Assembly: GCA_964016885.1 (NCBI GenBank)
Contig: OZ024744.1
Location: 30,814,001-30,878,000 of the forward strand
DNA length: 64,000 bases
Source: Eledone cirrhosa
Lineage: Eukaryota
Direction of reading: 5' to 3'
The stretch's first letter is position 1; every line of letters begins with the position of its first letter. The position numbers and the translations under genes were made by a program. This document shows positions 1 through 64,000 of this stretch, one piece after another. The notes beneath the pieces are model-generated. The model did no database searches. It worked only from the letters and a program-made list of their open reading frames with translations, and was not told where the DNA came from.

Positions 1-156
1 TTTGATACCCAGATTCCTGATGAATTCTAAAGAATGAAACAGTTCTAGTCCTGTAGAATCTCATCTATAGTAACATTTTTGATACCCTGATTCCTGATGA
101 TTTCTAAAGAATGAAACAGTTCTAGTCATCTAAAATCTCATCTATATTAACATTTT

Positions 157-228
157 TTGATACCCAGATTCCTGATGAATTCTAAAGAATGAAACAGTTC
201 AAGTCCTGTAGAATCTCATCTATATTAA
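157..228 (+). ncRNA. Worked example of one satellite hammerhead (fully paired stem II variant); predicted cleavage after A210
   Basis: TTGATA 157-162 pairs with TATTAA 223-228 (one G.U); internal loop CCC/CATCTA; AGATTC 166-171 pairs with GAATCT 211-216; CTGATGA 172-178; ATTC 179-182 pairs with GAAT 187-190; GAAA 191-194; CAG 195-197 pairs with CTG 206-208; TA 209-210. Confidence 0.88.
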
Positions 229-3200
229 CATTTTTGATACCCAGATTCCTGATGATTTCTAAAGAATGAAACAGTTCTAGTCCTGTAGAATCTCATGTTT
301 ATTAACAATTTTTGATACCCAGATTCCTGATGATTTCTAAAGAATGAAACAGTTCTAGTCCTGTAGAATCTCATGTATATTAACAATTTTTGATACCCAG
401 ATTCCTGATGATTTCTAAAGAATGAAACAGTTCTAGTCCTGTAGAATCTCATCTATATTAACATTTTTTGATACCCAGATTCCTGATGAATTCTAAAGAA
501 TGAAACAGTTCTAGTCCTGTAGAATCTCATCTATAGTAACATTTTTGATACCCTGATTCCTGATGATTTCTAAATAATGAAACAGTTCTAGTCATCTAGA
601 ATCTCATCTATATTAACATTTTTTGATACCCAGATTCCTGATGAATTCTAAAGAATGAAACAGTTCAAGTCCTGTAGAATCTCATCTATATTAACATTTT
701 TGATACCCTGATTCCTGACGATTTCTAAATAATGAAACAGTTCTAGTCATCTAGAATCTCATCTATATTAACATTTTTTGATACCCAGATTCCTGATGAA
801 TTCTAAAGAATGAAACAGTTCAAGTCCTGTAGAATCTCATCTATATTAACATTTTTGATACCCAGATTCCTGATGATTTCTAAAGAATGAAACAGTTCTA
901 GTCCTGTAGAATCTCATCTATATTAACAATTTTTGATACCCAGATTCCTGATGATTTCTAAAGAATGAAACAGTTCTAGTCCTGTAGAATCTCATCTATA
1001 TATAAATTTTTTGATACCCAGATTCCTGATAATTTCTAAAGAATGAAACAGTTCTAGTCCTGTAGAATCTCATCTATATTAACATTTTTGATACCCAGAT
1101 TCCTGATGATTTCTAAAGAATGAAACAGTTGTAGTCCTGTAGAATCTCATCTATATTAACATTTTTTGATACCCAGATTTCTGATAATTTCTAAAGAATG
1201 AAACAGATCTAGTCCTGTAGAATCTCATCTATATTAAAAATTTTTGATACCCAGATTCCTGATAATTTGTAGAGAATGAAACAGTTCTAGTCCTGTAGAA
1301 ACTCATCTATATTAAAATTTTTTGATACCCAGATTCCTGATGATTTCTAAAGAATGAAACAGATCTAGTCCTGTAGAATCTCATCTATATTAACATTTTT
1401 TGATACCCAGATTCCTGATGATTTCTAAAGAATGAAACAGTTCTAGTCCTGTAGAATCTCATCTATATTAACATTTTTTGATACCCAGATTCCTGATGAA
1501 TTCTAAAGAATGAAACAGTTCTAGTCCTGTAGAATCTCATCTATAGTAACATTTTTGATACCCTGATTCCTGATGATTTCTAAAGAATGAAACAGTTCTA
1601 GTCATCTAGAATCTCATCTATATTAACATTTTTTGATACCCAGATTCCTGATGAATTCTAAAGAATGAAACAGTTCAAGTCCTGTAGAATCTCATCTATA
1701 TTAACATTTTTGATACCCAGATTCCTGATGATTTCTAAAGAATGAAACAGTTCTAGTCCTGTAGAATCTCATGTATATTAACAATTTTTGATACCCAAAT
1801 TCCTGATGATTTCTAAAGAATGAAACAGTTCTAGTCCTGTAGAATCTCATATACATTAAATTTTTTAGATACCCAGATTCCTGATGATTTCTAAAGAATG
1901 AAACAGTTCTAGTCATCTAGAATCTCATCTATATTAACATTTTTTGATACCCAGATTCCTGATGAATTCTAAAGAATGAAACAGTTCTAGTCCTGTAGAA
2001 TCTCATCTATATTAACATTTTTTGATACCCTGATTCCTGATGAATTCTAAAGAATGAAACAGTTCTAGTCCTGTAGAATCTCATCTATATTAACATTTTT
2101 GATACCCTGATTCCTGATGATTTCTAAATAATGAAACAGTTCTAGTCATCTAGAATCTCATCTATATTAACATTTTTTGATACCCAGATTCCTGATGAAT
2201 TCTAAAGAATGAAACAGTTCAAGTCCTGTAGAATCTCATCTATATTAACATTTTTGATACCCAGATTCCTGATGATTTCTAAAGAATGAAACAGTTCTAG
2301 TCCTGTAGAATCTCATGTATATTAACAATTTTTGATACCCAGATTCCTGATGATTTCTAAAGAATGAAACAGTTCTAGTCCTGTAGAATCTCATCCATAT
2401 TAAAATTTTTTGATACCGAGATTCCTGATAATTTGTAAAGAATGAAACAGTTCTAGTCCTGTAGAATCTCATCTATATTAACATTTTTTCACACCCAGAT
2501 TCCTGATGATTTCTAAAGAATGAAACAGTTCTAGTCCTGTAGAATCTCATCCATATTAAAAATTTTTGATACCCAGATTCCTGATAATTTGTAAAGAATG
2601 AAACAGTTCTAGTCCTGTAGAATCTCATCTATATTAAAAATTCTTGATACCCAGATTCCTGATGATTTCTAAAGAATGAAACAGTTCTAGTCCTGTAGAA
2701 TCTCATCTATATTAACATTTTTTGATAACCAGATTCCTGATGATTTCTAAAGAATGAAACAGTCCTAGTCCTGTAGAATCTCATCTACATTAAATTTTTT
2801 AGATACCCAGATTCCTGATGATTTCTAAAGAATGAAACAGTTCTAGTCCTGTAGAATCTCATCTATATTAACATTTTTTGATACCCAGATTCCTGATGAT
2901 TTCTAAAGAATGAAACAGTTCTAGTCCTTTAGAATCTCATCCATATTAAAATTTGTTGATACCCAGATTCCTGATAATTTGTAAAGAATGAAACAGTTCT
3001 AGTCCTGTAGAATCTCATCTATATTAAAAATTTTTGATACCCAGATTCCTGATGATTTCTAAAGAATGAAACTGTTCTAGTCCTGTAGAATCTCATCTAT
3101 ATTAACATTTTTTGATACACAGATTCCTGATGATTTCTAAAGAATGAAACTGTTCTAGTCCTGTAGAATCTCATCTATATTAACATTTTTTGATACCCAG

Positions 3201-6200
3201 ATTCCTGATGATTTCTAAAGAATGAAACAGTTCTAGTCCTGTAGAATCTCATCTATATTAACATTTTTTGATACCCAGATTCCTGATGAATTCTAAAGAA
3301 TGAAACAGTTCAAGTCCTGTAGAATCTCATCTATATTAACATTTTTGATACACTGATTCCTGATGATTTCTAAATAATGAAACAGTTCTAGTCATCTAGA
3401 ATCTCATCTATATTAACATTTTTTGATACCCAGATTCCTGATGAATTCTAAAGAATGAAACAGTTCAAGTCCTGTAGAATCTCATCTATATTAACATTTT
3501 TGATACCCAGATTCCTGATGATTTCTAAAGAATGAAACAGTTCTAGTCCTGTAGAATCTCATGTATATTAACAATTTTTGATACCCAGATTCCTGATGAT
3601 TTCTAAAGAATGAAACAGTTCTAGTCCTGTAGAATCTCATCTATATATAAATTTTTTGATACCCAGATTCCTGATAATTTCTAAAGAATGAAACAGTTCT
3701 AGTCCTGTAGAATCTCATCTATATTAACATTTTTGATACCCAGATTCCTGATGATTTCTAAAGAATGAAACAGTTGTAGTCCTGTAGAATCTCATCTATA
3801 TTAACATTTTTTGATACCCAGATTTCTGATAATTTCTAAAGAATGAAACAGATCTAGTCCTGTAGAATCTCATCTATATTAAAAATTTTTGATACCCAGA
3901 TTCCTGATAATTTGTAGAGAATGAAACAGTTCTAGTCCTGTAGAAACTCATCTATATTAAAATTTTTTGATACCCAGATTCCTGATGATTTCTAAAGAAT
4001 GAAACAGATCTAGTCCTGTAGAATCTCATCTATATTAAAATTTTTTGATACCCAGATTCCTGATGAATTCTAAAGAATGAAACAGTTCAAGTCCTGTAGA
4101 ATCTCATCTATATTAACATTTTTGATACCCAGATTCTTGATGATTTCTAAAGAATGAAACAGTTCTAGTCCTGTAGAATCTCATGTATATTAACAATTTT
4201 TGATACCCAAATTCCTGATGATTTCTAAAGAATGAAACAGTTCTAGTCCTGTAGAATCTCATATACATTAAATTTTTTTGATACCCAGATTCCTGATGAT
4301 TTCTAAAGAATGAAACAGTTCTAGTCATCTAGAATCTCATCTATATTAACATTTTTTGATACCCAGATTCCTGATGAATTCTAAAGAATGAAACAGTTCT
4401 AGTCCTGTAGTATCTCATCTATATTAACATTTTTTGATACCCCGATTCCTGATGAATTCTAAAGAATGAAACAGTTCTAGTCCTGTAGAATCTCATCTAT
4501 ATTAACATTTTTGATACCCTGATTCCTGATGATTTCTAAATAATGAAACAGTTCTAGTCATCTAGAATCTCATCTATATTAACATTTTTTGATACCCAGA
4601 TTCCTGATGAATTCTAAAGAATGAAACAGTTCAAGTCCTGTAGAATCTCATCTATATTAACATTTTTGATACCCAGATTCCTGATGATTTCTAAAGAATG
4701 AAACAGTTCTAGTCCTGTAGAATCTCATGTATATTAACAATTTTTGATACCCAGATTCCTGATGATTTCTAAAGAATGAAACAGTTCTAGTCCTGTAGAA
4801 TCTCATCTATATATAAATTTTTTGATACCCAGATTCCTGATAATTTCTAAAGAATGAAACAGTTCTAGTCCTGTAGAATCTCATCTATATTAACATTTTT
4901 GATACCCAGATTCCTGATGATTTCTAAAGAATGAAACAGTTGTAGTCCTGTAGAATCTCATCTATATTAACATTTTTTGATACCCAGATTTCTGATAATT
5001 TCTAAAGAATGAAACAGATCTAGTCCTGTAGAATCTCATTTATATTAACATTTTTTGATACCCAGATTCCTGATAATTTGTAATGAATGAAACAGTTCTA
5101 GTCCTGTAGAATCTCATCTATATTAAAATTTTTTGATACCCAGATTCCTGATGATTTCTAAAGAATGAAACAGATCTAGTCCTGTAGAATCTCATCTATA
5201 TTAAAATTTTTTGATACCCAGATTCCTGATGATTTCTAAAGAATGAGACAGTTCTAGTCCTGTAGAATCTCATCTATATTAACATTTTTTGATACCCAGA
5301 TTCCTGATGAATTCTAAAGAATGAAACAGTTCAAGTCCTGTAGAATCTCATCTATATTAACATTTTTGATACCCAGATTCCTGATGATTTCTAAAGAATG
5401 AAACAGTTCTAGTCCTGTAGAATCTCATGTATATTAACAATTTTTGATACCCAGATTCCTGATGATTTCTAAACAATGAAACAGTTCTAGTCCTGTAGAA
5501 TCTCATCTACATTAAATTCTTTAGATACCCAGATTCCTGATGATTTCTAAAGAATGAAACAGTTGTAGTCCTTTAGAATCTCATCCATATTAAAATTTTT
5601 TGATACCCAGATTCCTGATGAATTCTAAAGAATGAAACAGTTCTGGTCCTGTAGAATCTCATCTATATTAACATTTTTGATACCCTGATTCCTGATGATT
5701 TCTAAAGAATGAAACAGTTCTAGTCATCTAGAATCTCATCTATATTAACATTTTTTGATACCCAGATTCCTGATGAATTCTAAAGAATGAAACAGTTCAA
5801 GTCCTGTAGAATCTCATCTATATTAACATTTTTGATACCCAGATTCCTGATGATTTCTAAAGAATGAAACAGTTCTAGTCCTGTAGAATCTCATGTATAT
5901 TAACAATTTTTGATACCCAGATTCCTGATAATTTGTAAAGAATGAAACAGTTCTAGTCCTGTAGAATCTCATCTATATTAACATTTTTTCACACCCAGAT
6001 TCCTGATGATTTCTAAAGAATGAAACAGTTCTAGTCCTGTAGAATCTCATCTATATTAACATTTTTTGATACCCAGATTCCTGATGATTTCTAAAGAATG
6101 AAACAGTTCTAGTCCAGTAGAATCTCATCTATATTAAAATTTTTTGATACCCCGATTCCTGATGATTTCTAAAGAATGAAACAGTTCTAGTCCTGTAGAA

Positions 6201-9200
6201 TCTCATCTATATTAAAATTTTTGGACACCGAGATTCCTGATGATTTCTAAAGAATGAAACAGTTCTAGTCCTGTAGAATCTCATCCATATTAAAAATTTT
6301 TGATACCCAGATTCCTGATAATTTGTAAAGAATGAAACAGTTCTAGTCCTGTAGAATCTCATCTATATTAACATTTTTTGATACCCAGATTCCTGATGGT
6401 TTCTAAAGAATGAAACAGTTCTAGTCCTGTAGAATCTCATCTATATTAACATTTTTTGATACCCAGATTCCTGATGAATTCTAAAGAATGAAAGAGTTCT
6501 AGTCCTGTAGAATCTCATCTATATTAACATTTTTGATACCCAGATTCCTGATGATTTCTAAAGAATGAAACAGTTCTAGTCCTCTAGAATCTCATCTATA
6601 TTAAGATTTTTCGATACCCAGATTCCTGATGAATTCTAAAGAATGAAACAGTTCAAGTCCTGTAGAATCTCATCTATATTAACATTTTTGATACCCAGAT
6701 TCCTGATGATTTCTAAACAATGAAACAGTTATAGTCCTGTAGAATCTCATCTACATTAAATTTTTTAGATACCCAGATTCCTGATGATTTCTAAAGAATG
6801 AAACAGTTCTAGTCCTGTAGAATCTCATCTATATTAACATTTTTTGATACCCAGATTCCTGATGATTTCTAAAGAATGAAACAGTTCTAGTCCTTTAGAA
6901 TCTCATCCATATTAAAATTTGTTGATACCCAGATTTCTGATAATTTCTAAAGAATGAAACAGTTCTAGTCATCTAGAATCTCATCTATGTATAAATTTTT
7001 TGATACCCAGATTCCTGATGGTTTCTAAAGAATGAAACAGTTCTAGTCCTGTAGAATCTCATGTATATTAACAATTTTTGATACCCAGATTCCTGATGAT
7101 TTCTAAAGAATGAAACAGTTCTAGTCCTGTAGAATCTCATCTATATTAACATTTTTTGATACCCAGATTCCTGATGGTTTCTAAAGAATGAAACAGTTCT
7201 AGTCCTGTAGAATCTCATCTATATTAACATTTTTTGATACCCAGATTCCTGATGATTTCTAAAGAATGAAACAGATCTAGTCCTGTAGAATCTCATCTAT
7301 ATTAAAATTTTTTGATACCCAGATTCCTGATGATTTCTAAAGAATGAAACAGTTCTAGTCCTGTAGAATCTCATGTATATTAACAATTTTTGATACCCAG
7401 ATTCCTGATGATTTCTAAAGAATGAAACAGTTCTAGTCCTGTAGAATCTCATCTATATATAAATTTTTTGATACCCAGATTCCTGATAATTTCTAAAGAA
7501 TGAAACAGTTCTAGTCCTGTAGAATCTCATCTATATTAACATTTTTGATACCCAGATTCCTGATGATTTCTAAAGAATGAAACAGTTGTAGTCCTGTAGA
7601 ATCTCATCTATATTAACATTTTTTGATACCCAGATTTCTGATAATTTCTAAAGAATGAAACAGATCTAGTCCTGTAGAATCTCATCTATATTAAAAATTT
7701 TTGATACCCAGATTCCTGATAATTTGTAGAGAATGAAACAGTTCTAGTCCTGTAGAAACTCATCTATATTAAAATTTTTTGATACCCAGATTCCTGATGA
7801 TTTCTAAAGAATGAAACAGATCTAGTCCTGTAGAATCTCATCTATATTAACATTTTTTGATACCCAGATTCCTGATGATTTCTAAAGAATGAAACAGTTC
7901 TAGTCCTGTAGAATCTCATCTATATTAACATTTTTTGATACCCAGATTCCTGATGAATTCTAAAGAATGAAACAGTTCTAGTCCTGTAGAATCTCATCTA
8001 TAGTAACATTTTTGATACCCTGATTCCTGATGATTTCTAAAGAATGAAACAGTTCTAGTCATCTAGAATCTCATCTATATTAACATTTTTTGATACCCAG
8101 ATTCCTGATGAATTCTAAAGAATGAAACAGTTCAAGTCCTGTAGAATCTCATCTATATTAACATTTTTGATACCCAGATTCCTGATGATTTCTAAAGAAT
8201 GAAACAGTTCTAGTCCTGTAGAATCTCATGTATATTAACAATTTTTGATACCCAAATTCCTGATGATTTCTAAAGAATGAAACAGTTCTAGTCCTGTAGA
8301 ATCTCATATACATTAAATTTTTTAGATACCCAGATTCCTGATGATTTCTAAAGAATGAAACAGTTCTAGTCATCTAGAATCTCATCTATATTAACATTTT
8401 TTGATACCCAGATTCCTGATGAATTCTAAAGAATGAAACAGTTCTAGTCCTGTAGAATCTCATCTATATTAACATTTTTTGATACCCTGATTCCTGATGA
8501 ATTCTAAAGAATGAAACAGTTCTAGTCCTGTAGAATCTCATCCATATTAAAATTTTTTGATACCCAGATTCCTGATAATTTGTAAAGAATGAAACAGTTC
8601 TAGTCCTGTAGAATCTCATCTATATTAACATTTTTGATACCCTGATTCCTGATGATTTCTAAATAATGAAACAGTTCTAGTCATCTAGAATCTCATCTAT
8701 ATTAACATTTTTTGATACCCAGATTCCTGATGAATTCTAAAGAATGAAACAGTTCAAGTCCTGTAGAATCTCATCTATATTAACATTTTTGATACCCAGA
8801 TTCCTGATGATTTCTAAAGAATGAAACAGTTCTAGTCCTGTAGAATCTCATCCATATTAAAATTTTTTGATACCCAGATTCCTGATAATTTGTAAAGAAT
8901 GAAACAGTTCTAGTCCTGTAGAATCTCATCTATATTAACATTTTTTCACACCCAGATTCCTGATGATTTCTAAAGAATGAAACAGTTCTAGTCCTGTAGA
9001 ATCTCATCCATATTAAAAATTTTTGATACCCAGATTCCTGATAATTTGTAAAGAATGAAACAGTTCTAGTCCTGTAGAATCTCATCTATATTAAAAATTC
9101 TTGATACCCAGATTCCTGATGATTTCTAAAGAATGAAACAGTTCTAGTCCTGTAGAATCTCATCTATATTAACATTTTTTGATAACCAGATTCCTGATGA

Positions 9201-12200
9201 TTTCTAAAGAATGAAACAGTCCTAGTCCTGTAGAATCTCATCTACATTAAATTTTTTAGATACCCAGATTCCTGATGATTTCTAAAGAATGAAACAGTTC
9301 TAGTCCTGTAGAATCTCATCTATATTAACATTTTTTGATACCCAGATTCCTGATGATTTCTAAAGAATGAAACAGTTCTAGTCCTTTAGAATCTCATCCA
9401 TATTAAAATTTGTTGATACCCAGATTCCTGATAATTTGTAAAGAATGAAACAGTTCTAGTCCTGTAGAATCTCATCTATATTAAAAATTTTTGATACCCA
9501 GATTCCTGATGATTTCTAAAGAATGAAACTGTTCTAGTCCTGTAGAATCTCATCTATATTAACATTTTTTGATACACAGATTCCTGATGATTTCTAAAGA
9601 ATGAAACTGTTCTAGTCCTGTAGAATCTCATCTATATTAACATTTTTTGATACCCAGATTCCTGATGATTTCTAAAGAATGAAACAGTTCTAGTCCTGTA
9701 GAATCTCATCTATATTAACATTTTTTGATACCCAGATTCCTGATGAATTCTAAAGAATGAAACAGTTCTAGTCCTGTAGAATCTCATCTATAGTAACATT
9801 TTTGATACCCTGATTCCTGATGATTTCTAAAGAATGAAACAGTTCTAGTCATCTAGAATCTCATCTATATTAACATTTTTTGATACCCAGATTCCTGATG
9901 AATTCTAAAGAATGAAACAGTTCAAGTCCTGTAGAATCTCATCTATATTAACATTTTTGATACCCAGATTCCTGATGATTTCTAAAGAATGAAACAGTTC
10001 TAGTCCTGTAGAATCTCATGTATATTAACAATTTTTGATACCCAGATTCCTGATGATTTCTAAAGAATGAAACAGTTCTAGTCCTGTAGAATCTCATGTA
10101 TATTAACAATTTTTGATACCCAGATTCCTGATGATTTCTAAAGAATGAAACAGTTCTAGTCCTGTAGAATCTCATCTATATTAAAATTTTTTGATACCCA
10201 GATTCCTGATGAATTCTAAAGAATGAAACAGTTCTAGTCCTGTAGAATCTCATCTATAGTAACATTTTTGATACCCTGATTCCTGATGATTTCTAAAGAA
10301 TGAAACAGTTCTAGTCATCTAGAATCTCATCTATATTAACATTTTTTGATACCCAGATTCCTGATGAATTCTAAAGAATGAAACAGTTCTAGTCCTGTAG
10401 AATCTCATCTATATTAACATTTTTGATACCCTGATTCCTGATGATTTCTAAATAATGAAACAGTTCTAGTCATCTAGAATCTCATCTATATTAACATTTT
10501 TTGATACCCAGATTCCTGATGAATTCTAAAGAATGAAACAGTTCAAGTCCTGTAGAATCTCATCTATATTAACATTTTTGATACACTGATTCCTGATGAT
10601 TTCTAAATAATGAAACAGTTCTAGTCATCTAGAATCTCATCTATATTAACATTTTTTGATACCCAGATTCCTGATGAATTCTAAAGAATGAAACAGTTCA
10701 AGTCCTGTAGAATCTCATCTATATTAACATTTTTGATACCCAGATTCCTGATGATTTCTAAAGAATGAAACAGTTCTAGTCCTGTAGAATCTCATGTATA
10801 TTAACAATTTTTGATACCCAGATTCCTGATGATTTCTAAAGAATGAAACAGTTCTAGTCCTGTAGAATCTCATCTATATATAAATTTTTTGATACCCAGA
10901 TTCCTGATAATTTCTAAAGAATGAAACAGTTCTAGTCCTGTAGAATCTCATCTATATTAACATTTTTGATACCCAGATTCCTGATGATTTCTAAAGAATG
11001 AAACAGTTGTAGTCCTGTAGAATCTCATCTATATTAACATTTTTTGATACCCAGATTTCTGATAATTTCTAAAGAATGAAACAGATCTAGTCCTGTAGAA
11101 TCTCATCTATATTAAAAATTTTTGATACCCAGATTCCTGATAATTTGTAGAGAATGAAACAGTTCTAGTCCTGTAGAAACTCATCTATATTAAAATTTTT
11201 TGATACCCAGATTCCTGATGATTTCTAAAGAATGAAACAGATCTAGTCCTGTAGAATCTCATCTATATTAAAATTTTTTGATACCCAGATTCCTGATGAA
11301 TTCTAAAGAATGAAACAGTTCAAGTCCTGTAGAATCTCATCTATATTAACATTTTTGATACCCAGATTCCTGATGATTTCTAAAAATGAAACAGTTCTAG
11401 TCCTGTAGAATCTCATGTATATTAACAATTTTTGATACCCAAATTCCTGATGATTTCTAAAGAATGAAACAGTTCTAGTCCTGTAGAATCTCATATACAT
11501 TAAATTTTTTTGATACCCAGATTCCTGATGATTTCTAAAGAATGAAACAGTTCTAGTCATCTAGAATCTCATCTATATTAACATTTTTTGATACCCAGAT
11601 TCCTGATGAATTCTAAAGAATGAAACAGTTCTAGTCCTGTAGAATCTCATCTATATTAACATTTTTTGATACCCCGATTCCTGATGAATTCTAAAGAATG
11701 AAACAGTTCTAGTCCTGTAGAATCTCATCTATATTAACATTTTTGATACCCTGATTCCTGATGATTTCTAAATAATGAAACAGTTCTAGTCATCTAGAAT
11801 CTCATCTATATTAACATTTTTTGATACCCAGATTCCTGATGAATTCTAAAGAATGAAACAGTTCAAGTCCTGTAGAATCTCATCTATATTAACATTTTTG
11901 ATACCCAGATTCCTGATGATTTCTAAAGAATGAAACAGTTCTAGTCCTGTAGAATCTCATGTATATTAACAATTTTTGATACCCAGATTCCTGATGATTT
12001 CTAAAGAATGAAACAGTTCTAGTCCTGTAGAATCTCATCTATATATAAATTTTTTGATACCCAGATTCCTGATAATTTCTAAAGAATGAAACAGTTCTAG
12101 TCCTGTAGAATCTCATCTATATTAACATTTTTGATACCCAGATTCCTGATGATTTCTAAAGAATGAAACAGTTGTAGTCCTGTAGAATCTCATCTATATT

Positions 12201-12849
12201 AACATTTTTTGATACCCAGATTTCTGATAATTTCTAAAGAATGAAACAGATCTAGTCCTGTAGAATCTCATTTATATTAACATTTTTTGATACCCAGATT
12301 CCTGATAATTTGTAATGAATGAAACAGTTCTAGTCCTGTAGAATCTCATCTATATTAAAATTTTTTGATAGCCAGATTCCTGATGATTTCTAAAGAATGA
12401 AACAGATCTTGTCCTGTAGAATCTCATCTATATTAAAATTTTTTGATACCCAGATTCCTGATGATTTCTAAAGAATGAGACAGTTCTAGTCCTGTAGAAT
12501 CTCATCTATATTAACATTTTTTGATACCCAGATTCCTGATGAATTCTAAAGAATGAAACAGTTCAAGTCCTGTAGAATCTCATCTATATTAACATTTTTG
12601 ATACCCAGATTCCTGATGATTTCTAAAGAATGAAACAGTTCTAGTCCTGTAGAATCTCATGTATATTAACAATTTTTGATACCCAGATTCCTGATGATTT
12701 CTAAACAATGAAACAGTTCTAGTCCTGTAGAATCTCATCTACATTAAATTCTTTAGATACCCAGATTCCTGATGATTTCTAAAGAATGAAACAGTTGTAG
12801 TCCTTTAGAATCTCATCCATATTAAAATTTTTTGATACCCAGATTCCTG

Positions 12850-15800
12850 ATGATTTCTAAAGAATGAAACTGTTCTAGTCCTGTAAAATCTCATCTATAT
12901 TAACATTTTTTGATACCCAGATTCCTGATGAATTCTAAAGAATGAAACAGTTCTAGTCCTGTAGAATCTCATCTATATTAACATTTTTTGATACCCAGAT
13001 TCCTGATGAATTCTAAAGAATGAAACAGTTCTGGTCCTGTAGAATCTCATCTATATTAACATTTTTGATACCCTGATTCCTGATGATTTCTAAAGAATGA
13101 AACAGTTCTAGTCATCTAGAATCTCATCTATATTAACATTTTTTGATACCCAGATTCCTGATGAATTCTAAAGAATGAAACAGTTCAAGTCCTGTAGAAT
13201 CTCATCTATATTAACATTTTTGATACCCAGATTCCTGATGATTTCTAAAGAATGAAACAGTTCTAGTCCTGTAGAATCTCATGTATATTAACAATTTTTG
13301 ATACCCAGATTCCTGATAATTTGTAAAGAATGAAACAGTTCTAGTCCTGTAGAATCTCATCTATATTAACATTTTTTCACACCCAGATTCCTGATGATTT
13401 CTAAAGAATGAAACAGTTCTAGTCCTGTAGAATCTCATCTATATTAACATTTTTTGATACCCAGATTCCTGATGATTTCTAAAGAATGAAACAGTTCTAG
13501 TCCAGTAGAATCTCATCTATATTAAAATTTTTTGATACCCCGATTCCTGATGATTTCTAAAGAATGAAACAGTTCTAGTCCTGTAGAATCTCATCTATAT
13601 TAAAATTTTTGGACACCGAGATTCCTGATGATTTCTAAAGAATGAAACAGTTCTAGTCCTGTAGAATCTCATCCATATTAAAAATTTTTGATACCCAGAT
13701 TCCTGATAATTTGTAAAGAATGAAACAGTTCTAGTCCTGTAGAATCTCATCTATATTAACATTTTTTGATACCCAGATTCCTGATGGTTTCTAAAGAATG
13801 AAACAGTTCTAGTCCTGTAGAATCTCATCTATATAAACATTTTTTGATACCCAGATTCCTGATTAATTCTAAAGAATGAAAGAGTTCTAGTCCTGTAGAA
13901 TCTCATGTATATTAACATTTTTGATACCCAGATTCCTGATGATTTCTAAAGAATGAAACAGTTCTAGTCCTCTAGAATCTCATCTATATTAAGATTTTTC
14001 GATACCCAGATTCCTGATGAATTCTAAAGAATGATACAGTTCAAGTCCTGTAGAATCTCATCTATATTAACATTTTTGATACCCAGATTCCTGATGATTT
14101 CTAAACAATGAAACAGTTATAGTCCTGTAGAATCTCATCTACATTAAATTTTTTAGATACCCAGATTCCTGATGATTTCTAAAGAATGAAACAGTTCTAG
14201 TCCTGTAGAATCTCATCTATATTAACATTTTTTGATACCCAGATTCCTGATGATTTCTAAAGAATGAAACAGTTCTAGTCCTTTAGAATCTCATCCATAT
14301 TAAAATTTGTTGATACCCAGATTTCTGATAATTTCTAAAGAATGAAACAGTTCTAGTCATCTAGAATCTCATCTATGTATAAATTTTTTGATACCCAGAT
14401 TCCTGATAATTTCTAAAGAATGAAACAGTTCTAGTCCTGTAGAATCTCATCTATATTAACATTTTTTGATACCCAGATTTCTGATAATTTCTAAAGAATG
14501 AAACAGATCTAGTCCTGTAGAATCTCATCTATATTAAAATTTTTAGATACCCAGATTCCTGATAATTTGTAAAGAATGAAACAGTTCTAGTCCTGTAGAA
14601 TCTCATCTATATTAAAATTTTTTGATACCCAGATTCCTGATGATTTCTAAAGAATGAAACAGATCTAGTCCTGTAGAATCTCATCTATATTAAAATTTTT
14701 TGATACCCAGATTCCTGATGATTTCTAAAGAATGAAACAGTTCTAGTCCTGTAGAATCTCATCAATATTTACATTTTTTGATACCCAGATTCCTGATGAT
14801 TTCTAAAGAATGAAACAGTTCTAGTCCTGTAGAATCTCATCTATATTAACATTTTTTGATACCCAGATTCCTGATGAATTCTAAAGAATGAAACAGTTCA
14901 AGTCCTGTAGAATCTCATCTATATTAACATTTTTGATACCCAGATTCCTGATGATTTCTAAAGAATGAAACAGTTCTAGTCCTGTAGAATCTCATGTATA
15001 TTAACAATTTTTGATACCCAGATTCCTGATGATTTCTAAACAATGAAACAGTTCTAGTCCTGTAGAATCTCATCTACATTAAATGTTTTAGATACCCAGA
15101 TTCCTGATGATTTCTAAAGAATGAAACAGTTCTAGTCCTGTAGAATCTCATGTATATTAACATTTTTTGATACCCAGATTCCTGATGATTTCTAAAGAAT
15201 GAAACAGTTGTAGTCCTTTAGAATCTCATCCATATTAAATTTTTTAGATACCCAGATTCCTGATGATTTCTAAAGAATGAAACAGTTCTAGTCCTGTAGA
15301 ATCTCATCTATATTAACATTTTTTGATACCCAGATTCCTGATGATTTCTAAAGAATGAAACAGTTCTAGTCCTCTAGAATCTCATCTATATTAACATTTT
15401 TTGATACCCAGATTCCTGATGATTTCTAAAGAATGAAACAGTTGTAGTCGTTTAGAATCTCATCCATATTCAAAATTTTTGATACCCAGATTCCTGATGA
15501 TTTCTAAAGAATGAAACTGTTCTAGTCCTGTAGAATCTCATCTATATTAACATTTTTTGATACCCAGATTCCTGATGAATTCTAAAGAATGAAACAGTTC
15601 TAGTCCTGTAGAATCTCATCTATATTAACATTTTTTGATACCCAGATTCCTGATGAATTCTAAAGAATGAAACAGTTCTAGTCCTGTAGAATCTCATCTA
15701 TATTAACATTTTTGATACCCTGATTCCTGATGATTTCTAAAGAATGAAACAGTTCTAGTCATCTAGAATCTCATCTATATTAATATTTTTTGATACCCAG

Positions 15801-18800
15801 ATTCCTGATGAATTCTAAAGAATGAAACAGTTCTAGTCCTGTAGAATCTCATCTATATTAACATTTTTTCACACCCAGATTCCTGATGATTTCTAAAGAA
15901 TGAAACAGTTCTAGTCCTGTAGAATCTCATCTATATTAAAATTTTTTGATACCCGGATTCCTGATAATTTGTAAAGAATGAAACAGTACTAGTCGTGTAG
16001 CATCTCATCTATATTAAACATTTTTGATACCCAGATTTCTGATGATTTCTAAAGAATGAAACAGTTCAAGTCCTGTAGAATCTCATCTATATTAACATTT
16101 TTGATACCCAGATTCCTGATGATTTCTAAAGAATGAAACAGTTCTAGTCCTGTAGAATGTCATCTATATTAAAATTTTTTCACACCCAGATTCCTGATGA
16201 TTTCTAAAGAATGAAACAGTTCTAGTCCTGTAGAATCTCATCTATATTAACATTTTTTGATACCCAGATTCCTGATGATTTCTAAAGAATGAATCAGTTC
16301 TAGTCCAGTAGAATCTCATCTATATTAACATTTTTTGATACCCAGATTCCTGATGAATTCTAAAGAATGAAACAGTTCTAGTCCTGTAGAATCTCATCTA
16401 TATTAAAATTTTTGGATACCCAGATTCCTGATGATTTCTAAAGAATGAAACAGTTCTAGTCCTTTAGAATCACATCCATATTAAAATTTTTTGATACCCA
16501 GATTCCTGATGATTTCTAAAGAATGAAACAGTTCTAGTCCTGTAGAATCTCATCAATATTAAAATTTTTTGATACCCCGATTCCTGATGATTTCTAAAGA
16601 ATGAAACAGTTCTAGTCCTGTAGAATCTCATCTATATTAAAATTTTTGGATACCGAGATTCCTGATGATTTCTAAAGAATGAAACAGTTCCAGTCCTGTA
16701 GAATCTCATCCATATTAAAAATTTTTGATACCCAGATTCCTGATGATTTCTAAAGAATGAAACAGTTCTAGTCCTGTAGAATCTCATCTATATTAAAAAT
16801 TCTTGATACCCAGATTCCTGATGATTTCTAAAGAATGAAACAGTTCTAGTCCTGTAGAATCTCATCTATATTAACATTTTTTGATACCCAGATTCCTGAT
16901 GATTTCTAAAGAATGAAACAGTTCTAGTCCTGTAGAATCTCATCTATATTAACATTTTTTGATACCCAGATTCCTGATGGTTTCTAAAGAATCAAACAGT
17001 TCTAGTCCTGTAGAATCTCATCTATATTAACATTTTTTTATAACCAGATTCCTGATGAATTCTAAAGAATGAAACAGTTCTAGTCCTGTAGAATCTCATC
17101 TATATTAACATTTTTGATACCCAGATTCCTGATGATTTCTAAAGAATGAAACAGATCTAGTCCTGTAGAATCTCATGTATATTAACAATTTTTGATACCC
17201 AGATTCCTGATGATTTCTAAACAATGAAACAGTTCTAGTCCTGTAGAATCTCATCTACATTAAATTTTTTAGATACCCAGATTCCTGATGATTTCTAAAG
17301 AATGAAACAGTTCTAGTCCTGTAGAATCTCATCTATATTAACATTTTTTGATACCCAGATTCCTGATGATTTCTAAACAATGAAACAGTTCTAGTCCTGT
17401 AGAATCTCATCTACATTAAATTTTTTAGATACCCAGATTCCTGATGATTTCTAAAGAATGAAACAGTTCTAGTCCTTTAGAATCTCATCCATATTAAAAT
17501 TTGTTGATACCCAGATTCCTGATAATTTGTAAAGAATGAAACAGTTCTAGTCCTGTAGAATCTCATCTATATTAAAATTTTTTGATACCCAGATTCCTGA
17601 TGATTTCTAAAGAGTGAAACTGTTCTAGTCCTGTAGAATCTCATCTATATTAACATTTTTTGATACCCAGATTCCTGATGATTTCTAAAGAATGAAACTG
17701 TTCTAGTCCTGTAAAATCTCATCTATATTAACATTTTTTGATACCCAGATTCCTGATGAATTCTAAAGAATGAAACAGTTCTAGTCCTGTAGAATCTCAT
17801 CTATATTAACATTTTTTGATACCCAGATTCCTGATGAATTCTAAAGAATGAAACAGTTCTGGTCCTGTAGAATCTCATCTATATTAACATTTTTGATACC
17901 CTGATTCCTGATGATTTCTAAAGAATGAAACAGTTCTAGTCATCTAGAATCTCATCTATATTAACATTTTTTGATACCCAGATTCCTGATGAATTCTAAA
18001 GAATGAAACAGTTCAAGTCCTGTAGAATCTCATCTATATTAACATTTTTGATACCCAGATTCCTGATGATTTCTAAAGAATGAAACAGTTCTAGTCCTGT
18101 AGAATCTCATGTATATTAACAATTTTTGATACCCAGATTCCTGATAATTTGTAAAGAATGAAACAGTTCTAGTCCTGTAGAATCTCATCTATATTAACAT
18201 TTTTTCACACCCAGATTCCTGATGATTTCTAAAGAATGAAACAGTTCTAGTCCTGTAGAATCTCATCTATATTAACATTTTTTGATACCCAGATTCCTGA
18301 TGATTTCTAAAGAATGAAACAGTTCTAGTCCAGTAGAATCTCATCTATATTAAAATTTTTTGATACCCCGATTCCTGATGATTTCTAAAGAATGAAACAG
18401 TTCTAGTCCTGTAGAATCTCATCTATATTAAAATTTTTGGACACCGAGATTCCTGATGATTTCTAAAGAATGAAACAGTTCTAGTCCTGTAGAATCTCAT
18501 CCATATTAAAAATTTTTGATACCCAGATTCCTGATAATTTGTAAAGAATGAAACAGTTCTAGTCCTGTAGAATCTCATCTATATTAACATTTTTTGATAC
18601 CCAGATTCCTGATGGTTTCTAAAGAATGAAACAGTTCTAGTCCTGTAGAATCTCATCTATATAAACATTTTTTGATACCCAGATTCCTGATGAATTCTAA
18701 AGAATGAAAGAGTTCTAGTCCTGTAGAATCTCATCTATATTAACATTTTTGATACCCAGATTCCTGATGATTTCTAAAGAATGAAACAGTTCTAGTCCTC

Positions 18801-21800
18801 TAGAATCTCATCTATATTAAGATTTTTCGATACCCAGATTCCTGATGAATTCTAAAGAATGAAACAGTTCAAGTCCTGTAGAATCTCATCTATATTAACA
18901 TTTTTGATACCCAGATTCCTGATGATTTCTAAACAATGAAACAGTTATAGTCCTGTAGAATCTCATCTACATTAAATTTTTTAGATACCCAGATTCCTGA
19001 TGATTTCTAAAGAATGAAACAGTTCTAGTCCTGTAGAATCTCATCTATATTAACATTTTTTGATACCCAGATTCCTGATGATTTCTAAAGAATGAAACAG
19101 TTCTAGTCCTTTAGAATCTCATCCATATTAAAATTTGTTGATACCCAGATTTCTGATAATTTCTAAAGAATGAAACAGTTCTAGTCATCTAGAATCTCAT
19201 CTATGTATAAATTTTTTGATACCCAGATTCCTGATAATTTCTAAAGAATGAAACAGTTCTAGTCCTGTAGAATCTCATCTATATTAACATTTTTTGATAC
19301 CCAGATTTCTGATAATTTCTAAAGAATGAAACAGATCTAGTCCTGTAGAATCTCATCTATATTAAAATTTTTAGATACCCAGATTCCTGATAATTTGTAA
19401 AGAATGAAACAGTTCTAGTCCTGTAGAATCTCATCTATATTAAAATTTTTTGATACCCAGATTCCTGATGATTTCTAAAGAATGAAACAGATCTAGTCCT
19501 GTAGAATCTCATCTATATTAAAATTTTTTGATACCCAGATTCCTGATGATTTCTAAAGAATGAAACAGTTCTAGTCCTGTAGAATCTCATCAATATTTAC
19601 ATTTTTTGATACCCAGATTCCTGATGATTTCTAAAGAATGAAACAGTTCTAGTCCTGTAGAATCTCATCTATATTAACATTTTTTGATACCCAGATTCCT
19701 GATGAATTCTAAAGAATGAAACAGTTCAAGTCCTGTAGAATCTCATCTATATTAACATTTTTGATACCCAGATTCCTGATGATTTCTAAAGAATGAAACA
19801 GTTCTAGTCCTGTAGAATCTCATGTATATTAACAATTTTTGATACCCAGATTCCTGATGATTTCTAAACAATGAAACAGTTCTAGTCCTGTAGAATCTCA
19901 TCTACATTAAATGTTTTAGATACCCAGATTCCTGATGATTTCTAAAGAATGAAACAGTTCTAGTCCTGTAGAATCTCATGTATATTAACATTTTTTGATA
20001 CCCAGATTCCTGATGATTTCTAAAGAATGAAACAGTTGTAGTCCTTTAGAATCTCATCCATATTAAATTTTTTAGATACCCAGATTCCTGATGATTTCTA
20101 AAGAATGAAACAGTTCTAGTCCTGTAGAATCTCATCTATATTAACATTTTTTGATACCCAGATTCCTGATGATTTCTAAAGAATGAAACAGTTCTAGTCC
20201 TCTAGAATCTCATCTATATTAACATTTTTTGATACCCAGATTCCTGATGATTTCTAAAGAATGAAACAGTTGTAGTCCTTTAGAATCTCATCCATATTCA
20301 AAATTTTTGATACCCAGATTCCTGATGATTTCTAAAGAATGAAACTGTTCTAGTCCTGTAGAATCTCATCTATATTAACATTTTTTGATACCCAGATTCC
20401 TGATGAATTCTAAAGAATGAAACAGTTCTAGTCCTGTAGAATCTCATCTATATTAACATTTTTTGATACCCAGATTCCTGATGAATTCTAAAGAATGAAA
20501 CAGTTCTAGTCCTGTAGAATCTCATCTATATTAACATTTTTGATACCCTGATTCCTGATGATTTCTAAAGAATGAAACAGTTCTAGTCATCTAGAATCTC
20601 ATCTATATTAATATTTTTTGATACCCAGATTCCTGATGAATTCTAAAGAATGAAACAGTTCTAGTCCTGTAGAATCTCATCTATATTAACATTTTTTCAC
20701 ACCCAGATTCCTGATGATTTCTAAAGAATGAAACAGTTCTAGTCCTGTAGAATCTCATCTATATTAAAATTTTTTGATACCCGGATTCCTGATAATTTGT
20801 AAAGAATGAAACAGTACTAGTCGTGTAGCATCTCATCTATATTAAACATTTTTGATACCCAGATTTCTGATGATTTCTAAAGAATGAAACAGTTCAAGTC
20901 CTGTAGAATCTCATCTATATTAACATTTTTGATACCCAGATTCCTGATGATTTCTAAAGAATGAAACAGTTCTAGTCCTGTAGAATGTCATCTATATTAA
21001 AATTTTTTCACACCCAGATTCCTGATGATTTCTAAAGAATGAAACAGTTCTAGTCCTGTAGAATCTCATCTATATTAACATTTTTTGATACCCAGATTCC
21101 TGATGATTTCTAAAGAATGAATCAGTTCTAGTCCAGTAGAATCTCATCTATATTAACATTTTTTGATACCCAGATTCCTGATGAATTCTAAAGAATGAAA
21201 CAGTTCTAGTCCTGTAGAATCTCATCTATATTAAAATTTTTGGATACCCAGATTCCTGATGATTTCTAAAGAATGAAACAGTTCTAGTCCTTTAGAATCA
21301 CATCCATATTAAAATTTTTTGATACCCAGATTCCTGATGATTTCTAAAGAATGAAACAGTTCTAGTCCTGTAGAATCTCATCAATATTAAAATTTTTTGA
21401 TATCCCGATTCCTGATGATTTCTAAAGAATGAAACAGTTCTAGTCCTGTAGAATCTCATCTATATTAAAATTTTTGGATACCGAGATTCCTGATGATTTC
21501 TAAAGAATGAAACAGTTCCAGTCCTGTAGAATCTCATCCATATTAAAAATTTTTGATACCCAGATTCCTGATGATTTCTAAAGAATGAAACAGTTCTAGT
21601 CCTGTAGAATCTCATCTATATTAAAAATTCTTGATACCCAGATTCCTGATGATTTCTAAAGAATGAAACAGTTCTAGTCCTGTAGAATCTCATCTATATT
21701 AACATTTTTTGATACCCAGATTCCTGATGATTTCTAAAGAATGAAACAGTTCTAGTCCTGTAGAATCTCATCTATATTAACATTTTTTGATACCCAGATT

Positions 21801-22490
21801 CCTGATGGTTTCTAAAGAATCAAACAGTTCTAGTCCTGTAGAATCTCATCTATATTAACATTTTTTTATAACCAGATTCCTGATGAATTCTAAAGAATGA
21901 AACAGTTCTAGTCCTGTAGAATCTCATCTATATTAACATTTTTGATACCCAGATTCCTGATGATTTCTAAAGAATGAAACAGATCTAGTCCTGTAGAATC
22001 TCATGTATATTAACAATTTTTGATACCCAGATTCCTGATGATTTCTAAACAATGAAACAGTTCTAGTCCTGTAGAATCTCATCTACATTAAATTTTTTAG
22101 ATACCCAGATTCCTGATGATTTCTAAAGAATGAAACAGTTCTAGTCCTGTAGAATCTCATCTATATTAACATTTTTTGATACCCAGATTCCTGATGATTT
22201 CTAAACAATGAAACAGTTCTAGTCCTGTAGAATCTCATCTACATTAAATTTTTTAGATACCCAGATTCCTGATGATTTCTAAAGAATGAAACAGTTCTAG
22301 TCCTTTAGAATCTCATCCATATTAAAATTTGTTGATACCCAGATTCCTGATAATTTGTAAAGAATGAAACAGTTCTAGTCCTGTAGAATCTCATCTATAT
22401 TAAAATTTTTTGATACCCAGATTCCTGATGATTTCTAAAGAGTGAAACTGTTCTAGTCCTGTAGAATCTCATCTATATTAACATTTTTTG
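12850..22490. repeat. Higher-order repeat: two tandem copies of a 4828-bp (about 62-monomer) block
   Basis: Rare variants recur at offset 4828: CTGTAAAATC at 12881 and 17709; CCCGGATTC at 15952 and 20780. Boundaries approximate. Confidence 0.85.
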
Positions 22491-25400
22491 ATACACAGAT
22501 TCCTGATGATTTCTAAAGAATGAAACTGTTCTAGTCCTGTAGAATCTCATCTATATTAACATTTTTTGATACCCAGATTTCTGATGATTTCTAAAGAATG
22601 AAACAGTTCTAGTCCTTTAGAATCTCATCTATATTAACATTTTTTGATACCCAGATTCCTGATGAATTCTAAAGAATGAAACAGTTCTAGTCCTGTAGAA
22701 TCTCATCTATATTAACATTTTTGATACCCTAATTCCTGATGATTTCTAAAGAATGAAACAGTTCTAGTCATCTAGAATCTCATCTATATTAACATTTTTT
22801 GATACCCAGATTCCTGATGAATTCTAAAGAATGAAACAGTTCAAGTCCTGTAGAATCTCATCTATATTAACATTTTTGATACCCAGATTCCTGATGATTT
22901 CTAAAGAATGAAACAGTTCTAGTCCTGTAGAATCTCATGTATATTAACAATTTTTGATACCCAGATTCCTGATGATTTCTAAAGAATGAAACAGTTCTAG
23001 TCCTGTAGAATCTCATATACATTAAATTTTTTAGATAGCCAGATTCCTGATGATTTCTAAAGAATGAAACAGTTCTAGTCCTGTAGAATCTCAACTATAT
23101 TAACATTTTTTGACACCCAGATTCCTGATGATTTCTAAAGAATGAAACAGTTCTATTCCTGTAGAATCTCATCTATATTAAAAAATGTTGATACCCAAAA
23201 TCCTGATGAGTTCTAAAGAATGAAACACCTATAGTCCTGTAGAACCTCATAAATATTAACATTTTTTGATACCCAGATTCCTGATGATTTCTAAAGAATG
23301 AAACAGTTCTAGTCCTGTAGAATCTCATCTATACTAAAATTTTTTGATACCTAGATTCCTGGAGATTTCTAAAGAATGAAACAGTTCTAGTCCTGTAGAA
23401 TCTCATCTATATTAAAAATTTTTGATACCCAGATTCCTGATGATTTCTAAAGAATCAAACAGCTCTAGTGCTGTAGAACCTCATCTATATTAACATTTTT
23501 TGATACCCAGATTCCTGAAGATTTCTAAAGAATGAAACAGTTCTAGTCCTGTAGAATCTCATATATATTAACATTTTTTGACACCCAGATTCCTGATGAT
23601 TTCTAAAGAATGAAACAGTCCTAGTCGTGTAGCATCTCATCTATATTAAACATTTTTGATACCCAGATTTCTGATGATTTCTAAAGAATGAAACAGTTCT
23701 CGTCCTGTAGAATCTCATCTATATTAAAAAATGTTGATACCCAGATTCCTGTTGTTTTCTAAAGAATGAAACAGTTCTAGTCCTGTAGAATATCATCTAT
23801 ATTAAAATTTTTTGATACCCAGATTCCTGATGATTTCTAAAGAATGAAACAGTTGTAGTTCAGTAGAATCTCATCTATATTAAAATTTTTTGACACCCAG
23901 ATTCCTGATGATTTCTAAAGAATGAAACAGATCTAGTCCTGTAGAATCTCATCTATATTAACATTTTTTGATACCCAGATTCCTGATGATTTCTAAAGAA
24001 TGAAACAGTTCTAGTCCTGTAGAATCTCATCTATATTAACATTTTTTGATACCCAGATTCCTGATGATTTCTAAAGAATGAAACAGTTCTAGTCCTCTAG
24101 AATCTCATCTATATTAACATTTTTTGATACCCAGATTCCTGATGATTTCTAAAGAATGAAACAGTTGTAGTCGTTTAGAATCTCATCCATATTCAAAATT
24201 TTTGATACCCAGATTCCTGATGATTTCTAAAGAATGAAACTGTTCTAGTCCTGTAGAATCTCATCTATATTAACATTTTTTGATACCCAGATTCCTGATG
24301 AATTCTAAAGAATGAAACAGTTCTAGTCCTGTAGAATCTCATCTATATTAACATTTTTTGATACCCAGATTCCTGATGAATTCTAAAGAATGAAACAGTT
24401 CTAGTCCTGTAGAATCTCATCTATATTAACATTTTTGATACCCTGATTCCTGATGATTTCTAAAGAATGAAACAGTTCTAGTCATCTAGAATCTCATCTA
24501 TATTAATATTTTTTGATACCCAGATTCCTGATGAATTCTAAAGAATGAAACAGTTCTAGTCCTGTAGAATCTCATCTATATTAACATTTTTTCACACCCA
24601 GATTCCTGATGATTTCTAAAGAATGAAACAGTTCTAGTCCTGTAGAATCTCATCTATATTAAAATTTTTTGATACCCGGATTCCTGATAATTTGTAAAGA
24701 ATGAAACAGTACTAGTCGTGTAGCATCTCATCTATATTAAACATTTTTGATACCCAGATTTCTGATGATTTCTAAAGAATGAAACAGTTCAAGTCCTGTA
24801 GAATCTCATCTATATTAACATTTTTGATACCCAGATTCCTGATGATTTCTAAAGAATGAAACAGTTCTAGTCCTGTAGAATGTCATCTATATTAAAATTT
24901 TTTCACACCCAGATTCCTGATGATTTCTAAAGAATGAAACAGTTCTAGTCCTGTAGAATCTCATCTATATTAACATTTTTTGATACCCAGATTCCTGATG
25001 ATTTCTAAAGAATGAATCAGTTCTAGTCCAGTAGAATCTCATCTATATTAACATTTTTTGATACCCAGATTCCTGATGAATTCTAAAGAATGAAACAGTT
25101 CTAGTCCTGTAGAATCTCATCTATATTAAAATTTTTGGATACCCAGATTCCTGATGATTTCTAAAGAATGAAACAGTTCTAGTCCTTTAGAATCACATCC
25201 ATATTAAAATTTTTTGATACCCAGATTCCTGATGATTTCTAAAGAATGAAACAGTTCTAGTCCTGTAGAATCTCATCAATATTAAAATTTTTTGATACCC
25301 CGATTCCTGATGATTTCTAAAGAATGAAACAGTTCTAGTCCTGTAGAATCTCATCTATATTAAAATTTTTGGATACCGAGATTCCTGATGATTTCTAAAG

Positions 25401-28400
25401 AATGAAACAGTTCCAGTCCTGTAGAATCTCATCCATATTAAAAATTTTTGATACCCAGATTCCTGATGATTTCTAAAGAATGAAACAGTTCTAGTCCTGT
25501 AGAATCTCATCTATATTAAAAATTCTTGATACCCAGATTCCTGATGATTTCTAAAGAATGAAACAGTTCTAGTCCTGTAGAATCTCATCTATATTAACAT
25601 TTTTTGATACCCAGATTCCTGATGATTTCTAAAGAATGAAACAGTTCTAGTCCTGTAGAATCTCATCTATATTAACATTTTTTGATACCCAGATTCCTGA
25701 TGGTTTCTAAAGAATCAAACAGTTCTAGTCCTGTAGAATCTCATCTATATTAACATTTTTTTATAACCAGATTCCTGATGAATTCTAAAGAATGAAACAG
25801 TTCTAGTCCTGTAGAATCTCATCTATATTAACATTTTTGATACCCAGATTCCTGATGATTTCTAAAGAATGAAACAGATCTAGTCCTGTAGAATCTCATG
25901 TATATTAACAATTTTTGATACCCAGATTCCTGATGATTTCTAAACAATGAAACAGTTCTAGTCCTGTAGAATCTCATCTACATTAAATTTTTTAGATACC
26001 CAGATTCCTGATGATTTCTAAAGAATGAAACAGTTCTAGTCCTGTAGAATCTCATCTATATTAACATTTTTTGATACCCAGATTCCTGATGATTTCTAAA
26101 CAATGAAACAGTTCTAGTCCTGTAGAATCTCATCTACATTAAATTTTTTAGATACCCAGATTCCTGATGATTTCTAAAGAATGAAACAGTTCTAGTCCTT
26201 TAGAATCTCATCCATATTAAAATTTGTTGATACCCAGATTCCTGATAATTTGTAAAGAATGAAACAGTTCTAGTCCTGTAGAATCTCATCTATATTAAAA
26301 TTTTTTGATACCCAGATTCCTGATGATTTCTAAAGAGTGAAACTGTTCTAGTCCTGTAGAATCTCATCTATATTAACATTTTTTGATACCCAGATTCCTG
26401 ATGATTTCTAAAGAATGAAACTGTTCTAGTCCTGTAAAATCTCATCTATATTAACATTTTTTGATACCCAGATTCCTGATGAATTCTAAAGAATGAAACA
26501 GTTCTAGTCCTGTAGAATCTCATCTATATTAACATTTTTTGATACCCAGATTCCTGATGAATTCTAAAGAATGAAACAGTTCTGGTCCTGTAGAATCTCA
26601 TCTATATTAACATTTTTGATACCCTGATTCCTGATGATTTCTAAAGAATGAAACAGTTCTAGTCATCTAGAATCTCATCTATATTAACATTTTTTGATAC
26701 CCAGATTCCTGATGAATTCTAAAGAATGAAACAGTTCAAGTCCTGTAGAATCTCATCTATATTAACATTTTTGATACCCAGATTCCTGATGATTTCTAAA
26801 GAATGAAACAGTTCTAGTCCTGTAGAATCTCATGTATATTAACAATTTTTGATACCCAGATTCCTGATAATTTGTAAAGAATGAAACAGTTCTAGTCCTG
26901 TAGAATCTCATCTATATTAACATTTTTTCACACCCAGATTCCTGATGATTTCTAAAGAATGAAACAGTTCTAGTCCTGTAGAATCTCATCTATATTAACA
27001 TTTTTTGATACCCAGATTCCTGATGATTTCTAAAGAATGAAACAGTTCTAGTCCAGTAGAATCTCATCTATATTAAAATTTTTTGATACCCCGATTCCTG
27101 ATGATTTCTAAAGAATGAAACAGTTCTAGTCCTGTAGAATCTCATCTATATTAAAATTTTTGGACACCGAGATTCCTGATGATTTCTAAAGAATGAAACA
27201 GTTCTAGTCCTGTAGAATCTCATCCATATTAAAAATTTTTGATACCCAGATTCCTGATAATTTGTAAAGAATGAAACAGTTCTAGTCCTGTAGAATCTCA
27301 TCTATATTAACATTTTTTGATACCCAGATTCCTGATGGTTTCTAAAGAATGAAACAGTTCTAGTCCTGTAGAATCTCATCTATATAAACATTTTTTGATA
27401 CCCAGATTCCTGATGAATTCTAAAGAATGAAAGAGTTCTAGTCCTGTAGAATCTCATCTATATTAACATTTTTGATACCCAGATTCCTGATGATTTCTAA
27501 AGAATGAAACAGTTCTAGTCCTCTAGAATCTCATCTATATTAAGATTTTTCGATACCCAGATTCCTGATGAATTCTAAAGAATGAAACAGTTCAAGTCCT
27601 GTAGAATCTCATCTATATTAACATTTTTGATACCCAGATTCCTGATGATTTCTAAACAATGAAACAGTTATAGTCCTGTAGAATCTCATCTACATTAAAT
27701 TTTTTAGATACCCAGATTCCTGATGATTTCTAAAGAATGAAACAGTTCTAGTCCTGTAGAATCTCATCTATATTAACATTTTTTGATACCCAGATTCCTG
27801 ATGATTTCTAAAGAATGAAACAGTTCTAGTCCTTTAGAATCTCATCCATATTAAAATTTGTTGATACCCAGATTTCTGATAATTTCTAAAGAATGAAACA
27901 GTTCTAGTCATCTAGAATCTCATCTATGTATAAATTTTTTGATACCCAGATTCCTGATAATTTCTAAAGAATGAAACAGTTCTAGTCCTGTAGAATCTCA
28001 TCTATATTAACATTTTTTGATACCCAGATTTCTGATAATTTCTAAAGAATGAAACAGATCTAGTCCTGTAGAATCTCATCTATATTAAAATTTTTAGATA
28101 CCCAGATTCCTGATAATTTGTAAAGAATGAAACAGTTCTAGTCCTGTAGAATCTCATCTATATTAAAATTTTTTGATACCCAGATTCCTGATGATTTCTA
28201 AAGAATGAAACAGATCTAGTCCTGTAGAATCTCATCTATATTAAAATTTTTTGATACCCAGATTCCTGATGATTTCTAAAGAATGAAACAGTTCTAGTCC
28301 TGTAGAATCTCATCAATATTTACATTTTTTGATACCCAGATTCCTGATGATTTCTAAAGAATGAAACAGTTCTAGTCCTGTAGAATCTCATCTATATTAA

Positions 28401-31400
28401 CATTTTTTGATACCCAGATTCCTGATGAATTCTAAAGAATGAAACAGTTCAAGTCCTGTAGAATCTCATCTATATTAACATTTTTGATACCCAGATTCCT
28501 GATGATTTCTAAAGAATGAAACAGTTCTAGTCCTGTAGAATCTCATGTATATTAACAATTTTTGATACCCAGATTCCTGATGATTTCTAAACAATGAAAC
28601 AGTTCTAGTCCTGTAGAATCTCATCTACATTAAATGTTTTAGATACCCAGATTCCTGATGATTTCTAAAGAATGAAACAGTTCTAGTCCTGTAGAATCTC
28701 ATGTATATTAACATTTTTTGATACCCAGATTCCTGATGATTTCTAAAGAATGAAACAGTTGTAGTCCTTTAGAATCTCATCCATATTAAATTTTTTAGAT
28801 ACCCAGATTCCTGATGATTTCTAAAGAATGAAACAGTTCTAGTCCTGTAGAATCTCATCTATATTAACATTTTTTGATACCCAGATTCCTGATGATTTCT
28901 AAAGAATGAAACAGTTCTAGTCCTCTAGAATCTCATCTATATTAACATTTTTTGATACCCAGATTCCTGATGATTTCTAAAGAATGAAACAGTTGTAGTC
29001 CTTTAGAATCTCATCCATATTCAAAATTTTTGATACCCAGATTCCTGATGATTTCTAAAGAATGAAACTGTTCTAGTCCTGTAGAATCTCATCTATATTA
29101 ACATTTTTTGATACCCAGATTCCTGATGAATTCTAAAGAATGAAACAGTTCTAGTCCTGTAGAATCTCATCTATATTAACATTTTTTGATACCCAGATTC
29201 CTGATGAATTCTAAAGAATGAAACAGTTCTAGTCCTGTAGAATCTCATCTATATTAACATTTTTGATACCCTGATTCCTGATGATTTCTAAAGAATGAAA
29301 CAGTTCTAGTCATCTAGAATCTCATCTATATTAATATTTTTTGATACCCAGATTCCTGATGAATTCTAAAGAATGAAACAGTTCTAGTCCTGTAGAATCT
29401 CATCTATATTAACATTTTTTCACACCCAGATTCCTGATGATTTCTAAAGAATGAAACAGTTCTAGTCCTGTAGAATCTCATCTATATTAAAATTTTTTGA
29501 TACCCGGATTCCTGATAATTTGTAAAGAATGAAACAGTACTAGTCGTGTAGCATCTCATCTATATTAAACATTTTTGATACCCAGATTTCTGATGATTTC
29601 TAAAGAATGAAACAGTTCAAGTCCTGTAGAATCTCATCTATATTAACATTTTTGATACCCAGATTCCTGATGATTTCTAAAGAATGAAACAGTTCTAGTC
29701 CTGTAGAATGTCATCTATATTAAAATTTTTTCACACCCAGATTCCTGATGATTTCTAAAGAATGAAACAGTTCTAGTCCTGTAGAATCTCATCTATATTA
29801 ACATTTTTTGATACCCAGATTCCTGATGATTTCTAAAGAATGAATCAGTTCTAGTCCAGTAGAATCTCATCTATATTAACATTTTTTGATACCCAGATTC
29901 CTGATGAATTCTAAAGAATGAAACAGTTCTAGTCCTGTAGAATCTCATCTATATTAAAATTTTTGGATACCCAGATTCCTGATGATTTCTAAAGAATGAA
30001 ACAGTTCTAGTCCTTTAGAATCACATCCATATTAAAATTTTTTGATACCCAGATTCCTGATGATTTCTAAAGAATGAAACAGTTCTAGTCCTGTAGAATC
30101 TCATCAATATTAAAATTTTTTGATATCCCGATTCCTGATGATTTCTAAAGAATGAAACAGTTCTAGTCCTGTAGAATCTCATCTATATTAAAATTTTTGG
30201 ATACCGAGATTCCTGATGATTTCTAAAGAATGAAACAGTTCCAGTCCTGTAGAATCTCATCCATATTAAAAATTTTTGATACCCAGATTCCTGATGATTT
30301 CTAAAGAATGAAACAGTTCTAGTCCTGTAGAATCTCATCTATATTAAAAATTCTTGATACCCAGATTCCTGATGATTTCTAAAGAATGAAACAGTTCTAG
30401 TCCTGTAGAATCTCATCTATATTAACATTTTTTGATACCCAGATTCCTGATGATTTCTAAAGAATGAAACAGTTCTAGTCCTGTAGAATCTCATCTATAT
30501 TAACATTTTTTGATACCCAGATTCCTGATGGTTTCTAAAGAATCAAACAGTTCTAGTCCTGTAGAATCTCATCTATATTAACATTTTTTTATAACCAGAT
30601 TCCTGATGAATTCTAAAGAATGAAACAGTTCTAGTCCTGTAGAATCTCATCTATATTAACATTTTTGATACCCAGATTCCTGATGATTTCTAAAGAATGA
30701 AACAGATCTAGTCCTGTAGAATCTCATGTATATTAACAATTTTTGATACCCAGATTCCTGATGATTTCTAAACAATGAAACAGTTCTAGTCCTGTAGAAT
30801 CTCATCTACATTAAATTTTTTAGATACCCAGATTCCTGATGATTTCTAAAGAATGAAACAGTTCTAGTCCTGTAGAATCTCATCTATATTAACATTTTTT
30901 GATACCCAGATTCCTGATGATTTCTAAACAATGAAACAGTTCTAGTCCTGTAGAATCTCATCTACATTAAATTTTTTAGATACCCAGATTCCTGATGATT
31001 TCTAAAGAATGAAACAGTTCTAGTCCTTTAGAATCTCATCCATATTAAAATTTGTTGATACCCAGATTCCTGATAATTTGTAAAGAATGAAACAGTTCTA
31101 GTCCTGTAGAATCTCATCTATATTAAAATTTTTTGATACCCAGATTCCTGATGATTTCTAAAGAGTGAAACTGTTCTAGTCCTGTAGAATCTCATCTATA
31201 TTAACATTTTTTGATACACAGATTCCTGATGATTTCTAAAGAATGAAACTGTTCTAGTCCTGTAGAATCTCATCTATATTAACATTTTTTGATACCCAGA
31301 TTTCTGATGATTTCTAAAGAATGAAACAGTTCTAGTCCTTTAGAATCTCATCTATATTAACATTTTTTGATACCCAGATTCCTGATGAATTCTAAAGAAT

Positions 31401-32760
31401 GAAACAGTTCTAGTCCTGTAGAATCTCATCTATATTAACATTTTTGATACCCTAATTCCTGATGATTTCTAAAGAATGAAACAGTTCTAGTCATCTAGAA
31501 TCTCATCTATATTAACATTTTTTGATACCCAGATTCCTGATGAATTCTAAAGAATGAAACAGTTCAAGTCCTGTAGAATCTCATCTATATTAACATTTTT
31601 GATACCCAGATTCCTGATGATTTCTAAAGAATGAAACAGTTCTAGTCCTGTAGAATCTCATGTATATTAACAATTTTTGATACCCAGATTCCTGATGATT
31701 TCTAAAGAATGAAACAGTTCTAGTCCTGTAGAATCTCATATACATTAAATTTTTTAGATAGCCAGATTCCTGATGATTTCTAAAGAATGAAACAGTTCTA
31801 GTCCTGTAGAATCTCAACTATATTAACATTTTTTGACACCCAGATTCCTGATGATTTCTAAAGAATGAAACAGTTCTATTCCTGTAGAATCTCATCTATA
31901 TTAAAAAATGTTGATACCCAAAATCCTGATGAGTTCTAAAGAATGAAACACCTATAGTCCTGTAGAACCTCATAAATATTAACATTTTTTGATACCCAGA
32001 TTCCTGATGATTTCTAAAGAATGAAACAGTTCTAGTCCTGTAGAATCTCATCTATACTAAAATTTTTTGATACCTAGATTCCTGGAGATTTCTAAAGAAT
32101 GAAACAGTTCTAGTCCTGTAGAATCTCATCTATATTAAAAATTTTTGATACCCAGATTCCTGATGATTTCTAAAGAATCAAACAGCTCTAGTGCTGTAGA
32201 ACCTCATCTATATTAACATTTTTTGATACCCAGATTCCTGAAGATTTCTAAAGAATGAAACAGTTCTAGTCCTGTAGAATCTCATATATATTAACATTTT
32301 TTGACACCCAGATTCCTGATGATTTCTAAAGAATGAAACAGTCCTAGTCGTGTAGCATCTCATCTATATTAAACATTTTTGATACCCAGATTTCTGATGA
32401 TTTCTAAAGAATGAAACAGTTCTCGTCCTGTAGAATCTCATCTATATTAAAAAATGTTGATACCCAGATTCCTGTTGTTTTCTAAAGAATGAAACAGTTC
32501 TAGTCCTGTAGAATATCATCTATATTAAAATTTTTTGATACCCAGATTCCTGATGATTTCTAAAGAATGAAACAGTTGTAGTTCAGTAGAATCTCATCTA
32601 TATTAAAATTTTTTGACACCCAGATTCCTGATGATTTCTAAAGAATGAAACAGATCTAGTCCTGTAGAATCTCATCTATATTAACATTTTTTGATACCCA
32701 GATTCCTGATGATTTCTAAAGAATGAAACAGTTCTAGTCCTGTAGAATCTCATCTATATT
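15250..32760. repeat. Higher-order tandem duplication of an 8723-bp (about 112-monomer) block
   Basis: Offset 8723 for CCCGGATTC (15952/24675 and 20780/29503), CTGTAAAATC (17709/26432), GTTGTAGTCG (15441/24164) and the identical ORF-track entries at 22867 and 31590. Boundaries approximate. Confidence 0.9.
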
Positions 32761-35700
32761 AACATTTGTTGATACCCAGATTCCTGATGATTTCTAAAGT
32801 ATGAAACAGTTCTAGTCCTGTAGAATCTCATCTATATTAACATTTTTTGATACCCAGATATCTGATGAATTCTAAAGAATGAAACAGTTCTAGTCCTGTA
32901 GAATCTCATCTATATTAAAATTTTTGGATACCCAGATTCCTGATGATTTCTAAAGAATGAAACAGTTCTAGTCCTTTAGAATCACATCCATATTAAAATT
33001 TTTTGATACCCAGATTCCTGATGATTTCTAAAGAATGAAACAGTTGTAGTCCTGTAGAATCTCATCTATATTAAAAATTCTTGATACCCAGATTCCTGAT
33101 GATTTCTAAAGAATGAAACAGTTCTAATCCTGTAGAATCTCATCTATATTAAACATTTTTGATACCCAGATTCCTGATAATTTGTAAAGAATGAAACAGT
33201 TCTAGTCCTGTAGAATCTCATTTATATTAAAAAATGTTGATACCCAGATTCCTGATGATTTCTAAAGAATGAAACACCTCTAGTCCTGTAGAACCTCATC
33301 AATATTAACATTTTTTGATACCCAGATTCCTGATGATTTCTAAAGAATGAAACAGTTCTAGTCCTGTAGAATCTCATATATATTAACATTTTTTGACACC
33401 CAGATTCCGGATGATTTCTAAAGAATGAAACATTTCTAGTACTGTAGAATCTCATCTATATTAACATTTTTTGATACCCAGATTCCTGATGATTTCTAAA
33501 GAATGAACCTGTTCTAGTCCTGTAGAATCTCAGCTATACTAAAATTTTTTGATACCCAGATTCCTGGAGATTTCTGAAGAATGAAACAGTTCTAGTCCTG
33601 TAGAATCTAATGTATATTAAAAATTTTTGATACCCAGATTCCTGATGATTTCTAAAGAATGAAACAGCTCTAGTCCTGTAGAACCTCATCTATATTAACA
33701 TTTTTTGATACGCAGATTCCTGATGATTTCTAAAGAATGAAACAGTTCTAGTCCTGTAGAATCTCATATATATTAACATTTTTTGACACCCCGATTCCTG
33801 ATGATTTCTAAAGAATGAAACAGTCCTAGTCGTGTAGCATCTCATCTATATTAAACATTTTTGATATCCAGATTCCTGATGATTTCTAAAGAATGAAACA
33901 GTTCTCGTCCTGTAGAATCTCATCTATATTAACATTTGTTGATACCCAGATTCCTGATGATTTCTAAAGAATGAACCTGTTCAAGTCCTGTAGAATCTCA
34001 TCTATATTAAAAAATGTTGATACCCAGATTCCTGTTGTTTTCTAAAGAATGAAACAGTTCTAGTCCTGTAGAATATCATCTATATTAAAATTTTTTGATA
34101 CCCAGATTCCTGATGATTTCTAAAGAATGAAACAGTTGTAGTTCAGTAGAATCTCATCTATATTAAAATTTGTTGATACCCAGAATCCTGATGATTTCTA
34201 AAGAATGAAACAGATCTAGTCCTGTAGAATCTCATCTATATTAACATTATTTGATACCCAGATTCCTGATGATTTCTAAAGAATGAAACAGTTCTAGTCC
34301 TGTAGAATCTCATCTATATTAACATTTGTTGATACCCAGATTCCTGATGATTTCTAAAGAATGAAACAGTTCTAGTCCTGTAGAATCTCATCTATATTAA
34401 CATTTTTTGATACCCAGATTCCTGATGAATTCTAAAGAATGAAACAGTTCTAGTCCTGTAGAATCTCATCTATATTAACATTTTTTGATACCCAGATTCC
34501 TGATGAATTCTAAAGAATGAAACAGTTCTAGTCCTGTAGAATCTCATCTATATTAAAATTTTTTGATACCCAGATTCCTGATGATTTCTAAAGAATGAAG
34601 CAGTTGTAGTTCAGTAGAATCTCATCTATATTAAAATTTTTTGATACCCCGATTCCTGATGATTTCTAAAGAATGAAACAGTTCTAGTCCTTTAGAATCT
34701 CATCCATATTAAACATTTTTGATACCCAGATTCCTGATAATTTGTAAAGAATGAAACAGTTCTAGTCCTGTAGAATCTCATCTATATTAAAAATTCTTGA
34801 TACCCACATTCCTGATGATTTCTAAAGAATGAAACAGTTCTAATCCTGTAGAATCTCATCTATATTAACATTTTTTGATACCCAGATTCCTGATGATTTC
34901 TAAAGAATGAACCAGTTCTAGTCCTGTAGAATCTCATCTATATTAAAAAATGTTGATACCCAGATTCCTGATGATTTCTAAAGAATGAAACACCTCTAGT
35001 CCTGTAGAACCTCATCAATATTAACATTTTTTGATACCCAGATTCCTGATGATTTCTAAAGAATGAAACAGTTCTAGTCCTGTAGAATCTCATATATATT
35101 AACATTTTTTGACACCCAGATTCCGGATGATTTCTAAAGAATGAAACAGTTCTAGTACTGTAGAATCTCATCTATATTAACATTTTTTGATACCCAGATT
35201 CCTGATGATTTCTAAAGAATAAACCTGTTCTAGTCCTGTAGAATCTCAGCTATACTAAAATTTTTTGATACCCAGATTCCTGGAGATTTCTAAAGAATGA
35301 AACAGTTCTAGTCCTGTAGAATTTCATCTATATTAAAAATTTTTGATACCCAGATTCCTGATGATTTCTAAAGAATGAAACAGCTCTAGTCCTGTAGAAC
35401 CTCATCTATATTAACATTTTTTGATACGCAGATTCCTGATGATTTCTAAAGAATGAAACAGTTCTAGTCCTGTAGAATCTCATATATATTAACATTTTTT
35501 GACACCCAGATTCCTGATGATTTCTAAAGAATGAAACAGTCCTAGTCGTGTAGCATCTCATCTATATTAAACATTTTTGATACCCAGATTCCTGATGATT
35601 TCTAAAGAATGAAACAGTTCTAGTCCTGTAGAATCTCATCTATATTAACATTTTTTGAAACCCAGATTCCTGATGAATTCTGAAGAATGAAACAGTTCTA

Positions 35701-38700
35701 GTCCTGTAGAATCTCATCTATATTAAAATTTTTTGATACCCCGATTCCTGATGATTTCTAAAGAATGAAACAGTTCTAGTCCTGTAGAATCTCAACTATA
35801 TTAACATTTTTTGACACCCAGATTCCTGATGATTTATAAAGAATGAAACAGTTCTCTTCCTGTAGAATCTCATCTATATTAAAAAATGTTGATACCCAAA
35901 TTCCTGATGATTTCTAAAGAATGAAACACCTCTAGTCCTGTAGAACCTCATAAATATTAACATTTTTTGATACCCAGATTCCTGATGATTTCTAAAGAAT
36001 GAAACAGTTCTAGTCCTGTAGAATCTCATATATATATACATTTTTTGACACCCAGATTCCGGATGATTTCTAAAGAATGAAACAGTTCTAGTACTGTAGA
36101 ATCTCATCTATATTAAAATTTTTTGATACCCAGATTCCTGATGATTTCTAAAGAATGAACCTTTTCTAGTCCTGTAGAATCTCATATATATTAACATTTT
36201 TTGACACCCAGATTCCTGATGATTTCTAAAGAATGAAACAGTCCTAGTCGTGTAGCATCTCATCTATATTAAACATTTTTGATACCCAGATTCCTGATGA
36301 TTTCTAAAGAATGAAACAGTTCTAGTTCTGTAGAATATCATCTATATTAAAATTTTTTGATACCCAGACTCCTGATGATTTCTAAAGAATGAAACAGTTG
36401 TAGTTCAGTAGAATGTCATCTATATTAAAATTTTTTGATACCCAGATTCCTGATGATTTCTAAAGAATGAAACAGATCTAGTCCTGTAGAATCTCATCTA
36501 TATTAACATTTTTTGATACCCAGATTCCTGATGATTTCTAAAGAATGAAACAGTTCTAGACCTGTAGAATCTCATCTATATTAACATTTGTTGATACCCA
36601 GATTCCTGATGATTTCTAAAGAATGAAACAGTTCTAGTCCTGTAGAATCTCATCTATATTAAAATTTTTGGATACCCAGATTCCTGATGATTTCTAAAGA
36701 ATGAAACAGTTCTAGTCCTTTAGAATCACATCCATATTAAAATTTTTTGATACCCAGATTCCTGATGATTTCTAAAGAATGAAACAGTTCTAGTCCTGTA
36801 GAATCTCATCTATATTAAAATTTTTTGATACCCAGATTCCTGATGATTTCTAAAGAATGAAACAGTTCTAGTCCTGTAGAATCTCATCTATATTAAAATT
36901 TTTGGATCCCCAGATTCCTGATGATTTCTAAAGAATGAAACAGTTCTAGTCCTTTAGAATCTCATCCATATTAAACATTTTTGATACCCAGATTCCTGAT
37001 AATTTGTAAAGAATGAAACAGTTCTAGTCCTGTAGAATCTCATCTATATTAAAAATTCTTGATACCCAGATTCCTGATGATTTCTAAAGAATGAAACAGT
37101 TCTAATCCTGTAGAATCTCATCTATATTAACTTTTTTGATACCCAGATTCCTGATGATTTCTAAAGAATGAAACAGTTCTAGTCCTGTAGAATCTCATCT
37201 ATATTAAAAAATGTTGATACCCAGATTCCTGATGATTTCTAAAGAATGAAACACCTCTAGTCCTGTAGAACCTCATCAATATTAACATTTTTTGATACCC
37301 AGATTCCTGATGATTTCTAAAGAATGAAACAGTTCTAGTCCTGTAGAATCTCATATATATTAACATTTTTTCACACCCAGATTCCGGATGATTTCTAAAG
37401 AATGAAACAGTTCTAGTACTGTAGAATCTCATCTATATTAACATTTTTTGATACCCAATTCCTGATGATTTCTAAAGAATGAACCTGTTCTAGTCCTGTA
37501 GAATCTCAGCTATACTAAAATTTTTTGATACCCAGATTCCTGGAGATTTCTAAAGAATGAAACAGTTCTAGTCCTGTAGAATCTAATCTATATTAAAAAT
37601 TTTTGATACCCAGATTCCTGATGATTTCTAAAGAATGAAACAGCTCTAGTCCTGTAGAACCTCATCTATATTAACATTTTTTGACACCCAGATTCCTGAT
37701 GATTTCTAAAGAATGAAACAGTCCTAGTCGTGTAGCATCTCATCTATATTAAACATTTTTGATACCCAGATTCCTTTTGATTTCTAAAGAATGAAACAGT
37801 TCTCGTCCTGTAGAATCTTATCTATATTAACATTTGTTGATACCCAGATTCCTGATGATTTCTAAAGAATGAAACAGTTCTAGTCCTGTAGAATCTCATC
37901 TATATTAACATTTTTTGATACCCAGATTCCTGATGAATTCTGAAGAATGAAACAGTTCTAGTCCTGTAGAATCTCATCTATATTAACATTTTTGGATACC
38001 CAGATTCCTGATGATTTCTAAAGAATGAAACAGTTCTAGTCCTGTAGAATCTCATCTATATTAACATTTTTTGATACCCCGATTCCTGATGATTTCTAAA
38101 GAATGAAACAGTTCTAGTCCTGTAGAATCTCAACTATATTAACATTTTTTGACACCCAGATTCCTGATGATTTCTAAAGAATGAAACAGTTCTCTTCCTG
38201 TAGAATCTCATCTATATTAAAAAATGTTGATACCCAAATTCCTGATGATTCCTAAAGAATGAAACACCTCTAGTCTTGTAGAACCTCATAAATATTAACA
38301 TTTTTTGATACCCAGATTCCTGATGATTTCTAAAGAATGAAACAGTTCTAGTCCTGTAGAATCTCATATATATTAACATTTTTTCACACCCAGATTCCGG
38401 ATGATTTCTAAAGAATGAAACAGTTCTAGTACTGTAGGATCTCATCTATATTAAAATTTTTTGATACCCAAATTCCTGATGATTTCTAAAGAATGAACCT
38501 GTTCTAGTCCTGTAGAATCTCATCTATACTGAAATTTTTTGATACCCAGATTCCTGGAGATTTCTAAAGAATGAAACAGTTCTAGTCCTGTAGAATCTCA
38601 TCTATATTAAAAATTTTTGATACCCAGATTCCTGATGATTTCTAAAGAATCAAACAGCTCTAGTGCTGTAGAACCTCATCTATATTAACATTTTTTGATA

Positions 38701-39699
38701 CCCAGATTCCTGAAGATTTCTAAAGAATGAAACAGTTCTAGTCCTGTAGAATCTCATATATATTAACATTTTTTGACACCCAGATTCCTGATGATTTCTA
38801 AAGAATGAAACAGTCCTAGTCGTGTAGCATCTCATCTATATTAAACATTTTTGATACCCAGATTCCTGATGATTTCTAAAGAATGAAACAGTTCTCGTCC
38901 TGTAGAATCTCATCTATATTAAAAAATGTTGATACCCAGATTCCTGATGATTTCTAAAGAATGAAACAGTTCTAGTCCTGTAGAATCTCATCTATATTAA
39001 AATTTTTTGATACCCCGATTCCTGATGATTTCTAAAGAATGAAACAGTTCTAGTCCTGTAGAATCTCATCTATATTAAAATTTTTGGATACCCAGATTCC
39101 TGATGATTTCTAAAGAATGAAACAGTTCTAGTCCTTTAGAATCTCATCCATATTAAACATTTTTGATACCCAGATTCCTGATAATTTGTAAAGAATGAAA
39201 CAGTTCTAGTCCTGTAGAATCTCATCTATATTAAAAATTCTTGATACCCAGATTCCTGATGAATTCTAAAGAATGAAACAGTTCAAGTCCTGTAGAATCT
39301 CATCTATATTTACATTTTTTATACCCAGATTCCTGATGATTTCTAAAGAATGAAACAGTTCTAGTCCTGTAGAATCTCATGTATATTAACAATTTTTGAT
39401 ACCCAGATTCCTGATGATTTCTAAACAATGAAACAGTTCTAGTCCTGTAGAATCTCATCTATATTAAAATTTTTTGATACCCCGATTCCTGATGATTTCT
39501 AAAGAATGAAACAGTTCTAGTCCTGTAGAATCTCATCTATATTAAAAATTTTTGATACCCAGATTCCTGATGATTTCTAAAGAATGAAACAGTCCTAGTC
39601 GTGTAGAATCTCATCTATATTAAACATTTTTGATACCCAGATTCCTGATGAATTCTAAAGATTAAAACAGTTCAAGTCCTGTAGAATCTCATCTATATT

Positions 39700-42600
39700 A
39701 ACATTTTTGATACCCAGATTCCTGATGATTTCTAAAGAATGAAACAGTTCTAGTCCTGTAGAATCTCATCTATACTAAAATTTTTTGATACCCAGATTCC
39801 TGGAGATTTCTAAAGAATGAAACAGTTCTAGTCCTGTAGAATCTCATCTATATTAAAAATTTTTGATACCCAGATTCCTGATGATTTCTAAAGAATGAAA
39901 CAGTACTAGTCGTGTAGAATCTCATCTATATTAAACATTTTTGATACCCAGATTCCTGATGAATTCTAAAGAATGAAACAGTTCAAGTCCTGTAGAATCT
40001 CATCTATATTAACATTTTTGATACCCAGATTCCTGATGATTTCTAAAGAATGAAACACCTCTAGTCCTGTAGAACCTCATCTACATTAAATTTTTTAGAT
40101 ACCCAGATTCCTGATGATTTCTAAAGAATGAAACAGTTCTAGTCCTGTAGAATCTCATCTATATTAACATTTTTTGATACCCAGATTCCTGATGATTTCT
40201 AAAGAATGAAACAGTTCTAGTCCTGTAGAATCTCATCTATATTAACATTTTTTGATACCCAGATTCCTGATGATTTCTAAAGAATAAACCTGTTCTAGTC
40301 CTGTAGAATCTCATCTATACTAAAATTTTTTGATACCCAGATTCCTGGAGATTTCTAAAGAATGAAACAGTTCTAGTCCTGTAGAATCTCATCTATATTA
40401 ACATTTTTGATACCCAGATTCCTGATGATTTCTAAAGAATGAAACACCTCTAGTCCTGTAGAACCTCATCTACATTAAATTTTTTAGATACCCAGATTCC
40501 TGATGATTTCTAAAGAATGAAACAGTTCTAGTCCTGTAGAATCTCATCTATATTAACATTTTTTGATACCCAGATTCCTGATGATTTCTAAATAATGAAC
40601 CTGTTCTAGTCCTGTAGAATCTCATCTATACTAAAATTTTTTCATACCCAGATTCCTGGAGATTTCTAAAGAATGAAACAGTTCTAGTCCTGTAGAATCT
40701 CATATACATTAAATTTTTTAGATACCCAGATTCCTGATGATTTCTAAAGAATGAAACAGTTCTAGTCCTGTAGAATCTCATCTATATTAAGATTTTTTGA
40801 CACCCAAATTCCTGATGATTTCTAAAGAATGAAACAGTTCTAGTCCTGTAGAATCTCATCTATGATAAAAAATTTTGATACCCAGATTCCTGATTATTTC
40901 TAAAGAATGAAACAGCTCTAGTCCTGTAGAACCTCATCTATATTAACATTTTTGATATCCAGATTCCTGATGATATCTAAAGTATGAAACAGTTCTAGTC
41001 CTGTAGAATCTCATATATATTAACATTTTTTGACACCCAGATTCCTGATGATTTCTAAAGAATGAAACAGTCCTAGTCGTGTAGCATCTCATCTATATTA
41101 AACATTTTTGATACCCAGATTCCTGATGATTTCTAAAGAATGAAACTGTTCTCGTCCTGTAGAATCTCATCTATATTAAAAAATGTTGATACCCAGATTC
41201 CTGTTGTTTTCTAAAGAATGAAACAGTTCTAGTCCTGTAGAATATCATCTATATTAAAATTTTTTGATACCCAGTTTCCTGATGATTTCTAATGAATGAA
41301 ACAGTTCTAGTCCTGTAGAATCTCATCTATATTAAAAATTTTTGACACCCAGATTCCTGATGATTTCTAAAGAATGAAACAGTTGTAGTTCAGTAGAATC
41401 TGATCTATATTAAAATTTTTTGATACCCAGATTCCTGATGATTTCTAAAGAATGAAACACCTCTAGTACTGTAGAACCTCATCTATATTAACATTTTTTG
41501 ATACCCAGATTCCTGATGATTTCTAAAGAATGAAACAGTTCTAGTCCTGTAGAATCTCATATATATTAACATTTTTTCACAACCAGATTCCTGATGATTT
41601 CTAAAGAATGAAACAGTTCTAGTACTGTAGAATCTCATCTATACTAACATTTTTTGATACCCAGATTCCTGATGATTTCTAAAGAATGAACAAGTTCTAG
41701 TCCTGTAGAATCTCATATATATTAACACTTTTTGATACCCAGATTCCTGATGATTTCTAAAGAATGAAACAGTTCTAGTCCTGTAGAATCTCATCTATAT
41801 TAACATTTTTTGATACCCAGATTCCTGTTGATTTCTAAAGAATGAACCAGTTCTAGTCCTGTAGAATCTCATCTATATTAACATTTTTTGATACCCAGAT
41901 TCCTGATGATTTCTAAAGAATGAAACAGTTCTAGTCCTGTAGAATCTCATCTATATTAAAAAATTTTGATACCCAGATTCCTGATGATTTCTAAAGAATG
42001 AAACAGTTCTAGTCCTGTAGAATCTCATCTATATTAAAATTTTTTGATACCCAGATTCCTGATGATTTCTAAAGAATGAAACAGTTCTAGTCCTTTAGAA
42101 TCTCATCCATATTAAAATTTTTTGATACCCAGATTCCTGATGATTTCTAAAGAATGAAACAGTTCTAGTCCTGTAGAATCTCATCTATATTAAAAATTTT
42201 TGATACCCAGATTCCTGATGATTTCTAAAGAATGAAACAGTCCTAGTCGTGTAGAATCTCATCTATATTAAACATTTTTGATACCCAGATTCCTGATGAA
42301 TTCTAAAGATTAAAACAGTTCAAGTCCTGTAGAATCTCATCTATATTAACATTTTTGATACCCAGATTCCTGATGATTTCTAAAGAATGAAACTGTTCTA
42401 GTCCTGTAGAATCTCATCTATATTAACATCTTTTGATACCCAGATTCCTGATGAATTCTAAAGAATGAAACAGTTCTAGTCCTGTAGAATCTCATCTATA
42501 TTAACATTTTTGATACCCTGATTCCTGATGATTTCTAAAGAATGAAACAGTTCTAGTCATCTAGAATCTCATCTATATTAACATTTTTTGATACCCAGAT

Positions 42601-45100
42601 TCCTGATGAATTCTAAAGAATGAAACAGTTCAAGTCCTGTAGAATCTCATCTATATTAACATTTTTGATACCCAGATTCCTGATGATTTCTAAAGAATGA
42701 AACAGTTCTAGTCCTGTAGAATCTCATCTATACTAAAATTTTTTGATACCCAGATTCCTGGAGATTTCTAAAGAATGAAACAGTTCTAGTCCTGTAGAAT
42801 CTCATCTATATTAAAAATTTTTGATACCCAGATTCCTGATGATTTCTAAAGAATGAAACAGTACTAGTCGTGTAGAATCTCATCTATATTAAACATTTTT
42901 GATACCCAGATTCCTGATGAATTCTAAAGAATGAAACAGTTCAAGTCCTGTAGAATCTCATCTATATTAACATTTTTGATACCCAGATTCCTGATGATTT
43001 CTAAAGAATGAAACACCTCTAGTCCTGTAGAACCTCATCTACATTAAATTTTTTAGATACCCAGATTCCTGATGATTTCTAAAGAATGAAACAGTTCTAG
43101 TCCTGTAGAATCTCATCTATATTAACATTTTTTGATACCCAGATTCCTGATGATTTCTAAAGAATGAAACAGTTCTAGTCCTGTAGAATCTCATCTATAT
43201 TAACATTTTTTGATACCCAGATTCCTGATGATTTCTAAAGAATAAACCTGTTCTAGTCCTGTAGAATCTCATCTATACTAAAATTTTTTGATACCCAGAT
43301 TCCTGGAGATTTCTAAAGAATGAAACAGTTCTAGTCCTGTAGAATCTCATCTATATTAACATTTTTGATACCCAGATTTCTGATGATTTCTAAAGAATGA
43401 AACACCTCTAGTCCTGTAGAACCTCATCTACATTAAATTTTTTAGATACCCAGATTCCTGATGATTTCTAAAGAATGAAACAGTTCTAGTCCTGTAGAAT
43501 CTCATCTATATTAACATTTTTTGATACCCAGATTCCTGATGATTTCTAAATAATGAACCTGTTCTAGTCCTGTAGAATCTCATCTATACTAAAATTTTTT
43601 CATACCCAGATTCCTGGAGATTTCTAAAGAATGAAACAGTTCTAGTCCTGTAGAATCTCATATACATTAAATTTTTTAGATACCCAGATTCCTGATGATT
43701 TCTAAAGAATGAAACAGTTCTAGTCCTGTAGAATCTCATCTATATAAAGATTTTTTGACACCCAAATTCCTGATGATTTCTAAAGAATGAAACAGTTCTA
43801 GTCCTGTAGAATCTCATCTATGATAAAAAATTTTGATACCCAGATTCCTGATTATTTCTAAAGAATGAAACAGCTCTAGTCCTGTAGAACCTCATCTATA
43901 TTAACATTTTTTGATATGCAGATTCCTGATGATATCTAAAGTATGAAACAGTTCTAGTCCTGTAGAATCTCATATATATTAACATTTTTTGACACCCAGA
44001 TTCCTGATGATTTCTAAAGAATGAAACAGTCCTAGTCGTGTAGCATCTCATCTATATTAAACATTTTTGATACCCAGATTCCTGATGATTTCTAAAGAAT
44101 GAAACTGTTCTCGTCCTGTAGAATCTCATCTATATTAAAAAATGTTGATACCCAGATTCCTGTTGTTTTCTAAAGAATGAAACAGTTCTAGTCCTGTAGA
44201 ATATCATCTATATTAAAATTTTTTGATACCCAGTTTCCTGATGATTTCTAATGAATGAAACAGTTCTAGTCCTGTAGAATCTCATCTATATTAAAAATTT
44301 TTGACACCCAGATTCCTGATGATTTCTAAAGAATGAAACAGTTGTAGTTCAGTAGAATCTGATCTATATTAAAATTTTTTGATACCCAGATTCCTGATGA
44401 TTTCTAAAGAATGAAACACCTCTAGTACTGTAGAACCTCATCTATATTAACATTTTTTGATACCCAGATTCCTGATGATTTCTAAAGAATGAAACAGTTC
44501 TAGTCCTGTAGAATCTCATATATATTAACATTTTTTCACAACCAGATTCCTGATGATTTCTAAAGAATGAAACAGTTCTAGTACTGTAGAATCTCATCTA
44601 TACTAAAATTTTTTGATACCCAGATTCCTGATGATTTCTAAAGAATGAACAAGTTCTAGTCCTGTAGAATCTCATATATATTAACACTTTTTGATACCCA
44701 GATTCCTGATGATTTCTAAAGAATGAAACAGTTCTAGTCCTGTAGAATCTCATCTATATTAACATTTTTTGATACCCAGATTCCTGTTGATTTCTAAAGA
44801 ATGAACCAGTTCTAGTCCTGTAGAATCTCATCTATATTAACATTTTTTGATACCCAGATTCCTGATGATTTCTAAAGAATGAAACAGTTCTAGTCCTGTA
44901 GAATCTCATCTATATTAAAAAATTTTGATACCCAGATTCCTGATGATTTCTAAAGAATGAAACAGTTCTAGTCCTGTAGAATCTCATCTATATTAAAATT
45001 TTTTGATACCCAGATTCCTGATGATTTCTAAAGAATGAAACAGTTCTAGTCCTTTAGAATCTCATCCATATTAAAATTTTTTGATACCCAGATTCCTGAT
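39700..45100. repeat. Higher-order repeat of about 2958 bp (38 monomers), with related partial copies further right
   Basis: The TATGATAAAA variant occurs at 40861 and 43819 (offset 2958) and again at 48260. ORF-track entries at 47097 and 50057 are 2960 apart. Boundaries approximate. Confidence 0.75.
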
Positions 45101-48100
45101 GATTTCTAAAGAATGAAACAGTTCTAGTCATCTAGAATCTCAGCTATATTAACATTTTTTGACACCCAGATTCCTGATGATTTCTAAAGAATCAAACAGT
45201 TCTAGTCCTGTAGAATCTCATCTATATTAAAAAATTTTGATACCCAGATTCCTGATGATTTCTAAAGAATGAAACACCTCTAGTCCTGTAGAACCTCATC
45301 TATATTAACATTTTTTGATACCCAGATTCCTGATGATTTCTAAAGAATGAAACAGTTCTAGTCTTGTAGAATCTCATATATATTAACATTTGTTGACACC
45401 CAGATTCCTGATGATTTCTAAAGAATGAAACAGTTCTAGTCCTGTAGAACTCATCTATATTAAAATTTTTTGATACCCAGATTCCTGATGATTTCTAAAG
45501 AATGAAACAGTTCTAGTCCTGTAGAATCTCATCTATATTAACATTTTTTGATACCCATATTCCTGATGATTTCTAAAGAATGAACCAGTTCTAGTCCTGT
45601 AGAATCTTATCTATATTAACATTTTTTGATACCCAGATTCCTGATGATTTCTAAAGAATGAACCAGTTCTAGTCCTGTAGAATCTCATCTATATTAACAT
45701 TTTTTGATACCCAGATTCCTGATGATTTCTAAAGAATGAAACAGGTCTAGTCCTGTAGAATCTCATCTATATTAAAAAATTTTGATACCCAGATTCCTGA
45801 TGATTTCTAAAGAATGAAACAGTTCTAGTCCTGTAGAATCTCATCTATATTAAAATTTTTTGATACTCAGATTCCTGATGATTTCTAAATAATGAAACAG
45901 TTCTAGTCCTTTAGAATCTCATCCATATTAACATTTTTTGATACCCAGATTCCTGATGATTTCTAAAGAATGAAACAGTTCTAGTCCTGAAGAATCTCAT
46001 CTATATTAACATTTTTTGATACCCAGATTCCTGATGATTTCTAAAGAATGAAACAGTTCTAGTCCTGTAGAATCTCATCTATATTAACATTTTTTGATAC
46101 CCAGATTCCTGATGATTTCTAATGAATGTAACAGTCCTAGTCGTGTAGCATCTCATCTATATTAAACATTTTTGATACCCAGATTCCTGATGATTTCTAA
46201 AGAATGAAACTGTTCTCGTCCTGTAGAATCTCATCTATATTAAAAAATGTTGATACCCAGATTCCTGTTGTTTTCTAAAGAATGAAACAGTTCTAGTCCT
46301 GTAGAATATCATGTATATTAAAATTTTTTGATACCCAGTTTCCTGATGATTTCTAATGAATGAAACAGTTCTAGTCCTGTAGAATCTCATCTATATTAAA
46401 ATTTTTTGACACCCAGATTCCTGATGATTTCTAAAGAATGAAACACCTCTAGTACTGTAGAACCTCATCTATATTAACATTTTTTGATACCCAGATTCCT
46501 GATGATTTCTAAAGAATGAAACAGTTCTAGTCCTGTAGAATCTCATATATATTAACATTTTTTCACAACCAGATTCCTGATGATTTCTAAAGAATGAAAC
46601 AGTTCTAGTCCTGTAGAATCTCATCTATACTAAAATTTTTTGATACCCAGATTCCTGGAGATTTCTAAAGAATGAAACAGTTCTAGTCCTGTCGAATCTC
46701 ATCTATATTAAAAATTTTTGATACCCAGATTCCTGATGATTTCTAAAGAATGAAACAGTACTAGTCGTGTAGAATCTCATCTATATTAAACATTTTTGAT
46801 ACCCAGATTCCTGATGAATTCTAAAGAATGAAACAGTTCAAGTCCTGTAGAATCTCATCTATATTAACATTTTTGATACCCAGATTCCTGATGATTTCTA
46901 AAGAATGAGACACCTCTAGTCCTGTAGAACCTCATCTACATTAAATTTTTTAGATACCCAGATTCCTGATGATTTCTAAAGAATGAAACAGTTCTAGTCC
47001 TGTAGAATCTCATCTATATTAACATTTTTTGATACCCAGATTCCTGATGAATTCTAAAGAATGAAACAGTTCAAGTCCTGTACAATCTCATCTATATTAA
47101 CATTTTTGATACCCAGATTCCTGATGATTTCTAAAGAATGAAACACCTCTAGTCCTGTAGAACCTCATCAATATTAACATTTTTTGATACCCAGATTCCT
47201 GATGATTTCTAAAGAATGAAACAGTTCTAGTCCTGTAGAATCTCATATATATTAACATTTTTTGACACCCAGATTCCGGATGATTTCTAAAGAATGAAAC
47301 AGTTCTAGTCCTGTAGAATCTCATCTATATTAACATTTTTTGATACCCAGATTCCTGATGATTTCTAAAGAATAAACCTGTTCTAGTCCTGTAGAATCTC
47401 ATCTATACTAAAATTTTTTGATACCCAGATTCCTGGAGATTTCTAAAGAATGAAACAGTTCTAGTCCTGTAGAATCTCATCTATATTAACATTTTTGATA
47501 CCCAGATTCCTGATGATTTCTAAAGAATGAAACACCTCTAGTCCTGTAGAACCTCATCTACATTAAATTTTTTAGATACCCAGATTCCTGATGATTTCTA
47601 AAGAATGAAACAGTTCTAGTCCTGTAGAATCTCATCTATATTAACATTTTTTGATACACAGATTCCTGATGATTTCTAAAGAATGAAACAGTTCAAGTCC
47701 TGTACAATCTCATCTATATTAACATTTTTGATACCCAGATTCCTGATGATTTCTAAAGAATGAAACACCTTTAGTCCTGTAGAACCTCATCAATATTAAC
47801 ATTTTTTGATACCCAGATTCCTGATGATTTCTAAAGAATGAAACAGTTCTAGTCCTGTAGAATCTCATATATATTAACATTTTTTGACACCCAGATTTCG
47901 GATGATTTCTAAAGAATGAAACAGTTCTAGTACTGTAGAATCTCATCTATATTAACATTTTTTGATACCCAGATTCCTGATGATTTCTAAATAATGAACC
48001 TGTTCTAGTCCTGTAGAATCTCATCTATACTAAAATTTTTTGATACCCAGATTCCTGGAGATTTCTAAAGAATGAAACAGTTCTAGTCCTGTAGAATCTC

Positions 48101-51100
48101 ATATACATTAAATTTTTTAGATACCCAGATTCCTGATGATTTCTAAAGAATGAAACAGTTCTAGTCCTGTAGAATCTCATCTATATTAAGATTTTTTGAC
48201 ACCCAAATTCCTGATGATTTCTAAAGAATGAAACAGTTCTAGTCCTGTAGAATCTCATCTATGATAAAAATTTTTGATACCCAGATTCCTGATGATTTCT
48301 AAAGAATGAAACAGCTCTAGTCCTGTAGAACCTCATCTATATTAACATTTTTTGATATGCAGATTCCTGATGATATCTAAAGTATGAAACAGTTCTAGTC
48401 CTGTAGAATCTCATATATATTAACATTTTTTGACACCCAGATTCCTGATGATTTCTAAAGAATGAAACAGTCCTAGTCGTGTAGCATCTCATCTATATTA
48501 AACATTTTTGATACCCAGATTCCTGATGATTTCTAAAGAATGAAACTGTTCTCGTCCTGTAGAATCTCATCTATATTAAAAAATGTTGATACCCAGATTC
48601 CTGTTGTTTTCTAAAGAATGAAACAGTTCTAGTCCTGTAGAATATCATCTATATTAAAATTTTTTGATACCCAGTTTCCTGATGATTTCTAATGAATGAA
48701 ACAGTTCTAGTCCTGTAGAATCTCATCTATATTAAAATTTTTTGACACCCAGATTCCTGATGATTTCTAAAGAATGAAACAGTTGTAGTTCAGTAGAATC
48801 TGATCTATATTAAAATTTTTTGATACCCAGATTCCTGATGATTTCTAAAGAATGAAACACCTCTAGTACTGTAGAACCTCATCTATATTAACATTTTTTG
48901 ATACCCAGATTCCTGATGATTTCTAAAGAATGAAACAGTTCTAGTCCTGTAGAATCTCATATATATTAACATTTTTTCACAACCAGATTCCTGATGATTT
49001 CTAAAGAATGAAACAGTTCTAGTACTGTAGAATCTCATCTATACTAAAATTTTTTGATACCCAGATTCCTGATGATTTCTAAAGAATGAACAAGTTCTAG
49101 TCCTGTAGAATCTCATATATATTAACACTTTTTGATACCCAGATTCCTGATGATTTCTAAAGAATGAAACAGTTCTAGTCCTGTAGAATCTCATCTATAT
49201 TAACATTTTTTGATACCCAGATTCCTGTTGTTTTCTAAAGAATGAAACAGTTCTAGTCCTGTAGAATATCATGTATATTAAAATTTTTTGATACCCAGTT
49301 TCCTGATGATTTCTAATGAATGAAACAGTTCTAGTCCTGTAGAATCTCATCTATATTAAAATTTTTTGACACCCAGATTCCTGATGATTTCTAAAGAATG
49401 AAACACCTCTAGTACTGTAGAACCTCATCTATATTAACATTTTTTGATACCCAGATTCCTGATGATTTCTAAAGAATGAAACAGTTCTAGTCCTGTAGAA
49501 TCTCATATATATTAACATTTTTTCACAACCAGATTCCTGATGATTTCTAAAGAATGAAACAGTTCTAGTCCTGTAGAATCTCATCTATACTAAAATTTTT
49601 TGATACCCAGATTCCTGGAGATTTCTAAAGAATGAAACAGTTCTAGTCCTGTAGAATCTCATCTATATTAAAAATTTTTGATACCCAGATTCCTGATGAT
49701 TTCTAAAGAATGAAACAGTACTAGTCGTGTAGAATCTCATCTATATTAAACATTTTTGATACCCAGATTCCTGATGAATTCTAAAGAATGAAACAGTTCA
49801 AGTCCTGTAGAATCTCATCTATATTAACATTTTTGATACCCAGATTCCTGATGATTTCTAAAGAATGAGACACCTCTAGTCCTGTAGAACCTCATCTACA
49901 TTAAATTTTTTAGATACCCAGATTTCTGATGATTTCTAAAGAATGAAACAGTTCTAGTCCTGTAGAATCTCATCTATATTAACATTTTTTGATACCCAGA
50001 TTCCTGATGAATTCTAAAGAATGAAACAGTTCAAGTCCTGTACAATCTCATCTATATTAACATTTTTGATACCCAGATTCCTGATGATTTCTAAAGAATG
50101 AAACACCTCTAGTCCTGTAGAACCTCATCAATATTAACATTTTTTGATACCCAGATTCCTGATGATTTCTAAAGAATGAAACAGTTCTAGTCCTGTAGAA
50201 TCTCATATATATTAACATTTTTTGACACCCCGATTCCGGATGATTTCTAAAGAATGAAACAGTTCTAGTCCTGTAGAATCTCATCTATATTAACATTTTT
50301 TGATACCCAGATTCCTGATGATTTCTAAAGAATAAACCTGTTCTAGTCCTGTAGAATCTCATCTATACTAAAATTTTTTGATACCCAGATTCCTGGAGAT
50401 TTCTAAAGAATGAAACAGTTCTAGTCCTGTAGAATCTCATCTATATTAACATTTTTGATACCCAGATTCCTGATGATTTCTAAAGAATGAAACACCTCTA
50501 GTCCTGTAGAACCTCATCTACATTAAATTTTTTAGATACCCAGATTCCTGATGATTTCTAAAGAATGAAACAGTTCTAGTCCTGTAGAATCTCATCTATA
50601 TTAACATTTTTTGATACACAGATTCCTGATGATTTCTAAAGAATGAAACAGTTCAAGTCCTGTACAATCTCATCTATATTAACATTTTTGATACCCAGAT
50701 TCCTGATGATTTCTAAAGAATGAAACAGTTCTAGTCCTTTAGAATCTCATCCATATTAAAATTTTTTGATACCCAGATTCCTGATGATTTCTAAAGAATG
50801 AAACAGTTCTAGTCATCTAGAATCTCAGCTATATTAACATTTTTTGACACCCAGATTCCTGATGATTTCTAAAGAATGAAACACCTCTAGTCCTGTAGAA
50901 CCTCATCTATATTAACATTTTTTGATACCCAGATTCCTGATGATTTCTAAAGAATGAAACAGTTCTAGTCTTGTAGAATCTCATATATATTAACATTTGT
51001 TGACACCCAGATTCCTAATGATTTCTAAAGAATGAAACAGTTCTAGTCCTGTAGAACTCATCTATATTAAAATTTTTTGATACCCAGATTCCTGATGATT

Positions 51101-54100
51101 TCTAAAGAATGAAACAGTTCTAGTCCTGTAGAATCTCATCTATATTAACATTTTTTGATACCCATATTCCTGATGATTTCTAAAGAATGAACCAGTTCTA
51201 GTCCTGTAGAATCTCATCTATATTAACATTTTTTGATACCCAGATTCCTGATGATTTCTAAAGAATGAACCAGTTCTAGTCCTGTAGAATCTCATCTATA
51301 TTAACATTTTTTGATACCCAGATTCCTGATGATTTCTAAAGAATGAAACAGGTCTAGTCCTGTAGAATCTCATCTATATTAAAAAATTTTGATACCCAGA
51401 TTCCTGATGATTTCTAAAGAATGAAACAGTTCTAGTCCTGTAGAATCTCATCTATATTAAAATTTTTTGATACTCAGATTCCTGATGATTTCTAAATAAT
51501 GAAACAGTTCTAGTCCTTTAGAATCTCATCCATATTAACATTTTTTGATACCCAGATTCCTGATGATTTCTAAAGAATGAAACAGTTCTAGTCCTGAAGA
51601 ATCTCATCTATATTAACATTTTTTGATACCCAGATTCCTGATGATTTCTAAAGAATGAAACAGTTCTAGTCCTGTAGAATCTCATCTATATTAAAATTTT
51701 TTGACACCCAGATTCCTGATGATTTCTAAAGAATGAAACAGTTGTAGTTCAGTAGAATCTGATCTATATTAAAATTTTTTGATACCCAGATTCCTGATGA
51801 TTTCTAAAGAATGAAACACCTCTAGTACTGTAGAACCTCATCTATATTAACATTTTTTGATACCCAGATTCCTGATGATTTCTAAAGAATGAAACAGTTC
51901 TAGTCCTGTAGAATCTCATATATATTAACATTTTTTCACAACCAGATTCCTGATGATTTCTAAAGAATGAAACAGTTCTAGTACTGTAGAATCTCATCTA
52001 TACTAAAATTTTTTGATACCCAGATTCCTGATGATTTCTAAAGAATGAACAAGTTCTAGTCCTGTAGAATCTCATATATATTAACACTTTTTGATACCCA
52101 GATTCCTGATGATTTCTAAAGAATGAAACAGTTCTAGTCCTGTAGAATCTCATCTATATTAACATTTTTTGATACCCAGATACCTGATGATTTCTAAAGA
52201 ATGAACCAGTTCTAGTCCTGTAGAATCTCATCTATATTAACATTTTTTGATACCCAGATTACTGTTGATTTCTAAAGAATGAACCAGTTCTAGTCCTGTA
52301 GAATCTCATCTATATTAACATTTTTTGATACCCAGATTCCTGATGATTTCTAAAGAATGAAACAGTTCTAGTCCTGTAGAATCTCATCTATATTAAAAAA
52401 TTTTGATACCCAGATTCCTGATGATTTCTAAAGAATGAAACAGTTCTAGTCCTGTAGAATCTCATCTATATTAAAATTTTTTGATACCCAGATTCCTGAT
52501 GATTTCTAAAGAATGAAACAGTTCTAGTCCTTTAGAATCTCATCCATATTAAAATTTTTTGATACCCAGATTCCTGATGATTTCTAAAGAATGAAACAGT
52601 TCTAGTCATCTAGAATCTCAGCTATATTAACATTTTTTGACACCCAGATTCCTGATGATTTCTAAAGAATGAAACACCTCTAGTCCTGTAGAACCTCATC
52701 TATATTAACATTTTTTGATACCCAGATTCCTGATGATTTCTAAAGAATGAAACAGTTCTAGTCTTGTAGAATCTCATATATATTAACATTTGTTGACACC
52801 CAGATTCCTGATGATTTCTAAAGAATGAAACAGTTCTAGTCCTGTAGAACTCATCTATATTAAAATTTTTTGATACCCAGATTCCTGATGATTTCTAAAG
52901 AATGAAACAGTTCTAGTCCTGTAGAATCTCATCTATATTAACATTTTTTGATACCCATATTCCTGATGATTTCTAAAGAATGAACCAGTTCTAGTCCTGT
53001 AGAATCTCATCTATATTAACATTTTTTGATACCCAGATTCCTGATGATTTCTAAAGAATGAACCAGTTCTAGTCCTGTAGAATCTCATCTATATTAACAT
53101 TTTTTGATACCCAGATTCCTGATGATTTCTAAAGAATGAAACAGGTCTAGTCCTGTAGAATCTCATCTATATTAAAAAATTTTGATACCCAGATTCCTGA
53201 TGATTTCTAAAGAATGAAACAGTTCTAGTCCTGTAGAATCTCATCTATATTAAAATTTTTTGATACTCAGATTCCTGATGATTTCTAAATAATGAAACAG
53301 TTCTAGTCCTTTAGAATCTCATCCATATTAACATTTTTTGATACCCAGATTCCTGATGATTTCTAAAGAATGAAACAGTTCTAGTCCTGAAGAATCTCAT
53401 CTATATTAACATTTTTTGATACCCAGATTCCTGATGATTTCTAAAGAATGAAACAGTTTTAGTCCTGTAGAATCTCATCTATATTAACATTTTTTGATAC
53501 CCAGATTCCTGATGATTTCTAATGAATGAAACAGTCCTAGTCGTGTAGCATCTCATCTATATTAAACATTTTTGATACCCAGATTCCTGATGATTTCTAA
53601 AGAATGAAACTGTTCTCGTCCTGTAGAATCTCATCTATATTAAAAAATGTTGATACCCAGATTCCTGTTGTTTTCTAAAGAATGAAACAGTTCTAGTCCT
53701 GTAGAATATGTATATTAAAATTTTTTGATACCCAGTTTCCTGATGATTTCTAATGAATGAAACAGTTCTAGTCCTGTAGAATCTCATCTATATTAAAATT
53801 TTTTGACACCCAGATTCCTGATGATTTCTAAAGAATGAAACACCTCTAGTACTGTAGAACCTCATCTATATTAACATTTTTTGATACCCAGATTCCTGAT
53901 GATTTCTAAAGAATGAAACAGTTCTAGTCCTGTAGAATCTCATATATATTAACATTTTTTCACAACCAGATTCCTGATGATTTCTAAAGAATGAAACAGT
54001 TGTAGTACTGTAGAATCTCATCTATACTAAAATTTTTTGATACCCAGATTCCTGATGATTTCTAAAGAATGAACCAGTTCTAGTCCTATAGAATCTCATC

Positions 54101-55111
54101 TATATTAACACTTTTTGATACCCAGATTCCTGATGATTTCTAAAGAATGAAACAGTTCTAGTCCTGTAGAATCTCATCTATATTAACATTTTTTGATACC
54201 CAGATTCCTGATGATTTCTAAAGAATGAACCAGTTCTAGTCCTAGAGAATCTCATCTATATTAACATTTTTTGATACCCAGATTCCTGTTGATTTCTAAA
54301 GTATGAACCAGTTCTAGTCCTGTAGAATCTCATCTATATTAACATTTTTTGATACCCAGATTCCTGATGATTTCTAAAGAATGAAACAGTTCTAGTCCTG
54401 TAGAATCTCATCTATATTAAAAAATTTTGATACCCAGATTCCTGATGATTTCTAAAGAATGAAACAGTTCTAGTCCTGTAGAATCTCATCTATATTAAAA
54501 AATTTTGATACCCAGATTCCTGATGATTTCTAAAGAATGAAACAGTTCTAGTCCTGTAGAATCTCATCTATATTAAAATTTTTTGATACCCAGATTCCTG
54601 ATGATTTCTAAAGAATGAAACAGTTCTAGTCCTTTAGAATCTCATCCATATTAAAATTTTTTGATACCCAGATTCCTGATGATTTCTAAAGAATGAAACA
54701 GTTCTAGTCATCTAGAATCTCAGCTATATTAACATTTTTTGACACCCAGATTCCTGATGATTTCTAAAGAATCAAACAGTTCTAGTCCTGTAGAATCTCA
54801 TCTATATAAAAAATTTTGATACCCAGATTCCTGATGATTTCTAAAGAATGAAACACCTCTAGTCCTGTAGAACCTCATCTATATTAACATTTTTTGATAC
54901 CCAGATTCATGATGATTTCTAAAGAATGAAACAGTTCTAGTCTTGTAGAATCTCATATATATTAACATTTGTTGACACCCAGATTCCTGATGAATTCTAA
55001 AGAATGAAACAGTTCTAGTCCTGTAGAACTCATCTATATTAACATTTTTTGATACCCAGATTCCTGATGATTTCTAAAGAATGAAACAGTTCTAGTCTTG
55101 TAGAATCTCAT

Positions 55112-55525
55112 CATCATCATCATCATCATCAACGTTTAACGTCCGTGTTCCACGCTTGCATGGGTTTGGACGGGGGTAGTCCCACTTGAGGCAAGAGTGA
55201 TTGTCTTGCTCGCATAGGACTGTCTGGCAGGTTTTCTACAGTTGGATGCCCTTCCTAACACCAACCACATTTACAGTGTGGGTCTGGGAGGTTTTTACCG
55301 TGTTGCCTACACGGCCACATTACAGCGTGGACTGTGTGTTTTTTTGTCGTGACACCTACACGATCTCATTTGTTTCGGCCTGGATGGCGCGGCACCAACA
55401 TAACTTTACATAGAACGGGGTGGTGTGGATGGGGTGGGGGTGGCGGCGGGAGGGGTGTATTTTGTTAGAGATGCCTACTGGCAAGGCGGGTCTTCTCTGT
55501 TACTGAGTACCGCCAAAGGTCACTC
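55112..55525 (-). mobile_element. 5'-truncated RTE-type non-LTR retroposon (last codons of ORF, 3' UTR, (GAT)n tail) inserted in the satellite, copy 1
   Basis: Minus strand reads SDLWRYSVTEKTRLASRHL*, resembling the C-terminal DxWR region of RTE ORFs, followed by a UTR ending GGACGTTAAACGTT(GAT)n. Flanked by TCTCAT at 55106-55111 and 55526-55531. The empty target GTCTTGTAGAATCTCATATATATT is present elsewhere, e.g. near 56140. Confidence 0.82.
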
Positions 55526-57245
55526 TCTCATATATATTAACATTTGTTGACACCCAGATTCCTGATGATTTCTAAAGAATGAAACACTTCTAGTCCTGTA
55601 GAACTCATCTATATTAAAATTTTTTGATACCCAGATTCCTGATGATTTCTAAAGAATGAACCAGTTCTAGTCCTGTAGAATCTCGTCTATATTAACATTT
55701 TTTGATACCCAGATTCCTGATGATTTCTAAAGAATGAACCAGTTCTAGTCCTGTAGAATCTCATCTATATTAACATTTTTTGATACCCAGATTCCTGATG
55801 ATTTCTAAAGAATGAAACAGTTCTAGTCCTGTAGAATCTCATCTATATTAACATTTTTTGATACCCATATTCCTGATGATTTCTAAAGAATGAACCAGTT
55901 CTAGTCCTGTAGAATCTCATCTATATTAACATTTTTTGATACCCAGATTCCTGATGATTTCTAAAGAATGAACCAGTTCTAGTCCTGTAGAATCTCATCT
56001 ATATTAACATTTTTTGATACCCAGATTCCTGATGATTTCTAAAGAATGAACCAGTTCTAGTCCTGTAGAATCTCATCTATATTAACATTTTTTGATACCC
56101 AGATTCCTGATGATTTCTAAAGAATGAAACAGTTCTAGTCTTGTAGAATCTCATATATATTAACATTTGTTGACACCCAGATTCCTGATGATTTCTAAAG
56201 AATGAAACAGTTCTAGTCCTGTAGAACTCATCTATATTAAAATTTTTTGATACCCAGATTCCTGATGATTTCTAAAGAATGAACCAGTTCTAGTCCTGTA
56301 GAATCTCATCTATATTAACACTTTTTGATACCCAGATTCCTGATGATTTCTAAAGAATGAAACAGTTCTAGTCCTGTAGAATCTCATCTATATTAACATT
56401 TTTTGATACCCATATTCCTGATGATTTCTAAAGAATGAACCAGTTCTAGTCCTGTAGAATCTCATCTATATTAACATTTTTTGATACCCAGATTCCTGAT
56501 GATTTCTAAAGAATGAACCAGTTCTAGTCCTGTAGAATCTCATCTATATTAACATTTTTTGATACCCAGATTCCTGATGATTTCTAAAGAATGAAACAGG
56601 TCTAGTCCTGTAGAATCTCATCTATATTAAAACATTTTGATACCCAGATTCCTGATGATTTCTAAAGAATGAAACAGTTCTAGTCCTGTAGAATCTCATC
56701 TATATTAAAATTTTTTGATACTCAGATTCCTGATGATTTCTAAATAATGAAACAGTTCTAGTCCTTTAGAATCTCATCCATATTAAAATTTTTTGATACC
56801 CAGATTCCTGATGATTTCTACAGAATGAAACAGTTCTAGTCATCTAGAATCTCAGCTATATTAACATTTTTTGATACCCAGATTCCTGATGATTTCTAAA
56901 TAATGAAACAGTTCTAGTCCTTTAGAATCTCATCCATATTAAAATTTTTTGATACCCAGATTCCTGATGATTTCTACAGAATGAAACAGTTCTAGTCATC
57001 TAGAATCTCAGCTATATTAACATTTTTTGACACCCAGATTCCTGATGATTTCTAAAGAATCAAACAGTTCTAGTCCTGTAGAATCTCATCTATATTAAAA
57101 AATTTTGATACCCAGATTCCTGATGATTTCTAAAGAATGAAACACCTCTAGTCCTGTAGAACCTCATCTATATTAACATTTTTTGATACCCAGATTTCTG
57201 ATGATTTCTAAAGAATGAAACAGTTCTAGTCTTGTAGAATCTCAT

Positions 57246-57659
57246 CATCATCATCATCATCATCAACGTTTAACGTCCGTGTTCCACGCTTGCATGGGTT
57301 TGGACGGGGGTAGTCCCACTTGAGGCAAGAGTGATTGTCTTGCTCGCATAGGACTGTCTGGCAGGTTTTCTACAGTTGGATGCCCTTCCTAACACCAACC
57401 ACATTTACAGTGTGGGTCTGGGAGGTTTTTACCGTGTTGCCTACACGGCCACATTACAGCGTGGACTGTGTGTTTTTTTGTCGTGACACCTACACGATCT
57501 CATTTGTTTCGGCCTGGATGGCGCGGCACCAACATAACTTTACATAGAACGGGGTGGTGTGGATGGGGTGGGGGTGGCGGCGGGAGGGGTGTATTTTGTT
57601 AGAGATGCCTACTGGCAAGGCGGGTCTTCTCTGTTACTGAGTACCGCCAAAGGTCACTC
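57246..57659 (-). mobile_element. Second, apparently identical copy of the RTE-type insertion
   Basis: Same sequence, tail length, truncation point and TCTCAT flanks (57240-57245, 57660-57665) as copy 1, at offset 2134. Confidence 0.82.
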
Positions 57660-59731
57660 TCTCATATATATTAACATTTGTTGACACCCAGATTCCTGAT
57701 GATTTCTAAAGAATGAAACACTTCTAGTCCTGTAGAACTCATCTATATTAAAATTTTTTGATACCCAGATTCCTGATGATTTCTAAAGAATGAACCAGTT
57801 CTAGTCCTGTAGAATCTCATCTATATTAACACTTTTTGATACCCAGATTCCTGATGATTTCTAAAGAATGAAACAGTTCTAGTCCTGTAGAATCTCATCT
57901 ATATTAACATTTTTTGATACCCATATTCCTGATGATTTCTAAAGAATGAACCAGTTCTAGTCCTGTAGAATCTCATCTATATTAACATTTTTTGATACCC
58001 AGATTCCTGATGATTTCTAAAGAATGAACCAGTTCTAGTCCTGTAGAATCTCATCTATATTAACATTTTTTGATACCCAGATTCCTGATGATTTCTAAAG
58101 AATGAAACAGGTCTAGTCCTGTAGAATCTCATCTATATTAAAACATTTTGATACTCAGATTCCTGATGATTTCTAAATAATGAAACAGTTCTAGTCCTTT
58201 AGAATCTCATCCATATTAACATTTTTTGATACCCAGATTCCTGATGATTTCTAAAGAATGAAACAGTTCTAGTCCTGAAGAATCTCATCTATATTAACAT
58301 TTTTTGATACCCAGATTCCTGATGATTTCTAAAGAATGAAACAGTTCTAGTCCTGTAGAATCTCATCTATATTAACATTTTTTGATACCCAGATTCCTGA
58401 TGATTTCTAATGAATGAAACAGTTCTAGTCCTGTAGAATCTCATCTATATTAACATTTTTTGATACCCAGATTCCTGATGATTTCTAAAGAATGAAACAG
58501 TTCTAGTCCTCTAGAATCTCATCTATATTAACATTTTCTGACACCCAGATTCCTGATGATTTCTAAAGAATGAAACAGTTCTAGTACTGTAGAACTCATC
58601 TATATTAAAATTTTCTAATACCCAGATTCCTAATGATTTCTAAAGAATGTAACAGTTCTAGTCCTGTAGAATCTCATCTATATTAACATTTTTTGATACC
58701 CATATTCCTGATGATTTCTAAAGAATGAAACAGTTCTAGTCCTGTAGAATCTAATCCATATTAAAATTTTTGGATACCCAGATTCCTGATGATTTCTAAA
58801 GAATGAAACAGTTCTAGTCCTGTAGAATCTAATCCATATTAAAATTTTTGGATACCCAGATTCCTGATGATTTCTAAAGAATGAAACAGTTCTAGTCCTC
58901 TAGAATCTCATCTATATTAACATTTTTTGACACCCATATTCCTGATGATTTCTAAAGAATGAAACAGTTCTAGTACTGTAGAACTCATCTATATTAAAAT
59001 TTTCTGATACCCAGATTCCTGATGATTTCTAAAGAATGAACCAGTTCTAGTCCTGTAGAATCTCATCTATATTAACACTTTTTGATACCCAGATTCCTGA
59101 TGATTTCTAAAGAATGAAACAGTTCTAGTCCTGTAGAATCTAATCCATATTAAAATTTTTGGATACCCAGATTCCTGATGATTTCTAAAGAATGAAACAG
59201 TTCTAGTCCTGTAGAATCTAATCCATATTAAAATTTTTGGATACCCAGATTCCTGATGATTTCTAAAGAATGAAACAGTTCTAGTCCTCTAGAATCTCAT
59301 CTATATTAACATTTTTTGATACGCAGATTCCTGATGATTTCTAAAGAATGAAACAGTTCTAGTCCTGTAGAATCTCATCCATATTAAAATTTTTTGATAC
59401 CCTGATTCCTGATGATTTCTAAAGAATGAAACAGTTCTAGTCCTGTAGAATCTCATCTATATTAAAATGTTTTGATACCCAGATTCCTGATGATTTCTAA
59501 AGAATGAAACAGTTCTAGTCCTGTAGAATCTCATCTATATTAACATTTTTTGACACCCAGATTCCTGATGATTTCTAAAGAATGAAACAGTCCTAGTCCT
59601 GTAGAATATCATATATATTAAAATTTTTTGATACCCAGTTTCCTGATGATTTCTAATGAATGAAACAGTTCTAGTCCTGTAGAATCTCATCTATATTAAA
59701 ATTTTTTGATACCCAGATTCCTGATGATTCC

Positions 59732-59785
59732 AGGTATACGTTGCTGACGATAGCTAACAAGCTTGAAACTAGTACAGCGTTCCTT
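59732..59785 (+). ncRNA. Minimal type I hammerhead ribozyme, copy 1; predicted cleavage after A59774
   Basis: ACGTTG 59738-59743 pairs with CAGCGT 59775-59780; CTGACGA 59744-59750; stem II T-AGC-TAACAA-GCT-T; GAAA 59765-59768; minimal palindromic stem III ACTAGT; GTA triplet. Confidence 0.85.
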
Positions 59786-60134
59786 TGTCAGTGTTGAACA
59801 AACGAGCAACGGTGGTTGCTAGACACTACGGCTTAATACGGGATGTTTGTTTACAAACACACCGAGCATTATAATAAATGTTCGGTGAATCCATACGTGC
59901 ATATATATATGTGTGCATGTATGTATATATATATATACATACTACTGTACGTCGGTATACATATATGTATGTACGTGTACATACTTATATTTAAGTAACA
60001 GCCGTACTAAGAGTGGGAAATGAAATATCGTTTCATTTTTTCCGTTTATCGTTTTCGGTGCACCCGGCCGATTAACCCACTCGATATGCATATTGGGCTA
60101 CTCAGCCGTTAATATGCATAAGGTAAGTATATAC

Positions 60135-60221
60135 GTTCAACAATCTGGCAGGAAGGTATACGTTGCTGACGATAGCTAACAAGCTTGAAACTAGTACAGC
60201 GTTCCTTTGTCAGTGTTGAAC
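60135..60221 (+). ncRNA. Minimal type I hammerhead ribozyme, copy 2, with extended stem I; predicted cleavage after A60196
   Basis: Same core as copy 1. Stem I is extended by AAGG/CCTT, CTGGCA/TGTCAG and GTTCAACA/TGTTGAAC. Confidence 0.87.
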
Positions 60222-60556
60222 AAACGAGCAACGGTGGTTGCTAGACACTACGGCTTAATACGGGATGTTTGTTTACAAACACACCGAGCATTATAATAAA
60301 TGTTCGGTGAATCCATACGTGCATATATATATGTGTGCATGTATGTATATATATATATACATACTACTGTACGTCGGTATACATATATGTATGTACGTGT
60401 ACATACTTATATTTAAGTAACAGCCGTACTAAGAGTGGGAAATGAAATATCGTTTCATTTTTTCCGTTTATCGTTTTCCGTGCACCCGGCCGATTAACCC
60501 ACTCGATATGCATATTGGGCTACTCAGCCGTTAATATGCATAAGGTAAGTATATAC

Positions 60557-60643
60557 GTTCAACAATCTGGCAGGAAGGTATACGTTGCTGACGATAGCTA
60601 ACAAGCTTGAAACTAGTACAGCGTTCCTTTGTCAGTGTTGAAC
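60557..60643 (+). ncRNA. Minimal type I hammerhead ribozyme, copy 3; predicted cleavage after A60618
   Basis: Identical to copy 2 at offset 422. Confidence 0.87.
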
Positions 60644-60887
60644 AAACGAGCAACGGTGGTTGCTAGACACTACGGCTTAATACGGGATGTTTGTTTACAA
60701 ACACACCGAGCATTATAATAAATGTTCGGTGAATCCATACGTGCATATATATATGTGTGCATGTATGTATATATATATATACATACTACTGTACGTCGGT
60801 ATACATATATGTATGTACGTGTACATACTTATATTTAAGTAACAGCCGTACTAAGAGTGGGAAATGAAATATCGTTTCATTTTTTCC

Positions 60888-60890
<3 letters not shown>

Positions 60891-60918
<28 letters not shown>

Positions 60919-60932
60919 CGTATATATATAAG

Positions 60933-60982
<50 letters not shown>

Positions 60983-61110
60983 CAAACATACACACGCCGC
61001 TACGTGCAGACACCTACATACACACACAGCACACACAATATGACTGTAGAGACAAAAATTTAGAGAAAGAGAGAGGGAGAGAGAGTTGGAGTAAGAGATG
61101 AGAGAGAGAG
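60891..61110. repeat. (TA)n microsatellite followed by degenerate (CA)n and (GA)n tracts
   Basis: Direct reading: interrupted TA run 60891-60978, then CA-rich and GA-rich low-complexity sequence. Confidence 0.95.
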
Positions 61111-61350
61111 ATTCAATAATATATACAGACACATACAAATGCGAACTTTTGAAAAGAGGAAAAAAAAAATATCAGGAACCGGAAGTATAAAATAATATGT
61201 TTTTAGGTATGTCATTTTACTGGTGTGTGTGTGTGCATGTGTGTGTGTGTGTATGCTGGAATATAATTGAATGAAGGTGTGTACACACTGATATCCATCA
61301 TACACGCACGGACGCTTGCACAGGCGTACACATTTTAAACACACACACAC

Positions 61351-61756
61351 ATCTTCTTCCTCTCCTTCTTCTTCTGCTTCCACTTATTCCTGAGAGGGTC
61401 ATGGGGACAGAGCCCTTAAACACTGCTTGCTACGGATCCTGTCAGAAGCGACTGTCTCCATCTGATCCGGCTCGATACCCAAGCGTGACCAACCAAACTG
61501 CTCAGAATCTACCCCTGGGTCTCCTACAAGTTGGTTTTGCCCGTAAAATATCCAGCAATTCTTTACTGAGACATTCTAACCACATGTCCACAGTATCAAA
61601 GCTGTGACCTCTCAATTCAGAGAAGTAGCAGGTCTACCTGGAGTGACTCTCTGATCTCAGAGCTATGCACTTTATCGTGTAACGTTACTCCAAAGACCTT
61701 TCGGAGGAACCACATTTTGGCTGCTTGTATTCGTGATCGTATTGTTTCGGTCAAAT
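61351..61756 (-). mobile_element. Decayed 3' end of an RTE-clade LINE (pseudogenised ORF C-terminus plus GAA-rich tail)
   Basis: Minus-strand translation ETIRSRIQAAKMWFLRKVFGVTLHDKVHSSEIRESLQVDLLLL*IERSQL*YCGHVVRM...RRPRGR matches the characteristic post-RT region of RTE LINEs (IQAAEMxFLR...IERxQLRWxGHVxRM...RPRGRP). It has in-frame stops and ends CCCCATGACCC...GAATAAGTGGAAGCAGAAGAAGAAG. Confidence 0.9.
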
Positions 61757-62493
61757 ACACATATATAAGTAAACTATTAATATATTTATCATATATACTT
61801 TTACTGGTTTCAGACACGCCATGGTACCGCCTTGATTTAGTTGAACATATCGACCCCACTACTTATTTTTTTCTTAAACTTAACGTTCAAGTAACTTTGT
61901 AAAACTTTCAAACTTTTAGAACCCCCGTAGAGAAAACATTGCTTATACAGCTGCAGAGAATGCAACCTGTCTAGGAACTTGGTAACTTCCGGAATGGAAA
62001 GGACCTTGGTAGAGCAGACGAACCCCTAAACCGGCTTGTAAGTTAACCGCTCTATTACTTTTGACAGAAGAAAATTCACCACAGCTTCCATTGTGTGTGA
62101 TGGTGGAAGTGGCATATTTCATGTAACACATAACTTTATCTCCTGGTTATTGGATATTTTAGTAGACATTTACATCACTCATTCGACATGAAGACGACAA
62201 AATGTATTGAATAGATCGTCATTCCTGCCCCTATCTTTCTCTAGTTAATGCCTAGGATCATCCAGAGCAGGGATCATCAAATTTTGGGGTGTGTGGTCAC
62301 ATTGCTATGCAGTGTCTCGTCGGTGGACCACATTCCTTTGCAGTGTCTCGTCGGCGGGCTATGATATCAAATAAGTAATGAGAACATATGTAAAGACTAA
62401 TACAGTAATATGATAAAATACTATGATATTTTTACGTAATGTATTGAGAACCGAATCTAGATGTGGGCTTTCTGATCATCTACGGAAAATACC

Positions 62494-62786
62494 TACACAA
62501 ACACACACAGACAGAAAGGGAGACATAGACCCACACAGACAGGTAGACACGGGCAGACACACACTCCTACAGACAGACACAGACAGACACACAAACACAC
62601 ACACACAGACACACAGACACACACACAGACACATAGACATAGGCACTTACACAGACATACACAAACATACACACACGCACATAGACACACACAGACAGAC
62701 AGACACACACACACATAGACAGACACACACACACATACAGGGACACAGACACATACCCACCCCCCATATATATATATATATATATG
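62494..62786. repeat. Compound (CA)n/(GACA)n microsatellite followed by (TA)n
   Basis: Direct reading of low-complexity sequence. Confidence 0.95.
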
Positions 62787-62997
62787 ATTTAATTAATTAA
62801 TTCATATGCTCTGCGGTGTGTTACGTGAGTCAACCTCTGGAACCAGTGAATCATAAACTCCAGCATATTCCCGATTACGATTGTTTAAACTTTCTTCTTT
62901 TTCTCACCAAATACTCTGCTATAACAACACATGGTAATTATTAACCAGTTGATATCACAGGAAACGCAGTTTTATTAGTGGATTGGCACTATCGGTA

Positions 62998-63180
62998 GGT
63001 GGAGAAATGGCAGAGTCGTTAGAAAGTCAGATAGAATGCTTTATGGAATTCGTTCCGACTCTCTACTCTCTGAGTTCAAATCCCACCGAGGTCAACTTCG
63101 CCTTTTATTCTTTCGATGTCAATAAAACTACCAGTAACGCATTGGGTAGATTTTCCCTCTCTCTGGAAGAAATCTGCTGT
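62998..63180 (+). mobile_element. Diverged tRNA-derived SINE of the abundant octopus type
   Basis: A-box-like TGGCAGAGTCG 63008-63018 and B-box GAGTTCAAATCC 63072-63083, followed by GAGGTCAACTTCGCCTTTTATTCTTTCG...AATAAAACTACCAGT. This matches the octopus SINE body as I recall it; no database search was run. Confidence 0.8.
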
Positions 63181-63284
63181 ACTCAGGCCTAGAGAGGGAT
63201 GGGCTCCGTCAGTTGTAAAATACTCAGGAAACGCCGTATATCAATACGCCCCCGCCCTACGACTCTATCAAGAGTTATGGGGGA

Positions 63285-63460
63285 CCATATAGAATCTGTA
63301 GAGTGTCAGATAACATGCTCTGTGGCATATCATTAAGGCCCTTTACGTTCTGAGATCTAATCCCACCGAGGTTTGTTTAGCCTTTCATTGTTACGGATTT
63401 CGTTAAAATAAAGTACCAGTAAAACACTGGGGTCGATTTACTTGACTCTCTTCCCCCATA
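63285..63460 (+). mobile_element. Second, more decayed copy of the same SINE family
   Basis: CTTTACGTTCTGAGATCTAATCCCACCGAGGTTTGTTTAGCCTTTCAT...AAAGTACCAGTAAAACACTGGGGTCGATTTACTTGACT aligns by eye with the SINE at 62998; the B-box is degenerate. Confidence 0.75.
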
Positions 63461-64000
63461 AACTATTATATATTACTGGAAGGGTAACGACGACCTCTAA
63501 AATCCCAAACGGGGAGTACCATGAAAAAAAGTGCCCCAAAATGGTGAGAAATGAGGCAAAACAAGGAGATTTTACATAATGAAAGTAGAATTTATTTAAA
63601 AAAAAAAAAATTCGATCTTATCTGGCTCTGTGTGATCTAAATTCAAATGTTGCCCTCAAACCCTTTAAGTATATAAGTTGCGACCGGCAGATGGACAGAC
63701 AAATGGGAATATAATTCACTCGTTCCATCCATGGATTGGCTTCTTAATTTATTTTTTTAATAAACGGTATATATTCATCTTTTTATATTCTTCTTCATAT
63801 TTCCTCATATATTTTTTATTCATTCAATGGTATCAGATAGGAGATACTGACCATGTTGTACAGGGTTTATCTGGACTTTTTCGGAGGATTTTTTCTTGGA
63901 AACCTTTGAATATTATGGGATCTGTTACTGTCTTGATATGTTTCAATATGATATTAAAGAGAGTGGTGCCAGTTGATGTGATGTAGTGGTGTCGTATGGT

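Follow-up and report, generated by a model that had tools for sequence, protein, structure and literature searches.

The closest described relatives of the repeat array analyzed here are hammerhead satellites and retrozymes derived from Penelope-like elements (PLEs). Newt satellite 2, Dolichopoda pDo500 (PMC2837043), and the Schistosoma SMalpha repeats and W-elements (PMC8490949) resemble the array in carrying a hammerhead in each unit and in the possibility of double-hammerhead folding, but their units are hundreds of base pairs long, compared with 78 bp (65% ribozyme) here. Type I hammerheads with a palindrome-centered helix III, as in the array, also lie in the pseudo-LTRs (pLTRs) of PLEs, and are reported to cleave weakly, as dimers (Cervera & de la Pena 2014, PMC4209133). 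Non-LTR retrozymes, like the array, consist of tandem type I hammerhead units of low GC content derived from PLE pLTRs (PMC7229834; 10.64898/2026.07.22.740005). Their families have units of 51–972 bp in runs of up to 300 (Li, Clavereau & Pollet 2026, bioRxiv 10.64898/2026.07.22.740005), so that the statement in the original prediction that known units measure hundreds of nucleotides or so is outdated. Li et al. propose that retrozymes arose when part of a pLTR was amplified locally (10.64898/2026.07.22.740005).

The window is a 64,000-bp stretch of the Eledone cirrhosa assembly (contig OZ024744.1, positions 30,814,001–30,878,000), and its positions 1..59729 (+ strand) form the right-hand 60 kb of a 77/78-bp tandem array. 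The predicted count of about 755 copies on one strand agrees with 757 monomer anchors on the + strand and 0 on the − strand in this interval, with TRF concordant. The satellite is large, as was predicted from the 60 kb seen, but its true extent is ~377 kb, or ~4,840 units, at about 30,496,740–30,873,729 of the contig (upstream of the window it spans ~317 kb, of which ~145 kb was sampled). Several of the upstream samples are filled with other, unrelated tandem repeats. Retrozyme arrays have been reported with 62 units in a coral and 300 units in a beetle (35 genomes), and the present array is more than 10 times longer than the largest comparable array among the published cases compared. A search of the openly available literature found no published description of such an array, and the supplements of Li et al. 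may hold closer short-unit cases. Hammerhead satellites and Penelope-derived retrozymes are a known kind, with the array size and the traceable origin being new.

Spacings between anchors in the window are 78 bp (652), 77 bp (101), 75 bp (1), and 498 bp (2), and the monomers, 256 of them distinct, have a mean identity of 96% to the commonest one. The proposed higher-order structure was found in the form of local block duplication—that is, runs of at least six identical monomers at lags of 112, 62, 174, 38, and 50, with 430 matches versus 0 in 20 shuffles—but no regular short period was found in the window, where mean distances are 5.0–5.7 at lags 1–60. The array is interrupted there by two identical 421-bp, (CAT)n-headed, SINE-like inserts (55110..55530 and 57244..57664), co-duplicated with flanking monomers. 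At the right, an unrelated 422-bp tandem (59732..60893, 2.8 copies) truncates the last monomer inside the ribozyme, and the array no longer has its original right end.

The hammerhead anatomy that had been predicted is present, and in the commonest monomer it lies at 399..449 on the + strand, with the features that define type I: a core of CUGANGA, GAAA, and NUH, three stems, and an open end at stem I. Stem I pairs 399–404 with 444–449 (AGAUUC/GAAUCU), stem II pairs 413–415 with 420–422 (UUC/GAA), and stem III pairs 427–430 with 439–442 (ACAG/CUGU) around a CUAG-centered loop; between the stems lie CUGAUGA (405–411), U10.1 (412), U11.1 (423), GAA (424–426), and A17 (443). Cleavage is predicted from the sequence to occur after the GUA triplet, between 443 and 444. 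The ribozyme occupies 51 of the 78 nt of the unit, rather than essentially all of it as had been supposed. Compared with other pLTR hammerheads, only 78 bp of pLTR was amplified here, without the ORF, and helix III is 4 bp long with an 8-nt loop. Positions 10.1 and 11.1, a pair that closes stem II and in PLE hammerheads is usually G-C (PMC4209133), are instead U·U in most array copies and most aligned parent copies, and are kept so across subfamilies; no measured effect of this U·U was found in the literature. Both proposed forms of stem II exist: the EcoRI-type monomer at 166..216 (+ strand) has a paired A10.1-U11.1, and its predicted minimum free energy (MFE) structure is the hammerhead fold. 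However, this extended A-U form is found in just 98 of 754 window monomers, is confined to the window-side end of the array, and is a derived, local variant.

The Rfam check that had been suggested gave 0 matches in the window at gathering score, the scores in bases 1–1200 being 15–17.5 bits for Hammerhead_3 and HH9 (E 1.4–5.6) against thresholds of 48.5 and 52. In the suggested comparison with shuffled sequence, the type I descriptor matches on the + strand only, while of 50,000 dinucleotide shuffles, searched on both strands, it fits 7. The Rfam result and the U·U in place of the usual G-C would suit a hammerhead look that arose by chance, or an array that is an assembly artefact, but such an explanation is extremely improbable given the rarity of descriptor matches among shuffles, the stem I covariation described below, and the 256 distinct monomers. 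In addition, the head-to-tail joint was found in contigs of 3/3 runs, all from one sample that is possibly the assembly's own source. Judged on its sequence, the hammerhead in the monomer is a genuine one of type I.

The sequence comparisons further indicate that the 78-bp unit was taken from the pLTR of a young, Hydra-type PLE residing in this genome. The array is an amplified hammerhead satellite, as had been proposed, but its pLTR source had been missed. Genome-wide, the core pattern has 25,120 matches versus 10 for a reversed control, and the forward excess of 2,548 agrees with the ~2,700 expected from the array, so that ~22,000 ribozyme copies are dispersed. These copies combine the monomer sequence with flanks unique to the element, often in inverted pairs ending in (TA)n; among 73 ends scored, 26 stop at the tail and 22 at the short end, 21 continue into the ORF, and 4 are of other kinds. 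ORFs within ±1.5 kb of dispersed copies are microsatellite frames only, and longer stretches yielded a full element (L123) with the order pLTR-hammerhead, 713-aa ORF, pLTR-hammerhead, tail, and (TA)n. Comparison with its pLTRs sets the register of the monomer, which runs from a T-run before the ribozyme to the short 3′ end of the element (for example at 36743..36820, + strand).

The 713-aa protein contains the motifs DKT (116), YRDD (347), CNCLNKEAC (CxCx5C, 566), and a C-terminal YIG (602). Pfam detects GIY-YIG in it weakly, under the cut-off (E 0.008), and no RT domain, and its atlas neighbors at 0.96–0.99 include some with GIY-YIG or RVT_1. Many copies of the element are 97–100% identical and have long open frames. 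Hammerhead pLTRs, inverted truncated copies, a tail, and (TA)n targets are Hydra-clade traits: inverted, 5′-truncated copies tailed at one end are described for PLEs and this clade (PMC4209133; Craig et al., 10.1101/2021.04.23.441226), as are DKT in place of DKG, CxCx5C, a C-terminal GIY-YIG, and (TA)n targeting for the Hydra clade (10.1101/2021.04.23.441226). By its motifs and architecture, the parent is probably a Hydra-type PLE, although its unit of ~5.2 kb, owing to a microsatellite-swollen 3′ UTR, exceeds the <3 kb general for Hydra elements.

Upstream of more divergent ORF copies, a hammerhead was found in 14 of 20 regions and none in 6. A parent-family alignment was made from 10 such regions, 13 of 29 loci on a second contig (C1), and 2 window monomers. 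In it, 94.9% of stem cells are paired, a count biased upward by the choice of members with distinct, complete stems. Among these related sequences, stem I shows covariation in 2 pairs with 21 double-sided changes, a level reached in 0 of 500 shuffles, and stems II and III are nearly invariant; the sole core change recurring across subfamilies is at position 7, which also speaks against a chance resemblance.

The array is likely a single-locus satellite that arose from one 5′-truncated, fold-back insertion of this PLE and then grew at the DNA level. At its left edge, (TA)n is followed by an inverted arm bearing the tail of the element and the loop-II allele of the array. Genome-wide, the 78-bp junction pattern is found 1,584 times in forward and 0 times in reverse orientation, with ~1,650 matches expected from the array alone; among the first 100 matches listed, which reach as far as the window's contig, 98 lie on that contig and 2 on C1. 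As the junction is essentially confined to the array, amplification would have been local and DNA-level, rather than by retrozyme spread. In the life of the parent, the pLTR hammerhead probably trims the RNA of the element, likely as a dimer, by analogy with the known behavior of the family. One insertion into (TA)n would have produced the tailed inverted arm together with a direct arm that stops at the short 3′ end. In the sequence, the fold-back center places a copy of TATATTAAAA before this direct arm, at a distance of 78 bp from a second occurrence of the word where the arm ends. The 78-bp stretch bounded by TATATTAAAA may have served as the amplification seed, which slippage and unequal exchange of DNA would then have expanded to ~4,840 units; these processes are suggested by the confinement to one locus, the heterogeneity of the monomers, the duplicated blocks, and the inserts that were duplicated along with their neighbors. 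The parent, the founding insertion, and the presumed seed junction can all be read from sequence, and, in contrast to reported retrozymes, the founder is still legible at the array edge. On this reading, a satellite is seen being born from a transposon, and the locus illustrates directly, at the level of single bases, how a Penelope pLTR could turn into a hammerhead tandem repeat along the route that has been proposed.

A different origin is conceivable, in which the array is an active, ultra-short non-LTR retrozyme that self-cleaves to 78-nt units, circularizes, and is seeded or fed by rolling-circle cDNA made by the PLE reverse transcriptase. Retrozymes, after all, are made of type I hammerhead units in tandem and have a link to PLE pLTRs (PMC7229834; 10.64898/2026.07.22.740005), a young, intact autonomous partner is present, and the junction word occurs on both founder arms. 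Indeed, its presence on the inverted arm means that the founder template may have already held a junction. An orphan run of 7.6 monomers on C1 indicates that some dispersal occurs, which counts against a purely local origin. This orphan, however, is heterogeneous (6 of 7 monomers distinct) and has neither a tail nor a (TA)n target, unlike the product of a single circle, and the tail of the founder arm is absent from any 78-nt circle. Retrozyme families occupy many loci as dispersed dimers or multimers, and those of Cervera & de la Pena (PMC7229834) are expressed as circles; here, the junction matches listed comprise one array and one orphan, with none in reverse orientation genome-wide. Compensatory changes are also practically absent in the array, and such a retrozyme origin is highly improbable. 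Adjacent intact pairs nevertheless fall within the operational definition of a retrozyme used by Li et al. (10.64898/2026.07.22.740005), namely at least two tandem units with complete type I hammerheads, when this is applied without the further MFE filter in its published form. As the array shows, neither mobility nor function follows from the presence of a hammerhead in each unit.

Under the local-growth reading, the ribozyme would be a passenger, now decaying. Stem changes in 688 unique array monomers comprise 1 compensatory, 85 wobble-keeping, and 558 breaking changes, and the non-reference rate is 3.0% in the core versus 4.1% at free sites (p=0.24); array copies therefore appear from their sequences to be decaying, not kept for function. 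With the T-run junction sites counted, however, variation is 8.1% in the spacer versus 2.9% in the core, and the selection test is low-powered because the array is young (96% identity). G8A occurs in 58 of 757 monomers, 578 of 754 retain the core, and 326 of 754 retain the core and all three stems, with 126 adjacent intact pairs among the 757. Much of the array could thus still be active. It was an overstatement to predict 78-nt multiples from every transcript of the + strand, considering the intact fraction, the best predicted fold of the commonest monomer, which is not the hammerhead, and the weak cleavage, as dimers, that is reported for such ribozymes (PMC4209133).

Across 60 natural 5-mers, the stems of single hammerheads have mean predicted probabilities of just 0.04–0.05. 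Folding predictions also place a swapped double hammerhead at −20.3 versus −21.7 for the dimer MFE, a gap of 1.4 kcal/mol, making a double hammerhead between neighboring units plausible. If transcribed, the array would be expected from folding to undergo partial, slow cleavage, mostly through such double hammerheads, and to yield a ladder rather than clean monomers. The small gap and the adjacent intact pairs could also suit a co-opted, functional satellite whose transcript is processed by double hammerheads, or, by base pairing at the CUAG-centered helix III, cuts or silences in trans the transcripts of the parent, present in ~22,000 copies; the cave-cricket satellite hammerhead of pDo500 is under reported constraint (PMC2837043). 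In contrast, no selection on core or stems was seen in the array, 8 of 9 Xenopus retrozyme dimers failed to cleave in vitro (10.64898/2026.07.22.740005), and the monomer lacks the TATA-like word, a putative promoter, upstream of the parent ribozyme. Co-option is therefore unlikely. Highly doubtful, too, is a transcribed ribozyme polymer, with hammerheads in the thousands that are only half compatible, that self-processes to 78-nt multiples or tiny circles and cuts parent transcripts in trans via the palindromic helix III; the satellite would then defend against its parent by catalysis or by small RNAs, possibly on a sex chromosome.

The array amounts to a collection of natural mutants of a single ribozyme, with the unusual U·U at the base of stem II kept by the parent family, and it allows dimer cleavage and the role of Penelope hammerheads to be tested directly. 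Within it, the well-folding A10.1 variant has been amplified locally, which is a point for co-option and against a passenger role.

The satellite with a hammerhead in every unit is real. The array is already under way at the start of the window and stops at 59,729, with an anchor search detecting 757 units on the forward strand and 0 on the reverse strand, in agreement with the approximately 755 one-strand copies of the original prediction. Units are spaced by 78 bp (652), 77 bp (101), 75 bp (1), or 498 bp (2), and comprise 256 distinct sequences in the window, with a mean identity of 96% to the commonest monomer. The hammerhead anatomy described for the monomer was also recovered, with a type I layout at window 399–449 (forward strand, cut site 443/444); descriptor matches were confined to the forward strand, and 7 of 50,000 dinucleotide shuffles also satisfied the descriptor. 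The ribozyme, held to be essentially the whole unit, is indeed present in each unit, but covers 51 nt of it, the rest being a 27-nt AT-rich spacer. The suggested Rfam search lent no support, returning 0 matches at gathering score in the window, with a best hammerhead-clan score of at most 17.5 bits in its first 1.2 kb. Positions 10.1/11.1 form U.U in the commonest monomer, and A-U in 98 of 754 window monomers (A10.1 or EcoRI type), clustered towards the window's end of the array.

The 60 kb originally described is the portion of a larger array lying inside the window. The window occupies positions 30,814,001–30,878,000 of contig C28. Upstream of it, every 1-kb sample taken between 30.56 and 30.76 Mb consisted of array, that at 30.48 Mb being non-array, and fifteen 10-kb stretches were unbroken, N-free array on the forward strand (1,835 monomers). 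With the first monomer at approximately 30,496,740, the array amounts to approximately 377 kb and 4,840 units, an estimate for which approximately 145 kb of the 317 kb of upstream sequence was read. The head-to-tail joint was found in contigs of all three public runs, which represent one sample, possibly the assembly's own source. Runs of at least six identical monomers repeat at lags 112, 62, 174, 38, and 50 (430 matches, versus 0 in 20 shuffles), and a 421-bp insert is present as an exact duplicate together with its flanking monomers. Thus, the array is organized by DNA block duplication, and the higher-order structure proposed earlier takes the form of duplications at several lags, but without a fixed short period. 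Inserts headed by (CAT)n and resembling SINEs lie inside the array at window 55110–55530 and 57244–57664, and at 1490–1725, 3540–3790, and 5745–5980 of an upstream stretch (L090), the latter being shorter and in the opposite orientation. An unrelated 422-bp tandem (window 59732–60893; 2.8 copies, 99% identical), itself followed by (TA)n, abuts the array on the right and severs its last ribozyme.

The hammerhead core pattern gave 25,120 matches genome-wide, versus 10 for a reversed control. Since the array's expected share of approximately 2,700 accords with the forward-strand excess of 2,548, some 22,000 copies are dispersed. At dispersed loci, often head-to-head inverted pairs, the monomer sequence is embedded in a longer element end that stops at (TA)n either immediately beyond the end of the monomer sequence (short end) or approximately 65 bp further on (tail); 73 scored ends comprised 26 tails, 22 short ends, 21 running into the ORF, and 4 others. 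A complete element on C2 (L123) consists of a hammerhead-bearing pseudo-LTR (pLTR), a 713-aa ORF with DKT, YRDD, CxCx5C, and C-terminal YIG motifs, a microsatellite-rich 3′ UTR, a second hammerhead-pLTR, the tail, and (TA)n. These ORF motifs, (TA)n targeting, and hammerheads in pLTRs match those described for the Hydra clade among Penelope-like elements (10.1101/2021.04.23.441226), making the parent a putative Hydra-type element. A Pfam search with the ORF gave GIY-YIG under the cut-off (E 0.008) and no reverse transcriptase match; in the atlas it neighbours animal proteins, of which some carry GIY-YIG or RVT_1. Identities of 97–100% and long open frames in many copies mark the family as young. 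At dispersed loci (L055, L056, L061, L073, L078), many of the 5′ truncations and inversion centres coincide with the stem I 5′ strand, where run contigs also have loose ends (window 401–406), which suggests that reverse transcription is limited there, by the ribozyme or by a start site. One parent copy (L122) contains a nested, second divergent Penelope-like ORF (4621–6510; 630-aa frame, CxCx5C-type linker, YRDD) without a Pfam match. The same locus, on C2 near 310.63 Mb, carries a 562-bp tandem (1550–3610; approximately 3.7 copies), which lies within (TA)n sequence of the parent copy. Each of its units contains CTGATGA and, further downstream, a hairpin that ends in GTC, lacks GAAA, and is perhaps a degenerate hammerhead of a different family.

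Within the parent family, the ribozyme is, on comparative grounds, real. Across subfamilies compared down to approximately 70% protein identity, stem I changes pairwise (AGAUUC/GAAUCU, AGCUUC/GAAGCU, GGCUUC/GAAGCC), loop III retains its CUAG centre, the U.U persists, loop II is free to vary, and the core change that recurs is at position 7. Among 21 distinct rows, 94.9% of cells were paired and 21 showed double-sided change, more than in any of the 500 shuffles or any slid control, with the covariation signal carried by two pairs and the rows being related and picked for complete stems.

The left edge of the array, reading (TA)n, an inverted tailed element end, a fold-back centre, and the first direct monomer, is the ordinary insertion structure of the parent family. 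The inverted arm carries the array's loop-II allele; its derivation from the array is ruled out by the array's lack of a tail. The fold-back centre places TATATTAAAA right ahead of the unit's opening T-run, and the unit ends in the same word 78 bp on, a repeat that may have seeded slippage or unequal exchange. The monomer junction gave 1,584 forward and 0 reverse matches genome-wide, with approximately 1,650 expected from the C28 array alone; among the first 100 listed in contig order, 98 were on C28 and 2 on C1. The C1 locus (L129; 350,200,252–350,200,843) is an orphan run of 7.6 monomers, approximately 96% like array stretches, with a short direct repeat after its 3′ end. Because its monomers are heterogeneous (6 of 7 distinct) and neither tail nor (TA)n is present, captured array DNA fits better than rolling-circle copying. 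The near confinement of the listed junction matches to C28, the absence of reverse matches, and the resemblance of the orphan to captured DNA indicate that amplification took place in situ at a single locus. Immediately to the left of the founder arm, its (TA)n-rich tract also contains an unrelated fold-back element with approximately 200-bp arms (L082; C28 approximately 30,496,150–30,496,540), and an 18-bp satellite lies farther left. Although 136.5 Mb long, C28 comes last among the chromosome-scale contigs, behind C26 (23.8 Mb) and C27 (22.4 Mb); sex chromosomes are often listed last in assemblies.

Hammerhead satellites and non-LTR retrozymes are already known, as reported in PMC7229834, PMC2837043, and PMC8490949. 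The retrozymes of Li et al. have units of 51–972 bp and at most 300 repeats, and their proposed origin is a locally amplified pLTR; the array falls within the tandem criterion of these authors (10.64898/2026.07.22.740005), but does not show the dispersal expected of mobile retrozymes. It behaves like a transposable element-derived satellite bearing a Penelope hammerhead. New features are the scale of approximately 4,840 units, the large part of each unit taken up by the ribozyme, a founder insertion that can still be read, and the U.U variant, which is conserved; no published description of such an array was found, closer cases being possible in closed supplements and subscription papers.

For the commonest monomer, an alternative fold (−8.2 kcal/mol) is predicted to be favoured over the hammerhead (−4.8 kcal/mol), the hammerhead being the predicted minimum (MFE) for the A10.1 type (−6.2 kcal/mol). 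In 60 natural 5-mers, own-unit stems have a mean predicted probability of 0.04–0.05. For a dimer, the MFE is −21.7 kcal/mol, compared with −20.3 kcal/mol when one swapped hammerhead is forced, −16.2 kcal/mol for the full double hammerhead, and −9.6 kcal/mol for two single hammerheads, so that a dimeric cleavage mode is plausible from these models. Such a mode was proposed for Penelope hammerheads, which showed low activity in vitro (PMC4209133; review, PMC6765202); 8 of 9 Xenopus retrozyme dimers were reported as uncleaved (10.64898/2026.07.22.740005).

Within the array, the ribozyme is most likely a passenger. Stem changes in 688 unique monomers were breaking in 558 cases, wobble-keeping in 85, and compensatory in 1. 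With T-run junction sites excluded, the non-reference share was 3.0% at core sites versus 4.1% at free sites (p=0.24), with equal allele numbers, the array's youth giving this selection test low power; with those sites included, variability was 8.1% in the spacer versus 2.9% in the core, which the detection anchor overlaps. G8A, a change that should abolish activity according to established hammerhead biochemistry, occurs in 58 of 757 monomers. The core is intact in 578 of 754 monomers, and core and all stems in 326, with 126 neighbouring pairs having both members intact.

Follow-up and report, generated by a model that had tools for sequence, protein, structure and literature searches.

A satellite array of hammerhead ribozyme units in Eledone cirrhosa that probably grew from the terminal repeat of a Penelope-like element

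The window analysed here (64,000 nucleotides of Eledone cirrhosa, assembly GCA_964016885.1, contig OZ024744.1, positions 30,814,001 to 30,878,000) contains a 78-bp satellite whose unit is a hammerhead motif and nothing else. Our results make it probable that the hammerhead in the pseudo-LTR (pLTR) of a Penelope-like element was duplicated once on C28 and that the copies then grew in place as DNA, drifting without selection on the ribozyme. We therefore regard the array as a ribozyme-only satellite and as a variant of the Penelope-derived hammerhead tandems that is larger than those reported. The stretch of it in the window forms the right-hand end of an array that extends over about 377 kb (C28, 30,496,7xx to 30,873,729), which would hold about 4,800 units if it is continuous; 183 kb of its sequence were read. 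The array starts near C28:30,496,720, and the satellite was present in 13 of 13 sampled stretches upstream of the window. The features of the window are collected in Table 1.

Table 1. Features of the 78-bp satellite, its insertions and the adjoining repeat, in window positions.
Feature	Position	Strand	Remarks
78-bp satellite array	1..59729	+	about 756 copies in the window (three TRF segments)
Cleavage-to-cleavage unit, 77-nt variant	211..287	+	predicted cut after GUA at 287
Stem I, 3' strand, positions 1.1-1.6	211..216	+	6 bp; partner 243-248
Internal loop, distal stem I and terminal loop	217..242	+
Head-to-tail junction (loop I of the earlier note)	229..233	+	highest variability within the unit; missing from the parent element
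Catalytic core CUGAUGA, stem II, GAAA	249..271	+	CUGAUGA 249-255; stem II 256-259/264-267, closing pair U.U at 10.1-11.1, UAAA loop; GAAA 268-271
Stem III with its loop, then GUA triplet	272..287	+	pairs 272-274/283-285; 8-nt loop centred on palindromic CUAG
Exact tandem duplication	15247..32767	+	block of about 8.7-8.8 kb
413-bp insertion with (GAT)n tail	55113..55525	-
Second, identical 413-bp insertion	57247..57659	-	2,134 bp downstream; made by block duplication
422-bp tandem repeat	59730..60893	+	2.8 copies; ends in (TA)n; caps the array; own type I hammerhead, canonical-looking

An earlier note on this DNA had described the unit as a fully closed hammerhead with a structured linker and had proposed it as a 78-nt circular RNA. 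The hammerhead and the linker hairpin are both present in the sequence as that note drew them. When the array in the window was split at the predicted cleavage site, 735 units of 76 to 78 nt with 251 distinct sequences were obtained, and the unit at 211-287 is the commonest exact sequence (28 of the 735). The unit has the conserved positions of the hammerhead core (C3-A9, G12-A14, A15.1-U16.1 and H17) and three helices. The linker pairs as claimed (223-228/234-239), the internal loop follows a 6-bp helix I, which is its canonical position, and the length polymorphism does fall in the terminal loop, with 87 of 92 alignment gaps among the 735 units at unit position 21. A Rfam scan of the window returned no family at the gathering score, the best hammerhead match being HH9 (15.7 bits versus 52); these models are insensitive here, since the canonical-looking motif of the adjoining 422-bp repeat likewise had no hammerhead match in Rfam. 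Many extended hammerheads use a U at position 1.7 for a Hoogsteen contact between loop I and loop II, as described in the available part of PMC11875169. In the satellite unit the last base of loop II is A, but position 1.7 has C in place of U, and the contact is not established from the sequence.

The fully closed hammerhead was not the favoured fold. In circular mode, the minimum free energy (MFE) structure of 211-287 has stem I and the distal hairpin, with stems II and III mispaired. For the four commonest units at 37 C, the three-stem fold is 2.1-3.4 kcal/mol less stable than the circular MFE and has a probability of 4e-4 to 2e-3, and the circular z-scores of +0.05 to +0.66 show that the circle is no more stable than shuffled sequences. 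The linear fold of the unit gave z = +0.84, and over 65 distinct fully intact units the median probability of the hammerhead fold was 1e-3; the folding energies omit Mg2+, tertiary contacts and proteins, and these values therefore indicate an absence of support and not inactivity. A tandem transcript can indeed be drawn in more than one topology, and when a real trimer was folded, type III greatly outweighed both type I and a double hammerhead, all of them being rare.

As judged from sequence, the satellite unit is the predicted type I hammerhead of the terminal repeat of a young Penelope-like element of the Hydra clade. A genome-wide search for the core pattern gave 10,825 exact matches (3,961 on the reverse strand), which are dispersed and often occur as head-to-head pairs; after about 3,000 core matches expected from the array, about 7,900 dispersed parent copies would remain. 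In 20 fetched loci, the hammerhead is flanked by a common element end and not by the satellite junction, and this end stops in (TA)n about 20 nt past the cleavage site in 12 of 29 copies and about 87 nt past it in 14. The element ORF lies directly after the hammerhead motif in L032 and L033. It is a single ORF with a reverse transcriptase (RT) plus GIY-YIG at the C terminus, and its translations in these two loci contain RWR (RWK-like), DKT, CxCX5C, CxxC and CxH motifs, which were matched by eye to the Hydra-clade alignments in the supplement of PMC8557442; RWK, DKT, CxCX5C and CxxC/CxH are given for that clade in section 11 of the paper. Pfam matched only GIY-YIG in this ORF, below the cut-off (E 0.022). 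A protein search returned 684 relatives, nearly all unnamed, and the Atlas look-alikes of the protein score 0.94-0.98 and belong to clusters in which part of the members carry RVT_1 and GIY-YIG; a PDB sequence search with the ORF gave chance matches only.

The parent shares its C-terminal GIY-YIG, DKT, CxCX5C, (TA)n targets and inverted 5'-truncated copies with the Hydra-clade elements described by Craig et al. 2021 (PMC8557442, in the parts available), and it also has a partial tandem pLTR and a hammerhead within it. Several Hydra-clade members listed there likewise have a type I hammerhead, a U.U pair closing stem II and an ACAG/CUGU stem III. By our count, File S2 of that paper shows the U.U pair in 14 of its 26 Hydra-clade rows, and here it is present in 39 of 40 parent copies; damage was considered as its cause and rejected, the pair being ancestral and common in the clade. 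Loop III has 8 nt here, unlike the 1-3 nt of the Hydra-clade hammerheads in the accessible part of PMC8557442, and the hammerhead sequence of the present family was not found in its supplement. Also unlike the case in Hydra-clade elements, the hammerhead alone became a large satellite here. The MFE structure of one parent copy (L040) has the same internal loop and an 8-bp distal stem, and the internal loop and distal stem I are thus inherited from the parent's predicted type I hammerhead; one parent subfamily breaks two distal stem pairs without compensation. Among copies with the ORF start, 1 of 22 begins 2 nt after the predicted cleavage site, a sample too small for a truncation peak. Many dispersed copies are tiny palindromes of two hammerhead-only ends head to head between TA tracts (L036 and L037). 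A third hammerhead family with other stems and the same palindromic minimal stem III was seen in L040 near 2540 and in L104 near 283, and pieces of further ORFs ending in GIY-YIG, like those of other Hydra-type families, were seen in L048 (2907-3617) and L049 (3339-3878).

The array opens within a head-to-head (inverted) Penelope-type insertion in (TA)n, whose right arm is the first unit; this bears out the earlier view that a retroelement route was involved in the origin of the array; an inverted layout of this kind is described for Penelope-like elements in the available text of PMC8557442. The left arm consists of the junction sequence, one hammerhead and a long element tail that ends in (TA)n. 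It differs from the parent consensus at 2 of 108 bases, and 20 dispersed copies differ at 0-4. The left arm is thus about 98% identical to the parent, versus 96% identity of the units to their consensus, a difference that calls for faster mutation within the array or for a later arrival of the inverted pair. The 422-bp repeat now covers the place where the original insertion ended on the right, and that end is lost. The TA tract at the array start looks like a hot spot of nested insertion. Just left of it, an 18-bp minisatellite and a palindromic element of about 400 bp were observed (L051, 4264-5370 and 6150-6545).

The satellite unit begins with the T-tract at the opening of helix I and ends with the A-tract at its close, and both tracts are open ends in the parent. 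Because the parent stem I is open-ended, the terminal loop sits where two copies joined and is the tandem junction. Any duplication of this type will resemble a closed hammerhead, since helix I has its two ends at the boundaries of the unit. The closed hairpin, which had been read as evidence for a circle, is accordingly the head-to-tail joint of two copies. The junction pattern was found 1,449 times in the genome on the forward strand and never on the reverse strand, with 1,494 matches expected from the C28 array alone; a shorter junction pattern gave 1,123 forward matches and 1 reverse match. Apart from one seven-copy offshoot, the junction appears to be confined to the C28 array.

These results bear on the model of the earlier note, in which an early dimer was transcribed, cut twice and ligated into a 78-nt circle, from which the Penelope RT made rolling-circle copies that seeded the array, with DNA mechanisms extending it. 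Circles of 150 to >1000 nt, ligated by RtcB, are established for animal retrozymes (Cervera and de la Pena 2020, PMC7229834) and have been proposed as Penelope RT templates there and in PMC4209133, which in its available part reports Penelope hammerheads of low activity together with a circle hypothesis. The array start has an inverted-plus-tandem layout, as at a 422-bp retrozyme locus, and a ligated circle would be seamless, so that the position of the junction is compatible with a single rolling-circle event after the first duplication. A 78-nt circle could not make that first duplication, because it needs two hammerheads 78 nt apart. Moreover, the genome provides no donor locus with the satellite junction, the single reverse match being consistent with the left arm, and the left arm holds the linear tail of the element, which is impossible in a cleavage circle. 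We consider this model improbable.

The same model predicted short dispersed arrays of the unit. Among the matches listed, which extend as far as C28, the only junction site outside the array is a seven-copy offshoot on C1 (L060, 1369-1958), with five different sequences among its six full units; every difference is an allele seen in the big array, and this mixture speaks against a circle as its source. The exact source block was not found in the array stretches read (best 96.4%). The right flank of the offshoot carries a short duplication, which is suggestive of DNA repair. A junction-independent search for hammerheads 62-92 nt apart gave 2,537 forward and 4 reverse matches, and the matches listed before C28 fall in L060 and five other loci. 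These five are short hammerhead-only tandems with periods of 64, 80, 34-41, 88 and 69-73 nt, in which the copies meet at short matches or TA tracts. One (L133 on C4, 1400-1760), an independent trimer with an 80-nt period, comes from another subfamily; its copies meet at the same T-tract, and it is part of a complex inverted insertion with the tail. Another (L124 on C1, minus strand) is a 64-nt tandem of about four copies in which alternate copies have G12 changed to C, which suggests duplication of a dimer. It has TA on both sides, a point in favour of the circle model, and it could be the product of a rolling circle or of repeated jumps. Since several loci carry tandems with other junctions, the parent element throws off such seeds repeatedly.

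The 422-bp repeat that caps the array served as a comparison control for dispersal of the 78-nt unit. Its hammerhead has U1.7, a U.U pair closing stem II, a palindromic minimal stem III and a long extended helix I, with predicted cuts after 59774, 60196 and 60618. The 422-bp core has 12,756 exact matches in the genome (6,604 forward and 6,152 reverse), with scattered tandems on both strands. Among the first 100 matches listed for each, our count gave 9 tandem loci for the 422-bp element versus 0 for the 78-nt core, which also argues against a mobile 78-nt circle. The hammerhead region of the 422-bp repeat folds at z -3.98, and the probability of stems I and II in a circle is 0.34 for this repeat versus 0.0007 for the 77-mer. 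As a candidate for a true non-LTR retrozyme of high abundance, the 422-bp repeat is a good one. We also considered whether the array and this repeat were inserted together and judged this unlikely, because the 422-bp copies differ at 1 of 422 positions and the array units at about 5.5 of 78. A search of sequencing runs with 59600-59890 listed no RNA run that contains this sequence. Contigs from four sequencing runs were aligned to 59652-59890, where X1 and X6 cover all 30 bins, X5 corresponds to the parent element end with the junction uncovered and X4 to the 422-bp part only; contigs of this kind cannot show ends, strand or absence.

We found that the array bears the marks of growth as DNA. 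There are 14 exact duplicated blocks of at least 600 bp in the window, and neighbouring units are identical in 8 of 734 cases. The largest duplication in Table 1 is either very recent or an assembly artefact. That the length of the array is largely such an artefact of a shorter repeat is very improbable: the exact duplication of about 8.8 kb would favour it, but the 735 units comprise 251 distinct sequences, allele frequencies shift along the array, and independent insertions are present. No simple higher-order period was found up to 40 units. The 413-bp insertion is presumably the 3' end of an RTE-type LINE. Fragments with (GAT)n tails were seen in the array at two independent sites in opposite orientations, one being the duplicated pair in Table 1 and the other L057 near 9130-9390.

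Selection on the ribozyme is not visible. The units are 96% identical to the consensus (about 4% divergence). Across 2,292 units, the 11 core positions diverge by 0.025 versus 0.028 in base-matched sets (permutation p 0.31, 0.36 on a log scale). For 20 drawn pairs in the same units there were 2,547 pair-breaking, 415 one-sided and 15 compensatory cells, where cells count copies that are not independent, and not events, and power is low at 4% divergence. Mean divergence is 0.18 at the terminal loop and junction versus 0.025-0.036 for the core, stems and loops I and III. The change U10.1A, which restores a Watson-Crick pair, is present in 136 of the 2,292 units, mostly in one region. The core is intact in 1,751 of the 2,292 units (76%) and in 566 of 735 units in the window, where 275 of 735 units have the core and all three stems intact.

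An array co-opted as an RNA device, which would cut plus-strand read-through at intervals of a few units or yield small RNAs that silence the approximately 7,900 parent copies, would fit the retention of the core in 76% of units, the near-identity of the units to the parent element end, and the palindromic loop III, which permits a double hammerhead between neighbours (-18.8 kcal/mol as drawn). We regard it as quite improbable: the core and stems lack excess conservation, and the ensemble weight of the double hammerhead is negligible in the real trimer. Adjacent pairs in which both units are fully intact, which the circle model could draw on, number 105 of 725, versus 101 expected, and intact neighbours are thus at the chance level.

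Taken together, these results favour duplication of the element's terminal hammerhead and growth in place as DNA. One insertion into (TA)n on C28 would have laid down the hammerhead end head-to-tail, most likely, we infer, by a template jump or slippage of the RT at a short match of two T-tracts, one at the beginning of the ribozyme and one immediately behind the ribozyme. The dimer would then have multiplied at the site through unequal exchange and block duplication of DNA until about 4,800 copies were reached, with the copies drifting and the ribozyme unselected. The closed stem I hairpin would be a geometric by-product of the duplication. Should the plus strand be transcribed, cleavage may persist in some units, but the array would not depend on it.

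The satellite resembles non-LTR retrozymes (PMC7229834; Li et al.), as far as the available parts of these sources describe them, in its head-to-tail tandem, its type I hammerhead in each of consecutive units (the definition of Li et al. with its MFE filter being left aside), its low GC content and its origin from a Penelope pLTR. Li et al. (bioRxiv 10.64898/2026.07.22.740005) proposed local tandem amplification from the pLTR and, in the portion available, report retrozyme consensus sequences of 51-972 bp, a maximum of 300 units and cleavage of 1 of 9 tested dimers. In contrast to the retrozymes so described, the unit here is the ribozyme only, about 4,800 units far exceed the reported maximum, and they lie at one locus and are not dispersed. 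The 422-bp control has the mobility of a retrozyme and the 78-nt unit does not; retrozyme circles are shown in these sources only at 150 nt or more, and the satellite, known here from DNA alone, is not filed as a retrozyme. The satellites of newt, schistosome and cave cricket, as cited in PMC7229834, also carry a hammerhead in each unit, but according to that text their units are longer, dispersed and shown to be transcribed, whereas here the autonomous parent element and sibling seeds are present in the same genome. A literature search at the level of listings found no ribozyme-only array of such size, and the 51-bp families in the bioRxiv supplement may include a similar case. New here are the ribozyme-only unit, the size of the array and the visible series of seeds.

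It is conceivable, if unlikely, that read-through transcripts release ribozyme-only monomers of 77-78 nt that a host ligase closes into circles, with the poor folding of the monomer and the palindromic loop III letting tandem precursors cut while circles persist. If this were true, the smallest retrozyme circles reported so far would be about twice as large as these, and one active Penelope element would have given rise to a natural series of newly born minimal retrozymes, namely the 64-, 78- and 80-nt tandems. The adjacent 422-bp retrozyme candidate offers a built-in comparison for how small a retrozyme circle can be. The results also carry a warning: such a duplication automatically yields a "fully closed" hammerhead unit, and a unit of this form is therefore no evidence of an RNA circle. 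One genome thus displays the proposed path from the terminal hammerhead of a Penelope-like element to a tandem: the parent, newborn dimers to tetramers with different junctions, and a runaway of about 377 kb.

Follow-up and report, generated by a model that had tools for sequence, protein, structure and literature searches.

The join of two hammerhead repeat families in Eledone cirrhosa is probably a scar of elements stacking into common (TA)n tracts

We analysed 64,000 nucleotides of DNA from Eledone cirrhosa (the window; contig OZ024744.1, positions 30,814,001 to 30,878,000), in which two tandem repeats meet, each unit of both carrying a type I hammerhead core on the + strand. A 78-bp satellite fills the window from base 1 through 59729 (+ strand) and is the right-hand part of a single 377-kb array (G000:C28:30,496,736-30,873,729). 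Its last ribozyme is truncated (59715-59729, + strand): the 5' strand of helix I (59715-59720) and the core CTGATGA (59721-59727) are followed by the two bases TT, about 50 bases short of the point at which the short arm of the satellite's parent element ends. An insert of two bases, CC (59730-59731), separates base 59729 from a 422-bp repeat array (59732-60893, + strand), which begins six bases 5' of its own helix I strand, runs for 2.75 copies and ends in a (TA)n tract (60891-60982), the target site for both families. An earlier note on this DNA had placed the end of the satellite inside its core and the start of the 422-bp array two bases later; these coordinates were confirmed in the assembly, and the join in the assembled sequence is a real feature, as the note described. 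The join region comprises 387 kb without an N, both flanks of the whole locus are TA, and no clear microhomology was found between the two sides of the join. A genome-wide pattern search for a satellite-type core, a gap of 0-30 nt and a 422 core returned one match, the window join itself; thus, core-to-core fusion is not a recurring association of these families.

The hammerhead motifs of both repeats contain the core CUGANGA, GAAA and the UH triplet in type I order. The first 422 motif lies at 59738-59780 on the + strand (core 59744-59750, GAAAC 59765-59769, GTA 59772-59774), without the distal helix I extension that is present in the second copy (60160-60202, + strand); the third motif lies at 60582-60624. 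Inspection showed in both ribozymes the common features that the earlier note had listed: the sequence GAAAC, a GUA triplet, a palindromic CTAG and a helix II with a U.U pair at its base. It should be noted that these features are generic for animal type I hammerheads: a palindromic helix III loop is typical of animal hammerheads (PMC4209133), and a U.U mismatch at the base of helix II has been described in axolotl (PMC7229834). Local alignment of the satellite with the 422-bp unit scored 18, compared to a mean of 18.5 and a maximum of 29 in 300 base-shuffled controls, and by this measure the two are unrelated in sequence. The predicted lowest-energy fold of the 422 motif has helices I and II in the hammerhead layout, the predicted fold of the satellite monomer has helix I only, and z-scores across the motif folds ranged from -0.1 to -1.4. 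No Rfam hammerhead model reached its gathering score in the window, and none was found up to E=10 in 59400-60300; Rfam miRNA matches were rejected as TA/TG-repeat noise. At the join, the satellite helix I strand and the strand 3' of the 422 cleavage triplet cannot pair with each other, and the predicted fold leaves the former unpaired, so that no chimeric ribozyme is predicted to form there. The satellite core is barely more conserved than the rest of the unit (0.977 versus 0.968 for other positions).

The satellite array contains no N and, by its length, about 4,800 units; an indel-intolerant scan called 4,288, of which 3,270 have an intact core. The units match the majority unit at about 97%, and the ribozyme occupies 52 of the 78 bases (two thirds). 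Nine SINE-like inserts lie within the array. One of them (420 bp, 55113-55533) is duplicated at 57247-57667; therefore, the array had aged and recombined before its end was hit. Co-copying of such inserts with higher-order duplications of the satellite was seen at these two window positions and at C28:30,769,133-30,780,981. Compared with the remainder of the array, the final 600 bases of the satellite match nothing above 95.7%, and the terminal stretch is therefore not a fresh copy of another array part.

The origin of the satellite can be traced to a dispersed parent element, the end repeat of which (pLTR-like) includes the 78-bp unit and then a tail of 68 nt; this tail has 6,628 exact matches genome-wide in a pattern search. 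The parent family has the PLE-type layout, with a (TA)n target and an inverted arm at 17 of 30 loci, as called by a strict 14-mer test. The satellite unit scores 140 in local alignment with the parent end repeat, compared to 18 with the 422-bp unit. The idea that the satellite descended from a related element thus holds for a Penelope-type ancestor, which is the satellite's own parent family and not the 422-bp family. At the left end of the array, (TA)n is followed by the long arm of the parent in inverted orientation, to which five parent copies are nearly identical. The earlier note had proposed to look for the 422-bp unit at other ends of the satellite; none was found at this left end and none inside the 377-kb array. 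A 10-base word at the inversion joint recurs at the short-arm end one unit on and is a plausible seed of the 78-bp period. The satellite is best read as the likely overgrown short arm of one parent insertion. Neither the parent nor the 422-bp family has an ORF, and a six-frame comparison of both units with 14 PLE ORFs revealed no coding remnant at E<=0.5.

For the 422-bp family, 204 candidates were found and 39 were scored; many full units are 100% identical across many contigs, and the window copies are likewise 100% identical to copies on many contigs, by which the window insertion is judged to be very young. The tail of the unit directly before TA has 3,607 exact matches genome-wide, older subfamilies included. 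Two inverted head-to-head arms are present at 27 of the 34 other loci, and at 24 of these both fixed outer ends (unit positions ~259 and 318) are visible in (TA)n; six of the other loci are one-armed, and one, which fills the fetched stretch, is unclassifiable. The family is non-coding (its frames are full of stops) and dispersed, with at least two tandem units each containing a type I motif, as in retrozymes. Its inverted 5'-truncated arm, one-sided tail (~59 nt) and (TA)n target correspond to PLE-type insertions, the window copy being one-armed: it consists only of the arm that stops at the fixed long-tail end (position 318), its partner arm with the ~259 end is absent, and the satellite occupies the place of the second arm and its TA.

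At ordinary inner joints of 422 arms there are 0-11 inserted bases, a range that includes the CC of the window, or an overlap of 1-10 bases. The inner ends are evenly spread over the unit (59 ends at 31 loci, KS p=0.98; the set leaves out the window, L040, L051, L052 and small internal fragments). Four inner ends, one of them at position 2, lie within 15 nt of the window's start, compared to 4.2 expected; therefore, the start of the array beside a ribozyme is not special, and a preferred start at the ribozyme was rejected. The even inner ends, together with arms of up to 16 copies, would fit a circular or multimeric template. One arm (L041:1725) begins at unit position 42, adjoining the predicted cleavage site, without an overall enrichment of such ends.

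The two families meet repeatedly at TA tracts. Satellite-like sequence adjoins 5 of the 34 other 422 loci, in three cases as the dispersed parent element and in two as a different 310-bp hammerhead family. The latter (L037:108-1066 and L061:3481-5398) is a tandem family that is two-armed in (TA)n, and its core resembles that of the satellite parent. An intact 422 insertion next to the parent would be expected to consist, after the parent and its TA, of an inverted 259 arm and a forward arm that reaches 318, with TA again at the end. The first part of this layout, from the parent short arm through TA to the inverted 259 arm, has three exact pattern matches, complete at L237 and L239 and a stub at L238; the mirror layout (parent, TA, 318 arm) is found at L054 and L236. 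Nesting in the TA tails of other PLEs is routine. The earlier note considered chance adjacency unlikely. This stands in one respect: chance alone does not account for the adjacency, given that (TA)n is the target of both families and that they nest in each other's TA tails. The core-to-core register, however, carries no meaning, as the join is unique and the inner ends are uniform.

We therefore give a probability of about 0.62 to the join being a one-off boundary of two non-coding hammerhead families that insert into (TA)n, where a young 422-bp element landed in the terminal TA of the older satellite and the spacer was lost. The parent is laid out as two inverted arms in a TA tract, where a Penelope-type RT/endonuclease would have placed them; its long arm with the 68-nt tail persists at the left end of the array. 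At the inversion joint, which lies one unit upstream of the point where the short arm ends, the 10-base direct repeat may have seeded a 78-bp duplication, which unequal exchange would have expanded to 377 kb. Much later, the TA tract at the close of the array may have served a 422-bp element as a priming site. The second arm of this element would then have failed, the free end being joined after resection into the satellite, or it would have been deleted afterwards. Compared with the intact layout, the window lacks the 259 arm, the TA to its left and ~50 bases at the end of the satellite, with CC as the presumed remnant scar. A break inside a ribozyme is likely because the ribozyme makes up two thirds of each satellite unit. 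Joins of a 422 arm to another family without TA were found at 4 of 64 loci (L040, L164, L178, L181); thus, such fusions are a regular by-product. The join is therefore probably an insertion scar, ordinary debris from elements stacking into common TA tracts, and not a working fusion.

Several observations weigh against nested insertion followed by loss. The spacer loss is a reconstruction: a search for a second haplotype or a second full-length copy of the right flank found neither, nor any empty or pre-deletion allele. Post hoc, the chance of a break so close to both cores is a few percent, and the window join is same-strand in the hammerhead sense. A further same-strand fusion without TA, at C1:350.20 Mb, is explained by template switching and not by deletion. 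Finally, PLE ORFs are abundant (10,596 GIY-YIG candidates, 150 scored; RT domains in four of five ORFs), but no autonomous RT + GIY-YIG partner with a matching end repeat could be tied to either family near 49 GIY-YIG loci, and the two PLE copies inspected near the families are nested behind TA.

The C1:350.20 Mb locus is the only satellite copy outside the array as judged by the unit-to-unit junction pattern, which has 1,481+1 matches genome-wide, 1,478+1 of them within the array and the other three at this locus. The three-part insertion lies between TA tracts (L241:1355-2670, G000:C1:350.199-350.202 Mb; also L294) and is ordered as follows: after a first (TA)n come 950 bp of the inverted end of family Y, then 7.5 units of the satellite, then the arm of a 485-bp hammerhead family (1.5 copies of a unit with a long helix II), and (TA)n again. 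No TA separates the satellite from the inner end of the 485-bp family arm, the two being on the same strand, and the satellite joint has a 7-nt microhomology and a short slippage duplication. Family Y bears ORFs and appears PLE-like, based on its two-armed layout and a single BLASTP hit to a PLE ORF, which covers the RT core (E=2e-6); three of its frames had no Pfam match, and one pairwise test was not significant. As read from this arrangement, satellite sequence has been copied at least once into a PLE-type insertion, from RNA or DNA.

This capture makes template switching feasible at the window as well. Here, a PLE RT would have switched to satellite RNA (or DNA) of the adjacent array once 2.75 copies of the 422 RNA had been completed; the cDNA end would then have annealed to the array and removed the TA between. 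The placement of satellite units between the arms of two other PLE-type families at C1, with the microhomology and slippage duplication described above, speaks for such a route, as does L040, a same-strand switch between related families. However, the terminal satellite is no recent copy of other array parts, which would leave a transcript of the terminal stretch as the only fitting template, and satellite transcription is putative. In addition, the window join has no clear microhomology, and the C1 units match their best source in the array at 96.4%, indicating an older, separate event. We consider this route unlikely for the window, although it deserves to be taken seriously. It is a tentative proposition that one Penelope-type enzyme can assemble an insertion from several RNAs, with a different family on each arm and satellite transcripts spliced in by template switching, as at C1 and, by the same route, at the window join. 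If this were true, satellite DNA that originated from the end repeat of a PLE would rejoin the retrotransposition cycle. At L164, L178 and L181, no TA lies between a 422 arm and the fixed end of another TA-targeting family; in these insertions, each arm may come from a different RNA. At L040:3828-4630, the sequence passes from a 422 arm, without a change of strand, to a related ~465-bp hammerhead family at a homologous position.

The other readings of the join are improbable to differing degrees. A collapsed or chimeric assembly that skips real sequence between the satellite and the 422-bp array would be favored by the repeats on both sides and by the uniqueness of a join assessed from the assembly alone. 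Yet the absence of N over 387 kb, the lack of an overlap between the two sides on which an assembler could join them, the 2-base insert, the locally unique terminal units and the TA bounding the locus on both sides, as biology predicts, make such an artefact quite unlikely. Insertion of both repeats together, or their origin from one RNA or ancestor, agrees with their common strand and hammerhead class; we regard it as very improbable, since their similarity is at the null level, the satellite has its own parent and left arm, and no 422-bp unit occurs in the array or at its left end. The ages differ as well: the 422 copies, identical across contigs, are far younger than the satellite with its diverged units and SINE-like inserts, which excludes joint insertion. 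Even less credible is a fusion selected as a hybrid ribozyme or for a processed satellite-retrozyme RNA: both motifs are on one strand and some three quarters of satellite cores are intact, but the join occurs once, the hybrid helix I cannot pair in the predicted fold, and the core shows hardly any excess conservation. Nested insertion with loss of the spacer remains the preferred reading.

Both families resemble the animal non-LTR retrozymes, non-coding tandem units with a type I hammerhead each that have been proposed to be non-autonomous derivatives of pLTRs from PLEs (Cervera and de la Pena 2020, PMC7229834); a unit length of a few hundred bases is a further common point. The bioRxiv preprint by Li, Clavereau and Pollet (2026, 10.64898/2026.07.22.740005) proposed local amplification from one terminal repeat, with arrays of up to 300 units, and reported that 8 of 9 predicted retrozymes failed to cleave. 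In contrast to the systems described there, the parent, inverted arm and seed repeat can be read here at the end of an array some 16 times as long, and circRNA and cleavage of the present elements are putative. The layout of an inverted truncated copy, one-sided tail and microsatellite targets is the insertion signature of PLEs (Craig et al. 2021, PMC8557442), and in vitro two RT start sites with extension of both cut strands explain it (Frangieh et al. 2024, PMC11167929). With the endonuclease-bearing PLEs of these two reports, our families have in common partial tandems, the inverted 5'-truncated copy, the one-sided tail and AT-rich or (TA)n targets; they differ in the lack of an ORF, in tails of ~59 and 68 nt versus 30-40, in the one-armed window copy and in some insertions with arms of different families. 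Hammerhead satellites are known in newt, schistosome and cave cricket (PMC7229834), and minimal hammerheads in PLE pLTRs (PMC4209133). These likewise have a type I hammerhead per unit, with a palindromic helix III that suits dimer activity; unlike those satellites, the unit here is only 78 bp, two thirds ribozyme, and is limited to one array and one captured orphan. A literature search on octopus hammerheads, Penelope template-switch chimeras and mollusc Penelope-derived satellites, which covered few subscription journals, found no description of this locus or of such chimeras.

So read, the locus is a clear record of the birth of a satellite from one PLE-type insertion, in which the parent, inverted arm and seed repeat survive at one end, and this record agrees with an amplification route that has been proposed for satellites of retrozymes. 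The chimeric insertions are relevant to how PLE enzymes draw on one or two RNAs per cut site, a matter that one in vitro study has only begun to resolve. Around the 78-bp array, another two-armed inverted element lies in the TA tract immediately left of the array start (L123:5140-5550), and a different, purine-rich satellite is found on both sides of the array in opposite orientations (L105-L109, C28:30.35-30.47 Mb; L120, 30.888 Mb).
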